NCBI GenBank assembly: GCA_965250195.1
Contig: OZ252295.1
Location: 1,437,528-1,501,527 of the forward strand
DNA length: 64,000 nt
Source of the DNA: Dehalococcoidia bacterium
GTDB lineage: Bacteria > Chloroflexota > Dehalococcoidia > Lucifugimonadales > UBA2962
Direction: 5' to 3'
Part shown: one piece after another, positions 1 through 64,000 of the stretch
How positions within the stretch are numbered: the stretch's first letter is position 1
Layout: each line of letters opens with the position of its first letter
Position numbers and translations under genes: made by a program
Notes under the pieces: generated by a model
Database searches by the model: none
What the model saw: only the letters and a program-made list of their open reading frames with translations
What the model was told of the DNA's origin: nothing

Positions 1-114
1 AAAACCGCATACGGCGAGCAGATGCGGTTTCTTGACGACGGCGATGACGGAGGGGACGGCGAGCCCGGAGAAGAAAGAGATGAAATCGAAGAGGACTCGT
101 CTCTTAGCCAGTGA
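1..114 (+). CDS. 3' end of a gene truncated by the window edge (acidic tail)
   Basis: Frame 1 is open from base 1 (KTAYGEQMRFLDDGDDGG...SSLSQ*) and ends in a GTGA overlap with the next start. Confidence 0.5.
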   Translation, partial: KTAYGEQMRFLDDGDDGGDGEPGEERDEIEEDSSLSQ

Positions 115-761
115 CCAGGGCCGATTTCCACATCCACACCGAGCATTCCCCGGACTCGGTCCTGCCCGTGCGGTCGCTGGTGAAGCGCTGCCAGGCAAAG
201 GGTCTGGGGCTCATCGCCGTTACCGATCACAACTCGCTCGCCGGTGCGCTGGAGGCCCGTGAGTTGGCCGACTTCCCGGTGATTGTTGGTGAAGAAGTCA
301 CGACGGCAGACGGGGAGCTGACCGGCCTGTTCCTGACCAACACCGTCCCCAGGGGCCTGACTGCGGTGGAGACGGCGAAGCGCATAAAAGACCAGGGCGG
401 GCTGGTGTCCATCCCCCACCCGTTCGATGTGTTTCGCCGTAACGTAATCAGCCCGCAGGCCCTGCCTGAGGTCGTCAAGCTGGCTGACATTGCCGAGGGC
501 TTCAACGCCCGCAACACGTTCGCCTCGGCCAACGCTCGCGCCAAGGAGCTGGCGGCCTCGGAGGGCCTGGTGATGACGGCCGTTACCGACTCTCACACAG
601 CCATCGAAGTGGGCCGGGCCTACACCGAGCTTCAGTTGAGCGACGTCTCGCCCGAAAGCTTGCTGGCCGCCCTTTCGTCAGCACGCCTGGTCGAGCGCCC
701 CATCACCCCGCTGATCCACCTGCTGACCTCCGTCACCAAGCTTCGTAAACGCCTCTTCTAA
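111..761 (+). CDS. PHP-domain metal-dependent phosphoesterase
   Basis: DFHIHTEHSPDS, AVTDHN, GEEV, HPF and TDSH motifs of the PHP family. Confidence 0.9.
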   Translation: MTRADFHIHTEHSPDSVLPVRSLVKRCQAKGLGLIAVTDHNSLAGALEARELADFPVIVGEEVTTADGELTGLFLTNTVPRGLTAVETAKRIKDQGGLVSIPHPFDVFRRNVISPQALPEVVKLADIAEGFNARNTFASANARAKELAASEGLVMTAVTDSHTAIEVGRAYTELQLSDVSPESLLAALSSARLVERPITPLIHLLTSVTKLRKRLF

Positions 762-853
762 TTACGGTCGGGCTGCCGCCGGACCTTCTGTGCAGGGCCA
801 TCCCAGGCTATCCGGAGCCTACCTGAATGGGGTGCTGTAACGTAGAAACAGGC

Positions 854-1900
854 ATGCAGAACTTCTTCAAGGGAGCCCCAAGCAAGGGCCCGGGTTTCGG
901 CATGAGCTTTCCGGGACCCGGGAGGCCTTCGAACCTGACCTACGGCCTCATCGCGATCAACGTGGTCATGCTGATCGCTTTGGAGATTGGGGGCGGCTCC
1001 ACAAACAGGCAAACCCTACTCGATTTCGGAGCCATGTCCGGGCTAGAGATCGCCGGTGGTGATTACTGGCGCCTGTTCACCGCCATGTTTCTGCACGTCG
1101 GTCTCTGGCACCTGTTGGTCAACTCAGTTGGCTTGTTCATTATCGGACGCCTGGTAGAGAGCGTCTTCGGCCCGTTCCGTTTCGCCCTGCTCTACGTCCT
1201 TTCAGGACTGTTCGGCTCCCTCGCCTCCTACCTGGTCGACGTCAACTCGGACGCCGCCGCCGCCGGGGCCAGCGGTGCGGTCTTCGGCATTCTCGGGGTA
1301 ATGGCCGCCTACTTCGCCGCCCAGCGCAATGTCATGGGCAGGACGGCGCAACAGATCCTTTACGGGTTACTCGCCCTGGCAGCCATAAACCTGGTAATCA
1401 GCCAGTTGAACCCGGGCATCGACAACTGGGCCCATCTAGGCGGATTTGCCGCCGGTTTTGGGCTGGGATACGCCCTTACGCCAAGTTACGATGTCGTCCG
1501 CTCCGTGACGGGCCAGCCGATGGGCTTTACCGAGCGCCACGGTGGGCAGACGAAGGGCCTCTGGGTAGCGGCGCTGGCGATCGCAGTCCTGGTTCTCGGC
1601 GTGTGGGCTGGGACGGCCTCCCTCCCGGCGAGTGCTGCCACTCACGTGCGCGATGCCGAGCAACTGTTTGACCAGGGCAATTTCGAGGCGGCCCTGGCCA
1701 AAATCGATAGGGCCTTCGATGTGGGCGGCGGTCCGACGAGGGCGCTCGGGCGCGCCTATTTTCTTCGGGGTCAGATCAGGGTAGAGAGGGGAGACAGGGC
1801 AGGGGCCATCTCGGACCTGGTGCAGGCGGGCAGCCTGGGTGACGACCGGACCAAGCGTTCTGCGAGTGAACTGCTTGACCAAATGAACAGCGATTCCTGA
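854..1900 (+). CDS. Rhomboid intramembrane serine protease with C-terminal TPR
   Basis: WRLFTAMFLH, HLLVN, GASG, AHLGG motifs; TPR-like helices at C-terminus; start uncertain (827 or 854). Confidence 0.9.
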   Translation: MQNFFKGAPSKGPGFGMSFPGPGRPSNLTYGLIAINVVMLIALEIGGGSTNRQTLLDFGAMSGLEIAGGDYWRLFTAMFLHVGLWHLLVNSVGLFIIGRLVESVFGPFRFALLYVLSGLFGSLASYLVDVNSDAAAAGASGAVFGILGVMAAYFAAQRNVMGRTAQQILYGLLALAAINLVISQLNPGIDNWAHLGGFAAGFGLGYALTPSYDVVRSVTGQPMGFTERHGGQTKGLWVAALAIAVLVLGVWAGTASLPASAATHVRDAEQLFDQGNFEAALAKIDRAFDVGGGPTRALGRAYFLRGQIRVERGDRAGAISDLVQAGSLGDDRTKRSASELLDQMNSDS

Positions 1901-1957
1901 CACAATGGGGCCTGCCTTAATGACCCATTCAACTTTTGTGATTGTAGGAGACCGGAC

Positions 1958-3307
1958 ATGACGAACGCGCTCGACCGAATAGAAGCCAGGACGCCGAAAT
2001 CCAAGGCCATTTACGAGCGCTCGGGGGACGTGCTGGCACAGGAGATCGTCGACACCGTCACCATGCCCCATCCGGTGTACATCGAATCGGCGAAGGGTTC
2101 CAAGCTCACCGATGTGGACGGCAACGAGTACATCGATCTGGTCGGCGGATTTGGCCCCCACGTATTGGGCCACGCCCCCGACGTGGTGGTCGAGGCCCTA
2201 CGAAAGGCTGTCGGCGGCGGCGTTCAGTTCGGTCTGCATAACCCGTATCAAGAGCCGCTGGCCAGGCTCATAGTCGATGCCGTGGCCTGTGCCGAGAAGG
2301 TCGTGTTCGCCAACAGTGGGACCGAGGCCAGCATGTACGCCATTCGGGCGGCGCGTGCGTTCTCAGGCAAGACAAAAATCGCCATGTTCGAAGGCGGCTT
2401 CCACGGCGCCCACGACTACGTCCTGGCCAAGGTGGACACGTCCAGCCCGGTCGACGCTCCCACGTCTTACCCCATGGGCGACGGCATTCCGGCGGAGACC
2501 CGCAGTACGCTCATGATGCTGCCGTACATGAACGAGGGCGCTTTCGACATGATCCGCGAGCACAAGGACGAGATCGCACTGGTGATGATCGAGCCGGTGC
2601 AAGGCTCTCATCCCCGTCTCGACGCCGGGGATTTTCTGGCCCAACTCGTAGAAGTGTGCAGGGAAGTCGGAGTGCTGTGCCTGTTTGACGAGGTCATTAC
2701 CGGCTTTCGCCTGGCATTCGGTGGGGCGCAGGAGTTCTTCGGCGTCACCCCCGACATGGCAATCTTCGGCAAAGCTCCCGGTGGGGGAATGCCCCTGGGG
2801 GTGATCGCCGGCCGAAACGACGTGATGAGCGTGTTCACCCGGCAATTCGAAATATACGACGACGACGGCGGCGGCGGGGCCAGCGTGTTCACCGCCGGCA
2901 CCTTTAGCGGCAACCCCATGACGATGGCGGCGGGTACGGCGGCCATTACCTACATGCGAGACAACCCGGACATGTACGGCCATATTGCCGACATGGGCAC
3001 GCGGCTGGCAGAGGGGGTAAACGCGTTCTGCCAGGCCGAGGAGATTCCGGCGGTAATGTCCAGCGCCCTTTCGATGTTCTACTTCCGCATGCAACCGGGC
3101 GGCAAAATAGACACGGTCAGGGACATCGACCGCTCCCTCAAGGAAGCGGAGGACGTGTTCATGGCCAATTTGCTCGACAAGGGCGTGATGATGGCCCCAA
3201 TCCATATCGGCTACGTCGGCGTCGGGCACTCGGTTGAGGACATCGACGCGGCGATCAGTGCAATAACGGAATCTCTGAGTGAGGTTCGCGCCGCCGGACT
3301 GATTTAG
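1958..3307 (+). CDS. Class III PLP aminotransferase (glutamate-1-semialdehyde aminomutase-like paralogue)
   Basis: DVDGNEYID, NSGTEA, FDEVITGFR, FGKAPGGGMP, GTFSGNP. Confidence 0.85.
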   Translation: MTNALDRIEARTPKSKAIYERSGDVLAQEIVDTVTMPHPVYIESAKGSKLTDVDGNEYIDLVGGFGPHVLGHAPDVVVEALRKAVGGGVQFGLHNPYQEPLARLIVDAVACAEKVVFANSGTEASMYAIRAARAFSGKTKIAMFEGGFHGAHDYVLAKVDTSSPVDAPTSYPMGDGIPAETRSTLMMLPYMNEGAFDMIREHKDEIALVMIEPVQGSHPRLDAGDFLAQLVEVCREVGVLCLFDEVITGFRLAFGGAQEFFGVTPDMAIFGKAPGGGMPLGVIAGRNDVMSVFTRQFEIYDDDGGGGASVFTAGTFSGNPMTMAAGTAAITYMRDNPDMYGHIADMGTRLAEGVNAFCQAEEIPAVMSSALSMFYFRMQPGGKIDTVRDIDRSLKEAEDVFMANLLDKGVMMAPIHIGYVGVGHSVEDIDAAISAITESLSEVRAAGLI

Positions 3308-3353
3308 GGCAGGCTCGATCCAAGACGGGCCCGGTTTTAGGGCGAGAAAGAAA

Positions 3354-4151
3354 ATGCTGCGTCTCGGCTGGCTAACCACGGCCCGGGGACCGGGCTCCCG
3401 GGGGTTCTTTGAAGTCGTCCGAGGGGCGATCGACACGGGAACCCTTGAAGCACGCATCGAGTACGTCTTCAGCAACCGCGAGCGGGGCGAGGGAGACGGC
3501 AGCGACTCGTTCTTTGACCTGGTAAACAGCGCTGGCATTCCACTCGTCAATCTGTCTTCCAGGCGTTTTAGACGGGAACACGGCGGAGGCTCCTGGGCCG
3601 CGCATCGCGTGGACTTTCATTCTCAGGTACTCGGCCTGCTAGCCGGTTTCGAGGTCGATGCCTGCGTGCTGGCTGGCTACATGCTCATCGTCAGTGACGA
3701 GATGACCCGGCGCCTCACGCTCATCAACCTGCACCCGGCACTGCCGGACGGTCCGGAAGGGACGTGGCAGGAAGTGATATGGGAGCTGATTGACCGAAAG
3801 GCGACTGAGAGCGGCGTCATGGCCCACATCGCTACCGAGGCGCTGGACGCCGGGCCAGTATTGGCCCATTGTGCTTACCCCATTCGGGGCAGCGGTTACG
3901 ATCAACTCTGGAACGACGCCGGTGGCACCTCTATCGAGGAACTTCAGGCGACGGGCGAGGAGCAGCCGCTGTTCGCGGCGATAAGGCGAGAGGGCATACG
4001 GCATGAGCGGCCGCTGCTGCTGGAGGCGCTCCGTGCCCTTGCATCCGGTCGGTTGGGAGTCGAGAAACGACTCGTCACCGACGAATCGCGCGCGGAACTA
4101 AAGAACGGGCTGCAACTGGATGCCGAGGTCGACGCGTACCTAAACTCCTAG
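3354..4151 (+). CDS. purN: Phosphoribosylglycinamide formyltransferase-like protein
   Basis: [20 protein letters not shown]...LDAGP formyltransferase motifs; divergent N-terminus. Confidence 0.7.
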
Positions 4152-5464
4152 GCCGTCTTTTGCTCCTCAATGGGTTCTGCGGGGCGCTCAACCGGCCTGA
4201 ATATTTCACCGGCCTCGTTGATCATCGAGACCAACGCCTCTCCGCGGATGGCCTCCGCTCCCACGACGCACTTTGTCACGCCCTTCATGCTGGGCAACTC
4301 GTACATCGCGTCCAGTAGCGCGCTTTCGAGGATGGTTCGCAGGCCTCTTGCACCGGTCTTGTTTTCGATGGCCAATTCGGCCGCGGTCTGAAGGGCGTCC
4401 GGAGTGAACTCCAGCGCCACGTCTTCCATGTCGAACAGGCACTGGTACTGGCGAACGAATGCGTTCTTGGGCTCCGTGAGCACCCGAACGAGAGCGTCGG
4501 TGTCTAGCTCTTCCAGCCCGACTACGACGGGCAGCCGACCGACGAATTCGGGTATGAAACCGTACTCCAGCAGGTCGTCGGAGCTGACCTCGCTATACAG
4601 CGATTCGAGATTGGGCTTCGCCTCATCGTCTTCCGGGACGGACCTGAACCCGAGTCTGAACTTGTCCTTGGCGACCCGCCGCTCGATGACCTCTTCGAGG
4701 CCTTCGAACGCACCGCCGCACATGAACAAAATGTTGTCCGTCTTTATCTGTAAAAAGTCCTGGTGAGGGTGTTTTCGCCCGCCCTGGGGCGGGACGTTGG
4801 CCACCGAACCCTCGATGATCTTGAGCAAGGCCTGCTGAACACCCTCCCCTGAGACGTCACGAGTTATGGACGGGTTGGGGCTCTTGCGGGCGATCTTGTC
4901 GATCTCGTCGATGTAGATGATCCCTTGCTCGGCCCTGGTGACGTCGTAGTCAGCGGCGTGGATGAGCCGGAGCAGGATGTTCTCGACGTCTTCACCGACG
5001 TAGCCCGCTTCGGTAAGAGACGTGGCGTCGGCAATGGCAAATGGGACATCCAGAACTTTCGCCAGAGACTGTGCGAGCAGCGTCTTGCCCGACCCCGCGG
5101 GTCCCAGCATCAGGACGTTCGCCTTTTGTACCTCGACGTCGTCTTGCTGCTGGTTGGACCAGATGCGCTTGTAGTGGTTGTAGACGGCCACGCTCAGGAC
5201 TTTCTTGGCCTGGTGCTGACCGACCACGTACTCGTCGAGGCGCTCAAGGAGCCACTTGGGGTTGAGCCCTTTGGACATCAGACCCTTGGATTCAGATGAC
5301 GGTGTGGGCGTCTCCTCGGTGATGATCTGCTCGCAGAGCGTCACGCACTCGTCGCAGATGAACACCCGGTCGGGCCCGGCGATCAGACGCTTTACTTGAG
5401 CCTGGGCCTTTCCGCAGAAAGAACACTGATAGTTGGCGGAGCTGCCGCGTGTTGAGGTGGCCAT
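4148..5464 (-). CDS. clpX: ATP-dependent Clp protease ATP-binding subunit ClpX
   Basis: CSFCGK...FICDEC zinc-binding domain, [35 protein letters not shown]. Confidence 0.98.
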
Positions 5465-5522
5465 AACCCTCCGGCTCTTTAGCTTAAAACAACCCGTCTA
5501 TCGGTCAAGGGCAACTCGCCCA

Positions 5523-6179
5523 CTAAGCGGACTTCTTGTCCTCTTGCTCCTCCTCGCCTGAGGAGGTCAGCACCTCGTCAATCAGTCCGTATTCCTGGGC
5601 CTGCTCGGAAGTCAGATAGTAGTCCCTGTCAGTGTCCCGCGCGATCTTGTCGTACGGCTGCCCGGAATGAGTGGAAATTATCAGGCGCATCTTGTCCTGT
5701 AGCCGAAGGATCTCCCTGGCCGCGATGTCGATGTCGGAGGCCTGCCCCTGAGCGCCGGACAGGGGTTGGTGCATGTGGATGGTGGAGTTGGGTAGCGCAT
5801 AGCGCTTGCCTGGCGTCCCGGCGGTGAGCAGCACTGTCGCCATGCTAGCGGCGAGACCGACGCAGATGGTCGAGACGTCCGGGCGAATCAGGTGCATGGT
5901 GTCATAGATGGCCAGCCCGGCGTGGATGACCCCCCCGGGGGAGTTAACGTACAGGCTGATGTCCCGCTCCGGGTCCTCGCGGTCCAGATACAGGAGCTGG
6001 GCCATGATGGTGTTTGCCACCTGGTCGTTTATGGGCGTTCCGAGAAAGATGATTCGCTCCTTCAGTAGCAGCGAATAGATGTCGAACGCGCGCTCTCCCC
6101 TAGAGCCCGTCTCGATCACCATTGGAATCATACCTTGCGGGGGGATCGTGCCCTGGGGCGAAACCAAGTTACTCGTCAT
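5523..6179 (-). CDS. clpP: ATP-dependent Clp protease proteolytic subunit
   Basis: [34 protein letters not shown]; tig-clpP-clpX synteny. Confidence 0.98.
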
Positions 6180-7585
6180 TCTTGTTTACCTTTCGTTTTT
6201 GTGGGGACCGTTTTTTTTGGCTTCTTTGCCGCCGTTTTCTTTTTGGGCCCTTTTACTGATGCCGCGGTCTCATCCGGACCGGCCTCAGCGCCGACTTCGG
6301 GGCCGCCGACTATGGCGACCAGTCTCTCGACCGCGTTCTCGAACTGCAGGTTCCTGCGCATCGAGGCCATCGCCTCGTCGGAGTCCAGGTCGACCTGTCC
6401 GGCCTGGTCTGTCGGAACAGTCGCTTTTAACGACTCTAGCCGCTCTGTCAACTCCTCGTCGGAAACCTCGACGCCTTCCGCTTCGACCAGCGACTGCAGG
6501 ACGTAGGTCCGTTCCAGCCGCTCTATCGACGAGGTGCGGGCCTCTTCCCGAAACTCCTCGGGGGTTTTCCCGGTGTAGCGCAGGTAGTCTGCCAGTCCGA
6601 CATTCATGCGCTGCAGCGCCTGCTCGCGGTCGGCGATTATGTGGTCTATTTCGTGATCGACTAGTAGTTCAGGAATTTCCAAGATGGCCGATTCGGTCAG
6701 GGCGGCCAGCGCCGCTTCGCGGTAGGCGGTCGATTCGGCCCGCTTGGCCTCCGCTTCCAGATCGTCCTGTATCGACTGCGTGAGCGCGTCCAAGTCGTCG
6801 AAGCCCTCGCCCACGCCTTTGGCGAACTCGTCGTCGAGGGCCGCGATTTTCCGCTCTTTAATTTCGCTGACCGTGGCCGTGAACGACGCCTCTTTGCCCA
6901 CCACGCTCTCGCCATCGATTGTGGGTTCGTAGTCGTCAGGTATGGCCAACTTGAAGTTCTTGGGCTTGTCTTTGGTTATCCGGGTCATCTTTTTTGACAG
7001 GCCGGGCAGAACGGTATCGTGCTCGTCTTCGAGCACGAGCACGCCGTTTTTCTGATCCATCAAGACCTTGCCGTCCACGGTCGCGTAAAGGTCGGCGGTG
7101 ACCATGTCACCGGCCTTGGTGGCCCTTTCAATGGGCTCCCAGGTAGCGAGACCCTGGCGGATCTGCTCCAGGCGCTCGTCAACTTGCTCGCCAGTCACCT
7201 CGATAGTTTCACGCTCGACCCGGAGCTGGGAGTAATCGTTCAGTTCTACGGTCGGGGAGAGGGGTACCGTCGCCTCGATCTGCACCGGGTCCAGGCCCTT
7301 GAGGTCGATTCGAGGAAGCCCCCCGGCGTCAATATCGCTCTCTTGGATTGCCTTGGACGTTACGTCGGAGACCAGGTATTCGATCACGTCGTTGATCAGG
7401 TACTCGCGGCCGAATACCCGTTCAATGATGCTCCGGGGCGCCTTGCCCTTTCGGAACCCGGGGATATTGGCCTTCTGCACCACGCGCCGGTACGCTCGGT
7501 TCAGGTAAGGCTCAAGGTCGTCGTCGTCCAACTCGATCTCGATGACCGTCTGGCGTGCAACTTCCTCTTGCTGGGTGACCTTCAA
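6176..7585 (-). CDS. tig: Trigger factor
   Basis: [10 protein letters not shown] ribosome-binding motif, LDDEFAK; Lys-rich tail. Confidence 0.95.
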
Positions 7586-7651
7586 ATGGGGCTCCGTGGC
7601 TTGTTGACCGCGCCCGTGGGACCTGCGAGTTGCCCGGGCGAATCTACTCCA

Positions 7652-7660
7652 ATTATAGCA
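7652..7660 (-). promoter_or_regulatory. Extended -10 promoter for tig-clpP-clpX
   Basis: TGCTATAAT on the minus strand ~66 nt upstream of the tig start. Confidence 0.6.
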
Positions 7661-7749
7661 CGCGGACCCCTGTATCGACGTCCCGTACAGGCCCTCAAAC
7701 CGGCTTGGCCGGGGGTCTGGACCGCCCGAAAACGGGCGTTTTTACCAGT

Positions 7750-9120
7750 TCAGGGCGATTGGTCTAGTGACGGCTCATTGTAGAAACCGAGGAGGCTTTC
7801 TATCCAGCTCGCTACGCCCAGAAGCCGCTGCTCGTCCATCGGCATGCCCACCAGCTGTACACCCAGGGGTAGCCCGTCCGGCGTCAGCCCGGAAGGCAGG
7901 CTGACGGAGGGCAGGCCGGAGGTGGTGATCGGCGCCTGCCAGCGAGGATCTCCAGTCGTCCGGATCGAGGGCACACCGTACTCTTTGGTCGTCGATGTAA
8001 GCACGACATCGAAGGGGCTCATGGCCTCGATGAGCTTGACTCGGAAGACACGCCGGATTCTCTCGGATTGCACATAGGTGACCGACGGCGTGAGCAGGCC
8101 GATCTCTATGGTCCGCCGCACGTCCGGAGAGTAGTCGGCCGGACGCTCGGCGAACATCCGCTCGTGTACCGCGGCCGCGTTGACGTTCATCACCGTGCGA
8201 TGCGCCGCCTGCAGCACGTCCATGTCGAACTTTACGATCACATCCTCTACCGTCGCCCCAGCTGCGGCCAGACGAGCCGCGACGCCCCCTAAGTGCGTCA
8301 GCGTGTCGGCATCGCAGCGCTCCAGAAAGAATGTCCGCAGCAGTCCGATGTTTGGGGCGCGACCGAGTAGGTCCGGGTCGATGCCCGGTTCCGTAGAAGC
8401 GACTTTGGCCGAGAACGGGTCCTCCGGGTCGTGACCGGACAGGGCCGAGAGCATCAGCGCCGCGTCTTCGACCGTGCGGGTGAACGTACCGAGCGTGTCC
8501 ACCGACCACGAGACCGGTATCACCCCCCTGCGACTGACTCTGCCCATGGTCGGCTTCATACCAACCACGCCGTTGTAGGCGGCGGGCCGAAGTACCGAGC
8601 CCGCAGTCTGTGAGCCCATCGCCATGGGAAACACGCGAGCCGCTACTCCCACGGCCGAGCCGGTGCTCGAGCCGCCCGGTGTGTGGTCGGCGTTCCAGGG
8701 GTTCAGCGTAGCTGGAGGGTCGCCGCAGGCGAACTCGGTGGTGACGGTCTTGCCCATAATGACGGCTCCCGCCGCCTTCAGGTTGGCGATGGAGACTGCG
8801 TCGGTGTCCGGCACGTTGTCGGCGAATATCGGTGAGCCGTGAGTCGTTAGCAGTCCGGCAGTATCGTAGATGTCCTTGATGCCTACGGGCACACCGTGCA
8901 GAACGCCGACGGTCTCACCGGCGGCCAGGGCTCTGTCGCGGTCCCGGGCCTGGGTCATCGCGTACTCAGCGTTGAGTGTCGCCCACAGGCCGAGCGTCGG
9001 TTCCAGCGCGTCGGAGCGGGACAACAGCGCCTCCAGCAGCTCGACCGCCGACAGTTCCCCGGACCGGATGCCAGCGGCTGCCTCGGAGACGGTCAGTTGG
9101 TGCGGGTCGGCTATCGGCAT
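7750..9120 (-). CDS. Amidase-signature family enzyme
   Basis: GVPVGIKD, GKTVTTEFA, TPGGSSTGSA, GSQTAGSVLRPAA. Confidence 0.92.
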   Translation of the reverse strand: MPIADPHQLTVSEAAAGIRSGELSAVELLEALLSRSDALEPTLGLWATLNAEYAMTQARDRDRALAAGETVGVLHGVPVGIKDIYDTAGLLTTHGSPIFADNVPDTDAVSIANLKAAGAVIMGKTVTTEFACGDPPATLNPWNADHTPGGSSTGSAVGVAARVFPMAMGSQTAGSVLRPAAYNGVVGMKPTMGRVSRRGVIPVSWSVDTLGTFTRTVEDAALMLSALSGHDPEDPFSAKVASTEPGIDPDLLGRAPNIGLLRTFFLERCDADTLTHLGGVAARLAAAGATVEDVIVKFDMDVLQAAHRTVMNVNAAAVHERMFAERPADYSPDVRRTIEIGLLTPSVTYVQSERIRRVFRVKLIEAMSPFDVVLTSTTKEYGVPSIRTTGDPRWQAPITTSGLPSVSLPSGLTPDGLPLGVQLVGMPMDEQRLLGVASWIESLLGFYNEPSLDQSP

Positions 9121-9222
9121 GGGCTTGGCTCCAGATGGCCTTGGCTACGCGGCCGACGGGCCCTTGCGGGGCGTGTAACATTCGGCCGGAGACGACTATA
9201 CATGCACCGGAGAGGGAGATAA

Positions 9223-9681
9223 ATGCCGCCACTTACTCAACCTGAGCTGGAAAAATTCTTTACCACCGGCGCCAACATAATTCGGCTATCGACTCTGTCG
9301 CCAAGTGGCCACCCTTATGTGGTTCCGCTGTGGTTCTGGTATGCGGATGGGTATTTCATGATAGCTGCACGGCGCCAGAATGAGTGGCTAAAGCACATCG
9401 AGGCCGATGGCAAGGTGGGCGCGAGTATCGACACTTCCGAGGTGCCGTATGTGCGCGTGCTGATTAAGGGCACAGCCTCGATTTTGGACCGCAACTGGAC
9501 CGGGCCGTGGGAGCCGCTGGCGGTCCGTTATATAGGCCAGGAAGCTGGTCATGCCTATTACGAAAAGACGAAGGCCGTGCCCCGGGTACTGGTTCGCGTT
9601 GCGCCGGAGCACATCATGTCCTGGTCGGGCTCGGACTGGCACCGCAAGTATTTCGAAGATTTTGGTAAGCCGGGAGACTGA
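9223..9681 (+). CDS. Pyridoxamine 5'-phosphate oxidase-like split-barrel flavin/F420-binding protein
   Basis: RLSTLSPSGHPYVVPLWF...VLIKGTA...RVLVRVAPEHIMSW pattern; GGGAG RBS. Confidence 0.8.
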   Translation: MPPLTQPELEKFFTTGANIIRLSTLSPSGHPYVVPLWFWYADGYFMIAARRQNEWLKHIEADGKVGASIDTSEVPYVRVLIKGTASILDRNWTGPWEPLAVRYIGQEAGHAYYEKTKAVPRVLVRVAPEHIMSWSGSDWHRKYFEDFGKPGD

Positions 9682-9701
9682 CCGCCTCTAAAATGCCCCT
9701 C

Positions 9702-10712
9702 CTAAAAAGTTAGCGACACTTTTACCAGGCCGTCCAGGCGAGCGTCGGCAAGCTCGAACGCCTCCCCCACACGCGTAATGGGCAAGGTGTGAGACACGAT
9801 TGGCGTCATGTCGATCTCGCCGGACGCGATGAAGCCCAGCGCCTTAACCACCGCGGGCAGCCCCTGCTCGTCCTGTGAACCGAAGGTGGAATTGAGCGTG
9901 AGGCGCCGCCGGAAGAACGCGTCCCAGTCGAAAGCCACCGGACCCATGCCCGGCGGCAGGCCGAACGCCTGCACCCGGCCACAGGTCCTGGCCATCGACA
10001 TGGCCTGGTTTAGCGTGGCCACGCTGCCCACCGCCTCGATCACGAGGTCGGCGCCGTCGCCTCCCGTCATGTCCAGAATCGCCTCGGTGGCGCGGTCGCC
10101 GGTTACGTCGATGGTCTCGTGCGCGCCAAACGATTTGGCTAACTTTCGACGCTCAGAAACGGGCTCGATGGCGATGATTCTTTCGGCGCCGAGGCGACGG
10201 AGCATGAAGTCGTGAAACAGCCCGGCCGAGCCCTGGCCGATAACCGCCACGGTCAGCCCCTCGACGCTGGGGAGTCGCTCGCAGGAGAAAACGACGGTTG
10301 CGAGCTGTTGCGCCATCAGTAAGTGGGCCTCGGAAGCGCCCTCGGGCAGGGGAGCCAGGTATCGAGCGTCCAACAGCTGGTATCCGGCGAACGTTTTGGC
10401 GATGCTGATATTGGGAACCGTTAGCACCCGGTCTCCCGGCGCGAATCCGGTGCCTCCGCCGTCGACTACCTCGCCCAGACCCTCGTGTCCAGGGTGGCCG
10501 TGCGGCAGGGGGAAGTCAGATGCGTAGCCGGTGTAGCCCATGTAGACGACGTGCAGGTCACTGCCGCAAATAGAGGCCAGCCGCGTCTTAACCAGAACCT
10601 TGCCGGTCTCGGGAGTCGGAGTGTCGATCTCCTCGCAGCGGATGTCGCGTATGGCGTGGGCCTTTGCGGCCCACATCTTGTTGGGAGCCAGGCCGGCACC
10701 GTGAGATGTCAA
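9702..10712 (-). CDS. Zinc-dependent medium-chain alcohol dehydrogenase
   Basis: ICGSDLH, GHEGLG, GQGSAG, DLVIEAVG; start uncertain. Confidence 0.9.
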   Translation of the reverse strand: MTSHGAGLAPNKMWAAKAHAIRDIRCEEIDTPTPETGKVLVKTRLASICGSDLHVVYMGYTGYASDFPLPHGHPGHEGLGEVVDGGGTGFAPGDRVLTVPNISIAKTFAGYQLLDARYLAPLPEGASEAHLLMAQQLATVVFSCERLPSVEGLTVAVIGQGSAGLFHDFMLRRLGAERIIAIEPVSERRKLAKSFGAHETIDVTGDRATEAILDMTGGDGADLVIEAVGSVATLNQAMSMARTCGRVQAFGLPPGMGPVAFDWDAFFRRRLTLNSTFGSQDEQGLPAVVKALGFIASGEIDMTPIVSHTLPITRVGEAFELADARLDGLVKVSLTF

Positions 10713-10716
10713 AGCG

Positions 10717-11862
10717 TTACCTCTCCATGAACCGGTGGATTTTACCGTCCAGGGAGAGTATCAACACTTCGCCCGAACGGTCGATGGCGAACGAGGAGAT
10801 GTCCCCGAGCACGCCACCGGGCACGATCACGAAGTGTTCGGTGACGCGTTCGCCGCCGTACCGGAGACCCCAGACGGTTCCGGAGCAAAAATCCCCGTAT
10901 ACATATGCTTCGTTGAGAGAGGGCAGCCGTGACCACCGGTACACCCGGCCGCCCGTTACCGAGCAGCCGGAGTCGTGACCGTACTCGGCCACCGGCATGA
11001 CGAGGCCGTCGCGGTTGCAGTCGGCGGACCGGAAGCACTCGGAACCCTCCATCACGCCCCAGCCGTAATTGGCGCCCGGCTCGATGATGTCGATCTCTTC
11101 GAAAGCGTTCTGGCCGACGTCGCCCGCCCAGAGTCGTCCCGATTCTGGGTCGAATGCGAACCGCCACGGATTGCGCAGCCCGTACGCCCAGATCTCCGGC
11201 CTCGCGCCCTCGATACCAACGAACGGGTTGTCTTCGGGTACCCGGTAGCGACCGGTGTCGTTGAGATTGGCGACATCGATACGAAGGATCGACCCGAGCA
11301 GGGTCGAGAGGTTTTGGCCGTTGCCCCCGGGGTCGCCCCCGCCGCCGCCGTCGCCGAGGGCGACGTAGAGCATGCCGTCCGGGCCGAACTCGATGTGGCC
11401 GCCGTTGTGGTTGCCGAAGGGCTGCTCCACCTCCATGACGAGTGTTTCAGAGGCCGGGTCGGCCCGGTCGGCGTCGCCGGAAAAGTGAGAGAGCACAGAA
11501 CGCCTGGGGTTGGATGCGGAGTAGTAGACGAACAGGTGCCCGTCGGAGGAGAAGTCGGGGCTGAAGGCCAACCCCAACAGGCCCTCCTCGTTGGCCGTTG
11601 TGCGGACCCGGTCGGTGAGGTCGAGGTACGGTTCCATTGGCGTAGACACCCCCGGCTCAAAGCGCCACACCATGCCTTGCTGAGTGACCGCATACAGGGC
11701 GCTCCCGCCGTCGTCGGGCCACGTTAAGTGGAGCAGGCCGGAAGGCTGGATGTTTGGGAACACCTGCTCAACGCCCAACTGCGTCAGTGGGGTCTGCGCC
11801 TGTGAGCAGGCGCCAGCCAGCAATGCGCCGCTCACCACAATGCCCGCAATCCATAGCCGCAC
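10717..11862 (-). CDS. PQQ-dependent glucose/sorbosone dehydrogenase family lipoprotein
   Basis: Lipobox LLAGAC, EEGLLGLAFSP, NHNGG, GSILRID, AYGLRNPWR; GTG start 6 nt after TATAAT. Confidence 0.88.
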   Translation of the reverse strand: MRLWIAGIVVSGALLAGACSQAQTPLTQLGVEQVFPNIQPSGLLHLTWPDDGGSALYAVTQQGMVWRFEPGVSTPMEPYLDLTDRVRTTANEEGLLGLAFSPDFSSDGHLFVYYSASNPRRSVLSHFSGDADRADPASETLVMEVEQPFGNHNGGHIEFGPDGMLYVALGDGGGGGDPGGNGQNLSTLLGSILRIDVANLNDTGRYRVPEDNPFVGIEGARPEIWAYGLRNPWRFAFDPESGRLWAGDVGQNAFEEIDIIEPGANYGWGVMEGSECFRSADCNRDGLVMPVAEYGHDSGCSVTGGRVYRWSRLPSLNEAYVYGDFCSGTVWGLRYGGERVTEHFVIVPGGVLGDISSFAIDRSGEVLILSLDGKIHRFMER

Positions 11863-11995
11863 GGCCGGATTATATCCGGGTACGGGAGAGGGCACGGGCC
11901 GCTCGCTGGTAACATGGCGAACCGAATCGCCGCTCCGAATCGACGCCCCGATTCGACAATGGGGAAAACGGACATTGGCCAGGAGAGTCACCGCT

Positions 11996-12442
11996 TTGAG
12001 AAAATTTTGGCACGCCGGAATGGTCGTTAAGAACCTGGAAAGCGCCATCGAGTTCTACACCGAGGGGCTGCGCCTGAACCTGATCGCCACGCCCGTCGTC
12101 ACCGGGCAGGGCATCAGCGACCTCGTCGTCTATGAGGGCTCTCACCTGAAGGAAGCCTTCCTCGGGACCGGGGGCGAGACGACCGTCATGGATTCACCGA
12201 CGCTCGCGCTGATCGAATACGTCAGCCCCAGGAGCGCAGAGAGAGTCACGAGCGAACGCAATGCCATCGGCGCCGGACACGTCGCGTTCCTCGTCGATGA
12301 CCTCGACGAACTCTTCGCCCGACTGGTGGACATGGGCGCCGGGACGCTCGGACCACCGACGCGCATCAATGACACGACGCGGGGCTGTTACCTCACAGAC
12401 CCCGACGGCAACTGGATTGAACTGGTCGAGATCACGGCTTGA
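11996..12442 (+). CDS. VOC/glyoxalase family protein
   Basis: HAGMVV...FY...HVAFLVDDLD...DPDGNWIEL; AGGAG RBS before TTG. Confidence 0.88.
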   Translation: MRKFWHAGMVVKNLESAIEFYTEGLRLNLIATPVVTGQGISDLVVYEGSHLKEAFLGTGGETTVMDSPTLALIEYVSPRSAERVTSERNAIGAGHVAFLVDDLDELFARLVDMGAGTLGPPTRINDTTRGCYLTDPDGNWIELVEITA

Positions 12443-12903
12443 TTACCGGACACTGGCACAGCGGGTTCGTGGTCGCGGACATCGAGCGGTCTGTCCGGTT
12501 CTATTCAGAGGGGCTCGGCATGTCCCTGATCCGCAGCTACCGCACCGACTCGCCGCTCGTGGCGCAGGTTCTTGGATACGAGGCTGTCGACGTCAAGGTC
12601 GCGCTGATTCAGATTGGGGAGAGCGATGCAGGAGATGACGCCGTCCTCGAGCTGCTCGAATATATCGAGCCCCACACGCTCGCCCGACAGATAACCGAGC
12701 GGCACGTCATCGGCTCGGCCCACCTGGCGCTGACGGTTGACGATATCGCTGCAACCCTTGATCGGCTCGTCCAATGGGGAGGGAAGCGAAAAAACGACCC
12801 GGCGGAGACGGAGCCAGGATTGACTCTCACCTACGCCCAGGACCCGGACGGCAACTGGCTCGAATTCGCCCAGATCGACCGGTCAAAAACCGACCTCTAC
12901 TAG
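12439..12903 (+). CDS. VOC/glyoxalase family protein (tandem paralogue)
   Basis: HSGFVV...FY...HLALTVDDI...DPDGNWLEF. Confidence 0.88.
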   Translation: MITGHWHSGFVVADIERSVRFYSEGLGMSLIRSYRTDSPLVAQVLGYEAVDVKVALIQIGESDAGDDAVLELLEYIEPHTLARQITERHVIGSAHLALTVDDIAATLDRLVQWGGKRKNDPAETEPGLTLTYAQDPDGNWLEFAQIDRSKTDLY

Positions 12904-12954
12904 GGGCGGGTCGGCGCCGTGCTCACCCGGCGGTCTGGTAAATTGGGGGGTGCT

Positions 12955-14277
12955 ATGAATCACCCGCTCAGTGACGTCCTGCCAATGGGCTCCGAGCTTG
13001 GCCCCGACGGCCACCTGCGCCTTGGCGGCTGCGATGCCACCGAGCTTGCCGGGGAGTACGGTACGCCCCTGTACGTTTACGATATCGGCACCATGCGTGC
13101 GATGTGCCAGGACTTCGTGCAAGCGTTCGGCTCCCGCTACCCGAACGCCCGCGTCCTTTATGCATCGAAAGCCTACCTCGGTCCGGCCATGGCCCGACTG
13201 GTGGCGGGCGAGGGGTTGGGCATGGACGTGGTGTCGGGCGGCGAACTCGCCGTCGCACGGGCAGTCGACTTCCCGCCCCAGGACATCTTCTTTCACGGCA
13301 ACAACAAGAGCCCCACGGAAGTGGCCGAGGCGCTCGACTACGGCATCGGCCGGTTCGTCGTGGACAGTTTTTACGAGCTTGAAATGGTTGACGAGATGGC
13401 CCGCGAGCGCGGCATCGTACAGCCCGTCATGCTCCGCCTCTCTCCCGGCGTCGACGCACACACACATGCGAAAACAACGACCGGCATCCTCGACACCAAG
13501 TTCGGTTTCCCCACCGTGACCGGCGACGCGGCTCGGGCCATCCGCGCCGCTCTCGCCGCCAGCAACCTGGACCTGACGGGCATCCACATTCACCTGGGCT
13601 CACCCATATTCGAACTCGAGCCATACGCATTGGGCATCGACACCGTACTGACGTTTCTTGCGCCCTTCCGGGACGAGGGGCTCGACCTGCGAGACTTCAG
13701 CCCCGGCGGTGGCTTCGCCGTCGGTTACGTCAGGGACCGCCTGCCTCCGCCCATCTCGGCCTACGCGGACGTCATTGCTCGGACCGTTCTGGATCGCTGC
13801 CGGGATCTGGGGTTCACGCAGCCACGGCTGCTGGTCGAGCCAGGTCGCTCGATAGTGGCCAGGGCCGGTGTCGCCCTATATGCGGTCGGCGGCGTAAAGG
13901 ACATACCTGGTCTGCGGCGGTACGTGTCGGTGGACGGGGGCATGGGCGACAACATCCGTCCGGCGCTCTACGACGCGAAATATGAGGCGATGCTGGCTAA
14001 TCGGGCGCCAGATAGCCGCACCGAGAGCGTGCGCATCGTGGGCAAGTACTGCGAGACCGGCGACATCCTGGTCAAGGACGTGGAGCTGCCTTCTCCGCAG
14101 ACCGGGGATCTCGTGGCCATTCCGGGCTCGGGCGCCTACGGCATATCGATGGCGAGCAATTACAACGTCAACCCGCGCCCGGCCGTGGTCATGGTCGAGG
14201 ATGGCCAGTCCAGGCTCGTTCGTCGCAGAGAGACCTACAAAGACCTGATGGCCGTCGAACTGGACACAGGCGGTTGA
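12955..14277 (+). CDS. lysA: Diaminopimelate decarboxylase
   Basis: YGTPLYVYD, YASKA, HGNNKS, HIHLGS, GGGF, EPGRS, CETGD, GAYG..MASNYN. Confidence 0.96.
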   Translation: MNHPLSDVLPMGSELGPDGHLRLGGCDATELAGEYGTPLYVYDIGTMRAMCQDFVQAFGSRYPNARVLYASKAYLGPAMARLVAGEGLGMDVVSGGELAVARAVDFPPQDIFFHGNNKSPTEVAEALDYGIGRFVVDSFYELEMVDEMARERGIVQPVMLRLSPGVDAHTHAKTTTGILDTKFGFPTVTGDAARAIRAALAASNLDLTGIHIHLGSPIFELEPYALGIDTVLTFLAPFRDEGLDLRDFSPGGGFAVGYVRDRLPPPISAYADVIARTVLDRCRDLGFTQPRLLVEPGRSIVARAGVALYAVGGVKDIPGLRRYVSVDGGMGDNIRPALYDAKYEAMLANRAPDSRTESVRIVGKYCETGDILVKDVELPSPQTGDLVAIPGSGAYGISMASNYNVNPRPAVVMVEDGQSRLVRRRETYKDLMAVELDTGG

Positions 14278-15317
14278 CAGGTGCAAGCGAGCAGGCACTG
14301 CCAGGCGATGGCGTGATCGGCCACGAAAAGGTCATGGCGGCCCTGGGGCGCGCCATTCGACTGGGCAGAACATCGCACGCCTACCTCGTCACCGGCCCGG
14401 CGCATGTGGGCAAGATGAAGGTGGCCACGGCGCTGGCCCAGCACCTCAACTGCCTGGGGGACGCGACACCGTGCGGCTCGTGCCGGCAATGCACGCGCAT
14501 TCATCGCCGGGTTCACTCGGACGTAAAGGTGGTTCCGATTGACGTAACGGGCGCGTTCCACGAGGACGGCAAGCCGAGAACCGTGATCACCATCAACCAG
14601 GTCAGGACGGTCTCGAACGAAGCGGCCCTGCGGCCGTTCGAAGGCAGGAACCGGGTGTTCATCTTCGAAGACACCGACAGGCTCCAGGAGGCGGCTTCGA
14701 ACGCCCTGCTAAAGACGCTGGAAGAGCCGCCCGACCAGGTCGTGATTGTGCTGCTGGCGTCGGGCGAAGAGGCCGTGCTGCCGACGATTTCGTCACGATG
14801 CCAGGTGCTTTCACTGAGGCCGGTCCCCTGGCCTGTACTGGCGGAAGCCCTGGTCGAACGGCTCGGGCTGGACGATGCACAGGCGCTCCAGATCGCTCGC
14901 ACGTCCGGCGGCCGCCCCGGCGTGGCCTTGCGGATGGCGACGGACGAGGAGTTCGCGACCCGGCGCGGCGAGACCCTGGACCGCATTGAGAGCGCGGCGA
15001 AGGCGAATCTGGAGGGGCGGTTCCAGTACGCTGCTTCGCTGGCGGGCATGTTCGGCAAGGAGCGCGAAGGTGTGAGAGAAGAGATCGGGCAGTGGCGTGA
15101 CTGGTGGCGTGACGTGCTGGTCGCCGGTCAGGGCCTGGACGAGCTCGTCAGCCACGTTTCCCGGGCCGACGCGATTCAGGAAACCGCACTACAGGTAGGT
15201 ACTGAGGGCGCCGCGCGTGGCCTGCGAGCCTCGGTTCAAGCGGCGGAGCGGCTGGACATGAACGTGGCACCGGCCCTGGCCATCGAGCAGATGATGCTGA
15301 GCCTGCCGAGTCGATGA
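14274..15317 (+). CDS. holB: DNA polymerase III delta-prime subunit
   Basis: SHAYLVTGPAHVGK, PCGSCRQC, ASNALLKTLEEPP, TISSRCQ. Confidence 0.93.
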   Translation: MTGASEQALPGDGVIGHEKVMAALGRAIRLGRTSHAYLVTGPAHVGKMKVATALAQHLNCLGDATPCGSCRQCTRIHRRVHSDVKVVPIDVTGAFHEDGKPRTVITINQVRTVSNEAALRPFEGRNRVFIFEDTDRLQEAASNALLKTLEEPPDQVVIVLLASGEEAVLPTISSRCQVLSLRPVPWPVLAEALVERLGLDDAQALQIARTSGGRPGVALRMATDEEFATRRGETLDRIESAAKANLEGRFQYAASLAGMFGKEREGVREEIGQWRDWWRDVLVAGQGLDELVSHVSRADAIQETALQVGTEGAARGLRASVQAAERLDMNVAPALAIEQMMLSLPSR

Positions 15318-15348
15318 GGCTCCAAGTGTGGACGGGGAGAGGGTTTAG

Positions 15349-15585
15349 TTGGCAACAGTAGGGGTCAGGTTTCGGCCGTCGGAGCGGCTACGGTATGTGG
15401 AAGACGCCGGTCACGACCTGAAGGTCGGTGATCGTGTGACCGTGGACCTGGCGCAGGGAACGGACCTTACGCAGGGAGCGGCGGAGGCCGTGGTGGCTCT
15501 CGACTCGGGCCAGGTGATCTTCAGCGAGGTGCGCGAGACGCAGGGTGTGGTGAGCGCGGTCGTGTCCCGAGCCGGGCCCGGCTAG
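15349..15585 (+). CDS. Small protein resembling the N-terminal part of RicT/YaaT (PSP1 family)
   Basis: VGVRFR...LKVGDRVTVD pattern, position right after holB, GGGGAGAGG RBS; no C-terminal PSP1 domain. Confidence 0.5.
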   Translation: MATVGVRFRPSERLRYVEDAGHDLKVGDRVTVDLAQGTDLTQGAAEAVVALDSGQVIFSEVRETQGVVSAVVSRAGPG

Positions 15586-15616
15586 TAATACGCCCCGGTC
15601 AGGAATAGCCTCCCCG

Positions 15617-16129
15617 TTAGGAGTATGCCCAGGGGATGAAGGGGCGCCACTCGTCGAGCAGTGTGCGCTGCTCGAACATGTAGAACGGGTTCGGCCTCGG
15701 TACGGCGGGCTCTTTCATCAGCTTCATGCTCGCCTCTACCGGGGTGCGGCCCGCCTTCCGGTGGTTGCACCGCTTGCACGCCGAAATCACGTTGCCCCAC
15801 TCGTGCCTGCCGCCCCGGGAGCGCGGCAGGATGTGGTCAAGCGTCAGGGATTTCGACTCTGTTCCGCAGTACTGACAGGTGTAGCGGTCCCGCACGAACA
15901 CGGCTCGCCGCGAGAGCCGCCTGCGTACTAGCGGACGCTTGACCATGTGGTAAAGGCGTATGACGGAGGGAACCTGGAAGGGGCGAGAGACGCTGTGCAC
16001 GACTCCCCGGCCGTTCTCCATTAGTTCGGCCTTCTCCCGGTCGAGCAGCACCAGCGCACGCCTGACGTTACACACGTTCAGGGGCTGGTAGTTCTGGTTG
16101 AGTACCAGGACCGGAAGTTGAATCAACAT
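15617..16129 (-). CDS. HNH endonuclease
   Basis: VLVLNQNYQPL N-terminus; RDRYTCQYCG...TLDHILPRSRGG...NVISACKRCNHRK. Confidence 0.92.
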   Translation of the reverse strand: MLIQLPVLVLNQNYQPLNVCNVRRALVLLDREKAELMENGRGVVHSVSRPFQVPSVIRLYHMVKRPLVRRRLSRRAVFVRDRYTCQYCGTESKSLTLDHILPRSRGGRHEWGNVISACKRCNHRKAGRTPVEASMKLMKEPAVPRPNPFYMFEQRTLLDEWRPFIPWAYS

Positions 16130-16150
16130 TCCTGCGAGCACGTTCCCCGG

Positions 16151-16780
16151 CTACGGATTTTCGGCGTCTATTTCGTCCTTGAGAATCTGGACCGATATCT
16201 CGAAGTCGTCGGGGACGAAACCTATCGCGTCTCCGGGAATCTTGTCCACGACGCTGACGAACGAGCGCACGAAGCTGGACTCTACCAGGGCGTCTTGCAG
16301 GCCCTCTTTGATTTCCAGGGTGTCGGGGATGGGCAGCTTGTCGGCGACAGTGCCGGCGATGCCCTCGTCCGGCGTGTCAGGTATCTCGAAGTTGTAGGCC
16401 AGGCGGGCCAGGCCGAGTATGGCCGCGCCGCTCACGAAACCGGCCAGGATCAGTCCCAGCACAAGTCCGCCGAGCTTGTCGACCATCGCCGACATGCCCA
16501 GTGTGAAGACGGTCATGAAGGGTTTTACGAATTTGCCCACGATGCCCGCCACGACGACGCCGGCGATGATGATGAGCGCGTAGGCGATGAAGCTAACGAT
16601 GGTGTCATTCCCGATCGTGTCCGAGAACGCTGAACCGAGGTTGTCGGCGTAGTGACCGGCAAACTGCCATGCGACGATTACACCAATCGCCATGAAGGCG
16701 GCCCCGATAAGGCCCGTCTTCAGGCCGTACAGGAACCCGAAAATGAGCACGATGATGAGTACGATATCGAGCCAGTTCAT
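16151..16780 (-). CDS. CvpA (colicin V production) family membrane protein
   Basis: MNWLDIVL...G.KTGLI, DKLGGLVLG, four TM segments. Confidence 0.85.
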   Translation of the reverse strand: MNWLDIVLIIVLIFGFLYGLKTGLIGAAFMAIGVIVAWQFAGHYADNLGSAFSDTIGNDTIVSFIAYALIIIAGVVVAGIVGKFVKPFMTVFTLGMSAMVDKLGGLVLGLILAGFVSGAAILGLARLAYNFEIPDTPDEGIAGTVADKLPIPDTLEIKEGLQDALVESSFVRSFVSVVDKIPGDAIGFVPDDFEISVQILKDEIDAENP

Positions 16781-16948
16781 GGCCTCTCCTCGCCGGTATT
16801 GCCACCATTCGAAACCGCCGCGCCAGACGCCGGTCAGAGCAGGATTCTAGCACACAGGTGCGGCCCTCAACCCCGGTGGCACCACCTTACCCGCGTTGGG
16901 CTTCCCATTGTGGTTGAACGTTGCGGTGTGCACGTCACCGTTTTGCCG

Positions 16949-17911
16949 TTAAGACTGCTGCGGGGGAGCCGGGTTGATCTCTCCGGCCGCCAGGGAGATT
17001 GGCAGCAGTTTCTCCAGCTCGGCAACGGTCCAGCCGGAGTCGCTGTGGACGAATTTGACCGGCCGCCTGCGCGAGTAGAGGGACATGTCCCAGCCGGTGG
17101 TGGATATCACCTGACCGGTGATCGCCCCCCCGGCCTCAGTGCACAGGTAGACGATCTTGGCGGCGTTGTTGGCCGGGTCAAGGGCCTCGGCGGGAGCCTC
17201 CATACCGAGGACGCCCCTCAGCCCCTCGGCGTCCTCTGACTTGAACCGCTCGTCTCCTCCGACTCGGAGGGACTTCGAAGCCTGGGGTATGGAAGCGGTC
17301 ATGCGGGTGTGGCCGCCGGGATAAACGGCGTTCGCGGTTATGTTATGAGGCGCCAGTTCCGCGGCGGCAGATCGCACCAGGCCCACCATGCCCTCTTTCG
17401 CCGCCGCGTAATTTGTCTGGCCGGAAGACCTCAGGCCGGAGATGGACGCGAGCAGCACGATTCGGCCATATCGGCCCTTTATGAGATGGGGCACGGCGTT
17501 GCGGACCACGTTGAAGGCGCCCTGCAGGTGCACGGCCAGCACCGCGTCCCACTCCTGCTCGGTCATGTTAAAGACCATGCGGTCGCGCAGGATACCGGCG
17601 GCGTGACAGACGGCGTCGAGCGTGCCAAACGTCGCTAATGCGGTTTCGACAAGTCTTCCCGCCGACTCGAATTCGGCAACCGAGTCGTAGCTGGCGACGG
17701 CACGTCCCCCTAACGCCTCGATCTCCTCGACGACGGCGTCGGCGGCGCCCACCGAGCGGCCAGAGCCATCGACCGCGGCGCCCAGGTCATTGACCACGAC
17801 GGAGGCTCCTTCTTGCGTCAAGAGCATGGCGACGGTTCGGCCGATGCCACCGCCCGCTCCGGTAACTATGGCCACTCTGCCTTCCATCCGTCGGGCCATT
17901 CGTTCGGCCAT
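16949..17911 (-). CDS. Short-chain dehydrogenase/reductase (catalytic motif intact)
   Basis: TGAGGGIG, VVNDLG, AGILRD, S...YAAAK. Confidence 0.92.
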   Translation of the reverse strand: MAERMARRMEGRVAIVTGAGGGIGRTVAMLLTQEGASVVVNDLGAAVDGSGRSVGAADAVVEEIEALGGRAVASYDSVAEFESAGRLVETALATFGTLDAVCHAAGILRDRMVFNMTEQEWDAVLAVHLQGAFNVVRNAVPHLIKGRYGRIVLLASISGLRSSGQTNYAAAKEGMVGLVRSAAAELAPHNITANAVYPGGHTRMTASIPQASKSLRVGGDERFKSEDAEGLRGVLGMEAPAEALDPANNAAKIVYLCTEAGGAITGQVISTTGWDMSLYSRRRPVKFVHSDSGWTVAELEKLLPISLAAGEINPAPPQQS

Positions 17912-18708
17912 CAGAGCGATGCCTCCATTTGCTCAGTTTGGGGCAATACGGGTTCGATGATTTTAGGGACGAGGGCGTCCAGTTCATCGAGCGTGAGCCG
18001 GCCCCACTTGTGTATACCCGTCACCACCTCAGGCTCGGCGTACAAGAAGATCGAGCCGTCTCGGGTGCCGAGGGTCCTGGCGTTTATGTTGGCCAGGGCG
18101 TCGGTGCAAAGTGCGCCTACCAGCGCGGCCGCGCCAGCCTCGTCGTCGGCGACCACGGCGTTTACCGTGACCCCGTACTTGCCCAGGTCGCGTCCGACGG
18201 TGCGGGTCATTCCGATGATTCCCTCGGAGACCGAAGCACGGGCGGCCGCATTGGACTCCCCAAGCCCGGCATCAGAAGTAATGCTGACGATGCGGCCGGA
18301 GCGCTGTTTTCGAAAGACGCCTGCCGCGTGGCGCGTCGGTGTGAACGTGGCTTTGAGGCCGGTTCGGACCGCGGCGTAGAAGTCTTCGGGCGATAGGTCC
18401 GTCAGCCCGCCGCCCCATTTGGGGTCGCTCGCTCTGTCCAGTCCCGCGGCAGCGTTTACCAGTATGTCCAGGCTGCCCAGCTCGGCCACGGCCAGTTCAA
18501 CGACACGCTCGCCGCCGGCCATGTCCGAGACGTCGGCGTCAGAGAAGATCGCCAGCCCGCCCCCCGCTCTTATCTCGGTGGCGGTGTCCTGCCCGCCGAC
18601 GCAGACGACCCCCGCACCCTCTCGGGCCAGGGTCAGGGCGACGGCACGGCCCACGCCCACGCCCGCGCCGGTGACCACCGCGACCTTGCCTTCCAGCCTG
18701 CCTACCAT
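17911..18708 (-). CDS. SDR-fold protein lacking the catalytic YxxxK motif
   Basis: TGAGVGVG, LDILVNAA, GRIVSITS; YAAAK position reads RASVS; AAGGAG RBS. Confidence 0.8.
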   Translation of the reverse strand: MVGRLEGKVAVVTGAGVGVGRAVALTLAREGAGVVCVGGQDTATEIRAGGGLAIFSDADVSDMAGGERVVELAVAELGSLDILVNAAAGLDRASDPKWGGGLTDLSPEDFYAAVRTGLKATFTPTRHAAGVFRKQRSGRIVSITSDAGLGESNAAARASVSEGIIGMTRTVGRDLGKYGVTVNAVVADDEAGAAALVGALCTDALANINARTLGTRDGSIFLYAEPEVVTGIHKWGRLTLDELDALVPKIIEPVLPQTEQMEASL

Positions 18709-18767
18709 TTTCATCACTCCTTGCTGCACCAGGGGTTGCCCCGGTTCTCTCCCAGGGGAGCGCCGTC

Positions 18768-20186
18768 TCACGCCAGGGGCCGCCCGTCATTGTCGACGAT
18801 TACGATGGGGCGGCCCAACTCTCGCAGGCCCGGCTCGACCAACTCCCGGTCTCCGACGACGAGCATGACGTCGGGTGCCTCTCTCACGTGCTCTTTCGCC
18901 ACCCTTCGAACGCCGTCCAGATCCACGCCCCGGACCATGTCCGGGTAGTTCAGCAGATAGTCGTCGGGGAGATCGAAGCTCGCAAGCCGGGCAAGCTGCC
19001 CGGTGATCTGCCCGTGGGTCTCGAACCGGGAGGGAAATCCCCGTAACAGTCCGGCGACGGCATCTTTGAACTCGGTATCCTCAACCGGTCGGTCGGAGCG
19101 GATTTCCGAGTACTCCTTTAGCGCTTCGAAAACGGCCTCTTTCGTGACGGCCGTGTGGACGGAGCCACCGGCGAATAGCGCCGACGGACCGGTAAGCCAG
19201 TCGATCGACGACATGTACCCGTAGCTGTAGCCCTTGTCCTGGCGCAGGTTCATGTTCAGCCGGGCGGAGAACTCTCCCCCGAACACGAGGTTGAACAGGA
19301 CCAGGGGCATGAAGTCCGGGTGGAGACGACCCACCAGCGTCTGGCCGGAGCGGATCACCGACTGGGCGGCGCCCGGCTTGTCCGCGAGGTAGATGACGCT
19401 CCCGTTTTCGGGATTCGGGTCCGAGCCCCTCTCGGCAATGAGGCCCGTGCCCTTCCCGGGATTTGGGCCGGTCTCGGTGTTCGGCGCCTGCGGGGGCTGC
19501 CAATCATCGAAATGGCGCTCGACCAGTTCGACCGCTTCGTCGGCCTTGACCTGACCCGCGACAACGAACGTCGCGCCCGTCGGGCCGAAGCCGCTCGCGT
19601 AGTGGTCGGCCAACGCGTCTCTAGTGAGCGAGTCCACCGATGCCTCGGTGCCGCTCGCCGGGTGACCGTAAGCCGACTCGCGCCCGTACAGCAGCGCCCG
19701 GGCCGCTCGGGGCGCGATGGCCGCCGGGTCGTCCGCGATGCGGGCGAGGTCGGTCAGGCGTTGCCTGCGAATCCTTTCCAGGTCGCCAGTCGGGAACACC
19801 GGGTTGCGAACCACGTCGGCGGCGATCTCCAGCGCACCCCGCCATTGGGACTCTAGAGACTCGGCCGAGACCATCGTGTGCTCGCGCCCCGCATGGGTCT
19901 GAATGTCCGAGCCCATGCGCTCCATCTCGTCAGATATCTGCTGGCTGGACCGTGACGCGGTGCCCTCTGGCAGCATGGTTACCGCCATGTTGGTCAGGCC
20001 GGGCCGATCGGTCGGGTCCACGGCGGCGCCGGTTCGCATGACCAGGCCGAACGCGACCATCGGCAGGTCCGGCCGTTCCACGACCAGGACGGCCAGGCCG
20101 TTGGCGAGCGTGGTTCTGCTCGGCATGGGCGGGGTGAAGCCGGGCTGCGGGGCCGCCCCCGGCATGACGGTGCGGTCGAGCTTCAT
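18768..20186 (-). CDS. M16 family peptidase, non-catalytic subunit
   Basis: TLANGL.V.VVE, FSARLNMNLRQDKGYSYG; no HxxEH. Confidence 0.88.
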   Translation of the reverse strand: MKLDRTVMPGAAPQPGFTPPMPSRTTLANGLAVLVVERPDLPMVAFGLVMRTGAAVDPTDRPGLTNMAVTMLPEGTASRSSQQISDEMERMGSDIQTHAGREHTMVSAESLESQWRGALEIAADVVRNPVFPTGDLERIRRQRLTDLARIADDPAAIAPRAARALLYGRESAYGHPASGTEASVDSLTRDALADHYASGFGPTGATFVVAGQVKADEAVELVERHFDDWQPPQAPNTETGPNPGKGTGLIAERGSDPNPENGSVIYLADKPGAAQSVIRSGQTLVGRLHPDFMPLVLFNLVFGGEFSARLNMNLRQDKGYSYGYMSSIDWLTGPSALFAGGSVHTAVTKEAVFEALKEYSEIRSDRPVEDTEFKDAVAGLLRGFPSRFETHGQITGQLARLASFDLPDDYLLNYPDMVRGVDLDGVRRVAKEHVREAPDVMLVVGDRELVEPGLRELGRPIVIVDNDGRPLA

Positions 20187-21457
20187 CCGTCGGCCTTCTC
20201 TTTCGGGGTCACGGTCAGTTCGACGCGGCGGTCACCGAGGAACCGTGATGCCGCAGCGGAGACCTGTTCCGCCGTAACCGCCTTGTAGCGGTCGGGGTAC
20301 GTCGAAACGAGACCGGGGTCGCCGGCCAGTACGCTGAAGTAGTTGAGCTGGTCGGCCCTGCCGCCGAAGCCGCCGGTGCGCTCGAGGGTGCGCACGAAGT
20401 GAGTCTCTATCTGGTTGCCCGCCCGCTCCATTTCGGCCTCAGTGGGCGGCGTCTTTTTGATGGCCGCGAGCTCCTGCTCGACGATCTCAGACACACGATC
20501 GGTCTCTTGGTCGCGAGAGGTGGTTACCTGGACGAAGAACTCGCCGGAGATCTCCTGGCTATAGGCGAACGCGGCCACGTCTCGGGCCATCTCGGTGTCG
20601 TGCACCAACCGCCGATGAAGGCGGGAGCCCTTGCCGTCGGCGAGAACGGTCGCCAGCACATCGAGCGCGGGCTCCCACTCGTCGAAGGCGGGCGGGGCAA
20701 GCCAAACGGCGTAGCGCCGCTCCAGCTGGACGTCGTCCTCCATGGTCAGGACTTTAGTGCTGGAGAGGCTGGACTCGATCGGCTTCATCTTCGCTATCGG
20801 CGCGGCCGGGGTGAGTTCGCCGAAATACTTTTCTACCAGGTTCAACGCCTGATCGGGTTCGATGTCTCCCGCGATTGCGATCGACGCGTTGGAGGGGGAG
20901 TAGAAGGTGCGGGAAAAGCCCTTTATGTCCTCAAGTTCGGCCGAGTCCAGGTCCTGCTGAGAGCCGATTGTGGGCCAGTTGTACGGGTGCGGGAGAGGGA
21001 AGACCTCGGGCTGGAGCAGCAGGTACGCCATGCCGTACGGCCTGTTTTCGTAGCTCTGGCGCCGCTCGTTTTTGACCACGTCGCGCTGCACGTCGAAGCG
21101 CTGCTGGTCCAGTGCGTCGAGCAGGAAGCCCATGCGGTCCGACTCCAGCCAGAGGGCAAGTTCGAGATAGTTCGACGGGACGTTCTCCCAGTAGTTGGTT
21201 CGGTCCGGGTTAGTCGAGCCGTTGAGATTGGCGCCGATTTTTTGCAACGGCTCGAAATAGGAGCGGTTGTGGTGCTTTGAGCCCTCGAACATGACGTGCT
21301 CAAAAAGGTGGGCGAAGCCGGTTCTTCCAGGCTTCTCGTTCTTGCTGCCCACGTGATACCAGATGTTGATCGCCACGACCGGCAGTGAGCGGTCCTGGTG
21401 CAGGATCAATTCGAGGCCGTTGGACAGGACGTGTTTTTCGTAAGGTACGGAGATCAT
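20183..21457 (-). CDS. M16 family zinc peptidase, catalytic subunit
   Basis: YHVGSKNE..GRTGFAHLFEHVMF (HxxEH), NGST, LESDRM, VVKNERR. Confidence 0.93.
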   Translation of the reverse strand: MISVPYEKHVLSNGLELILHQDRSLPVVAINIWYHVGSKNEKPGRTGFAHLFEHVMFEGSKHHNRSYFEPLQKIGANLNGSTNPDRTNYWENVPSNYLELALWLESDRMGFLLDALDQQRFDVQRDVVKNERRQSYENRPYGMAYLLLQPEVFPLPHPYNWPTIGSQQDLDSAELEDIKGFSRTFYSPSNASIAIAGDIEPDQALNLVEKYFGELTPAAPIAKMKPIESSLSSTKVLTMEDDVQLERRYAVWLAPPAFDEWEPALDVLATVLADGKGSRLHRRLVHDTEMARDVAAFAYSQEISGEFFVQVTTSRDQETDRVSEIVEQELAAIKKTPPTEAEMERAGNQIETHFVRTLERTGGFGGRADQLNYFSVLAGDPGLVSTYPDRYKAVTAEQVSAAASRFLGDRRVELTVTPKEKADG

Positions 21458-21489
21458 CGGTGGGGCGGAATTGTAGCAGGGGAAACCTT

Positions 21490-21518
21490 TTGCCTGACCA
21501 TGACGTTTAATGTACTAT
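21490..21518 (+). promoter_or_regulatory. Sigma70-type promoter for ftsH
   Basis: TTGCCT-17 nt-TACTAT. Confidence 0.55.
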
Positions 21519-21620
21519 GACACGTAGATTCCCCAACGCGTTTCGGGGTTTTTTGACGGTTGGCCGGCTCTCCTCTCCCTCCTCCTTGCCGGCTCTGAGA
21601 GGTTTAACGAGTCCGGTCTG

Positions 21621-23546
<1,926 letters not shown>

Positions 23547-23562
23547 GGGCCGAGCGGGGCCG

Positions 23563-24663
23563 TTAGCCCCGCAGCTTACTCCGCCCTAGCTTCATCAGGG
23601 TCGCCGCCAGGGCGGTGAACACCCCGTCGATGTCCTCGTCGCTGACCAGCCCGAGATGGCCGATGCGGAAGATTTTGCCGCTCAGGGACTGCTGACCCCC
23701 GGCGAGCACCACGTCGTGCTCCTTACGCATTATCCGAAGCATCTGAGCCCCGTCGATGCCGTCCGGCATTCTCACGGCGGTAATCGTGTCCGACGCACAG
23801 CTCGGGTCGGGTAGCAGACTCAGGCCCAGCGCGGCAACGCCGTTGCGTACCCGATCTGCGGCTCTTGCATGCCGCGCATAGACGTTGGGCAGCCCTTCGT
23901 AAAGCATCATGCCCAGTGCATGGTCAAGGGCGAAGGTGACCGAGACCGCCGGGGTCCACGGCGGCTGACCCACTTCCAGGTATCGCTTGTACTCGGACAT
24001 GTCGAAGTAGAACCTGGGCATACGGGCGCTTGCGTGGGCCCTCCATGCGTCGCTGCTGAAGCTGAGGAAGGCCATGCCGGGCGGCACCATCCAGCCCTTC
24101 TGCGAGGCCGAGGCGACGGCGTCGCAGCCCCACTCGTCGGTCAGCACCGGCACCGATCCTACGCTGGAGACCCCGTCCACCAGCAACAGCTTGCCAAATT
24201 CGCCCTTTACCACCGAGCCGATGGCGGCCAGGTCATTGACGACTCCGGTAGAGGTTTCGTTGTGCGTGACCAATACAGCCACGATGGACGGGTCGGCCGC
24301 GAGGGCGTCCCTGATGGCGTCGGGGTCGGCTGCCTGGCCCAGTTCGGACCGCAGCACCGTGACGTCGGCGCCGAACACCTCGGCGATGTGGGCGAAACGG
24401 TCACCGAACGCGCCCACGGTCACGGCCAGCACCCGATCACCCGACGACAGCGTATTTACGACTGCCGCCTCCATTGCCCCGCTGCCCGAGCCCGTGATTA
24501 CGTACATGTCGCCGTCTGTGGCGTAAACCTGCTTCAGGCGATCAGTGACCCGGAGCAGAATCTCCTTGAACTCGGGGCCGCGATGGTTGATCATCGGCCG
24601 CCCCATCTCCTCCAGAACCTCCTCTGGAACGGGTATGGGGCCCGGAATGCGCAGGTTAGTCAA
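23563..24663 (-). CDS. Class V aminotransferase (alanine/serine-glyoxylate type)
   Basis: LRIPGP, GSGSGAMEAA, HNETSTG, DGVSS, SQKG, FRIGHLG. Confidence 0.9.
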   Translation of the reverse strand: MTNLRIPGPIPVPEEVLEEMGRPMINHRGPEFKEILLRVTDRLKQVYATDGDMYVITGSGSGAMEAAVVNTLSSGDRVLAVTVGAFGDRFAHIAEVFGADVTVLRSELGQAADPDAIRDALAADPSIVAVLVTHNETSTGVVNDLAAIGSVVKGEFGKLLLVDGVSSVGSVPVLTDEWGCDAVASASQKGWMVPPGMAFLSFSSDAWRAHASARMPRFYFDMSEYKRYLEVGQPPWTPAVSVTFALDHALGMMLYEGLPNVYARHARAADRVRNGVAALGLSLLPDPSCASDTITAVRMPDGIDGAQMLRIMRKEHDVVLAGGQQSLSGKIFRIGHLGLVSDEDIDGVFTALAATLMKLGRSKLRG

Positions 24664-24675
24664 TCGGCTGGTCTC

Positions 24676-25881
24676 CTATGGTTCGACTAGTCGAACAAAC
24701 CCTCGCTTGCCGACTCTCAAAGTTCCTGACGAGAACGTGATTACAGAGACGTTCGTGGTGATGGTGTTTCCGTCAAGGCTTACGGCGCCCTGGTCGATAA
24801 GTCGTTTGGCCTCGCCAGCTGTGCCCGAAAGGCCCACGTTCACCATCAGTCCGCTCAGCTTCTGACGTTCACGGTCTTGCCGGGGCGGAAGGACGTGAAC
24901 ATCGATATCCTCGGGTGTCTCCCCCGCCTGCACCGTGCGCTCGAAGTTCGCCTGCGCTTGGTCTGCTGCCGCCTCATCGTGGAACGTGGCGACGAGTGTT
25001 CGGGCCAGTCGTTTTTTCAGGTCCATCGGGTTCGCGACCCGGTCGGCGACTGAACGAAAAATCTCAGCCAGCTCGGCGTCAGGCACGTCGGTCAGCAATT
25101 CGTAGTAGATGCCGATCATGTTGTCGGGCAGAGACATCGCCTTGCCGTACATTTCGGCCGGGGGCTCGTCGACGCCTATGTAGTTGTCCAGGCTCTTGCT
25201 CATTTTGCGCACGCCGTCGGTGCCCGGCAGTATCGGCACCAGCAAGCACTGCTGCGGTGCCTGGCCCATCATGCCCTGCAGGTCGCGTCCTACTAGCAGG
25301 TTGAATTTCTGGTCCGTTCCGCCGAACTCCACGTCGGCCTCGACCATGACCGAGTCGTAAGCCTGCAACAGGGGATAGAGAAATTCCGTTATGGCGATGG
25401 GCTTTTGGTTTTTGAAGCGCTCGGAAAAGTCCTCACGGGCCAAAAACTGGGCGACAGTGAACTTGCTGGTGAGGCCGACCACGTCGGTGAGGGTGAAGTC
25501 GTTGAACCACTCGCTCTGCCGTCGGATCTCGGTGCGGGCCCGGTCGACCACCTTGAAGAACTGCGTCAGGTAGGTTTCGGCGTTGGCGTTAACCGCTTCG
25601 AGCGTGAGCATCGGGCGGGTCGCCGACTGGCCGCTGGGGTCGCCGATGCGGGCCGTCCAATCGGCCACGATCAGTACCACCGTATGGCCCATGTCTTGAA
25701 ACTGCCGCAGCTTTCGTAGCCCGACGACGTGACCAAGATGAATGTCGGGAGCCGTGGGGTCGAAGCCCATTTTCAGGCGAAGCGGGGCGCCCTTCTCCAG
25801 CGCCGCACGCAGTTGTTCCTTGCCGATCACCTCATCGACCCCGCGGTCGAGCGCCGAGTCGATGTTTGATTTGCCTGTCAT
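24676..25881 (-). CDS. tyrS: Tyrosine-tRNA ligase
   Basis: GFDPTAPDIHLGH, GGTDQKFN, KMSKS, C-terminal S4 domain. Confidence 0.97.
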   Translation of the reverse strand: MTGKSNIDSALDRGVDEVIGKEQLRAALEKGAPLRLKMGFDPTAPDIHLGHVVGLRKLRQFQDMGHTVVLIVADWTARIGDPSGQSATRPMLTLEAVNANAETYLTQFFKVVDRARTEIRRQSEWFNDFTLTDVVGLTSKFTVAQFLAREDFSERFKNQKPIAITEFLYPLLQAYDSVMVEADVEFGGTDQKFNLLVGRDLQGMMGQAPQQCLLVPILPGTDGVRKMSKSLDNYIGVDEPPAEMYGKAMSLPDNMIGIYYELLTDVPDAELAEIFRSVADRVANPMDLKKRLARTLVATFHDEAAADQAQANFERTVQAGETPEDIDVHVLPPRQDRERQKLSGLMVNVGLSGTAGEAKRLIDQGAVSLDGNTITTNVSVITFSSGTLRVGKRGFVRLVEP

Positions 25882-25891
25882 TGAGATTCCC

Positions 25892-26899
25892 TCACGCTTC
25901 GGTCTCGAGTATGGCACGAGTGGCCGAGACGTCGCTGTCGACCTGACGCTGCAAGGCCTCGACGGAGTCGAATCGCTCCTCGTCCCTGAGCCGCCGCACG
26001 AACTCCAGCGTTAGCTCCGCCCCGTAAAGGTCGCCGTCGTAGTCGAGCACGAACGCCTCTATCGTGCGTGCGGTCTCACGGAACGTCGGGTTTACGCCAA
26101 TGCTGGTGGCGCAAGCCAGGCGTCTGGTCTCTTCATTCTCTTCGCCGGTGGGGAGGTGCGCCCAGACGGCGTATATGCCGTCGCCCGGCACGGCCAGGCC
26201 CTTGGGTGTCTGGAGATTCGCTGTGGGGAAGCCCAACGGCCTGCCCCTGCCGACGCCCCGCACGACGGTTCCGGTGAGGGTGAAGTTGCGCCCTAGAAGC
26301 TCCGCGGCTCCAGAAACATCGCCGTCCGAGAGTGCTTTGCGAACGGCGGTGCTGCCGACCCGGACCCCGTCATCGTCCAGGGGCGAGACCACCTCAACTT
26401 CGAACCCGGCCTCATTGCCCATCTCTCTGAGGAAGTCGATGTTGCCCTCGCGGCCCCGGCCGAGCGCGAAGTCGGGCCCGACCACTAGGGCCTTCATCTC
26501 CAACCGCTCGCACAACAGCTTTACGAAATCCCTGGCAGGCAACGTCGCCAACTCGGCGTCGAATTCCACCGCTACTATCGATTCCACGCCGGTGTCTTTG
26601 AGCATCTCAATGCGGCTCCGGACCGTGCACAGGTACATGGGCTCGAAGTCGGGTCGCAGCACCGATAAGGGATGGTTGCGGAAGGTCACGACCACCGACC
26701 GTAGACCCTCAAGTTCTGCACGGTTCAAAAGGGCTTTTGCCAGGTGCACGTGCCCGCGATGGACGCCGTCGAATACCCCGACGGTGACGGCGGAGCCACG
26801 CTTCTCGGCCAACTGGTTCGGCGACAGGTTTAGCCCGCTAAAGGCCGGCTCTCCGCTTCGCCCTACGTGATCTTCGGCCAAGGCCTCATCGCCTCGCAA
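25892..26899 (-). CDS. ribF: Bifunctional riboflavin kinase/FAD synthetase
   Basis: GVFDGVHRGH, GRGRPLGFPTAN, GVNPTF, LRDEERF; start uncertain. Confidence 0.95.
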   Translation of the reverse strand: MRGDEALAEDHVGRSGEPAFSGLNLSPNQLAEKRGSAVTVGVFDGVHRGHVHLAKALLNRAELEGLRSVVVTFRNHPLSVLRPDFEPMYLCTVRSRIEMLKDTGVESIVAVEFDAELATLPARDFVKLLCERLEMKALVVGPDFALGRGREGNIDFLREMGNEAGFEVEVVSPLDDDGVRVGSTAVRKALSDGDVSGAAELLGRNFTLTGTVVRGVGRGRPLGFPTANLQTPKGLAVPGDGIYAVWAHLPTGEENEETRRLACATSIGVNPTFRETARTIEAFVLDYDGDLYGAELTLEFVRRLRDEERFDSVEALQRQVDSDVSATRAILETEA

Positions 26900-26923
26900 T
26901 TGGTCACTTCGCCACTATGTCAA

Positions 26924-27952
26924 TCAGTTGGCTGTCGCGAGGGGTGTGACCACTGCCCTGATCGCCTCGGTTCGCTCCATCAGGGCCGAGAAGTTCTCGA
27001 ACGTGAGCGACTGGGCGCCATCGGACATCGCGATGTCGGGGTTGGGGTGTACCTCGATGATGAGGCCGTCCGCCCCCGCCGCCACGGACGCGTAAGCCAC
27101 CGGGCTGACGAGATACCACTTGCCGGTCGCGTGACTGGGGTCGGCGACTATGGGCAGGTGGCTGAGCCTCTTGATTACGGGCATGGCGTTGATATCCATC
27201 GTGTTGCGGGTGAAGGTTTCAAAAGTGCGCACGCCACGTTCACAAAGGATGACGTCTTCGTTGCCGCCGGCCATTACGTACTCGGCGGCGAGCAGCCAGT
27301 CTTCGTATGTCGCCGAGAAGCCACGCTTGACCATCACCGGCTTGGATGTCTTGCCCACCTGGTCAAGCAGCGCGAAGTTCTGCATGTTTCGCGCACCGAC
27401 CTGTATGACGTCGGAGTAGAGCTCGACCAGTTCCACGTCGTGCTCGGACATGACCTCGGTGATGATGGGCATGCCGGTCTCGGCCCGGGCGGTGGCCATC
27501 AGCTTGAGCCCGTCCTCGCCCATTCCCCGGAAGCTGTAGGGAGACGTTCGAGGCTTGAAGGCGCCGCCCCGGAGCACCTTCGCCCCGGCCGCTTTGACGG
27601 CTTTTGCGGTGGATACCACCTGCTCTTCGTCCTCAATGGCACAGGGCCCGGCGAAGACGCAGAACTCGCCTCCGCCGATCTTTACCCCGGCCTCGCCGAT
27701 GCTGACGACCGTATCAGCCGGGTGAAACTCGCGAGCAGAAAGCTTGTACGGCTTGGATATTCGGAGAACTTCGCTCACGCCGTCCATTACCTCGAGTTCG
27801 TTCTGAAGCTCCGGGCCTATCGACCCGACCACTCCGATTACCTGGCGCTCGACGCCCTCGGACATGTGTGCCCTGAGGCCGCGGTCCGTCAGGTGCGTTT
27901 GGACCGCCTCGATCTGGCTCTGAGGGCTACCCGGGGTCATTACGACTATCAA
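26924..27952 (-). CDS. aroF: DAHP synthase class I-beta with N-terminal regulatory domain
   Basis: AGPCAIE, GGAFKPRTSPYSF, QVGARNMQN, LCERG, DPSHATG. Confidence 0.95.
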   Translation of the reverse strand: MIVVMTPGSPQSQIEAVQTHLTDRGLRAHMSEGVERQVIGVVGSIGPELQNELEVMDGVSEVLRISKPYKLSAREFHPADTVVSIGEAGVKIGGGEFCVFAGPCAIEDEEQVVSTAKAVKAAGAKVLRGGAFKPRTSPYSFRGMGEDGLKLMATARAETGMPIITEVMSEHDVELVELYSDVIQVGARNMQNFALLDQVGKTSKPVMVKRGFSATYEDWLLAAEYVMAGGNEDVILCERGVRTFETFTRNTMDINAMPVIKRLSHLPIVADPSHATGKWYLVSPVAYASVAAGADGLIIEVHPNPDIAMSDGAQSLTFENFSALMERTEAIRAVVTPLATAN

Positions 27953-28335
27953 TTCGTGGTCCTCCCATCGTTGTCAGTGTCCCGTTTGCGCATGTTTACG
28001 GCGCCCTTGAGGTACACGTTATGAAGCTCTTTCGCTGGTTTTTCGGTGTTGATCAGAATCATCACCCGGATGGCCCTCGGCTGGCCGTCGGGTACCGCCA
28101 TGTCCTGAGCGCACATGAGCGCCACGTCGGTCCAGCCGAGCCGACGCCTGGCCGCCATGGCCGGGAACTCGGCGTTCAGGTCGGACGTGGCGGTGAACGT
28201 CGCAGCGGCGATGTCGTCGGTTTCGAAGTCGTTTCGGGCGACTATCTCGGCCAGCAGTTCCGCAGTGGCGTCGATTATGTCGGCCTGAGTATTGGAGTCG
28301 GCGGTGGTCGCGCCCCGGATGCCTCTAACTTTCAA
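27949..28335 (-). CDS. aroH: AroH-type chorismate mutase
   Basis: VRGIRGATT, FTATSDLNAEFPA.AAR, ALMCAQDM, IRV; TTG start overlapping the trpA stop. Confidence 0.92.
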   Translation of the reverse strand: MKVRGIRGATTADSNTQADIIDATAELLAEIVARNDFETDDIAAATFTATSDLNAEFPAMAARRRLGWTDVALMCAQDMAVPDGQPRAIRVMILINTEKPAKELHNVYLKGAVNMRKRDTDNDGRTTN

Positions 28336-29141
28336 GACGTCGCTACCCCTGGCGCGCCCCGCAGGCCACGGACGAACTCGCCAGCGACGCGGCACGGGTC
28401 GCTGACCGGCGCCCTGTCAATCGCGTCAAGCATGGCGCTGGCGAAAACCGCCCCGTCGGCGAATGTGGAGATGTCCGTAACGTGCTCTTTCGTTGACACC
28501 CCGAAGCCCACCAGTACGGGCAGGTCGGAGTGTGCTTTGATACGCTCGACCAGCGTCTTGACTCCCAAGGCCATTTGCCCGCGAGCGCCTGTAACACCGG
28601 CCAAACTAACACAGTATATGAAGCCCCCGGCACCTTCGCAAGCGGTCGCGATGCGCTCTTCGGTGCTGGTGGGAGCCAGCAGCGGGATGAGGTGAATGCC
28701 GGCATCGGTACACAGGGTTCGCAGGGGACCGGACTCCTCCGGGGGCAGGTCGGGGACGATCAGGCCGTCGGCTCCGGCATCGGCTGCGTCATGCACGAAG
28801 CCTTCCAGGCCGTAGTGCAGGAAGGGGTTCATGTAGCCCATCAGGACGATGGGGGCTTCCACTCCGGATTTTCGTAATTTGGCAACCGACTCCAGGCATT
28901 TGCGCACCGTTACGCCGTTCGCCAGCGCCTTCGAACTGGTCCTTTGAATGGTGGGTCCGTCCGCCAGCGGGTCGCTGAACGGCACACCCAGCTCCAGCAT
29001 GTCGCCGCCGGCCTCGAGCGCGGCCCGCGCTACGTCTACAGACACGTCCAGATCGGGGTATCCGATGGTGACGAACGGAGCAAGCGCGGTGGTGCCGGAA
29101 GCCCTCAGCGCTGAGAGCGTGCTGTCGATACGATTTTCCAT
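28332..29141 (-). CDS. trpA: Tryptophan synthase alpha subunit
   Basis: LELGVPFSDPLADGPTIQ, LMGY.NP, PDLPPEE, GVTG, VGFGV; the ORF-track extension to 29816 overlaps another gene. Confidence 0.96.
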   Translation of the reverse strand: MENRIDSTLSALRASGTTALAPFVTIGYPDLDVSVDVARAALEAGGDMLELGVPFSDPLADGPTIQRTSSKALANGVTVRKCLESVAKLRKSGVEAPIVLMGYMNPFLHYGLEGFVHDAADAGADGLIVPDLPPEESGPLRTLCTDAGIHLIPLLAPTSTEERIATACEGAGGFIYCVSLAGVTGARGQMALGVKTLVERIKAHSDLPVLVGFGVSTKEHVTDISTFADGAVFASAMLDAIDRAPVSDPCRVAGEFVRGLRGAPGVATS

Positions 29142-29155
29142 CCCATCGATTCTAC

Positions 29156-29836
29156 TCAGACAGAGACGCTGAGGGCCAGCAGGTTCTGGGCGGTGTGGGC
29201 GGCGAGAGGGGGCCAAAGAGAGCCCGTTTTCTCGTAGACCCAGGCCAGCGCGAGCCCGGTTACGAATATTGGAATCAGCACTCCCAGGTCGGCATGTAGC
29301 ACGGCGAATACGGCGGCGCTGAGGGCGATTGCGCCGTACGGAGTGAACCGGTTCCTCAGCGCTCCGTAGATGAAGCCCCGGAAGAAGATCTCTTCGGCAA
29401 ACGGCCCCACAAAGCCGAGTACGAGCACAGTTCCCAACAGGCCGAGACCCTCCCCGAGAAAGACCTCCGGCACTTCGGGCGGCTCCAGCACCTCGACGTC
29501 GGCCGCGCTCACGACCGCGCCGTATATCCCGGTGAATATCAGGCTGGCGATGAGCGCCAACGCCGCGAGCCCGTAAGCTCGCCAACCGGAGGCGGGCACC
29601 AGGCCGAATGCCGCCCATCCCACGCGGTATTTGAGGGCTCCGAACACCCATGCACCGGCCACCATGAGGCCGGAGAGGATGGCGGCCACGACCAGCGTGT
29701 CCCGAGTGGTGGGGTCGCCCTCGCGGGACGCGTAGGCCGCCCCCAATATGACTACTGATACGACCAGGCCCGCCACAACAGCCGCGGTGGCCAGCCCGAC
29801 GTCGCGCAGGTTCCACGGGACATGGCCGACTATCAC
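29156..29836 (-). CDS. CPBP (CAAX protease/Abi) family intramembrane metalloprotease
   Basis: EEIFFRG, FAVLH, AHTAQN motifs in a multi-TM protein. Confidence 0.9.
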   Translation of the reverse strand: MIVGHVPWNLRDVGLATAAVVAGLVVSVVILGAAYASREGDPTTRDTLVVAAILSGLMVAGAWVFGALKYRVGWAAFGLVPASGWRAYGLAALALIASLIFTGIYGAVVSAADVEVLEPPEVPEVFLGEGLGLLGTVLVLGFVGPFAEEIFFRGFIYGALRNRFTPYGAIALSAAVFAVLHADLGVLIPIFVTGLALAWVYEKTGSLWPPLAAHTAQNLLALSVSV

Positions 29837-29858
29837 ATCAACGCTGCTAAGAGGGTCC

Positions 29859-31145
29859 TCACGCGAAGCGGTCGGGAGCTACCGGGGTCACGTCCAGCTC
29901 CGGCTCGGTACCGGCTGCGATCTGGGACACCAACCGGCCGGTGATGGGGCCGAGCGTCATGCCGATCTGGGCGTGACCCGTAGCGACGATCAAGTTTTGC
30001 AAAGAGAGGGGCCGCCCGATTATGGGGAGGCCGTCCGGCGTGCAGGGCCGCATGCCGCACCATGCCGTCCCTGGATCGATCTCCATCTCATCGAGCCCGG
30101 TCACGTAGCGACGAATGCCGGACACCATCGCCCGAACGCGACGTCGATCGACATCGGTGTTCAGACCCGAAAGCTCCAGCGTGCCCGCCAGGCGAATGTC
30201 GGGTCCCATGGGGGCCAGAGTCGTCCTCGCCTCGTACGCCATTATCGGCATCGAAACTGTTTTGGTCCCGGCACCCCCGTTCCCGGGATTGGGAGTTATG
30301 GTGATGCTGTAGCCCTTGGCCGGCTGTACGGGAATGCGCAACCCTATCTGCTTGCCCAGCCTGGCCGACCACGACCCCGCCGCTAGGACCACCTCCTGTG
30401 GCCGATAGCGGGTGTCTCCAGCTACCACCTCGGTCACTTTTTGACCGCTGGTTGAAATGTCTTGAACCTCTCGCCCCGACTCGATCTCGCCTCCCAATGA
30501 CACTACCGTTTTGGCAAGGCCATTGACGAAGCTGGCCGGCTCGAAATTGGAGTCCGTTTCGTACAGCACGCCGCCTTTGATGTCGGGCCTCACGGTGGGC
30601 TCGATATCGAGCACCTCGTCCGGGCTTAACGGGCGAGCCGCAATCCCGTGGCGCTTCAATATGTCGATCTCACTCATGGCCTCCTTGAGGCCGCCCCTGG
30701 TCGCGTAGACGCTGAGCACTCCACGTTCGACGTAGTGGCATTCGATGCCCTCTTGCGGGATGAGTTCTCTGTACGCTCGGGCGCTCGCCAGCGAGAGGCC
30801 GGTGAGTATGGGCACGGAACGCTCCATTGGCCCCCGGCGGGCAGCGAGCTGGAAGCGCCAGAGCCAGGAGGCCAGGTCACGACTCAGTCGAGGCTTCACG
30901 AAAAACGGGCTTCCGGGGTCAATAAGCCAGCGCAGGCCCTTTGAAATGACGCCCGGCGCCGGTAGTGGAATCGAGTGGCTCGGTACGATCAGGCCGGAGT
31001 TGCCGAACGAGCTTCCGGCGGCCACGCCCTCCCGGTCCACAATCGTGACCTCGCGCCCGCCCTTGAGGAGGTAATACGCCGCGCAGACGCCGATCACTCC
31101 GGCGCCAATTATCAGGACGTCTACGTCTTTTAACTTTTCAGCCAC
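29859..31145 (-). CDS. FAD-dependent D-amino acid dehydrogenase family protein
   Basis: IIGAGVIG, SFGNSG, PAKGYS, WCGMRPCTPDGLPIIG, ATGH...GMTLGP. Confidence 0.88.
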   Translation of the reverse strand: MAEKLKDVDVLIIGAGVIGVCAAYYLLKGGREVTIVDREGVAAGSSFGNSGLIVPSHSIPLPAPGVISKGLRWLIDPGSPFFVKPRLSRDLASWLWRFQLAARRGPMERSVPILTGLSLASARAYRELIPQEGIECHYVERGVLSVYATRGGLKEAMSEIDILKRHGIAARPLSPDEVLDIEPTVRPDIKGGVLYETDSNFEPASFVNGLAKTVVSLGGEIESGREVQDISTSGQKVTEVVAGDTRYRPQEVVLAAGSWSARLGKQIGLRIPVQPAKGYSITITPNPGNGGAGTKTVSMPIMAYEARTTLAPMGPDIRLAGTLELSGLNTDVDRRRVRAMVSGIRRYVTGLDEMEIDPGTAWCGMRPCTPDGLPIIGRPLSLQNLIVATGHAQIGMTLGPITGRLVSQIAAGTEPELDVTPVAPDRFA

Positions 31146-31795
31146 GTTACGTCTCCATGCAGGTCACCGGGGTGTGGCTTTGCCGCAAATGTCCCGTACT
31201 CATCCATCGCATCTTGCAGCAGCCCGTCCGCGCCGTGTCCCGGATAAAAAGTGCTTGTCGCGTCGAGGACGAAAAGCCTGGTCTTGATGCTGTCCAGTAG
31301 CTGCCTGAAGGCATCGGGCGAGCCGGACTTGCCGGGGCCTCCGGGGAAGAGAGTGTCACCGGTGAACAGGTGTCGTCCCACCGAGAAACAGGTGGAGCCG
31401 GGCGTATGCCCCGGCGTGGCGATGGCGGTCAGGCTGATAGTCCCGGCCGTGAACACGTCGCCGTCGCGCACGACTATCGGGGCCGGGGACGGCACGTCCC
31501 CGAGGTCGCCCTCTCCGATGCCCGCGTTCGCGCCCAGTTCGGGGACGACAGCTTCGTACCCCATCAGGTGGTCGAAGTGGCCGTGTGTAATGAGGACGGC
31601 CTGGACTTCGGTGCGTTTTGCCGCCTCAATCAAATCGTCGGCACCACCGGGAGTGTCGATGACGATGCTCCGGTTGGTCTGTGGGCAGACGAGCAGGTAG
31701 GCGTTGTTGTCGTATGGACCGCTGGGGAACTTGTAGAGTGTCAGGTCCGCGCCGGAGTAGTGCGGTTGCGGTGCATTCCCCGTATCAGTGTCCAA
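31130..31795 (-). CDS. Metallo-beta-lactamase fold hydrolase
   Basis: THGHFDH, TPGHTPG, FTGDTLF, PGHG. Confidence 0.92.
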   Translation of the reverse strand: MDTDTGNAPQPHYSGADLTLYKFPSGPYDNNAYLLVCPQTNRSIVIDTPGGADDLIEAAKRTEVQAVLITHGHFDHLMGYEAVVPELGANAGIGEGDLGDVPSPAPIVVRDGDVFTAGTISLTAIATPGHTPGSTCFSVGRHLFTGDTLFPGGPGKSGSPDAFRQLLDSIKTRLFVLDATSTFYPGHGADGLLQDAMDEYGTFAAKPHPGDLHGDVTWLKS

Positions 31796-31944
31796 TAGCG
31801 CCTCCTCTGTTGTGCCGTCGCCCTGGCCGACTACGGGCCATCTTAATGGATACTACGGTCGGCTACGTTGATATAATCTGGCCGCCGTCCCAGATGGTGA
31901 TTTGGCCGGTGATTAGGAGTTGATTCGGAGTGGACGGGGGTTCG

Positions 31945-32223
31945 ATGAGCCAGTTTGGACTGACGGTCAAGAGCGATTCCGGTGGGCACCGGATCGAGGT
32001 AGAGTGCAAGCATCAGAACGGCCTGCTTTATGTGGTGCCCTCGGAGGCGAGCTGGGTGTGCACGGACGAGCTGCGGCACGCTCATTCGCTGGCCGGTTTC
32101 TTCAAAGAGCTAACGGAGTTGGATGAGCCCCGGGTCGGGGAAGCCATGCAGCGCTGGGGGATCTACTTCCGGCCCAGGCCCCTGGCCCCCGAGCTGGGAG
32201 ATTCAGACGACTCTGACGGCTGA
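31945..32223 (+). CDS. Hypothetical protein
   Basis: Fills the gap between neighbouring genes; TATAAT upstream near 31873; G-rich RBS. Confidence 0.6.
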   Translation: MSQFGLTVKSDSGGHRIEVECKHQNGLLYVVPSEASWVCTDELRHAHSLAGFFKELTELDEPRVGEAMQRWGIYFRPRPLAPELGDSDDSDG

Positions 32224-32976
32224 TTTGATGCGTAGCAGCACCAGCCGCCAGATCGCCTCGACCACGATTCCCAGGCTCATTTTGGACTCCCCGTACAGCC
32301 TGTTTGAAAACATGAACGGGTGCTCCAGCACCCGGTATCCCCGGGACTGACAGGCGAAGGCGACCTCGGCCTGGAAGCCGAAGCCCTTGCAACGGAACCG
32401 GCTCATGTCCAATCCCCTCAACGCGTCGGCCCGGAAGCCTTTGAACCCTGAAGTGGTGTCGCGGATCCTCAGTCCCGCAACCAGCCGGATGGAGGCATTG
32501 CCAAGAGCGCTTATCAATACCCTGTGGAGGCCCCAGCCCTTGTCCGCACCGGCGTCGGTGGTGCCGGTGTAGCGTGACCCTACGACCACGTCTGCTTCCG
32601 CGAGTTCCGCCAGCATTCCCGGTAGCTCGGTCACCGGGTGCGAGAGGTCGGCGTCCATCTGGAACACGAAGTCAGGGTCGCCCTGGAGGGCTTGAGCGAA
32701 ACCCTCAACATAGGCTGTCCCCAGCCCCAGCTTGCCTGAGCGTTCCAGGACGCTTATGTGGCCGGCGTGCTCGGTGGACAGCCTGCGGGCGACGTCCGCG
32801 GTCCCGTCCGGGGAACCGTCGTCCACCACCAACAGCCTTAGATCTCCGATGTCGAGGCCGAACAGCCGGGACGCCAACTCGGGCAGGTTCTGGGCCTCGT
32901 TGTAGGTCGGAACCACGATCGTGACGCTGGGCCGCTCCCCTGGTCGCCGACTTGGGGTTTGTTGTTCAGGGGTCAC
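32203..32976 (-). CDS. GT2 polyprenol-monophosphomannose synthase-like
   Basis: VVPTYNE, DDGSPDGT, KLGLGTAY, QMDADLSH, DTTSGFK, GESKMS. Confidence 0.9.
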   Translation of the reverse strand: MTPEQQTPSRRPGERPSVTIVVPTYNEAQNLPELASRLFGLDIGDLRLLVVDDGSPDGTADVARRLSTEHAGHISVLERSGKLGLGTAYVEGFAQALQGDPDFVFQMDADLSHPVTELPGMLAELAEADVVVGSRYTGTTDAGADKGWGLHRVLISALGNASIRLVAGLRIRDTTSGFKGFRADALRGLDMSRFRCKGFGFQAEVAFACQSRGYRVLEHPFMFSNRLYGESKMSLGIVVEAIWRLVLLRIKSAVRVV

Positions 32977-32987
32977 GATTCTGCCTT

Positions 32988-33695
32988 CTAGTATCGGCCC
33001 AGCGCGGAGTTGAGCCGGATTGCCAGTGCGTCTCTGAGCATTAGCACCGCATCAACCACCGGCCTGACCTTGCTGTTGGGTTGGTGGTACCAGTCGATGG
33101 GAATCTCCACCACGTCCAGTCCCCTTTGGGCCGCGAGGTAGAGGACCTCAACGTCGAAGCCGAATCCGGTGGAGCGCTGGAGCGGGAACAGGGCCTCTGC
33201 CGCCTCGGCCGTAAAGCACTTGAAGCCGCACTGGGTGTCCTGAAACTTGGAGCCCGCTATGAGTCGCACGCTCCAGTTGAACAGCCTGCCCAACAGGTGG
33301 CGTGACTTTGGTTCATTGAACCTTCTCGCGCCCTCGATCTGGCGGGAGCCGATGACCACGTCGCGGCCTGGCTCTATGGCGGCCACGAACTGGGCGATCC
33401 ACTCCACCGGCATCGCCAGGTCGGCGTCGCACATCATGCGGTAGCGGCCCCGCGCCGCCAGCATTCCGGCCTTGACCGCCCCGCCCTTGCCCTTGTGGGC
33501 CAGTCTCAACACTCGGACACGCTCGCCGTCGGCATGTGTCTGTGCGAGAGCGGCTGTGGCGTCGGAGCTGCCGTCGTCGGCGACCAGTACCTCCCAGGCG
33601 TAGTCCTGGGCCGAAAAGTAGTCAACCAGCTTTCGCAGCGAGTCGGCTATCCGAGCCTCCTCGTTGTAGGCCGGGACGACGATCGAGAGGTACAA
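32988..33695 (-). CDS. GT2 dolichyl-phosphate glucose synthase-like
   Basis: VVPAYNEE, DDGSSD, GKGGAVK.GM, DADL, DTQCGFK, FDVE. Confidence 0.88.
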   Translation of the reverse strand: MYLSIVVPAYNEEARIADSLRKLVDYFSAQDYAWEVLVADDGSSDATAALAQTHADGERVRVLRLAHKGKGGAVKAGMLAARGRYRMMCDADLAMPVEWIAQFVAAIEPGRDVVIGSRQIEGARRFNEPKSRHLLGRLFNWSVRLIAGSKFQDTQCGFKCFTAEAAEALFPLQRSTGFGFDVEVLYLAAQRGLDVVEIPIDWYHQPNSKVRPVVDAVLMLRDALAIRLNSALGRY

Positions 33696-33705
33696 GGGTG
33701 GAACT

Positions 33706-34947
33706 CTAGCCCAGTTCGAACGCCGCGTGCAGAGCCCTGGCCGCGTCTCCTACGTGTCGCTCCGAGACGATGCAGGTGATGCGTATCTCCGACGTCGTTA
33801 TCAGCTCGATGTTGATGCCGCGCTCTGCCAGGGCCCCGAACATGCGGGAGGCGTAGCCCGGTTCGTCGCGCATCCCGGTGCCGACAATGCTGACTTTCGC
33901 CAAGCCGCCCGTACTTACAACTCCGCGGCCGGCCATTTCTTCCGTCATCGGTTGGACTACTTCCAACGCCCGCTTCAGGTCGGCACCAGCGACGGTGAAT
34001 GTGAAGTCGGTTACCGCGTCGGAACCGGCATTCATCACGATCTCATCGACGCTGACGTCGGCTGCTGACAGGGGCTCGAACACCCTGGCCGCGAGGCCCG
34101 GGCGGTCGGGAACGCCGAGCATGGTGATCTTGGCGAAACCCTTGTCCGTGGCTATGCCCCGGACCTTCTTGCGTACCTCTCCGACCTGGTTTTCATCAGT
34201 CATGTCCGCACCTTCGTGTATCAGGGTTCCGCTGGTCTCGGTGAAGCTGGAGCCAACGTACGTCGGGACGTTGTACACCATTGCGAGCTCCACCGCCCTT
34301 GGCTGCATTTTCGCGCCGTAGCTGGCCATCTCCAGCATCTCTTCGAAGCCTATTTCGTTCAGTTTGTGTGCCACCGGCACAAATTTCGGGTCGGCTGTAT
34401 AGATGCCATCCACGTTCGTGTAAATTTCGCACCGCTCCGCCCCCAGCGCGGCGGCCACCGCGACGGCAGTGGTATCCGAGCCACCCCGACCAAGGGTCGT
34501 CACATCGTGGTCGTCGTCCACCCCCTGGAAACCGGCGATGATGACGATGTTGCCACTGTCCAACTCCCTGCGGATGGATGAGACGTCGATGCTGGAGATC
34601 TGCGCCCGGCCGTAGCGGCTGGTGGTGTGGATGCCCGCCTGCCAGCCGGCCAGGCTTTTAGCGGGTTGGCCCAGAGCGTTCAGGGCCATGGCAGTCAGCG
34701 TGCATGACACCAGTTCTCCGGTAGATAGCAAAACATCGAGTTCGCGGGAATCCGGCCGGTCGTTTACCTGTCTCGCCAGCGCCGCCAGTTCGTCGGTGCG
34801 GTTCCCCATGGCAGAAACGACGGCGACGACATCGTCGCCGCCGCTTTTTCGGGCCGCAATTCGCCTGGCCACACGCCGAACGGCGTCAGCGTTGACCAGC
34901 GAGCTACCGCCGTACTTTTGCACGACAACGGGTGCCATATCGGTCAT
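33706..34947 (-). CDS. lysC: Aspartate kinase
   Basis: VQKYGGSS, VVSAMG, TTLGRGGSDTTA, two ACT domains, TSEIRI. Confidence 0.95.
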   Translation of the reverse strand: MTDMAPVVVQKYGGSSLVNADAVRRVARRIAARKSGGDDVVAVVSAMGNRTDELAALARQVNDRPDSRELDVLLSTGELVSCTLTAMALNALGQPAKSLAGWQAGIHTTSRYGRAQISSIDVSSIRRELDSGNIVIIAGFQGVDDDHDVTTLGRGGSDTTAVAVAAALGAERCEIYTNVDGIYTADPKFVPVAHKLNEIGFEEMLEMASYGAKMQPRAVELAMVYNVPTYVGSSFTETSGTLIHEGADMTDENQVGEVRKKVRGIATDKGFAKITMLGVPDRPGLAARVFEPLSAADVSVDEIVMNAGSDAVTDFTFTVAGADLKRALEVVQPMTEEMAGRGVVSTGGLAKVSIVGTGMRDEPGYASRMFGALAERGINIELITTSEIRITCIVSERHVGDAARALHAAFELG

Positions 34948-34957
34948 CCGCCCAGCA

Positions 34958-35908
34958 CTAGCTGGACGCCGGGCTCCCAGTCTCGTTGACGGTCTGAAAC
35001 CCGAGAGACGTGGGTTTGGAGATGCGCACGCCACCGGCGATGCCCGACTTGTCGGCGGCGTCGGCCATCTCATAACCGATCGTAAGTTCGCGGCCGGCGG
35101 TTAGGGCCAGCACGCTGGAGCCGGAGCCGGACAGGAAGACCCCCAACGCACCGGCCGCACGGGCCGCGGCGAACACGTTTTTCAGGCCGAAGAACTGGTC
35201 CACGCGAAACGATTGGTGCAGCCGATCTTCGGTGGCGACGCCCAGTAGCGAGAGGTCGCCGGTCGTCAGGGCGCGGACCAGCAGCCCGATGCGGCCCAGG
35301 TTAAAGACGACATCCTCACGGTCGATCGTGACCGGGAGAATTTCCCTGGCCTGCTTGGTCGGCATCGGCCGCTCGGGCACGTAGAGCACGGCCCGCAGGT
35401 CTTGCGGCACTGGTATTGGCGCAGTGACGAAGTGCTCTTGGGACGGGACGACAATTTGGCAGCCCCCGTACAGCGCCGCCACCACGTTGTCCGGATGCCC
35501 TTCGACCTCGACTGCCAGGTCTAGGAGTTTTTGCTCGGAAAGCTCGGACCCGGCTATCGCGTCGCCTGCGACCAGGCCCGCCACGATGGCTGCGGCGCTG
35601 GAGCCCAGGCCCTTGCCCGCCGGGACCTCGTTGTCACAGGTAATCTTGGCCGACGGCGGCTTCTTGCCGGTGCGGGTGAACGGCAACTCGAAGCAGCGGT
35701 GCACCAGTTTGGCGTACATGTCGTCGGGGTACTCCGCGCCATGGCCGCGAACTTCATACACCGGCCCATCACCGTCTTTCCGGACGACCTCGACAGTCGT
35801 CGTGTTCCAGATATCGAGCGCCATGGCCATGCAGTCGAAGCCCGGCCCCATGTTGGCGGCCGTGGCCGCCGTCTTTACTGTGATTTTTTCCAATTCAGGG
35901 AGTCCCAC
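34958..35908 (-). CDS. thrB: Homoserine kinase
   Basis: ANMGPGFD, P.GKGLGSSAAA, EGHPDN, DRLHQ, SGSGS. Confidence 0.95.
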   Translation of the reverse strand: MGLPELEKITVKTAATAANMGPGFDCMAMALDIWNTTTVEVVRKDGDGPVYEVRGHGAEYPDDMYAKLVHRCFELPFTRTGKKPPSAKITCDNEVPAGKGLGSSAAAIVAGLVAGDAIAGSELSEQKLLDLAVEVEGHPDNVVAALYGGCQIVVPSQEHFVTAPIPVPQDLRAVLYVPERPMPTKQAREILPVTIDREDVVFNLGRIGLLVRALTTGDLSLLGVATEDRLHQSFRVDQFFGLKNVFAAARAAGALGVFLSGSGSSVLALTAGRELTIGYEMADAADKSGIAGGVRISKPTSLGFQTVNETGSPASS

Positions 35909-36015
35909 GACCCGAAATTGCGAGCCGACTTTCGCGTGGGCCTGATTCGGCCGGACCGACCGGCCGAAAAGCCCGTTAATACAAGCGGTTATGATAACAT
36001 GGCAACTCTTCCTCG

Positions 36016-38595
36016 ATGACTCATCGAGGGCATGACCACCGCGTTCCCGCCCCTGCTCGACCGCTCCGAGAGACCCTTAATTCCGTGGCGAAAAGTTCGA
36101 CAGTGTCCGCTCCCGACTACCTGGCCGACGACGCACCGGATCTGCTCGATTTCCCGGCCATCCGGGCCGCCCTCGCCGCCCATGTGCGTTACGGGCCCGC
36201 CCGGCCTCTAGCACTCGCGCTAGCCCCCTCGTTCGACCCTACGACAGTTGCTGCACTGCACGCCGAGACCGCACAGGGGCGTCGGCTGCTGGACGAGATC
36301 GGCGACCTGGACCTGACGCTCGTCACCGACCCGTCGGAGGCCGTAAGACGGGCCGCGCTTGAGGGGCTGCTGACTGGAGAAGAGTTGCTCTCGGTCGCAG
36401 ACGCCATCGCAGTCCAGACCCGAGCCGCGGGCCTGAACTCAGCCGCCGTAGCAGGGCCCCCCGGTCTGGGCTTAGGCCGAGCAGAAGTTGCCGCCCCCAT
36501 ATTGACCGCGATGGCGAGCCGCATTCCCGACCTGACGGACGTCGAGCAGGCCATCCGCCGGTCTATTAGCGACCGGGGCGAGGTTTTGGATGGCGCCACA
36601 CCAACGCTTCGGGGGCTGCGGACGCACGTGAGGCAGGCGTACGAAGACGTTACTTCCGCTCTGGGTCGTATCGTGCGATCTGACCTGAGTTCTGCGCTGC
36701 AAGAGCAGGTCATCTCGATGCGGGGAGATCGCTTCGTCCTGCAGGTTCGTTCTGAGTTAAGGCACCGTGTACCGGGGATCGTCCATGATGCCTCCAACAC
36801 CGGTGCCACCGTTTACGTGGAGCCACTCGCCACCGTGGATCTGGGCAACTCGTGGCGGGAATTGGCGTTGGAGGAGGAGCGCGAAACCGCCAGGGTCCTG
36901 GCGGAACTCTCCGCACGGGTGGGGGCCGCTGGCGACGCCTTTGTGTTTGGCTCGGAGTTGACGGGGGCGATCGACCTCATCTTCGCCCGAGCCCGCCACG
37001 GCATTCGAAGCCGGGGTGTGACGCCGACTCTCCCCGATGAATCCCGGCCAGCAGCCGGGTCGCTGCTCAGGCTGGTAGCCGCCAGACACCCGCTGCTGGG
37101 AGAGGCGGCTGTGCCGCTAACTATCAGCCTGGGTACGGTGCGACCCGACGAAAAAGCGTGGTCGGTGCTGGTTGTCACCGGGCCGAACACCGGCGGCAAG
37201 ACCGTGGCCATGAAGACGGTCGGCCTGCTGGTGGCGATGAATCAGGCGGGCCTGCAGGTGCCGGCGACCGAGGCCATGTTGCCGGTGTTCGACGGTCTGT
37301 ACGTCGACGTCGGGGATCACCAGAGCATTGAGGGCAGCGTCTCGACCTTCAGTTCGCACATGCGCCGGGTGATCGGGATACTCGAAAGCGCTGGCCCCGG
37401 TTCACTCGTATTGCTCGATGAGTTGGGAGCGAGCACCGACCCGGAGGAGGGGGCCGCGCTGGCGCGGGCCGTGCTGGACCACCTCGCCGAGCAGAAAATC
37501 CCCACGGTCGTTACCACTCACCATCGCTCTGTCGCCGCCCATGCCGAGGCTTCGAAGGGCATGGAAAACGCGAGCGTCGATCTCGACCCGGACACGCTCG
37601 CGCCGACCTATCGTCTGACTATGGGGATTCCGGGCCGCAGCTACGGCATGTCCGTCGCGGCCGGTCTGGGCATGCCCCAAGACGTGCTCGAGGCCGCCGG
37701 GTCATACATCGACGCAAAGTCGGCCCAGTACGAGGAGTCGATAGAGGAGCTACGAAGAGAGCGTGCGGCGGTCGAGCGGGCGCTGGCCTCGGCAGAGGCC
37801 GCGACTGGGTCCGCCGAACGAGCCCGCATAGAGCTGGAAGCCGAGCGCGCGACGTTCAACTCAAGAAGGGGAGAGCTGGTAGAGGCGATGCACGGTGAAC
37901 TGGTCGCCAAGTACGACGATCTCACCTCCCGGTTAAAAAGGGCGGAGGCGGCCCTGTCGTGGAACATCGGCAACGTGGTGGCGGCCGACTCCGTAGACCG
38001 CTCTGTTGTCGAGTCTGTCACCGAGGATCTGGCGACGGCGAAGCGGGAGATGTCAGATCTCGGACGTGAGGAACCGCTGAACACCGCGCCCGCATCGCCC
38101 GTAACCAGCCCCGTCGACAGGGCAGTGGAGGCTGGCGCCGTGGTCGAGGTCAGGGGCCTCGGCGCCAGGGGCACTGTGCAGAGCATCCACGCTGGGACCG
38201 GCGAGGCGGAAGTGTTGATGGGCAACGTTCGACTCCGTCTGGAGCTGAGCCGCCTGATTCCGACGGCCCTGAATCCGACTGCCCTAAACCCGAGTGGGAG
38301 TACAGAAGAGTCCGAACCTCCCCAGGTGTCGGCGTCTTTAGGGCCAGTTCTAGGTTCTGCCGAACTCGATCTGCGGGGCATGCGTGCGGAGGCCGCGGAG
38401 CTGGAGGTCGAGCTGTTCCTCGATCACGCCATCAGGGACGGCATGTCCTCGGTTCGCATCATTCACGGCCGTGCCACCGGTGTGCTACGGCGAGTGGTAC
38501 GTGAGCAGCTCGAGCGCAATTCGCTCGTGAAAAATTATGCCGCAGAAGACGCCGAGCGCGGTGGGGACGGTGCCACACGAGTAGACCTCGTCTAG
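36016..38595 (+). CDS. mutS2: MutS2 endonuclease with C-terminal Smr domain
   Basis: GIVHDASNTGATVYVEP, TGPNTGGKT, STFSSHM, LLDELGASTDP, LDLRG...IIHGRATG; start uncertain. Confidence 0.93.
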   Translation: MTHRGHDHRVPAPARPLRETLNSVAKSSTVSAPDYLADDAPDLLDFPAIRAALAAHVRYGPARPLALALAPSFDPTTVAALHAETAQGRRLLDEIGDLDLTLVTDPSEAVRRAALEGLLTGEELLSVADAIAVQTRAAGLNSAAVAGPPGLGLGRAEVAAPILTAMASRIPDLTDVEQAIRRSISDRGEVLDGATPTLRGLRTHVRQAYEDVTSALGRIVRSDLSSALQEQVISMRGDRFVLQVRSELRHRVPGIVHDASNTGATVYVEPLATVDLGNSWRELALEEERETARVLAELSARVGAAGDAFVFGSELTGAIDLIFARARHGIRSRGVTPTLPDESRPAAGSLLRLVAARHPLLGEAAVPLTISLGTVRPDEKAWSVLVVTGPNTGGKTVAMKTVGLLVAMNQAGLQVPATEAMLPVFDGLYVDVGDHQSIEGSVSTFSSHMRRVIGILESAGPGSLVLLDELGASTDPEEGAALARAVLDHLAEQKIPTVVTTHHRSVAAHAEASKGMENASVDLDPDTLAPTYRLTMGIPGRSYGMSVAAGLGMPQDVLEAAGSYIDAKSAQYEESIEELRRERAAVERALASAEAATGSAERARIELEAERATFNSRRGELVEAMHGELVAKYDDLTSRLKRAEAALSWNIGNVVAADSVDRSVVESVTEDLATAKREMSDLGREEPLNTAPASPVTSPVDRAVEAGAVVEVRGLGARGTVQSIHAGTGEAEVLMGNVRLRLELSRLIPTALNPTALNPSGSTEESEPPQVSASLGPVLGSAELDLRGMRAEAAELEVELFLDHAIRDGMSSVRIIHGRATGVLRRVVREQLERNSLVKNYAAEDAERGGDGATRVDLV

Positions 38596-38606
38596 CCGGC
38601 CTGCGC

Positions 38607-39182
38607 TTGATTCATAGGACCGTTTCCCTCCGGGCGTTGATCCCGTTTGCGATGTTTGCCTTGCTGGCGCTGGGGGCGTTGGGGGCGTGTGACGATAGCG
38701 CGGGTACGCCGCTGGTGGTGATCGTCCGCCACACCGCAGCCGCCGAAGCTGAAAGCCGCCCCGAGCCGCCGGGACTAGATCGGGTGACCGTACTGGTAGG
38801 CAATGCAGAACTGTTGCTGGAGGTCGCCTCCGATCCACAAGACCGTCGGGTTGGCCTGTCTGGACGGACGGGCCTGGAACCCGGAGCCGGAATGCTCTTT
38901 CACTTCTCGTCCGGCTCGGCAACGGGCCTGTGGATGAAGGGAATGCTCTTCGGGCTGGACTTCATATGGGTCGGTCCCGATTGCACGGTGGTCGATCTGC
39001 ACGAGAGCGTGCCCGCTCCGACCGGGCCGGATGACCCGTTGCCTATTTATCGCCCAAACACAGAAGCGGCAGGCGTGATCGAGATAGCGGCCGGGGGCGT
39101 GGCTGCCGCCGGGATAGCGCGGGGTAACGGGGTCCACTACGCCCCGTCGCTCACGGGCTCCGAGTACGGATGTGAAGGGTAA
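38607..39182 (+). CDS. DUF192 family lipoprotein
   Basis: Lipobox LGAC, EVA....R..GL.GR, GMLF, WMKGM, VIEI.AG. Confidence 0.8.
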   Translation: MIHRTVSLRALIPFAMFALLALGALGACDDSAGTPLVVIVRHTAAAEAESRPEPPGLDRVTVLVGNAELLLEVASDPQDRRVGLSGRTGLEPGAGMLFHFSSGSATGLWMKGMLFGLDFIWVGPDCTVVDLHESVPAPTGPDDPLPIYRPNTEAAGVIEIAAGGVAAAGIARGNGVHYAPSLTGSEYGCEG

Positions 39183-39205
39183 AAGCCCCCTTTTTCCGCG
39201 GGTGT

Positions 39206-39234
39206 TTGACACATTGCGGGGCGGGTGCTAAACT
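39206..39234 (+). promoter_or_regulatory. Strong sigma70-type promoter of rpoBC
   Basis: TTGACA-17 nt-TAAACT with TGn extended -10. Confidence 0.8.
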
Positions 39235-39389
39235 CCCTATCTGGTCGATTTACGTCCTCTGTCGCCCTGCGGGTTTTTTTACCTGGACATTTCACGTCTC
39301 TAACTGTGCCGCTCGCTTCACCGTAAGTGAGTCGCGCATTTTTTTTGCGCGAAGCCTAATCCGATTAGCCTTGGGGAGTGTGGTACTGC

Positions 39390-42300
39390 ATGACCTCTTC
39401 CGTTCTACCTGTAGCCGCTACGAAGAATCAACCCAAAACCACCAAGCAAAATGGACTCGCTAAACGATCATACGCTCGAATTCCGGCCGTACTTGAGGTT
39501 CCCAACCTCATACAGGTTCAGATCGACTCGTTTGATTGGTTCAAGGCAGACGGCCTCGGTGAGCTTCTCTCCGAGATTTCGCCTATTGAGGACTTCCCCG
39601 GGGGTCGCTTCGAACTAAGCTTCCTCTCGCACTACTTCGAGGATCCGAAGCACTCGGAAGAAGAGTGCCGCGAGAACGAGACAACGTTCTCCGCCCCTCT
39701 TTACGTAACCGTTCAGCTGCGAATCAAGGCGCAAGGGCCCGGACAGGGCGAGATAAAGCAGCAGACGCTCTTCGTCGGGGACATCCCCATGATGACCAAG
39801 AGCGGCACTTTCATCATCAACGGCGCCGAGCGCGTGGTCGTCAGCCAGCTCGTCCGCTCACCGGGCGTCTACTTCACTACCGACACCGATCCCAACTCCG
39901 GCCGCGTCCTAACGTCCGCAAAGCTCATCCCGTACAGGGGCGCCTGGATGGAGTTCGACACCTCCAACCGGGATGTCATCTCCGTCAAGGTCGATCGGAA
40001 GCGCAAGACGCCTGTCACCATGTTGCTCAGGGCAATGGGTTTCACCAAAGACGAAGATGTCGCCAAGATATTCGCCGACGTCGACACCGACGATGACCAC
40101 CCCTTCGTCAAAGCCACCATCGCAAAAGACACCCCGGTGGATTCGCAGGACGAGGCGCTTCTCGAGTTCTATCGCCGGTTACGACCGGGCGAACCCCCGT
40201 CTGTAGAGAACGCACGCAACCTGCTGGACAACCTGTTTTTCAATCCGCGCAGGTATGACCTCGGCAGGGTCGGCCGGTATAAGCTCAACCGCCGACTGAA
40301 CGGCGGCAAGGGCACAGACGAACGAACGCTGTCTCCGAACGACATTGTCGGCCTGCTGCGCACGATGATGGAGATAAACAACGGCGTGCGCGGGCCGGAC
40401 GACATCGACCATCTCGGTAACCGGCGCGTGAGGGCTGTTGGCGAGCTCATCCAGAACCAGGTCCGGGTCGGCCTGCTCCGCATGGAGAGGGTCATCAAAG
40501 AGCGCATGACCACCCAGATGGACCCGGCGACGACCACGCCTGCGGCCCTGATCAACATTAGGCCAGTGGTAGCGGCAGTGCGCGAGTTCTTCGGAGGCTC
40601 GCAGCTCTCGCAGTTCATGGACCAGACCAATCCGCTGGCGGAGCTAACCCACAAGCGCCGACTCTCGGCACTGGGCCCCGGAGGGCTGTCTCGTGAGCGC
40701 GCTGGGTTCGATGTACGCGACGTGCATCACTCCCACTACGGCCGCATATGCCCCATCGAGACCCCGGAGGGCCCCAACATCGGCCTTCTCGGCTCGCTCG
40801 CCACGTATGCGCGGACCAACCAGTACGGCTTTATCGAGACCCCGTACCGGGTAATTAAGGCGACCGTCTCCAATAAGGCGGACAGCCTGCTGGGCCGCAC
40901 GCCCATCAACGACATCGTCGGCGAGGACGGTAAGACCATCCTTCGCGGCGGTAACGACATCTCCAAGCGCGTGGTCAAGAGAATCCAGGCGCTTAAAAAG
41001 CATGAACTGGAGGTCAAGCCCTACGTCTCGCTCGACCCCGGCGAGATCGTTTACCTCTCGGCCGATGCTGAAGAAAATGTGCACATAGCCCAGGCCAACT
41101 CGCCCATCGACGGGAATGGCCAGTTCAAAGAGGCTCGGGTCGAGACCCGCATGGGTGACAACGTCGGCATGGAGCCGCCCGCCAATGTTGGGTACATGGA
41201 CGTGTCGCCAATGCAACTGGTGAGCGTCTCGACCTCCCTGATTCCGTTCCTGGAGCACGACGACGCCAACCGGGCGTTGATGGGCTCGAACATGCAGAGG
41301 CAGGCCGTTCCGTTACTGCGGCCCGAGACGCCTCTCGTCGCTACCGGCATGGAAGGCCGGGTGGCGAAGGACAGTGGCCAGCTCATGGTCTCGGACGCCG
41401 ACGGCATTGTGCAGGAGGCCACCGGCGACCGCATCGTCATTCTCGATGAGGCCGGCGAAGAGCACCTGTTCAAGCTGCGCAAGTTCCTTCGCTCCAACCA
41501 GGGCACCTGCATCAATCAGCGTCCCATCGTTAGCCGCGGCGACTACGTGAAAAAAGGCGACATTCTCTGCGACAGCTCATCGACTGACGGGGGCGAGCTT
41601 GCACTGGGCCAGAACGTTCTGGTCGCGTTCATGAGTTGGGAGGGATACAACTTCGAGGACGCCATCATCCTCAGCGAGAACCTCGTTAAGGACGACCGCT
41701 TCACCTCCATCCACATTGAAAAACACGAGGTGGAGGCCAGGGACACCAAGCTTGGCCCCGAAGAGATCACCAGGGACATTCCCAATGTCGGCGAGGAGAG
41801 CCTGCGGGACCTCGACGAAGAGGGGATCATCCGCGTGGGGGCCGAGATCGGGCCTGGCGACATCCTGGTCGGCAAGATTACGCCCAAGGGCGAGACCGAG
41901 TTGAGCGCCGAGGAGAAGCTGCTCCGGGCGATATTCGGAGAGAAGGCTCGCGACGTAAAAGACACCTCGTTGCGCGTCCCCCACGGGGAGCGCGGCAAGG
42001 TCATGGACGTGCGCATACTGAGCAGGCTCGACGGCGACGAGTTGCCGCCTGGCGTCAACAAACTGGTTCGCCTGTGGGTTGCCCAAACACGGAAGATTTC
42101 TGAGGGCGACAAGATGGCCGGACGCCATGGCAATAAGGGCGTCGTCGCCAAGATATTGCCGCAAGAAGACATGCCTTTCCTTCCGGATGGTACCCCCGTC
42201 GATATCATTCTTAACCCGATTGGCGTGCCGTCCAGGATGAATCTGGGCCAGGTGTTGGAAACGCACCTGGGATGGGCCGCCCAGCTGCTCGACTTTAAGG

Positions 42301-43358
42301 CCGAAACACCTGTGTTCGACGGCGCGCTCGACATTTCAATTGAGGACGCGCTGGCCCAGGCCTGGATCATCCAGCAGGCCGAGGCCGTCGATCCCAATTC
42401 GACAACCCTTCGGGGCATGGACCGAATCGACTTGATCAAAGTTGCTGGATGGCTGGAAGACCGCGGCTACGACTACGACCAGGTCATGGGCACGACGCCC
42501 GGCAAGTCCGCCGTCTTGGGCGAAGCCAGGCGAGCCTGCCTGCGGACCTGGCTGTCGGAAGAGGTCGGCGTAGACATCTCCGAAATGTCCGAGTCCGATG
42601 TCGATACAGAAGTACGCCGACTGAACCGGGAAGAAAACACGGCGGCGCCCACGATGGGCAAATCCACCCTGTTCGACGGCCATACCGGTGACAAGTACGA
42701 TCAGCCCATCACCACCGGCTACATCTACATGATGAAGCTCATCCACCTCGTAGAGGACAAGATCCACGCCAGGTCCACCGGCCCCTACTCCCTCATTACC
42801 CAGCAGCCGCTGGGAGGCAAGGCGCAGTTCGGCGGCCAACGTTTTGGGGAAATGGAAGTCTGGGCGCTAGAGGCTTACAGCGCCGCTTACAACCTCCAGG
42901 AGATGCTCACCGTCAAGTCCGACGACGTGGTCGGCAGGGTGAAAACCTATGAGGCCATCGTCAAAGGCGAGGACGTGATACAGCCTGGCATCCCCGAATC
43001 GTTCCACGTGCTCTTGAAGGAGTTGCAGAGCCTCGGCCTCTCGGTCGAATTGCTCCGCGAGGAGCCCGAGACCGACGAATTGGATGAGGGCGAAGGCGAG
43101 CTCTCGCTCCACGAATTCGACCTCGCCCTGGGCGGGCTCGATGAAGGCGCGTCTGGAGCACTAAACGGCTTCGACATCGCGGGCGATCTGCTCAGCGGTG
43201 ACGGCGCCAAGCAGGACGTGACCGCGTCCACCGAATCGGGGGGGGCCGCCAAGGCTGCCGAGACCGAAGAGACAACGAAACAAGAGCCGACCGATGAAGG
43301 CTCTGACGGTGAGGCCGACACCGATTCGGCCACTGCCGAAACGAAAGAGGAGAACTAA
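39390..43358 (+). CDS. rpoB: DNA-directed RNA polymerase beta subunit
   Basis: [44 protein letters not shown]; lineage inserts and acidic tail. Confidence 0.99.
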
Positions 43359-43361
43359 CGC

Positions 43362-46300
43362 ATGGCCCAAGCGGGTAACGAGTTCAACGCGATACGAATC
43401 TCCCTGGCGTCTCCGGAGCAGATAAAGACCTGGTCGTATGGCGAGGTCACAAAGCCGGAGACCATTAACTACCGAACCCTGAGGCCGGAAAAAGACGGCC
43501 TGTTTTGCGAGCGCATTTTCGGCCCCACCAAGGACTGGGAGTGCTACTGCGGTAAGTACAAGAAAATCCGTTACAAGGGAGTCATCTGCGACCGCTGCGG
43601 CGTTGAGGTGGCCCGGTCAAAGGTCCGTCGCGAGCGCATGGGTCACATCGCGCTGGCGGCACCGGTAGCTCACATCTGGTTTTCCAAGGGAACCCCGAGC
43701 AGGCTCGGGTTGTTGCTCGACCTGTCGCCCAGAAACCTGGAACGAGTGCTTTATTTTGCTCAGTACCTGGTCACTGAGGTGGACGACGAGCAGCGAGTCG
43801 CCAAGATCGAAGCGCTGCAGGCACAGCTAGACGAGGGACTGGTTCAGATCGAAGAGATCGCCCAGGCCAAGCTGGAACAGCTTGCGTTGGAAACGGCCGA
43901 GTCCCAGAACAGCACCGAGGGCGCAGACGGCGAAAAGTCCGAACCCGAGCCGGAGCCTAAAAAGTCAAAGGCCAAGACCAAGGCCAAGGCGAAGGCCAAA
44001 AAGGCTGAAGCGGAACCCGACCCTGTCGAAGGGACGCCTGAGTTCGAGATCGCCAAAATCAACGCACAGCTCGAGCAAGATAAGACCGATCTAGAAGATG
44101 AACTGAAAGCCCTGATCGACGAGCTCGACGACATGAGCGTCGGCCAGTTGCTGCCCGAGTCACGGTTCCGCGAGATGAAGGACCGTCACAGCGATCTGTT
44201 CAAGGCCGGCATGGGTGCCGAGGCGGTCATTGATGTGCTTCAGGGGCTGGACCTGGACACGATGAGGAACAGGCTTCAGGACGAGATTAGCGGGACATCG
44301 GGCCAGCGCCGGAAAAAAGCTATCAAGACGCTCAGAGTGGTCGAGGCCTTCCGAAAGAGCGGTAACAAGCCCGACTGGATGGTGTGGTCCGTGCTGCCCG
44401 TCCTGCCGCCGGAACTGAGGCCGATGGTCCAGCTGGACGGCGGCCGCTTCGCCACCAGCGACCTTAACGACCTGTATCGCAGAGTCATTAACCGGAACAA
44501 CAGACTCAAGCGGCTCATCGAGTTGCAGGCCCCGGAGATCATCGTCCGCAACGAGAAGCGGATGCTTCAGGAGGCGGTAGACGCCCTGGTCGACAACGGT
44601 CGGCGCGGGCGGGCCGTGTCCGGCAGCCACAACCACAAGCTCAAGAGCCTGTCCGACCTGCTGCGAGGCAAGCAGGGCCGGTTCCGCCAAAACCTGCTGG
44701 GTAAACGAGTGGACTACTCGGGTCGTTCGGTAATTATTGTTGGCCCCACCCTCAAGTTGCATGAGTGTGGCTTGCCCAGGCGCATGGCGCTGGAGCTGTT
44801 TAAGCCGTTCGTCATGAACAAGCTAGTCGTCAAGGGCTACGCGCACAACATAAAGAGCGCCAAGCGGATGGCGGAGCGGGTCAGGCCCGAGGTCTGGGAC
44901 ATCCTCGAAGATGTCATCAAAGACCGGCCGGTACTTCTGAACCGTGCCCCGACACTGCACCGACTGGGCATACAGGCCTTCAAGCCCGTGCTCATCGAGG
45001 GTAGTGCCATCCGCGTGCATCCCCTGGTTTGCACGGCGTTCAACGCCGACTTCGACGGGGACCAGATGGCGGTCCATGTACCTCTCTCCAAAGAGGCGGT
45101 GCTCGAGGCCAACAAGCTCATGCTCAGCACACTGAACATGCTGTCTCCCAGTTCGGGTGAGCCCACGGTTGCCCCCACACTCGACATGGTGTTGGGCTGT
45201 TACTACCTGACAATGACAGACGAAATGGAGAGTAAAGGCTCAGACCTCGTCTTCGGCAACGTCGAGGAGGCTCGCCTCGCTCTCGAACTCGGCCAGATAG
45301 GCCTTCGGTCGCCCATCAAAGTCAGAATTCCCGGGCAAATTGAAGTCAGGGAGGACGGTCTGGTGTCCGCGACGAGCTTCGATCTCAACGGCGCGGCCGT
45401 CGACGCCGATGCAGCCAACGGGAACAAGAACGGTTCAGGCCAGATCATTGAGACCACGGCTGGCCGGATCATCATCAACGAGATTATTCCTGACGAACTC
45501 GGCTTCTGGAACTTCGAGCTGGACAAGGGTGGGCTCAAAGACCTGGCCGCGGCCGCCTACAAATACCTTGGCAACGAGAGGGCCGCGGAAATTCTGGATG
45601 CGGTCAAGGACCTGGGCTTCCACTACGCATCACGCTCGGGGACCACTATCGCCATCAACGATGTCGAGGTGTCAGACGAGAAGGCCGGCATCATTACCAA
45701 GGCCGAGAACAACGTAACGTTGCTCGAACAGCAGTACATGGATGGCCTGATCACCGAGAACGAGCGGTACCAAAACACCGTACAGATCTGGACGTCGGCC
45801 AACGACGAGCTGACCAAGGTCATTCAGACCAACCTGCGCAACTACGGCGGCATCTACCTGATGGCCACCTCGGGGGCGAAGGGAAACATCGCCCAGATCA
45901 AACAGATGGCCGGCATGCGTGGCCTGATGTCGGACCCGAAGGGGAGAATTATTGACCGCCCCATCAAGTCCAACTTCCGCGAAGGTTTGTCGGTGCTGGA
46001 GTACTTCATCTCCACACACGGTGCGCGAAAGGGACTGGCCGACACGGCCCTGCGGACCGCCGACTCGGGCTACCTGACGCGGCGTCTCATCGACGTAGCG
46101 CAAGAGATAACCGTCAGCATGGACGACTGCGGCACCGAGTCGGGCGCGTGGATCGAAGACGACCCGGAAATGGCGTTGGCGAGCGCATTCGCCGACAGCC
46201 TGCGCAGTCGGTTCGCCGCGCAGGCCGTGGCCGATCCGGCGACCGGGGAAATCCTGGTCGATGTGGGCGATGAACTGGACGAGGAGGCCTCCGGCAGGTT

Positions 46301-47588
46301 GAAAATTGCGGGCGTCACCGGGGTGTTGGTTCGCTCCCCACTGTTCTGCGAGACGCCCAGGGGCGTTTGCCTGAAGTGCTACGGCATTCAGCTCGCCACC
46401 GGCGACCCGGTCATGCTGGGTGAGGCGGTGGGGATAATCGCAGCTCAAAGCATTGGCGAGCCTGGAACGCAGCTCACCATGCGCACGTTCCACACGGGCG
46501 GCATTGCCGGCGCCGACATCACCAGCGGCCTCCCTCGTGTGGAGGAGCTTTTCGAAGCGCGCGCCCCCAAGGGCGAGGCGATACTGTCGGAAATCGACGG
46601 TGATATTGAGCTAATGGAGGACGCCGAGGGTCGTACCATCCGCGTCACCAGCGTCGAGGAGTACACGGACGAGTATGCGATAGTGAAGGGTCAAAAGTTG
46701 CTCGTCGCCGATGGCGATGAGGTCGCTATTGGAACCCGCCTCGCAGGAGTCGAGGGCAAGAAGGGCGACGACGAAATCGCCCTCCAGCGTACCGATCTGA
46801 TGGCCCGGGTATCCGGCAAGGTGAAGGTGATCGGGCGCAAAAAGAGCCCGGATGCAATAACCATCACCTGGACCGACGAAGAGCAACGGGAGTACATAGT
46901 CCCGGCTGCCGCGCACATCATCGTTGCCTCGGAAGATCAGGTCATGGCGGGTCAGGCGTTGACCCAGGGTCCGAAAAACCCGCAGCAGATCCTGCGAATT
47001 CAGGGACGCGAGGCGGTCCAGCAGTACCTGATAGACGAGGTACAGGCCGTCTATCGTTCCCAGGGCGTGAAGATTCACGACAAGCACATCGAGCTGATCA
47101 CGGCGCAGATGCTGCGCAAGGTCAGGATTGAGTCGCCCGGAGACACCGAGCTGCTTCCCGGCGAATTGATTGATCGCCGCAATTACGAAGAGGTCAACGT
47201 GGCCGTCCTCGCCGAGGGTGGAGAGCCGGCTGCGGCCAGCCCGGTGCTCCTCGGCATCACCAGGGCTTCGCTCAATATGGAGAGTTTCCTGGCGGCGGCG
47301 TCGTTCCAGGAGACCACCCGGGTACTGACGGAGGCATCGACAAACGGTCATGTGGACCACCTGCGTGGCCTCAAGGAGAACGTCATTATCGGTCGGCTCA
47401 TCCCGGCCCGGTTGGACCAGTCTGCCGAGGGCAGAGCCAAACTTGGTCTGCCCAGTCTCAGTGACGTGCCCGATCAGCCCGGCGTCTTCGTCGAAGACGG
47501 CTCCATCGGAGTGCTGGTGGGCTCAGACGATTCTGGGGATAACCCGTTCGTTGGGGACGGTCCACCGGAGGAACTTCCCCAGCTTTAG
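43362..47588 (+). CDS. rpoC: DNA-directed RNA polymerase beta-prime subunit
   Basis: Zn finger CYCGKYK..CDRC, NADFDGD active site, QLTMRTFH. Confidence 0.99.
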
Positions 47589-47613
47589 GCCAGTCCATAC
47601 AGGCCCGGAAACC

Positions 47614-47642
47614 TTGATCGCCCGGCTGGCGGTTGATAAAAT
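47614..47642 (+). promoter_or_regulatory. Promoter for tRNA-Val
   Basis: TTGATC-17 nt-TAAAAT with TG extension, 30 nt before the tRNA. Confidence 0.6.
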
Positions 47643-47672
47643 TCACCCCTTCCCAACAGACGGGGCACAGGC

Positions 47673-47749
47673 GGGCGATTAGCTCAGTGGTTTAGAGCGC
47701 TGCGTTGACATCGCAGAGGTCACTGGTTCAAATCCAGTATCGCCCACCA
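47673..47749 (+). tRNA. tRNA-Val(GAC)
   Basis: Acceptor GGGCGAT/ATCGCCC, anticodon arm CTGCG-TTGACAT-CGCAG, T loop GTTCAAATC, encoded CCA. Confidence 0.97.
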
Positions 47750-47841
47750 CTCGCCCGGCTTGTTCTGGCGGCGGTTGGCGGGCCGGGCCTTTACTGTGCC
47801 CTGCTAATCACCGAAAATAATATTAGTCTTCGCGCTGACGC

Positions 47842-47918
47842 GGCCCCGTGGTGTAGTGGCTTAACATACTGCCCTGTCAAGGCAGAGATCGCCGGTTCGA
47901 ATCCGGTCGGGGTCGCCA
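47842..47918 (+). tRNA. tRNA-Asp(GTC); probable integration site of the downstream element
   Basis: Acceptor GGCCCCG/CGGGGTC, anticodon arm CTGCC-CTGTCAA-GGCAG, GTTCGAATC, encoded CCA. Confidence 0.97.
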
Positions 47919-47952
47919 CTAGCGCGGAAATTCTCCGCAGGAGTGGCTCGAC

Positions 47953-48336
47953 ATGCAGGCAGTTTCAGAAGGTCGGCTGGAGTTTCTTCCGGCGACCAGA
48001 ACCCCCCGTTATGACTCCAAAATCTTTAGCCAGCTATGGTGGCGTGCCTTGCGCGAACGCAAGGGTCTTGTGGTGGTCCACCCGCTCGGCAAGAACGCGA
48101 TTGTGCGGGTTGACATTGAGCCCACAGGCAGCCACCTCAGCCCCGAACAGGACTCCCGGGTCCACGCGGTCTGTGATGCCTATTTTCGCCAGCACGACTG
48201 TTTTAAAGGCCAGATATGGCTTTGGGAGATCACGTACTTTGCGCTCTGGCAGATGCGTGTCCGGCTGGAGGATGTTGACTCCTTCGTCGCTGATGTCCAG
48301 GCCGCGATCGGCGCGGGGGAAGCGGCGTCATGGTAG
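47953..48336 (+). CDS. Hypothetical protein (first gene of the element)
   Basis: AGGAG RBS; overlaps the next start. Confidence 0.65.
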   Translation: MQAVSEGRLEFLPATRTPRYDSKIFSQLWWRALRERKGLVVVHPLGKNAIVRVDIEPTGSHLSPEQDSRVHAVCDAYFRQHDCFKGQIWLWEITYFALWQMRVRLEDVDSFVADVQAAIGAGEAASW

Positions 48337-48911
48337 AGGCAACCCGAGCGGGCTATACTCCACAGGACGCGAAGTGGGTTAGGGCCATGGAGCGTACCGG
48401 ACTCTCCGAACAGACCATCGACGAAGTGGTCGCAAAAACAGAACCGAATCCAGAGGACTTGGCCACAGTAAATGAGGCGGCGAAAGAATTCGCGCTCAGT
48501 GCTAGCACTATCCATACATGGATACATGCAAACCACCTGTCGCGCCACGGCTTCCGACACACTGAGGCCGGCCGGCCGGCCCTCCTGGTCGACAAAACCG
48601 AAGTGGCAACCTTGAAGGCCAACCCGCCGAAGAATGGGCGCCCACGAAAAACCAACTTTCACTCGAAGCTGGAGGACCTTGTCACCCTCGATGCGGCCTC
48701 TGCGGACACCGACCTCAAAGTCGAGCGTATCTACGGATGGACCAAGCGTGGAATCTTGGCCATCCATGCACGAAAAAGGAGCCCCGCGCCTGGCGGTGGC
48801 ATGATCCTAGTCGACATTAACGAAGTGCGGGCCCTCAAGGACAATCCGCCGAAGAATGGGCGCCCACGAAAAACCAACTTTCACTATGGGATCACACTGA
48901 TCCACAACTAA
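48330..48911 (+). CDS. Tandem excisionase/MerR-like HTH protein with two AT-hook-like GRPRK motifs
   Basis: Two units: LATVNEAAKEFALSASTIHTWI...NGRPRK and LVTLDAASADTDLKVERIYGWT...NGRPRK. Confidence 0.7.
   Translation: MVEATRAGYTPQDAKWVRAMERTGLSEQTIDEVVAKTEPNPEDLATVNEAAKEFALSASTIHTWIHANHLSRHGFRHTEAGRPALLVDKTEVATLKANPPKNGRPRKTNFHSKLEDLVTLDAASADTDLKVERIYGWTKRGILAIHARKRSPAPGGGMILVDINEVRALKDNPPKNGRPRKTNFHYGITLIHN
48624..48885 (+). repeat. Perfect 40-bp direct repeat (48624-48663 and 48846-48885)
   Basis: CCGCCGAAGAATGGGCGCCCACGAAAAACCAACTTTCACT occurs twice. Confidence 0.95.
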
Positions 48912-48927
48912 AAATCTTACCTTCTGC

Positions 48928-49091
48928 TTGACTTAGTTTCAAAGCTGAGTTTAGTCTAAGCACGTCCTGAGCTGGGGCGTGCTTTTTCTTTGTCCGTTTT
49001 GTGACGATCCGGACAGTCTCTCCGTAGTCTCCCCAGCTCAGGTCCATCCAAATCGGAGGCCTACGAGATGGAGCGGACGAAGTTACTGTGA
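48928..49091 (+). promoter_or_regulatory. Early promoter with structured attenuator-like leader and 7-codon uORF
   Basis: TTGACT-18-TAGTCT; terminator-like hairpin 48958-48984 plus T tract; competing 12-bp stem 48966-48977/49031-49042; GGAGG then ATG at 49068. Confidence 0.55.
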
Positions 49092-49432
49092 GTCGCCTTG
49101 CAAGCGTTCTCCTGATCGACGAAGGGTCCTCTACCGAGGAAACCGCCCGGCGTATCAACGACGCGATCGCTAAGCTCGAAGGCGCCGGCTATCGCTTCCA
49201 GCAGGCGGCCCCGGTGAGCTACCCCAACCGACGATTCAACGCCGTCCGCTACCTAGTGGTAGGCCGCCGCCCCGAACCCGCTGACCAGGGCCCAGCCCCC
49301 AACTCCGCCACCGTTGTCAGCAACCTGGTCCGCGAGTTCATCAACAGCCCCGAGCTGCGCCGCATCATCGACGACCGGGCCCGGAACATCATCCAGGCGT
49401 TTGCAGACAGGCTCGGGGTGCCGGCCGAATGA
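49088..49432 (+). CDS. Hypothetical protein
   Basis: GTG start coupled to the uORF stop (GTGA); ATGA overlap downstream. Confidence 0.65.
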   Translation: MSRLASVLLIDEGSSTEETARRINDAIAKLEGAGYRFQQAAPVSYPNRRFNAVRYLVVGRRPEPADQGPAPNSATVVSNLVREFINSPELRRIIDDRARNIIQAFADRLGVPAE

Positions 49433-49638
49433 CTCGACGACGATGGCGAGCGTTCAGGCATTGGCTAGGCCACCGAATCTCCGGGCCCTGCCCGACGTTC
49501 AGCGAGACCGTCGAGCTGCTGCGCCAGTGGCCAAAGGAGGACCCGGAGTCATGGGGTGGCCTCATGGCCCTCTTTGCCAGCACCCTCAAACCCAGTATCC
49601 AACAACGCAAAGACGCTAGCGACGGCCATGTTGAATAG
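49429..49638 (+). CDS. Hypothetical small protein
   Basis: ATGA-coupled to the previous gene; 3' end overlaps a convergent ORF. Confidence 0.45.
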   Translation: MTRRRWRAFRHWLGHRISGPCPTFSETVELLRQWPKEDPESWGGLMALFASTLKPSIQQRKDASDGHVE

Positions 49639-49869
49639 TAGGCCAAGGCCCTCCACCGAGCGATCCACTTGCTCGGGGTCCGTAGGCTCGCCTCTCTGTT
49701 CCATCCAGTGGATCACCATGAGCCGAAATATCGGGCGGACCGCCTCCAGGCCCTCGTTCACCCGCCCGTCGGGATTTTGGAAAAGGCGCCAGGACCTCTC
49801 CACCCACGGCACTTGGCCTGATTCCCACCGTTCCAATAGTTCCGCCCTCGTCAGGGCCTTTTCCACCAT
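49549..49869 (-). CDS. Hypothetical protein, counter-oriented in the early region
   Basis: AAAGGAAG RBS shortly before ATG; protein-like helical composition. Confidence 0.55.
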   Translation of the reverse strand: MVEKALTRAELLERWESGQVPWVERSWRLFQNPDGRVNEGLEAVRPIFRLMVIHWMEQRGEPTDPEQVDRSVEGLGLLFNMAVASVFALLDTGFEGAGKEGHEATP

Positions 49870-50099
49870 TCGGCTTCCTTTCCGCCGGCGCTATCACGCC
49901 GGCTCGGGAGTATTACAGCAACGGCCGCATCTTAGCCCGTCTGTGGCCTGAAAGGAGGTCTGTTCGGAGAGTCCGACTGCTAACCACAGCCATGTGTGCA
50001 TGACGTCCGTTTAGGCCTCCCCAGGCCCCCGCGACGGACGTTCATTTACCCAGCATGGGGGCCGGCCGACGGGCCCGGCCCCCCCTGCGAACAAGGCCT

Positions 50100-50396
50100 A
50101 TGACGATCACCACCGAACAGGTTGAACAACTCCAGGAGCGCGAGGCTCGCGCCGTCTTGGTGCCGTTGAGCGAGCAACACGAGGCCGCCCACATCTTGCT
50201 CCGCGACGGAGGGCCGGTAGGCGCCTGCGGCAAACACGTCTTCGATTCGTCGATAGCCCTCGTTGAGATCCCGAACCCAGCTCACAAGGTCTGCTATTCG
50301 TGCTGGCGAAATATCTTCGCTGCCGGGGAACGGGATCGACCGAAAGCCGGGCACGGCACGGCCACGACGACCGGCGATTGGGCGTTTAAGACTTGA
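50100..50396 (+). CDS. Small putative Zn-binding protein
   Basis: H...ACGK...CYSC ligands; TTGA overlap with the primase start. Confidence 0.55.
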   Translation: MTITTEQVEQLQEREARAVLVPLSEQHEAAHILLRDGGPVGACGKHVFDSSIALVEIPNPAHKVCYSCWRNIFAAGERDRPKAGHGTATTTGDWAFKT

Positions 50397-52774
50397 CTCC
50401 TTACCTCTCGGCGCTGCTCGACCAGGTCCTCGCCCACGCGGACATCACCAGCCAGCCCGACAGCCGTGGACAAGCCAAAGGCTGGTGTCCGTGGCACGCC
50501 GACAAAGCTGGCGGCAATCCGTCTCTCTCCATCACCGTCAGTAGGGGCCTGGTCAAGTGTTTTGTCTGTGATGAGCCGAAGGAACGCCCGATCCTCGCGC
50601 TCGCCGAAGCGTGGGGCATCAAGTCGACCGCCGATGCGCAGAAAGAGTGGTCCGACATCAAGCCGTGGGAGAAAGAGATCGAGGCGACCTACGACTACCT
50701 CGACGAAGACGGCAAGGTGTTGTTTCAGGTGGTCCGCTTCACGGTGCCAGCGGGCATGGACAAAGGCGGCGTCCAGCGGTTCGCACAGCGCCGGCCCGTC
50801 GCCGAGGCCTTCGGCGGCTACAAATGGGACGTCAAGGGCGTTCCCCGAGTCCTCTACAACCTGCCGGCGATAAAGGTCGCGGCCGACGACGAATGGGTGT
50901 ACCTGGTCGAAGGGGAGAAAGACGCCGATCGCCTGATTGAGGCCGGGTTGCTGGCCACGACCGTCCCGATGGGCGCGAAGGGCGTGACGAAGTCCCAGGC
51001 TGCTATGCTGACGGGTCGCCGGGTCTGCGTTATCCCCGACGACGACGATGCTGGCCACCAGCATATGCACAAGTCCGGGAAATCCCTTCGTGAAGTGGTC
51101 GCGCAGGTCAAAGTCCTGGAGCTACCCGACTACGACGACAAGCCGCCCAAATCGGACGTCTCAGACTACCTGGACCACGGAGGGTCGATCCGCGAGCTGG
51201 CGGAGATCCTGGAGGCATCGCCCGAGTACAAGGTGTCGGCCGATGCCATCCACACCAATAGGTCCGGCCCGAACACGTTCGCGCACCCCCGCTACCGGTC
51301 GCAGGCGCTCGCGATCATCACCGAGCTGTCCAGCGCGGGTTATTTCGTGTGGGCTGAGAAGTTCGCCTACTACTTCGACAAGACGTCCCGAATCCTCATC
51401 CAGCTAGAGGAAGACAACGACGACCTGCGAATCCTGCTCAATGAGCGTTTCCATGTGAACCGCAGGGACGGTTTCTACGGCTACCTCGTCGAGCAGTTGC
51501 GCGTGGAAGCCGGGGCCCGCGGTGAGTCGTCGGTGATCCGCCTTCTCAGTCACTACGACCGCGGTTCCGAAACGATGCTGTTGGACATGGGTGCCGGACG
51601 GACCCTGCGCATACGGCCGGACGGCATCGAGGAGCGCTACAACGGCGAGGACGGGGCGCTGTTCGGCTCCGACTACACGATGTCGCCCTGGCGTTTCAAG
51701 CCAAACGCTCCGTCGGGAATCATGCCCGACATCCTCATCGAACCCATCCATTTCAGCAAGGACTCGGCCCTCGCGTTCAACCCTGATGAGCAGCGACTGT
51801 TGATGCTGTTATGGGTGGTATCCCTGCCGTTCTCGTCGGGCATGCCAACAAAGCCTCTGGCGCTCGCCGTAGGGCCCACCGGCTCCGGCAAAACGAACGT
51901 TTTTCGCCGTCTCGGTCGGATGCTGATGGGCCCCGAGTACGAGGTCGACACCATCGACAGCCAGAAAGACGACGACTTTTGGGTGGCCATCAGCACCGAG
52001 CCCCTGGTGTGCTTCGACAACGTCGAGGGCTATATCCGGTGGCTAGAGAACACGCTGGCGCGCGCGGCCACCGGCGTCCGCTTCATCAAGCGCAAGCTCT
52101 ACACGAACAACACCTCGATCAAGTACAAATCCAAGGCGGTGATCTGCCTCACGGCCATGTCGCCCAAGTTCCGACGCCCTGACATCGCCTCTCGCCTGCT
52201 GATCTTTCACCTCGACAAGATCGACGCCAAAAGGGAGGAGGCCGAGCTGTGGGCTGAGATAGACGACAACCGGGACGTGCTCATGTCCGACCTGGCAAAG
52301 ATGATCCAGCGGGTCCTAGCCGTCGAGCGCGCGGATCTGCCGGCTGTCGACGCCTCGATACGCATGGCCGATTTCGCACACACGGCCAGCCGGATCGGCG
52401 CCAGCCTGGGGGACGACGTTTCGGAACTCACTCAGCGCGTCCTCGGAAAGCTCACTACCACTCAGCGCTCTTACGCCGTCGAGGAAGACGACCTGGCTGC
52501 TGCGCTCGCCGTGTGGATAGACCAGGAGCCAGCACAGAAGGCGCTTGATGGGGGTAAAACCAACTCCGGCCGGCTCGTGTCGGTGCCGGTGCTGTTCGGA
52601 GAGCTAAAGGCTGTGGCCGGCGCTTCGTTTTTGCCGTGGCGCATCGCCGACACCCGCCAGCTCGGAGCCCGACTGAGAAACCTTCGTGAGCCGCTGAGCG
52701 ACACATATGACATCGAAACGTCCCGACCAGGCGGAAATAGCCACTGGCAGATCACTAAAAAAGTTGTTGGTTAG
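50393..52774 (+). CDS. Replicase: CHC2-type Zn finger + TOPRIM primase + P-loop (SF3-like) helicase + C-terminal wHTH-like region
   Basis: CPWH..D..PSLSI...CFVC; VYLVEGEKDA, IPDDDDAG, KSDVSDY; GPTGSGKT, VCFDNV. Confidence 0.88.
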   Translation: MTPYLSALLDQVLAHADITSQPDSRGQAKGWCPWHADKAGGNPSLSITVSRGLVKCFVCDEPKERPILALAEAWGIKSTADAQKEWSDIKPWEKEIEATYDYLDEDGKVLFQVVRFTVPAGMDKGGVQRFAQRRPVAEAFGGYKWDVKGVPRVLYNLPAIKVAADDEWVYLVEGEKDADRLIEAGLLATTVPMGAKGVTKSQAAMLTGRRVCVIPDDDDAGHQHMHKSGKSLREVVAQVKVLELPDYDDKPPKSDVSDYLDHGGSIRELAEILEASPEYKVSADAIHTNRSGPNTFAHPRYRSQALAIITELSSAGYFVWAEKFAYYFDKTSRILIQLEEDNDDLRILLNERFHVNRRDGFYGYLVEQLRVEAGARGESSVIRLLSHYDRGSETMLLDMGAGRTLRIRPDGIEERYNGEDGALFGSDYTMSPWRFKPNAPSGIMPDILIEPIHFSKDSALAFNPDEQRLLMLLWVVSLPFSSGMPTKPLALAVGPTGSGKTNVFRRLGRMLMGPEYEVDTIDSQKDDDFWVAISTEPLVCFDNVEGYIRWLENTLARAATGVRFIKRKLYTNNTSIKYKSKAVICLTAMSPKFRRPDIASRLLIFHLDKIDAKREEAELWAEIDDNRDVLMSDLAKMIQRVLAVERADLPAVDASIRMADFAHTASRIGASLGDDVSELTQRVLGKLTTTQRSYAVEEDDLAAALAVWIDQEPAQKALDGGKTNSGRLVSVPVLFGELKAVAGASFLPWRIADTRQLGARLRNLREPLSDTYDIETSRPGGNSHWQITKKVVG

Positions 52775-52788
52775 GCGAATTTCTAATG

Positions 52789-53010
52789 GTGAATCGGGCG
52801 ATTTTAGGTTCTGACAGACTTTTGAGATTTCAAGTGCATGTGAATGGCAACACCCTTCTATCCGACCACGGTGCGACGCACAAGCCATTCATTTGGAATC
52901 GGGCAAGTGAATAGACCATTCACTTATTCACATGCAAAAACGCAAGTGAATGGCAAGTGAATGGCTATTGAACGCCGATGGCAACAGGTAAAAACGTTTT
53001 TTATTCACTT
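52789..53010. repeat. Iteron cluster, putative replication origin
   Basis: Eight exact GTGAAT/ATTCAC hexamers in both orientations within ~220 AT-rich bp right after the replicase. Confidence 0.75.
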
Positions 53011-53034
53011 ATGCATCAGAAATGGGGGTCAAGA

Positions 53035-53400
53035 GTGTCTAGCAATTTGCTAAACCGCCTGAAAGATGCTGGTCGACCAGTAACTGATTCGCCCGCCTCG
53101 AGCGTCGTCGAAGACGCGCTCACCCGTCTCAAAAAGGGGCAGGAGTGGTTGATGTCGAAGCACGACCAGCTCGCCGGCGGACCTGGTACTCCTGCTGTCG
53201 ATCAGTTCTTAAAAGGCCTCGACACATGGGTCGAGCTGGAGAACGAAGTCAGGGCCGGCGGATTCAAAGGCTGCCCGATGGGAGCTGACGGCTGCCCCGA
53301 AGACGCGATCGTGACCTGCGATGCCTGCCGGTCGACGTCGGACGGTACGGACCAGGGTCAACTACTACCCGAGTTCCTGGGTCTCGAAGGCGCGGCATGA
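53035..53400 (+). CDS. Hypothetical protein with C-terminal Cys cluster
   Basis: GCP....GCP.....TCDAC; start uncertain (52978 lies inside the iterons). Confidence 0.6.
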   Translation: MSSNLLNRLKDAGRPVTDSPASSVVEDALTRLKKGQEWLMSKHDQLAGGPGTPAVDQFLKGLDTWVELENEVRAGGFKGCPMGADGCPEDAIVTCDACRSTSDGTDQGQLLPEFLGLEGAA

Positions 53401-53540
53401 CGACCATCTCTCGGCGACAAACCGGAGTCGTGGAACACAACCGGGTACCACTGGAGACCTGCCACCGCGACCATCTGGTGGCCGTTACGAATGGCAATCG
53501 TGATCGAGTCTGTCAAAACGGAGTGAAAGGTAACGCATGA
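53397..53540 (+). CDS. 47-aa hypothetical protein
   Basis: Not in the ORF track; joins both neighbours by ATGA overlaps. Confidence 0.4.
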   Translation: MTTISRRQTGVVEHNRVPLETCHRDHLVAVTNGNRDRVCQNGVKGNA

Positions 53541-54040
53541 GCAACGTAGGCAACATAACGACCCGTCGACCGTGGGAAAGCCTAGTGTCCGAACTCGTCA
53601 GCGAGTTTCGGAAGTGGGATGTCCCGCGCCATGACATCGAGATACCGGCGTTCCGAGACGCCGAGCGCGCCGGGAAAGTAGAGGTTCGGTTCCTCAAGGA
53701 TGGCGAGTGGTATCCGGTGGAGTGTAAGGCCGGCGGCCGTGTCTTCGGTGTACGGGCGGCGATGCTCGCAATCCTGCAATCGGTAACCGCAACTCGCAAG
53801 GCTGACCAACGAGGCATCGGCTCCGTTCTCGGCCAAGTTGTAAGCGCGGTTGCTGCCCTCCCGCCGGCGAGGAATGTGAAAGACCCGCACGCAGTCCTTG
53901 GGGTGGCGCCGGGCAGCCCGATGACGGCGATGGTGACCGCTTACAGGAACAGCCTAAAAACCTCCCACCCGGACGGTGGCGGGTCTCCCGAAGCCTTCAA
54001 GGAAGTTCAGGAAGCCGGGAAGAAGCTCGGCATCACTTAA
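53537..54040 (+). CDS. Protein with C-terminal DnaJ (J) domain
   Basis: DPHAVLGV...AYRNSLKTSHPDGGGS.EAFKEVQEA with HPD; AAAGGT RBS. Confidence 0.85.
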   Translation: MSNVGNITTRRPWESLVSELVSEFRKWDVPRHDIEIPAFRDAERAGKVEVRFLKDGEWYPVECKAGGRVFGVRAAMLAILQSVTATRKADQRGIGSVLGQVVSAVAALPPARNVKDPHAVLGVAPGSPMTAMVTAYRNSLKTSHPDGGGSPEAFKEVQEAGKKLGIT

Positions 54041-54181
54041 TCAGTCGGCCGCGGTGCTGGCCGCGATTAGGGGCATGGTGGTCCCTGTCGCTGGTGCCGG
54101 TTAAACGGAGGAGTGAGCGCCCCTACCAAGGGCTCGGCCGCGGCCAGACCGGAAAGACAGAAGACTACAAAAGGTGACGCG

Positions 54182-54799
54182 ATGACACCAAAAGCACCCG
54201 CCGAGCCCGACCGGGTCTCCTGCCTCCGCTGCAGAGGTGAAATGGACAAGGTCGGCCTGGCTAATAACCACCAGGGATGCTCCAGCTGCCGGGGCCGAGC
54301 GCGCCTAAACCGCAGGGCTCGCTACAACGAGCGACTGCAGGATGGCCTTTGCCCGGGCTGCGCCGGCCCGCGAGACCTGGCCGGAATCCAGTGCTCGGAC
54401 TGCCGATCGCGGAATCGTGTCAGCCAAACGGAGAACCGGACCACGGGAAAGGCGACCGCCTACCAGAACGCCTACATCGCCAGGAACCGGGCCAGGGGCA
54501 CGTGCGGCTACTGCGGCGGCCGGCTAGAGCCCGGTTACCGGATGTGCGCCAGCTGCCGACAGCGGCGCCGAGAGGTCTACCAGCGTGACCCTATCGGCCA
54601 TCGACTCCGGGCGCTCAGGCGTGGGTACTACAAGCCGCGCCCTTCCCCGCTGTGCGTGCGCTGCCATACGGCCGGGACCAGGTGCATTCCTGGGTGCGGA
54701 AAGATGACGGCGTTCCACCACCAGGAGTCGGGCTGCTACGCGACCTGTAAATGTGGCCGGCAGCGAGCTATCGAGATCGGTGTCGGGTCAGCCGCATGA
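54182..54799 (+). CDS. Cys/Arg-rich multi-zinc-finger protein
   Basis: Many CxxC pairs (CLRC, CSSC, CPGC, CSDC, CGYC, CASC, CVRC); AAAGGT RBS. Confidence 0.7.
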   Translation: MTPKAPAEPDRVSCLRCRGEMDKVGLANNHQGCSSCRGRARLNRRARYNERLQDGLCPGCAGPRDLAGIQCSDCRSRNRVSQTENRTTGKATAYQNAYIARNRARGTCGYCGGRLEPGYRMCASCRQRRREVYQRDPIGHRLRALRRGYYKPRPSPLCVRCHTAGTRCIPGCGKMTAFHHQESGCYATCKCGRQRAIEIGVGSAA

Positions 54800-54960
54800 C
54801 AGGTAACGCGATGAAAAAGTTTTACGACTGCGATTGTCACCTATGCCGCGAGTGCATCGCCCTTTATGAACGACACCAGGCCAAGTGGACCCCGGACGCC
54901 CAGCGGGAGCTCGATCGGGAATTCAAGAACACACACGAAGGCCGCGACGAATGTGCATGA
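54796..54960 (+). CDS. Small Cys-rich protein
   Basis: CDCHLCREC; ATGA overlaps on both sides. Confidence 0.55.
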   Translation: MTGNAMKKFYDCDCHLCRECIALYERHQAKWTPDAQRELDREFKNTHEGRDECA

Positions 54961-55166
54961 ATCGTAACGAAGACCCGCTGCCCCTACCGGCCGATGCCAA
55001 GCCCATGACCCGTGGGGAATTGGACTCGATGGGCGAACACTCGCCCTTTGAAGATGACAACGTTGATGAGTTTCTGGCCTCAATCGGGCGCGGGCCGCTC
55101 GTTGAAAACTGCCCGACCTGCGGCGGAGCCGGCTACGTCCGTAAAGACGCCCCGACGGATCAATAG
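54957..55166 (+). CDS. Small hypothetical protein
   Basis: ATGA-coupled; CPTCGGAG motif. Confidence 0.55.
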   Translation: MNRNEDPLPLPADAKPMTRGELDSMGEHSPFEDDNVDEFLASIGRGPLVENCPTCGGAGYVRKDAPTDQ

Positions 55167-55179
55167 GGAGAGCAGCGTT

Positions 55180-55335
55180 ATGGATTACTTGGAGAAAGCC
55201 GAACAGCACCTGGCAAAGGCTGAAGACATTTTGGAGCAGCGCCACACCAAGGCCGACGGTCGGTTGCCACGAGTACGGGGTTCTAGGGGCCTCTGCGTCG
55301 TTTGTGGGCGTGCCAGGGCGGGACATGATGGGTGA
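55180..55335 (+). CDS. Small hypothetical protein
   Basis: GGGAG RBS; MDYLEKAEQHLAKAE...CVVCG. Confidence 0.5.
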   Translation: MDYLEKAEQHLAKAEDILEQRHTKADGRLPRVRGSRGLCVVCGRARAGHDG

Positions 55336-56098
55336 GGTCGTCCGCGCCGCTCTCTACGCTCGTGTGTCGACTCGGGACAAGCACCAGAACCCCGACGTCC
55401 AGCTCCGACAGATGAGGTCCTGGTGTGAGCTGCGAGGGTGGGAGATCGTCGAGGAATACACCGACGTCGCCTCCGCCAACGACATGCGCCGGCGCGAGCG
55501 ATGGCGGCACCTGGTCGACGACGTCGCCCGTCGGCGCTTCGACGTGGTCCTGGTCCAAGCCCTCGATCGAGCGTTCCGGTCGGTCAAGCACCTGCACGAC
55601 ACCCTGGAGGCGTTCGGCCTCACCAAAACGGACTTCACCAGCGTCCGGGAGCAGATCGACACATCGACGGCCATGGGGCGGTTCTTTATGACGGTGCTCG
55701 GGGCGCTCGCCGAGCTGGAGCTTTCGATTATCAGGGAACGCATCAACGCTGGCCAGGAGCACGCGCGAGCACACGGGAAGGTAATCGGCCGAGCGCCGGC
55801 GATCAACAGGCCCGCCGTCAAGCAAAAACTAGCCGACGTCCTGCGTCGAGTACTCGACGACGAGCTGAGCCAGCGAGACGCCGCGGTCAAGCTCGAAATC
55901 GGCCGGGCTTCACTGTCACGCGGCATCCAGTGGTTGGTCGGGCCAGGCACTGGATTCGCCGGCGACTACGGCGTCGACGAAAAGCTTCTGGTCGAGCTGA
56001 TCTACCGATTTTCACCAGATCCGGAAGGAAACGGCGTCGAGGCGTCCACGGAGAGCGACGTTGCAGCGGCCCCGCAGGGAATTGGTCCGGGTGTTTGA
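55325..56098 (+). CDS. Small serine recombinase (resolvase/invertase family) with C-terminal HTH
   Basis: ALYARVST, Q..QL, LDRAFRS, IDTSTAMGR, AELE...IRER...G, GR, SQRDAAVKLEIGRASLSR. Confidence 0.92.
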   Translation: MMGEVVRAALYARVSTRDKHQNPDVQLRQMRSWCELRGWEIVEEYTDVASANDMRRRERWRHLVDDVARRRFDVVLVQALDRAFRSVKHLHDTLEAFGLTKTDFTSVREQIDTSTAMGRFFMTVLGALAELELSIIRERINAGQEHARAHGKVIGRAPAINRPAVKQKLADVLRRVLDDELSQRDAAVKLEIGRASLSRGIQWLVGPGTGFAGDYGVDEKLLVELIYRFSPDPEGNGVEASTESDVAAAPQGIGPGV

Positions 56099-56159
56099 AA
56101 TAGATCCGTTTCTCGACGCGGGTATACAGGGGCGGAGAGCCCGGCCGGAATCGAGGCCG

Positions 56160-56387
56160 TTACAGGGCTGTCGTCGTGTAGAAGACGTGAGGCGTCCCGC
56201 CGGCGCCGGCGGGGGTGACGTCCAGGATCGCGAACGCGACAGCGACATCGCCGGTGTTCGCGAAGTCGGTCTGGCTGTAGGCGTACTCGGCCGCCGGCGT
56301 TTCGGGGAGTCCGGAAACTTCGATCGCAGCGCCGAAGGCGACGGCTCCTGCCAACGAGCCGCCCACCAAATATTCACGCAATCCCAT
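56160..56387 (-). CDS. Small counter-oriented protein with N-terminal hydrophobic segment, probably leaderless
   Basis: TATAAT 6 nt before ATG; MGLREYLVGGSLAGAVAFGAAI... Confidence 0.5.
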   Translation of the reverse strand: MGLREYLVGGSLAGAVAFGAAIEVSGLPETPAAEYAYSQTDFANTGDVAVAFAILDVTPAGAGGTPHVFYTTTAL

Positions 56388-56416
56388 AGAGAAATTATAC
56401 GGAGGTAGTCCAAGCC

Positions 56417-56758
56417 TTGAACAGCGAAGCTCTGTTGACGTTAGTGGACCGGTGGCGCACAGATCGAGCGTCCGCCGATCGGGTGAGTCGAGAGCCGGCA
56501 GTTTCATTCTGGAACGACGCCCGTGCCGCCTGCGCGAACGAGTTGCAAGCCGTATTGACCGCCGCGATAGAGCCGCCAGCTCGTCCGTTTTCGCTCCTGC
56601 ACCTGTCGCCGCGGTGGACGGTCATGTTTAACAGGCGCCAGTTTCATTGGGGCCTCCACTGGTCGCTCCCTGGGCAAGACGCCCGAGCTTATCTGTGGGG
56701 AATCGACCTCGGGCCATTCGTTCTGATGCGCCGGCCTGGTGGCCCGAAAACGGGGTGA
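56417..56758 (+). CDS. Hypothetical protein
   Basis: GGAGGT RBS at 56401; Trp-rich. Confidence 0.6.
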   Translation: MNSEALLTLVDRWRTDRASADRVSREPAVSFWNDARAACANELQAVLTAAIEPPARPFSLLHLSPRWTVMFNRRQFHWGLHWSLPGQDARAYLWGIDLGPFVLMRRPGGPKTG

Positions 56759-56837
56759 CCGTGACAGGTACGGAAATGGATCCAAATTCGGGGTGCCCGA
56801 AACCACATGTTTACGGGCCACGTTCGGAGAATCAATC

Positions 56838-57218
56838 GTGAAGATCATTTCGTTCGGTTGGACATCGGAGGCCCTGCTGGCCGGCGTTAAGACCGTGACC
56901 CGTCGGGACTGGAAGCCGAGCTTTGTCAACCAGTGGTCTGTCGGCGACCAGGCCCAGGCCTGGGATAAAAACCCGCGGGCAGGCGGGAAGCGAATCGGAA
57001 CCATCGAAATGACCGAACCGTTGACCCGCCAGCCGACCAGCTCCATGACTGCCCAGGACTACATAGACGAAGGGTTCGAGTGGATGGAGGCCAACGGGCT
57101 GTATATGCCGGCCGGGTCGCCGTGGGCGGGGCTGAGTCCGGCTGCGGCGTTCGATGTCTGGCAAGGCGAAGACGTGCCCATGTGGGTTGTGCGGTTCCGG
57201 GTGGTCGGCACGACATGA
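56838..57218 (+). CDS. ASCH/PUA-like domain protein
   Basis: ISF....EALLAGVKTVTRR.W, VGD, DYIDEGF, WVVRF; GGAG RBS. Confidence 0.75.
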   Translation: MKIISFGWTSEALLAGVKTVTRRDWKPSFVNQWSVGDQAQAWDKNPRAGGKRIGTIEMTEPLTRQPTSSMTAQDYIDEGFEWMEANGLYMPAGSPWAGLSPAAAFDVWQGEDVPMWVVRFRVVGTT

Positions 57219-57430
57219 CGGGACAGAGACGCCGTGACCGCCCCCGCGACCGCCTGTGCTGGTGGTGCAGGACCGCGACGTCCATCGGCGACACGAATTT
57301 CTGTAGTACGAGCCACCGAGATCTCTACATGGGCGGCGTGAGGGCTAACGTGCAGCCCGGCGGCACGGCCGGCTATTACCAGAGCAAGACGCAAGGCGGG
57401 CCGTCGTCGGCCGAAAGTGTTTGGCGGTAA
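57215..57430 (+). CDS. Small putative Zn-finger protein
   Basis: CWWC...FCSTSH; ATGA-coupled. Confidence 0.5.
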   Translation: MTGQRRRDRPRDRLCWWCRTATSIGDTNFCSTSHRDLYMGGVRANVQPGGTAGYYQSKTQGGPSSAESVWR

Positions 57431-57660
57431 TGGCCCGTTCGGTAGCCGTCGCCAGAAACCCTCTCGCCTTCGAGCGATGCATGGAGCACGGGCTGGCCGC
57501 GTTCTGCTATCTCCAGGGCGACGGCAGCCACGTCGACGGAAACGATTGCCGGTGTGACGAGATAGCCGGTCGGCCGCATCCCGAGTGTCCGGTCGAGGCG
57601 CACGCACGAGCCGGCCAGGCGATCGGGATCAAGGTAAACGGTCAATTAAGGATGCTTTAG
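57430..57660 (+). CDS. Small Cys/His-rich protein
   Basis: CMEH...C...CRC...HPECPVEAH; TAATG coupling. Confidence 0.5.
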   Translation: MARSVAVARNPLAFERCMEHGLAAFCYLQGDGSHVDGNDCRCDEIAGRPHPECPVEAHARAGQAIGIKVNGQLRML

Positions 57661-57667
57661 GAGAGCC

Positions 57668-58171
57668 ATGCCAAAGACAGCCAACGCGAGATTGAAGCCG
57701 GGTCAACGGTGGGAGCTGCTCAACATTCGGGTGCGGCAGATCGCCGGACCCACGCAACCGAGCTTTACCGTACTCGAGATGTACGAACGCCAGGGACGGG
57801 TCGTCGTCTATGGGGAATCCCATTTTTTCGAGGTCCACACGTACTTACACGGTGTAATCGGTGTCAAAGACAAGGCCGGCGCATTCGTGGTCGCTCCGGG
57901 GATGAACGCCCAGGCCGTCGACAGCTCTACAGAGTTATTTCATGGTCAACCACTCCGCCTGGTCGATCCGACCGACCGGCGGGTGCAGATCCCGGTCGTT
58001 AATTGGGCGGCGAGACTCGGCGAGCTTTGGTGGACGCCGCAGGGCCAACAAACCGACAAGGACGAGCTGATCCGGAGGGGTGAGCTGGTCTGCAAGATGA
58101 TGTTCGAGCTGGAGCGCGACGGCAAACTGCCGCTGTGGTTCAGGCGCGGAAGGATCATGCAGCGGAACTAG
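57668..58171 (+). CDS. Hypothetical protein, last gene of the early module
   Basis: AGGAG RBS; ends just before the terminator. Confidence 0.7.
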   Translation: MPKTANARLKPGQRWELLNIRVRQIAGPTQPSFTVLEMYERQGRVVVYGESHFFEVHTYLHGVIGVKDKAGAFVVAPGMNAQAVDSSTELFHGQPLRLVDPTDRRVQIPVVNWAARLGELWWTPQGQQTDKDELIRRGELVCKMMFELERDGKLPLWFRRGRIMQRN

Positions 58172-58186
58172 CGAGGGTTTCCCTGG

Positions 58187-58227
58187 AAACGAAAGGGCCC
58201 CGGCCGATGTCGGGGCCCTTTCGTTTT
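58187..58227. terminator. Bidirectional intrinsic terminator between converging modules
   Basis: AAACGAAAGGGCCCCGGC-cgat-GTCGGGGCCCTTTCGTTTT. Confidence 0.85.
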
Positions 58228-58248
58228 GTCAGCGCCTGGTGGGTTCGT

Positions 58249-58908
58249 CTATCGAGAGTTTGTCAGCGCCCACAGGACGCCGACGGCCACAATCACCGCC
58301 CCCAGCCCGAGCTTTTTTACTGCCGACGCCGGCGCTCCGGGCACCGTTCCGTCAGGCGGTGTGACAATAGGCGGGGGCGGCGCCGGCTCGTCAAACGTCA
58401 ACGAGTCGACCAGGTCCTGGACGCTGAGCGCCGGTGCCGGCATTTCCTCGATCGGTGTGAGGGTGGCCGACGTCGGCTCGGGTTCTATAACGGACAGGAC
58501 CGTTGCCGGCGGCGGGGCGACATCGGCTGCAGTCGGCCCAGGATCTGCTGGTTTCCCGTCGAGCAGCCCGGAATTGCGACCGGGTATGAACGTCGCGAGA
58601 TCCAGCGTGTAGTGGCCTTCCGCAACGTAGTCTGACCTCGGGAACGTTACGATGCTCGCCACGGACCCGTCGCGCCTGGTGAGATCAAACCGCATCATGC
58701 CCGACCACGTTCCCTCCGGGATCTGAATAAACCCGGTGATCCGGTTCGGCTCCGTCTGTCCGACGTAGACCCGCCCCTCCACCCGGCCGAGTTGCGTGAT
58801 GTCGAAGGGGCCGTAATGGTCTATCGGGCCGCTCGTGGTCGCCGTCGTCACCCGGTAGCTCACAAACTCGACGTTGTTCTTGGCCCACAGGTTCATCCAG
58901 GTGCTCAT
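58249..58908 (-). CDS. Putative virion membrane protein: beta-rich N-domain, Pro-rich linker, C-terminal TM anchor
   Basis: ...PAPPPPIVTPP...KKLGLGAVIVAVGVLWALT; AGGA RBS. Confidence 0.6.
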   Translation of the reverse strand: MSTWMNLWAKNNVEFVSYRVTTATTSGPIDHYGPFDITQLGRVEGRVYVGQTEPNRITGFIQIPEGTWSGMMRFDLTRRDGSVASIVTFPRSDYVAEGHYTLDLATFIPGRNSGLLDGKPADPGPTAADVAPPPATVLSVIEPEPTSATLTPIEEMPAPALSVQDLVDSLTFDEPAPPPPIVTPPDGTVPGAPASAVKKLGLGAVIVAVGVLWALTNSR

Positions 58909-58921
58909 CGTGTCCTGCCTT

Positions 58922-59137
58922 TCATTCTTCGTTTAGGTGGCGGGTCAGCTCCGAGGTGATCGCGCTAGCGCCCTCGGTATGGCCGTCCCGTTCGAGTACT
59001 CGTGCGATCGCGAGAGCTAATAACTGATTCGTTCGGGCCAGATGATCGAGCCGCTTTTCGAGCCGCCACATGAACCACAGTAGGACGACCCCCGCGATGC
59101 CGCCGTTTATTAAGAGTTCGACGATTCGGTCTTCCAA
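58922..59137 (-). CDS. Holin-like single-TM protein (YvrJ-like pattern)
   Basis: LLINGGIAGVVLLWFMWRLEKRLDHL followed by a coiled coil; AGGAGG RBS. Confidence 0.55.
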   Translation of the reverse strand: MEDRIVELLINGGIAGVVLLWFMWRLEKRLDHLARTNQLLALAIARVLERDGHTEGASAITSELTRHLNEE

Positions 59138-59218
59138 TATTGAGATCCCCTCCTGGCTAGGGTGTGGCGTCTGCCGCCTCTCGTTGGGTCCTGTTCTGAT
59201 AGTTAGGGTGGGCAGCGA

Positions 59219-59689
59219 TCACCGGCAGCCTCGTTGCCTGACTCGCCGGGATGGAGGCAACATCGGGGTCGGCGTCGGATCGGTGACCTTTAGGAGCGTG
59301 AGGATCGAGTGCGGTTCATCCGGTGCGCCGCCCACGAAGGAGAGGCCCGGGGCGTCGGGCACGTCGCCCTTTTGGCTTGACGCCGCGGTGAATTTCATCA
59401 GGTAGCCGGAGCCTTGCCTGATAAAGCGGTCTGCCGCCGGCGCCGCGTCCCACGTAGTGACGTGGGCGTTGCGGGATCTATCGGTGGGGGTAGCTTGTTC
59501 CGCGTCGTCTTTGTCGGCGATCCACAGGTACCGGACGTCGCCGCCGACTATGCGGATCAGCTCCGCCCGGAAATTCTGATCAATTTGGGCGCCGCCGAAC
59601 GAGTCGACGGCGAACTTTTCCGCCCCGTCAGGAGAAAAGACGCCGTCGACCTGCTGGTCGTTTATTTCGATGCCGCGTACTTGTGCCAT
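59219..59689 (-). CDS. Putative virion protein; 3' end possibly frameshifted
   Basis: Within the structural operon; see findings. Confidence 0.55.
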   Translation of the reverse strand: MAQVRGIEINDQQVDGVFSPDGAEKFAVDSFGGAQIDQNFRAELIRIVGGDVRYLWIADKDDAEQATPTDRSRNAHVTTWDAAPAADRFIRQGSGYLMKFTAASSQKGDVPDAPGLSFVGGAPDEPHSILTLLKVTDPTPTPMLPPSRRVRQRGCR

Positions 59690-59707
59690 GATCGTTTCCC
59701 TGGAAAC

Positions 59708-60298
59708 CTAGTCGCTCTCGACCATCCACTCCAACAGCAACTCGTTGCCCGACGTCGCCGGGTCGATGTGGATCTTGACGTTGACCACGTCGGCGGCGTT
59801 GCCGCCGGCGACCACCTCATACTCGATCGTCAAGGTTAGGGTTTCGCCGTCGTCGATCGTGGCGTCCGTAAACGTGAAGTGGAACAGGTCTATCACGCTC
59901 TCGCCGGCGACGGTCCTGGTCTGCCCGTTGGCCGTCTGCTCGGCGATGTTGTTGCTGGCGGCCAGGATGCAGTTTGTTCGGGCCGTGGCTCCGCCTACGT
60001 TCGTTGTGGACGTGTCTTGCGTCTTCACCCGAACCATCAGAGATCCGGAGATGATGACCTTACGCGGCACAGGAATAGCGATCGTGAAAAGGGCGGTCGT
60101 GCCGGTGTTCTCCAGGCCGATGTACTGGGTGTCGTCCTGGGCCGCCGGGCCCGCCTGTTTAATGGCGGCGTCTGCGTCCATACGGACGAGCGCCAGCGTC
60201 CCGACCGGTTCCGCGTCCCCGTTGACCGCGACCGCAGATAGCGGGTTCTTAAAGAGGGCGATCTCTCCCGCTCTTGCTGGTCCAGTTGCAACAACCAT
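59708..60298 (-). CDS. All-beta putative vertex/spike protein
   Basis: Alternating beta-strand pattern (FTIAIPV, SLMVRVKT, FHFTFT, LTLTIEYEV, VNVKIHID), Thr/Ala-rich. Confidence 0.55.
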   Translation of the reverse strand: MVVATGPARAGEIALFKNPLSAVAVNGDAEPVGTLALVRMDADAAIKQAGPAAQDDTQYIGLENTGTTALFTIAIPVPRKVIISGSLMVRVKTQDTSTTNVGGATARTNCILAASNNIAEQTANGQTRTVAGESVIDLFHFTFTDATIDDGETLTLTIEYEVVAGGNAADVVNVKIHIDPATSGNELLLEWMVESD

Positions 60299-60894
60299 TA
60301 CGACTGCGTCCCCACGCTACGTAGGCCAGAGCTGGCGTCTCCGAGCGCCAAGAACGGGAACTCGCTGGGCTGTAGCGAGAGCCGGGCTTCCGAACGCTCA
60401 ACGACTCGGATCACGTTGTTCTGAATGTATTCGCCGCCCTCCAGGACCGGACCCACGTGGGCCGGATCTCTGGTCTGTGTGTCCTTGACGACGCGCAGGC
60501 GCATCCGGATGTCCAGGTCCACCGGAGTCGGCGTCGCGGCTGGCCTGAATATCACCACCGCCGCAATGGTCGCCGGGCTCGTCGAGCCGACCAGCACGCT
60601 GTTCGAGGATGTTTCAGCGACGATGCTGTCGTTTTCTGACGACCACCGGTTGCGGCCGGGGAGCGTTGCGACCAGGCGCTGCGGGCTCGGGAACATCGGC
60701 CGTATGACCTCCAGCTCCATGTACACGACCTCGGGCGCTCCGCCCTGGTTCGTGACGGACCACCGGCTCAAAACCATCAGGCCCTGGTCCAGCTCGATGG
60801 CGGTTCTTACGAAATGGCTTTCCTGTCCGGCCTGAGCGAGCATCGGAATCGCATCCAGGCCTCGCCGGGATCTGGCAAAAAGTCTAATGGTCAT
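60298..60894 (-). CDS. Putative structural protein (beta-rich)
   Basis: Coupled to both neighbours; GGGGT RBS. Confidence 0.55.
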   Translation of the reverse strand: MTIRLFARSRRGLDAIPMLAQAGQESHFVRTAIELDQGLMVLSRWSVTNQGGAPEVVYMELEVIRPMFPSPQRLVATLPGRNRWSSENDSIVAETSSNSVLVGSTSPATIAAVVIFRPAATPTPVDLDIRMRLRVVKDTQTRDPAHVGPVLEGGEYIQNNVIRVVERSEARLSLQPSEFPFLALGDASSGLRSVGTQS

Positions 60895-61150
60895 CTATCA
60901 CCCCTAAAAGCACTCTCTTGAAATCTGAGTCCGCGACGTCGCGGGCCAGTAAAACCGGAGTTGACGCCGGCACGAGGCGCGCTGGCCCCGGCGGCGGTTC
61001 GCCTTCCCGCCGGCCGCCCGGCGGCAACTGGTCGGCCTGGTCCTGGTCCGAACTCCCGGTTAGTAGAAGCCATCCCAGCGCGCCGATGACCAGCACCAAC
61101 AATCCGCTGTTTGATTGACCCACCTTCGCTCCTGTCATCTTGATGGCCAC
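60884..61150 (-). CDS. Small single-TM membrane protein
   Basis: GLLVLVIGALGWLLLTG followed by a Pro-rich segment. Confidence 0.55.
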   Translation of the reverse strand: MAIKMTGAKVGQSNSGLLVLVIGALGWLLLTGSSDQDQADQLPPGGRREGEPPPGPARLVPASTPVLLARDVADSDFKRVLLGVIDDH

Positions 61151-61154
61151 ACAT

Positions 61155-61703
61155 CTAGGGGCCGTTCTGGACTACACAGATAACGCTTAGCAGTCCGGCT
61201 GTGGGAGCGACTGGCGCCTTGACCTTCACCCCTTGAAAAAGCGTCCAGGGATTCGGGCTCGCTGCGCCGCTTGGCAGAAAAATTGTGCGCCTACCGGCTG
61301 ACACCGGCCCTGATAGGTCCAGCTCGGCCGGGCTCTGATTGTTGTTGGTGACGTCACCGACCAAAATCACCGAAACGCCCTCGTCGAGTTTGTTGTCGAC
61401 CACGTAGAACCAGGCCGTGGCCTGGTTCAGGTCGGCCAGCTCCGCCGGCAGGTGTTCGTTGGTGTCGCGGATCGCTTCATCTGTGAGCATTTGATAGACC
61501 GTGAACGTAGCGGCCGGGCCGCTCTCGCCAATCGAAGCGATCCCCAGGTTGTCTTGTTTGCGATCCGTCAACGCGGCGCGAAGCTGGTCAGGCCCGATAA
61601 CGATGACGGCTACCGCGGGGGCGCTTCCGTGGCCGCCGAGCTGGGCGGTGTCGATCGCGCCGCCGATCTGGTCCAAGAGCTGCTGTTGTGCCTGTGGGTT
61701 CAT
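61155..61703 (-). CDS. Putative structural protein (C-terminal beta-sandwich-like)
   Basis: ATGA-coupled; WFYVVDNKLDEGVSVILVG...GVKVKAPVAPTAGLLSVICV. Confidence 0.55.
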   Translation of the reverse strand: MNPQAQQQLLDQIGGAIDTAQLGGHGSAPAVAVIVIGPDQLRAALTDRKQDNLGIASIGESGPAATFTVYQMLTDEAIRDTNEHLPAELADLNQATAWFYVVDNKLDEGVSVILVGDVTNNNQSPAELDLSGPVSAGRRTIFLPSGAASPNPWTLFQGVKVKAPVAPTAGLLSVICVVQNGP

Positions 61704-62218
61704 GCTTTTTTGGGCGTCCGTGAGACGACCTGGCCGATCAGGACCAGGGCCGCGATTCCGAGGCCGATCATGGCTACCGTCTTGAAGTCGCCGAAGATCC
61801 CGCCGATGGCGGTCGACGGCGGCGGCGTCGCTGGCGGCGGAGCGTCGTTGGATACCTCGAACGGCATCGACGTCGGGTGTGTGAAAGGTAGGAACGGGAA
61901 TGACTGAGCGTGCACGATGAACTGATACCGGCCGACCACGCTGGGCGCCGAGATGTCGAGAAACGCGGTTCCCGACAAGCCAGCGGTTGAACCCCTGCGA
62001 AAGACCTCGTTACCGGCTGCGTCGAGGATCTGGAAGTCCGGGCCGTGGATGAGCTGCTGGTTAACCCCGAGCGTCACCAGCCTGATCGGCTCGCGTGGTT
62101 CCACCAGGCCGCCGTGCTGAATCGGCGTGAACTGGTCGCCGGTGCGTCGCTCGATCGAGACGCTGTGAGATCCCAGCTCGGCGATGCGCCTGGAGCGCCC
62201 GACAAGTCGACTAGACAA
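61700..62218 (-). CDS. Putative virion membrane protein: Ig-like beta domain, Pro linker, C-terminal TM
   Basis: APSVVGRYQFIV, PPPATPPP, VAMIGLGIAALVLIG followed by a basic tail. Confidence 0.6.
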   Translation of the reverse strand: MSSRLVGRSRRIAELGSHSVSIERRTGDQFTPIQHGGLVEPREPIRLVTLGVNQQLIHGPDFQILDAAGNEVFRRGSTAGLSGTAFLDISAPSVVGRYQFIVHAQSFPFLPFTHPTSMPFEVSNDAPPPATPPPSTAIGGIFGDFKTVAMIGLGIAALVLIGQVVSRTPKKA

Positions 62219-62576
62219 GGGACTCCCCCGTCGTTTCTAGGGAAACCTTGCCCGATCCGTCCGGCAGTTCGGGAGCTGCGACGTCCGCCGGCGTTGATGG
62301 GCTCGCCTGCTCCAGCTCCCGCGGCAAGTACCACGATCGCCGGACCTGGTCGACCGTGAGGGTGCCGAACTTGTGGTGACGCCGTATCAGCCGTAGGGCC
62401 CTAATGAGCCTCCAGAGGAGCGGAGGATTCCGGGACCAGTCGCGGCCGCACGAACAGACGACGTGCTCCAGGTAGCCAGGTAGGAGCCGCTGGTGCGGCG
62501 CCTCGATAACTTTCTCTTTGCAGTCGGGGCACCGGACGATGATCTGGTCCGGGCCCCGAGGCGTCGTTGCCCTCAA
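62211..62576 (-). CDS. Zn-ribbon protein
   Basis: RCPDC...VCSCG; GGAGG RBS before TTG. Confidence 0.6.
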   Translation of the reverse strand: MRATTPRGPDQIIVRCPDCKEKVIEAPHQRLLPGYLEHVVCSCGRDWSRNPPLLWRLIRALRLIRRHHKFGTLTVDQVRRSWYLPRELEQASPSTPADVAAPELPDGSGKVSLETTGESLV

Positions 62577-62598
62577 CCCATTCCTCCAGCTTCCCGAG

Positions 62599-62630
62599 CC
62601 CGCGGGCCAGCTCGCTTGCCGGCCCGCGGG
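62599..62630 (-). terminator. GC-rich hairpin after the capsid gene (partial terminator or mRNA stabiliser)
   Basis: CCCGCGGGCC / GGCCCGCGGG perfect 10-bp stem; no clear U tract. Confidence 0.45.
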
Positions 62631-62667
62631 TCTTGTAGTTCGCCTCTAAACGGACCGGTGGGCCCGC

Positions 62668-63792
62668 TTAAACGAGGGCGCGGGCCATAGGAGACAGCGG
62701 AGCCTCGGTCTGTTGGTATCGCTCCCACAGGACCAGGGTGTCGTCTCCGGCTGCCCTGGTGCTCAGGAGAAGGCCGAGAACCCAATCGCCCGAGTCCGCC
62801 CGCCGCATGTCGAACCCGTAGTCGTTGCCGAACGGGTTGGACGGCGTTGTCATCGGGCGCAGGTCGATGGGTACGATGCCCTCCGGTGCGCCGCCCCCGA
62901 AGTCGGGGACGTCGTCAATGCCCATCGGGGTGGATATCGGAAGCTCGGACAGCCACGACTCGATGTGGGCCCTGACGAACTCGATTCCCGTCTTGTTGTT
63001 GCGCAGCGCAATCTCGGTGAGCTGGTCGGAGGACCTGTTGGGCACCGTTGCCACGGCATCTTGCTCGGCTATGCCGATCCGCTTCATGTAGCCGCCCGCC
63101 GGCACGTTGATCGTCTCCGAGTTGAAATCGGAGGTCGTGCCGGCGTTGGCGTGCACGGTCGCGGCCCACGCCGGGATCATGCCGGTGACCGATTGCCTCT
63201 CCCGCGGGAAAGCGACCTCTTGCCTGGCCATCTCAGCCTGGATCTCGGCGTCGGTGCCAGTGACCCTGTGGATGGTGAAGGCTGCGACCGCTGACGCGAT
63301 CGTGACCGTGTCATCGGCGACGTCGTTGCCGTACATCGTCCACTCGGCCTGGAGCTGCGTTTCGGCGTGCGCCGGAATGAAGGCCGACAGGTCGTACGGG
63401 TTTATCCGCCCCCACTTGTCCCTTGGGCGCGAGCCGGCGTGGAACACCGTGTTGACGGGCACGTATGCAGCGGACGGCGCCGCGACGTCGCCTCCACCGT
63501 GGCCGGGTCCGAATCCATCCAGCACGTTTAGCGAGTGCTGGAGCACCCCGCCCATGGCCCCATCGACGGCCGGGAGCGAGAAGTAGGTGTGAGAGCCACC
63601 GTAGACTCTCATGTTGCCGATCAACCGGAAAATGCCGTCCGGCTGGTTGGCGCCGTCGAGAGTTGCCGACGGGGTTATCTCGATCGTGACGTCGAGCTGG
63701 GTAATCAGCCCGGTGCGCTCAAGGTCTGTGCTGACTACGGAGTCGGCCCCCCAAGTCGCCGTGGCCGCCTGTGTGACTCTTCGCTTACGCAT
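62668..63792 (-). CDS. Putative double jelly-roll major capsid protein (STIV B345-like)
   Basis: 374 aa, two beta-rich halves; motif order W.A...DLERTGLITQLDVTI / IFRLIGNMRV / FIPA / TIHRVT / IP / VPAGGYMKR / LTEIAL / IDLR / FDM; GAGGT RBS; recognised by eye. Confidence 0.75.
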   Translation of the reverse strand: MRKRRVTQAATATWGADSVVSTDLERTGLITQLDVTIEITPSATLDGANQPDGIFRLIGNMRVYGGSHTYFSLPAVDGAMGGVLQHSLNVLDGFGPGHGGGDVAAPSAAYVPVNTVFHAGSRPRDKWGRINPYDLSAFIPAHAETQLQAEWTMYGNDVADDTVTIASAVAAFTIHRVTGTDAEIQAEMARQEVAFPRERQSVTGMIPAWAATVHANAGTTSDFNSETINVPAGGYMKRIGIAEQDAVATVPNRSSDQLTEIALRNNKTGIEFVRAHIESWLSELPISTPMGIDDVPDFGGGAPEGIVPIDLRPMTTPSNPFGNDYGFDMRRADSGDWVLGLLLSTRAAGDDTLVLWERYQQTEAPLSPMARALV

Positions 63793-63861
63793 CGGGTGTT
63801 TACCTCTCTATTGGCGTGAAAGGGGCACTGACGGCCCGGTTCTATCTGAAAGGGGCCGGGC

Positions 63862-63999
63862 CTAGACTTCGCCGGCGAGTGGGTCCATCTCCATGACGTT
63901 GGGCGGATCCTGGGCCACGCGCCCGGCCTGACCCAGCCATTGCTCGACGGCCGCCGCCGTTCCGCCGCCGGCGGGCGGGGTGCCTGTCGCTTTGCCTAC
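63862..63999 (-). CDS. 3' end of the gene upstream of the capsid gene (truncated by window)
   Basis: Open minus frame ...VGKATGTPPAGGGTAAAVEQWLGQAGRVAQDPPNVMEMDPLAGEV*. Confidence 0.5.
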   Translation of the reverse strand, partial: VGKATGTPPAGGGTAAAVEQWLGQAGRVAQDPPNVMEMDPLAGEV

Positions 64000-64000
64000 G

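What the first reader, a model, noticed from the sequence alone, without database searches (positions are those of the whole stretch)
47919..64000. Candidate tailless double-jelly-roll provirus integrated at tRNA-Asp in a Chloroflexota-like host
Seen: right after the tRNA-Asp CCA the gene content changes to tightly coupled ORFans. A rightward replication/regulation module converges at a bidirectional terminator (58187-58227) with a leftward module of small TM-anchored and beta-rich proteins headed by a capsid-sized gene. No terminase, portal, tail or tape-measure gene is visible. Established: this layout (DJR capsid, small membrane proteins, vertex proteins) is typical of internal-membrane Varidnaviria such as Turriviridae, Corticoviridae and Tectiviridae. 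Inference: a temperate STIV-related virus of a bacterium, combining that capsid with a DnaG-type primase-helicase replicon. I know of no characterised virus of this kind from Dehalococcoidia/SAR202, but novelty needs a search to confirm.
Basis: partly seen in the sequence, partly recalled or inferred. Interest (0 to 1): 0.95.

Follow-up and report, generated by a model that had tools for sequence, protein, structure and literature searches.

The report
Tailless jelly-roll provirus in Chloroflexota
A 23.7-kb virus genome sits integrated in a tRNA-Asp gene of a Chloroflexota bacterium; its coat protein is related to that of the archaeal virus STIV, it has no tail genes and no DNA-packaging motor, and it belongs to a little-known virus family found in groundwater, sediment and marine metagenomes.

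Summary
Extending the contig shows a 23,742-bp element bounded by an exact 51-nt repeat of the tRNA-Asp 3' end, with a tyrosine integrase beside the right repeat. It was missing from 40 of 40 related genomes searched, and 3 of 3 same-genus genomes examined have an empty site. The 374-aa protein has no Pfam, PHROG or PDB sequence hit. A 63-sequence family profile matches the STIV coat protein over both jelly rolls (hhalign 96.2% against one sequence, 97.8%, E 9e-13, against a STIV profile). The other 114 ORFs of four jelly-roll viruses and a reversed control score 1.4% or less. No terminase, portal or tail gene was found, and no FtsK/HerA packaging ATPase: the only P-loop is in the primase-helicase. 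A sister provirus of 23,962 bp lies in tRNA-Asn of another Chloroflexota genome with the same circular gene order. The conserved core is a ParB-type polyvalent protein, a JAB-like protein, a membrane protein, the capsid protein and a Zn-ribbon protein. The closest described kind is the ATPase-less 'Odin group' of jelly-roll viruses (7-11 kb). This is a larger, temperate bacterial variant.

The parts
47842..47918 (+). Host tRNA-Asp(GTC), copy 1. Its 5' half is host-type and its 3' 50 nt lie inside the left att repeat.
   Evidence: ARAGORN. The 5' half matches the tRNA-Asp of three same-genus genomes. The minimum-energy fold is a cloverleaf.
47869..47919 (.). attL: a 51-nt exact direct repeat running from the anticodon stem to one base past CCA.
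   Evidence: Alignment of the two tRNA regions. The last 40 nt of the tRNA occur at only two places in the genome.
47953..48336 (+). 127-aa ORFan, the first gene after attL.
   Evidence: ORF and GC3 pick. No Pfam hit.
48330..48911 (+). 193-aa HTH protein with an internal duplication. It is a candidate excisionase or regulator next to att.
   Evidence: HTH_17 E 5.8e-6 and MerR-type HTH. An 81-nt internal repeat at 48583-48663 and 48805-48885 is 85% identical. The function is inferred.
49088..50396 (.). Three small ORFans: 114 aa (+), 106 aa (-) at 49549-49869, and 113 aa (+).
   Evidence: No significant Pfam hit.
50393..52774 (+). 793-aa primase-helicase with an N-terminal CHC2 Zn-ribbon, a Toprim (DnaG-type) domain and a C-terminal SF3-type P-loop helicase. 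It carries the only Walker A motif in the element.
   Evidence: Pfam Zn_ribbon_DnaG, Toprim_2 and RNA_helicase, all weak. NCBIfam PRK07078 1.4e-24 and dnaG domain 2.9e-11. Residues 27-385 are 27-35% identical to phage DnaG-type primase/helicases. Walker A scans. A 29%-identical homologue lies in the sister provirus.
52836..52967 (.). Cluster of iteron-like repeats (GTGAATGGC and variants, both orientations) in the 203-bp gap after the primase-helicase gene. It is a candidate replication origin.
   Evidence: Repeats. Five of the window's 15 matches with <=1 mismatch, and all 3 exact matches, lie here. Sequence read. The role is inferred.
52978..53540 (+). Two ORFans of 140 aa and 47 aa.
   Evidence: No Pfam hit for the 140-aa protein. 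The 47-aa ORF was not scanned.
53537..54040 (+). 167-aa protein with a C-terminal J-domain (HPD motif).
   Evidence: Pfam DnaJ E 5.4e-5, below the curated cut-off. The HPD motif is seen in the translation.
54113..54799 (+). 228-aa Cys-rich protein with many CxxC pairs.
   Evidence: Translation. Weak DnaJ Zn-finger matches.
55304..56098 (+). 264-aa small serine recombinase (resolvase/invertase type).
   Evidence: Pfam Resolvase 1e-35. NCBIfam. Homologues lie in the sister provirus (30%) and in the G192 locus (45%).
56417..57660 (+). Three small genes of 113 aa, 159 aa (weak ASCH-like) and 79 aa.
   Evidence: ASCH E 0.0068.
57668..58171 (+). 167-aa conserved protein of unknown function, the last gene of the rightward module.
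   Evidence: Homologues occur in 5 related loci and in the sister provirus. No Pfam, NCBIfam or PADLOC hit.
58186..58227 (.). Hairpin with a 19-bp stem between the convergent modules, a candidate bidirectional terminator.
   Evidence: dG -50.2, z -5.9. Not found by the consensus scan.
58249..59137 (-). 219-aa protein with a C-terminal membrane anchor, and a 71-aa membrane protein.
   Evidence: Hydropathy. No family hits for the 219-aa protein. The 71-aa ORF was not scanned.
59219..60894 (-). Three soluble ORFans of 156, 196 and 198 aa. They are candidate vertex or minor capsid proteins by position only.
   Evidence: No Pfam hit. No homologues in 66 related loci. No match to known penton or spike proteins in insensitive single-sequence hhalign.
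60884..61150 (-). 88-aa membrane protein.
   Evidence: Hydropathy. Not scanned against Pfam.
61155..61703 (-). 182-aa protein.
   Evidence: Found in 9 of 66 related loci by iterative HMM. No Pfam or PHROG hit.
61700..62218 (-). 172-aa protein with a C-terminal membrane anchor.
   Evidence: Hydropathy. Found in 13 of 66 related loci.
62211..62576 (-). 121-aa Zn-ribbon protein, the conserved gene directly after the capsid gene.
   Evidence: CxxC pairs in the translation. Found in 31 of 66 loci. Only a weak match (24.9%) to the PM2 P14 Zn finger.
62668..63792 (-). 374-aa major capsid protein candidate, homologous to the STIV-type double jelly-roll coat protein.
   Evidence: 78 homologues, none with a Pfam domain. 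78 clusters at 50% identity. hhalign against STIV B345 gives 96.2%, E 2.5e-9, 291 columns, and against a STIV profile 97.8%, E 8.7e-13.
63862..64000 (-). 3' part of the 251-aa membrane protein gene (whole gene L001:1862-2617, extended coordinates 63862-64617). It is the conserved gene directly before the capsid gene.
   Evidence: Found in 52 of 66 loci by iterative HMM. It lies directly upstream of the capsid gene in 13 of 18 long loci. The alignment shows Gly-rich hydrophobic stretches.
64000..64000 (.). Marker for the 7.7 kb of the element that lie beyond the window end. Coordinates are in locus L001, and the extended window coordinate is the L001 position plus 62000.
- A ~92-aa Zn-finger ORF, L001:3046-3324 (-).
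- A 124-aa JAB/MPN-like protein, L001:3329-3703 (-).
- An 833-aa polyvalent-type protein with a ddrB-like ParB-superfamily domain, L001:3700-6201 (-).
- Proteins of 269 aa and 152 aa that head the leftward module, L001:6381-7190 and 7194-7652 (-).
- A 409-aa tyrosine integrase, L001:8318-9547 (+).
- A second tRNA-Asp-like gene, L001:9584-9660 (+). Its 5' half comes from the element and its 3' part is attR (the 51-nt repeat, L001:9611-9661).
   Evidence: - Translations and gene pick.
- Prok-JAB E 0.023, with an HxHx7SxxD motif seen by eye. JAB-like homologues occur in 22 of 66 loci and are fused to the polyvalent protein in some.
- PF18763 1.3e-24 at residues 155-289 and phrog_5143 3.8e-61. Homologues of 617-2248 aa sit at the same position in relatives.
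- Positional counterparts of 247 and 182 aa occur in the sister provirus.
- Phage_integrase 2.4e-17 and XerC/D-type models ~1e-30.
- tRNA called by ARAGORN and by Rfam at 33.5 bits against a 29-bit cut-off. Alignments. Its minimum-energy fold is not a cloverleaf.

Best explanation
The region is the left two thirds of an intact-looking 23,742-bp temperate provirus. The virus is tailless and probably has an internal membrane, and its capsid protein is of the STIV (double jelly-roll) type. SHOWN: the element lies between two exact 51-nt repeats of the tRNA-Asp 3' end. A tyrosine integrase lies beside the right repeat. The repeat copy on the integrase side carries an element-derived 5' half, so the attachment site of the free element would include a whole tRNA-like gene. 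Relatives lack the element. The 374-aa family is homologous to the STIV coat protein. INFERRED: the integrase recombines attP with the tRNA and leaves a working tRNA-Asp. The HTH protein next to attL helps excision. The excised circle replicates from the iteron cluster beside the primase-helicase gene, using the host polymerase. The leftward operon builds the particle: coat trimers over a membrane that holds the 251-aa protein and four small anchored proteins, with the ORFans downstream of the coat gene forming vertices. There is no FtsK/HerA motor, so the DNA is probably enclosed as the shell and membrane assemble around it, as proposed for the ATPase-less 'Odin' and FLiP groups. The ParB-type polyvalent protein and JAB-like protein, encoded just upstream, are probably packaged with the DNA. 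They may condense or mark the genome and act on entry into the next host.
For: Borders and mobility:
- Two tRNA-Asp genes share an exact 51-nt repeat found only twice in the genome.
- An integrase lies beside the right repeat.
- Housekeeping genes lie outside the element: rpoC on the left, and SDR, malic enzyme and isocitrate lyase on the right.
- The capsid gene is missing from 40 of 40 relatives' genomes.
- 3 of 3 same-genus genomes examined have tRNA-Val and tRNA-Asp followed within about 2.5 kb by the block that resumes 26.9 kb downstream in this genome.
- 3 of 400 other genomes of the phylum carry the gene.

Capsid:
- The family profile A2 matches STIV B345 at 96.2%, E 2.5e-9, over 291 columns, and the STIV-family profile A4 at 97.8%, E 8.7e-13, over 294 columns.
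- Of 115 ORFs of PM2, STIV, PRD1 and FLiP, only B345 matches; the next best scores 1.4%.
- The reversed profile scores 0.2%, and the shallower profile A1 scores 88.3%.

Virus-type module:
- Five proteins of the leftward module have membrane segments.
- Large proteins downstream of the capsid gene in relatives carry the endosialidase-chaperone domain of phage fibres (6.3e-8) or BNR domains.

No tailed-phage genes.

No packaging ATPase:
- The only P-loop in the element is the primase-helicase.
- The same holds in the sister provirus.
- The P-loop proteins found in distant relatives are IstB/DnaC-type.

Second complete provirus:
- It has a 53-nt repeat of the tRNA-Asn 3' end, with copies 23,962 bp apart.
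- It shares the same circular gene order and a 53%-identical capsid protein.
- Its capsid protein is sister to this one in a quick tree (SH-aLRT 96).

Precedent: ATPase-less jelly-roll viruses with a conserved small gene before the capsid gene and a ParB nuclease are described in passages of PMC5894146 and PMC8812541.
Against: - No 3D model was obtained, so the jelly-roll fold is inferred from homology only.
- The signal needs the family profile. The STIV profile against the single 374-aa sequence gives 0.2%.
- A profile search of all PDB sequences found only chance hits.
- Pfam, including the STIV coat family PF22405 seen on STIV homologues, did not hit the protein.
- The coat proteins of PM2, PRD1 and FLiP show no similarity.
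- No penton, spike or packaging protein could be recognised in this element.
- The genes downstream of the coat gene are ORFans with no homologues even in the sister provirus.
- Nothing here shows excision, particles or expression (one search gave contigs only).
- ParB-type polyvalent proteins and JAB domains are also common in conjugative elements and plasmids (recalled, not tested).
- One weak PHROG 'tail protein' hit exists.
- A 24-kb dsDNA genome without a packaging motor has no characterised precedent among the ATPase-less jelly-roll groups read about here.
Confidence: 0.72

Rival explanations
1. The element is a helper-dependent or defective element. It is a real jelly-roll capsid module but cannot package DNA by itself. 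It either relies on the packaging ATPase of a co-resident virus (satellite-like) or is a decaying provirus.
For: There is no packaging ATPase and no recognisable penton or spike. The genome is two to three times larger than the ATPase-less groups described (7-11 kb in a passage of PMC5894146; FLiP record 9,174 bp).
Against: The lack of an ATPase is a family trait and not a sign of decay. It holds in two complete proviruses of nearly equal size (23,742 and 23,962 bp), and no FtsK/HerA-type protein was seen in the parts held of 18 long related loci. All genes are open and the capsid protein keeps the family's invariant residues. The host genome holds no second capsid gene of this family, though helpers of other kinds were not searched for.
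Confidence: 0.12
2. The element is a non-viral integrative element (plasmid-like or conjugative-type island). Its ParB-polyvalent, JAB and membrane-protein module serves DNA transfer or defence, and the 374-aa protein is a jelly-roll-like protein that does not form a capsid.
For: Polyvalent ParB and JAB proteins are typical of conjugative elements as well as phages (recalled). Cellular jelly-roll homologues of capsid proteins exist (passages of PMC8812541). IMG/VR holds only one distant relative and PHROGs holds none.
Against: No relaxase, coupling protein or type IV secretion ATPase is present, and no P-loop protein exists apart from the primase-helicase. The homology is to a viral coat protein over both halves. 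The cellular homologues described are not linked to mobile elements. The conserved element size and the fibre-type domains in relatives fit a capsid-limited virus.
Confidence: 0.08
3. The element is a remnant or odd member of the tailed phages, and the 374-aa protein is an HK97-fold capsid protein.
For: Its length of 374 aa is typical of HK97-fold capsid proteins (recalled). There is one weak PHROG 'tail protein' hit for a neighbouring ORF (E 0.0064).
Against: No terminase, portal, protease, scaffold or tail family was hit in 30 proteins against Pfam or 10 against PHROGs. The specific profile match is to the STIV jelly-roll coat protein. tblastn of the protein against 50,697 phage records found nothing.
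Confidence: 0.03

Closest known systems
'Odin group' of double jelly-roll capsid viruses (Yutin et al. 2018, PMC5894146; includes Huginn virus of Ca. Odinarchaeum, PMC9246712). Passages read.
   Same: No packaging ATPase. The capsid protein is most like that of STIV. A conserved, otherwise unknown small gene lies directly before the capsid gene and a second conserved gene lies after it. A ParB-superfamily protein is present. Integrase is present in some members. Sequences come from sediment-type metagenomes and are assigned partly to bacteria.
   Different: Genomes there are 7-11 kb, against about 24 kb here. No PD-(D/E)XK nuclease or family-B polymerase was found here. Here the ParB domain is part of a polyvalent protein of 833 aa (617-2248 aa in relatives), and the replicon is a primase-helicase. 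Whether the capsid sequences cluster together could not be tested, because the group's sequence lists are in supplements that were closed.
Turriviridae / 'STIV group' (STIV B345 coat protein, Pfam PF22405).
   Same: The capsid protein is homologous by profile comparison over both jelly rolls. Both have a tyrosine integrase and a temperate lifestyle. Small membrane proteins are present.
   Different: All STIV-group genomes encode an STIV-like packaging ATPase (passage), and none is present here. No direct Pfam PF22405 hit. No match to the STIV penton or turret proteins. The taxa named for that group in the figure legend seen do not include Chloroflexi.
Corticoviridae (PM2), Tectiviridae (PRD1) and Finnlakeviridae (FLiP).
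   Same: The general layout is the same: a tailless module in which one capsid-sized gene is flanked by small membrane-protein genes. PM2-like viruses are also common as proviruses (passage). FLiP also lacks a packaging ATPase.
   Different: No detectable similarity of capsid proteins (0.3% with PM2; <=1.4% for all other ORFs). No rolling-circle Rep, protein-primed polymerase or inverted terminal repeats here. FLiP is a 9.2-kb ssDNA virus.

Membership tests
tRNA-integrating temperate element (tyrosine-integrase type) | Tyrosine recombinase encoded next to an attachment site | tested here: met
   Phage_integrase 2.4e-17 and XerC/D-type models ~1e-30. The gene ends 36 nt before the second tRNA-Asp.
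tRNA-integrating temperate element (tyrosine-integrase type) | Direct repeats that duplicate the 3' part of a tRNA gene and bound the element | tested here: met
   A 51-nt exact repeat occurs at only two places in the 2.65-Mb genome. The same design, with a 53-nt tRNA-Asn repeat, is seen in the sister provirus.
tRNA-integrating temperate element (tyrosine-integrase type) | Absent from the same site in related genomes | tested here: met
   3 of 3 same-genus genomes examined have the empty arrangement. The capsid gene is present in 0 of 40 relatives.
tRNA-integrating temperate element (tyrosine-integrase type) | Excision to a circular form (attP/attB junctions) | tested here: inconclusive
   Only short-read contigs of 4 runs of one sample were available, and they break inside the tRNA repeat.
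Double jelly-roll capsid viruses (Bamfordvirae, prokaryotic groups) | Major capsid protein with two vertical jelly rolls | tested here: inconclusive
   Homology to the STIV coat protein is supported (96.2% and 97.8%; controls). There is no direct Pfam or PDB sequence hit.
Double jelly-roll capsid viruses (Bamfordvirae, prokaryotic groups) | FtsK/HerA-type genome packaging ATPase (present in most groups) | tested here: not met
   The only Walker A motif is in the primase-helicase. No ATPase family appears in the Pfam scans. The same holds in the sister provirus.
Double jelly-roll capsid viruses (Bamfordvirae, prokaryotic groups) | Single jelly-roll penton protein and vertex spike | tested here: inconclusive
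   No match to STIV A223/C381, PRD1 P31/P5 or PM2 P1, but these tests were insensitive. Fibre-type domains occur in relatives only.
Double jelly-roll capsid viruses (Bamfordvirae, prokaryotic groups) | Small membrane proteins encoded around the capsid gene (internal membrane) | tested here: met
   Five proteins of the leftward module have hydrophobic segments. The conserved 251-aa family has Gly-rich hydrophobic stretches. That these proteins sit in a virion membrane is inferred.
Turriviridae / STIV group (Yutin 2018) | Capsid protein related to STIV B345 | tested here: met
Turriviridae / STIV group (Yutin 2018) | STIV-like packaging ATPase in every genome | tested here: not met
   The feature is taken from a passage of PMC5894146. 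It is absent here.
Odin group (Yutin 2018) | No packaging ATPase | tested here: met
Odin group (Yutin 2018) | Conserved small gene of unknown kind directly before the capsid gene | tested here: met
   The 251-aa family is found in 52 of 66 loci and lies directly upstream in 13 of 18 long loci. Here it is a membrane protein, whereas the paper reports no similarity to known proteins. Homology to 'cons1' was not tested.
Odin group (Yutin 2018) | ParB-like and PD-(D/E)XK nucleases | tested here: inconclusive
   A ParB-superfamily domain is present (PF18763; ParB_N in a relative). No PD-(D/E)XK family was hit in the Pfam scans.
Odin group (Yutin 2018) | Genome of 7-11 kb | tested here: not met
   The two complete proviruses are 23,742 bp and 23,962 bp.
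Odin group (Yutin 2018) | Capsid protein clusters with Odin-group capsid proteins | not testable with these tools
   No Odin-group sequence was available. Accessions are in figures and supplements, which are closed. tblastn against 50,697 deposited phage and virus records found no relative.
Tailed phages (Caudoviricetes) | HK97-fold capsid, terminase large subunit and portal | tested here: not met
   No such family was hit in 30 proteins against Pfam or 10 against PHROGs.

The most novel reading that the evidence does not exclude
This is the first complete, host-anchored genome of a widespread family of temperate Chloroflexota viruses that package a ~24-kb dsDNA genome into an STIV-type jelly-roll capsid without any packaging motor. 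That is two to three times the genome size of the known motor-less jelly-roll viruses. The ParB-type polyvalent protein and the conserved membrane protein next to the capsid gene would take over genome selection and condensation during assembly.
Probability: 0.3. Interest if true: 0.8.

Novelty: new variant of a known kind. Interest (0 to 1): 0.6.

Why it matters
The literature searches run here found no description of a jelly-roll capsid virus assigned to Chloroflexota, Dehalococcoidia or SAR202. This element ties one such family to a host with exact ends, a complete gene set and a sister provirus. The family has 78 sequence clusters in public metagenomes, yet it is almost absent from the viral collections searched (1 distant contig in IMG/VR, none among 50,697 deposited phage records, no PHROG). 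Standard virus-detection methods therefore appear to miss it. It also bears on an open question in the evolution of this virus kingdom: how DNA gets into a jelly-roll capsid without the FtsK/HerA motor, and up to what genome size. A 24-kb dsDNA genome with a ParB-type protein beside the capsid gene makes that question testable.

Tried and rejected
Structure and complex tools.
Each retry came after at least 20 other calls, as its message allowed.
- The protein-atlas search failed three times. The second and third tries used stored homologues, as its message suggested.

Sequence searches that found nothing.
- A profile search of PDB sequences gave only chance hits to an ER membrane protein.
- Pfam and PHROGs gave nothing for the capsid protein.
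- tblastn of the capsid protein against deposited phages gave nothing.
- The first IMG/VR scan found nothing. The second found one distant relative.

hhalign tests that found nothing.
- The families of the 251-, 121-, 172- and 182-aa proteins were compared with 115 ORFs of PM2, STIV, PRD1 and FLiP. Nothing scored above 25%.
- Ten single element proteins were compared with known penton, spike and ATPase proteins. Nothing scored above 1.3%.
- The 196- and 198-aa neighbours are not detectable paralogues.

Reads.
- The look-up of sequencing runs listed 4 runs of one sample and one study, and no RNA holder was listed.
- Read laying gave Logan contigs only.
- One contig per run covers 14.7-16.5 kb of the element with 0-1 differences.
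- The contigs end inside the tRNA repeat, where depth jumps because other organisms share that tRNA.
- No attP or attB junction, coverage step or bridging of attR could be read from this. The small skips and loose ends listed there have short sides (21-30 nt) and were not interpreted.

CRISPR. A crude repeat scan of the genome found one coding tandem repeat and no array, so spacer matching was not possible.

G192 locus. No att repeat was found in the 37 kb held.

Literature.
- 'double jelly-roll' + 'Dehalococcoidia' gave 0 papers.
- 'double jelly-roll' + 'Chloroflexi' + 'provirus' gave 3 papers. For PMC8812541 the passages read do not describe such a provirus. For the other two only the title and abstract start were seen.
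- 'Varidnaviria' + 'Chloroflexota' gave 10 papers, 8 listed. Only titles and abstract starts were seen.
- 'JXWO01000006' gave 0 papers.
- The supplements of PMC5894146, which hold the Odin-group contig lists and alignments, were closed. They may show that distant members of this family were already counted there.

Rejected readings.
- An HK97 capsid (see rivals).
- A cellular DUF2961-type jelly-roll protein: according to the passage that family is not linked to mobile elements, whereas this gene lies inside one.
- Core syntenic DNA.

Full report
WHAT IS THERE. The window is part of a single 2.65-Mb contig. tRNA-Val (47673-47749) and tRNA-Asp(GTC) (47842-47918) follow rpoC. A GC3-guided gene pick and the ORF lists give a rightward block of small genes up to 58171. 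A convergent gap follows, holding a 19-bp-stem hairpin at 58186-58227 (dG -50.2, z -5.9). After it comes a leftward block that runs off the window end. Base composition does not differ from the host (about 0.62-0.63 G+C).

BORDERS. I extended the contig (L001). A second tRNA-Asp(GTC) lies 23.7 kb downstream. The last 51 nt of the first tRNA region, from the anticodon stem to one base past CCA, are repeated exactly there and nowhere else in the genome. The 5' half of copy 1 matches the tRNA-Asp of three same-genus genomes, while that of copy 2 does not. Copy 2 does not fold as a cloverleaf by minimum free energy, although ARAGORN and Rfam both call it a tRNA (33.5 bits against a 29-bit cut-off). 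A 409-aa tyrosine integrase ends 36 nt before copy 2. The element therefore measures 23,742 bp from repeat start to repeat start. Ordinary metabolic genes lie to the right: a short-chain dehydrogenase, malic enzyme and isocitrate lyase.

NOT CORE DNA. The capsid-type gene is found in none of 40 related genomes, including 9 of the same genus. It occurs in 3 of 400 other genomes sampled evenly from the phylum. All 5 same-genus genomes queried hold the left flank. In the 3 examined further, tRNA-Asp is followed after about 2.5 kb (a sulfate permease gene) by the isocitrate-lyase block. In this genome that block resumes 26.9 kb downstream of the tRNA. The 3 kb directly right of the element (dehydrogenase and malic enzyme) is also not syntenic, because its dehydrogenase lies elsewhere in the relatives.

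HOST. The first 500 residues of RpoC give 120 listed hits. The 7 that carry an organism name are 'Chloroflexi bacterium' (4) or 'SAR202 cluster bacterium' (3), at 73-76% identity. Genome records holding relatives of the capsid gene are titled 'Chloroflexota bacterium' (1) and 'Dehalococcoidia bacterium' (2). One NCBI homologue is named from a Dehalococcoidia bacterium.

THE 374-AA PROTEIN. It has no Pfam or PHROG family, no PDB relative by profile-to-sequence search and no relative among 50,697 deposited phage records. It does have 78 homologues of similar length, none with a Pfam domain, and 78 clusters at 50% identity in the larger library.

A 63-sequence alignment (A2) was compared with the coat proteins of solved jelly-roll viruses:
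- PM2 P2 scores 0.3%.
- STIV B345 scores 96.2%, E 2.5e-9, over 291 aligned columns, covering residues 7-351 of the query profile and 5-310 of 345 in STIV.
- Among all 115 ORFs of at least 80 aa from PM2, STIV, PRD1 and FLiP, B345 is the only match. The next best scores 1.4%.
- Against a profile of 13 STIV-type coat proteins (A4; all 16 homologues found carry PF22405) the match rises to 97.8%, E 8.7e-13, over 294 columns.
- The column-reversed profile scores 0.2%, and a shallower profile (A1) scores 88.3%.

Against this, the STIV profile finds nothing in the single 374-aa sequence (0.2%). The signal therefore lies in the family profile. I take the homology as well supported and the double jelly-roll fold as inferred from it.

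WHAT ELSE THE ELEMENT ENCODES.

Rightward module:
- An HTH protein next to attL (HTH_17).
- A 793-aa primase-helicase, with a DnaG-type Zn-ribbon and Toprim domain plus an SF3-type P-loop.
- A cluster of iteron-like repeats in the gap after it.
- A J-domain protein and a Cys-rich protein.
- A small serine recombinase (1e-35).
- A conserved 167-aa protein of unknown function.

Leftward module, in order of transcription:
- Proteins of 152 aa and 269 aa.
- An 833-aa protein with a ddrB-like ParB-superfamily domain (1.3e-24; phrog_5143 3.8e-61).
- A 124-aa JAB-like protein (Prok-JAB E 0.023; HxHx7SxxD motif seen by eye).
- A small Zn-finger ORF.
- A 251-aa membrane protein.
- The capsid protein.
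- A Zn-ribbon protein.
- Eight further small proteins, four of them with membrane anchors.

No terminase, portal, protease, scaffold or tail family was hit in 30 proteins scanned against Pfam or 10 against PHROGs. The only exception is one weak 'tail protein' hit (E 0.0064). The only Walker A motif in all six frames of the element is in the primase-helicase. A looser pattern finds nothing credible.

RELATIVES. Scans found 66 related loci: 3 in genomes and 63 in metagenomes. One distant contig was found in IMG/VR (after a first scan found none). Comparison of 18 long loci and iterative profile searches of all 66 loci show a conserved core:
- A ParB-type polyvalent protein of 617-2248 aa, sometimes fused to the JAB-like domain.
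- The membrane protein directly before the capsid gene, in 52 of 66 loci.
- The capsid gene, in 66 of 66 loci.
- The Zn-ribbon gene directly after it, in 31 of 66 loci.

Downstream, relatives carry large proteins with the endosialidase-chaperone domain of phage fibres (6.3e-8). The IMG/VR relative has a BNR-repeat protein there. In this element the corresponding genes are ORFans. The P-loop proteins seen in distant relatives are IstB/DnaC-type or DnaB/RepA-type replication proteins. None is of the FtsK/HerA type.

A SECOND COMPLETE PROVIRUS. A 25,756-bp contig of a 'Chloroflexota bacterium' genome (G041) carries an exact 53-nt repeat of the 3' part of tRNA-Asn at positions 89-141 and 24051-24103, that is 23,962 bp apart. 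Between the repeats lie homologues of:
- the ParB-type protein (46% identity),
- the JAB-like protein (48%),
- the membrane protein (38%),
- the capsid protein (53%),
- the 167-aa protein (26%),
- the serine recombinase (31%),
- the primase-helicase (29%),
- the integrase (28%).

As a circular map the order is the same as here. Its only P-loop is again the primase-helicase. The two capsid proteins are sisters in a quick tree (SH-aLRT 96). Two independent insertions into different tRNAs, with nearly the same length, fit a genome whose size is set by a capsid.

HOW IT MOST LIKELY WORKS. The integrated state, the borders, the gene set and the capsid homology are shown. The following steps are inferred:
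- The integrase recombines attP, which carries a whole tRNA-Asp-like gene, with the host tRNA.
- The HTH protein at the other side of attP acts as a regulator or excision factor.
- The circle replicates from the iteron region by means of the primase-helicase and the host polymerase.
- The serine recombinase resolves multimers.
- The leftward operon makes a tailless particle with an STIV-type shell over a membrane.

The family has no packaging motor. The most economical model is the one proposed for the Odin and FLiP groups (passages): the shell assembles around the genome. I suggest, as a hypothesis only, that the ParB-type protein and the conserved membrane protein beside the capsid gene select and condense the DNA. 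I further suggest that the polyvalent and JAB proteins travel with the DNA into the next cell.

COMPARISON WITH WHAT IS KNOWN. Passages of Yutin et al. 2018 (PMC5894146) describe six groups of prokaryotic jelly-roll viruses.
- The STIV group includes bacterial proviruses, but all of its genomes encode an STIV-like ATPase. This feature was tested here and is not met.
- The Odin group lacks the ATPase, has a conserved small gene before the capsid gene, has ParB and PD-(D/E)XK nucleases and capsid proteins most like STIV and PM2. Its genomes are 7-11 kb.

This family shares the first three Odin features and the STIV likeness. It differs in having about 24-kb genomes, no detected PD-(D/E)XK nuclease and a different replicon. 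I could not test sequence clustering with Odin members, because their accessions are in figures and supplements.

Passages of Krupovic et al. 2022 (PMC8812541) confirm that ATPase-less jelly-roll groups are accepted as viruses. One Odin member, Huginn virus, is targeted by host CRISPR spacers (passage of PMC9246712). Skuldviruses are a separate group and do have an ATPase (passages of the preprint 10.1101/2021.07.29.453957). My searches found no description of a jelly-roll provirus of Chloroflexota or Dehalococcoidia.

VERDICT. The element is best filed as a new, larger, temperate bacterial variant of the known ATPase-less jelly-roll viruses, carrying an STIV-type capsid protein. It is not a member of the Turriviridae and is not a categorically new kind. 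It is interesting as the first host-anchored, complete example of a family that standard viral catalogues almost entirely miss. It is also a test case for motor-less packaging of a 24-kb genome. The main weakness is the lack of any structural model or evidence of particles.

Noticed in passing
window 52836-52967: The 203-bp gap after the primase-helicase gene holds a cluster of GTGAATGGC-type repeats in both orientations. All 3 exact copies in the 64-kb window lie here. It looks like an iteron-type origin or operator.
   Followed up: partly
window 53537-54799: Two adjacent genes resemble separate pieces of DnaJ. One is a 167-aa protein with a J-domain and HPD motif (E 5.4e-5, below the Pfam cut-off). 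The other is a 228-aa Cys-rich protein with weak matches to the DnaJ zinc-finger region. Together they may recruit the host Hsp70 for replication or assembly.
   Followed up: partly
L001:9584-9660: The copy of tRNA-Asp at the right end is a hybrid. Its 5' half comes from the element and differs from the host type. ARAGORN and Rfam call it a tRNA, but its minimum-energy fold is not a cloverleaf. It may be a pseudo-tRNA that serves only as part of attP.
   Followed up: partly
L001:9661-12700: The 3 kb right of the element (small ORFs, a short-chain dehydrogenase and malic enzyme) is not syntenic with three same-genus genomes. Those genomes have a sulfate permease gene there and carry the dehydrogenase about 1 Mb away. 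The tRNA-Asp site may be a general hot spot of rearrangement.
   Followed up: partly
L089/L090 (G042 contig 5) and L091/L019 (G042 contig 11): One 'Dehalococcoidia bacterium' genome carries two capsid genes of this family on different contigs. Each has its own giant polyvalent protein (1556 and 2248 aa, 47% identical to the ParB-domain region here).
   Followed up: partly
L092 (IMG/VR contig, 43% G+C): The only IMG/VR relative has an ArdC-N plus M78-peptidase protein where this element has the ParB-type protein. It also has a 174-aa gene directly before the capsid gene and a BNR-repeat protein downstream. An anti-restriction-type protein upstream of the capsid gene may be a constant of the family.
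   Followed up: partly
L001:2618-3045 (extended 64618-65045): A stretch of about 430 bp has no convincing ORF inside the otherwise tightly packed leftward module. It lies between the small Zn-finger ORF and the 251-aa membrane protein gene.
   Followed up: no
window 48583-48663 and 48805-48885: The HTH protein gene contains an internal 81-nt duplication (85% identical). It repeats a motif ending in NPPKNGRPRKTNFH.
   Followed up: no
G000 contig positions 1814930-1815332 (outside the window): A crude CRISPR scan found only a coding-type tandem repeat here and no CRISPR array anywhere in the genome.
   Followed up: no
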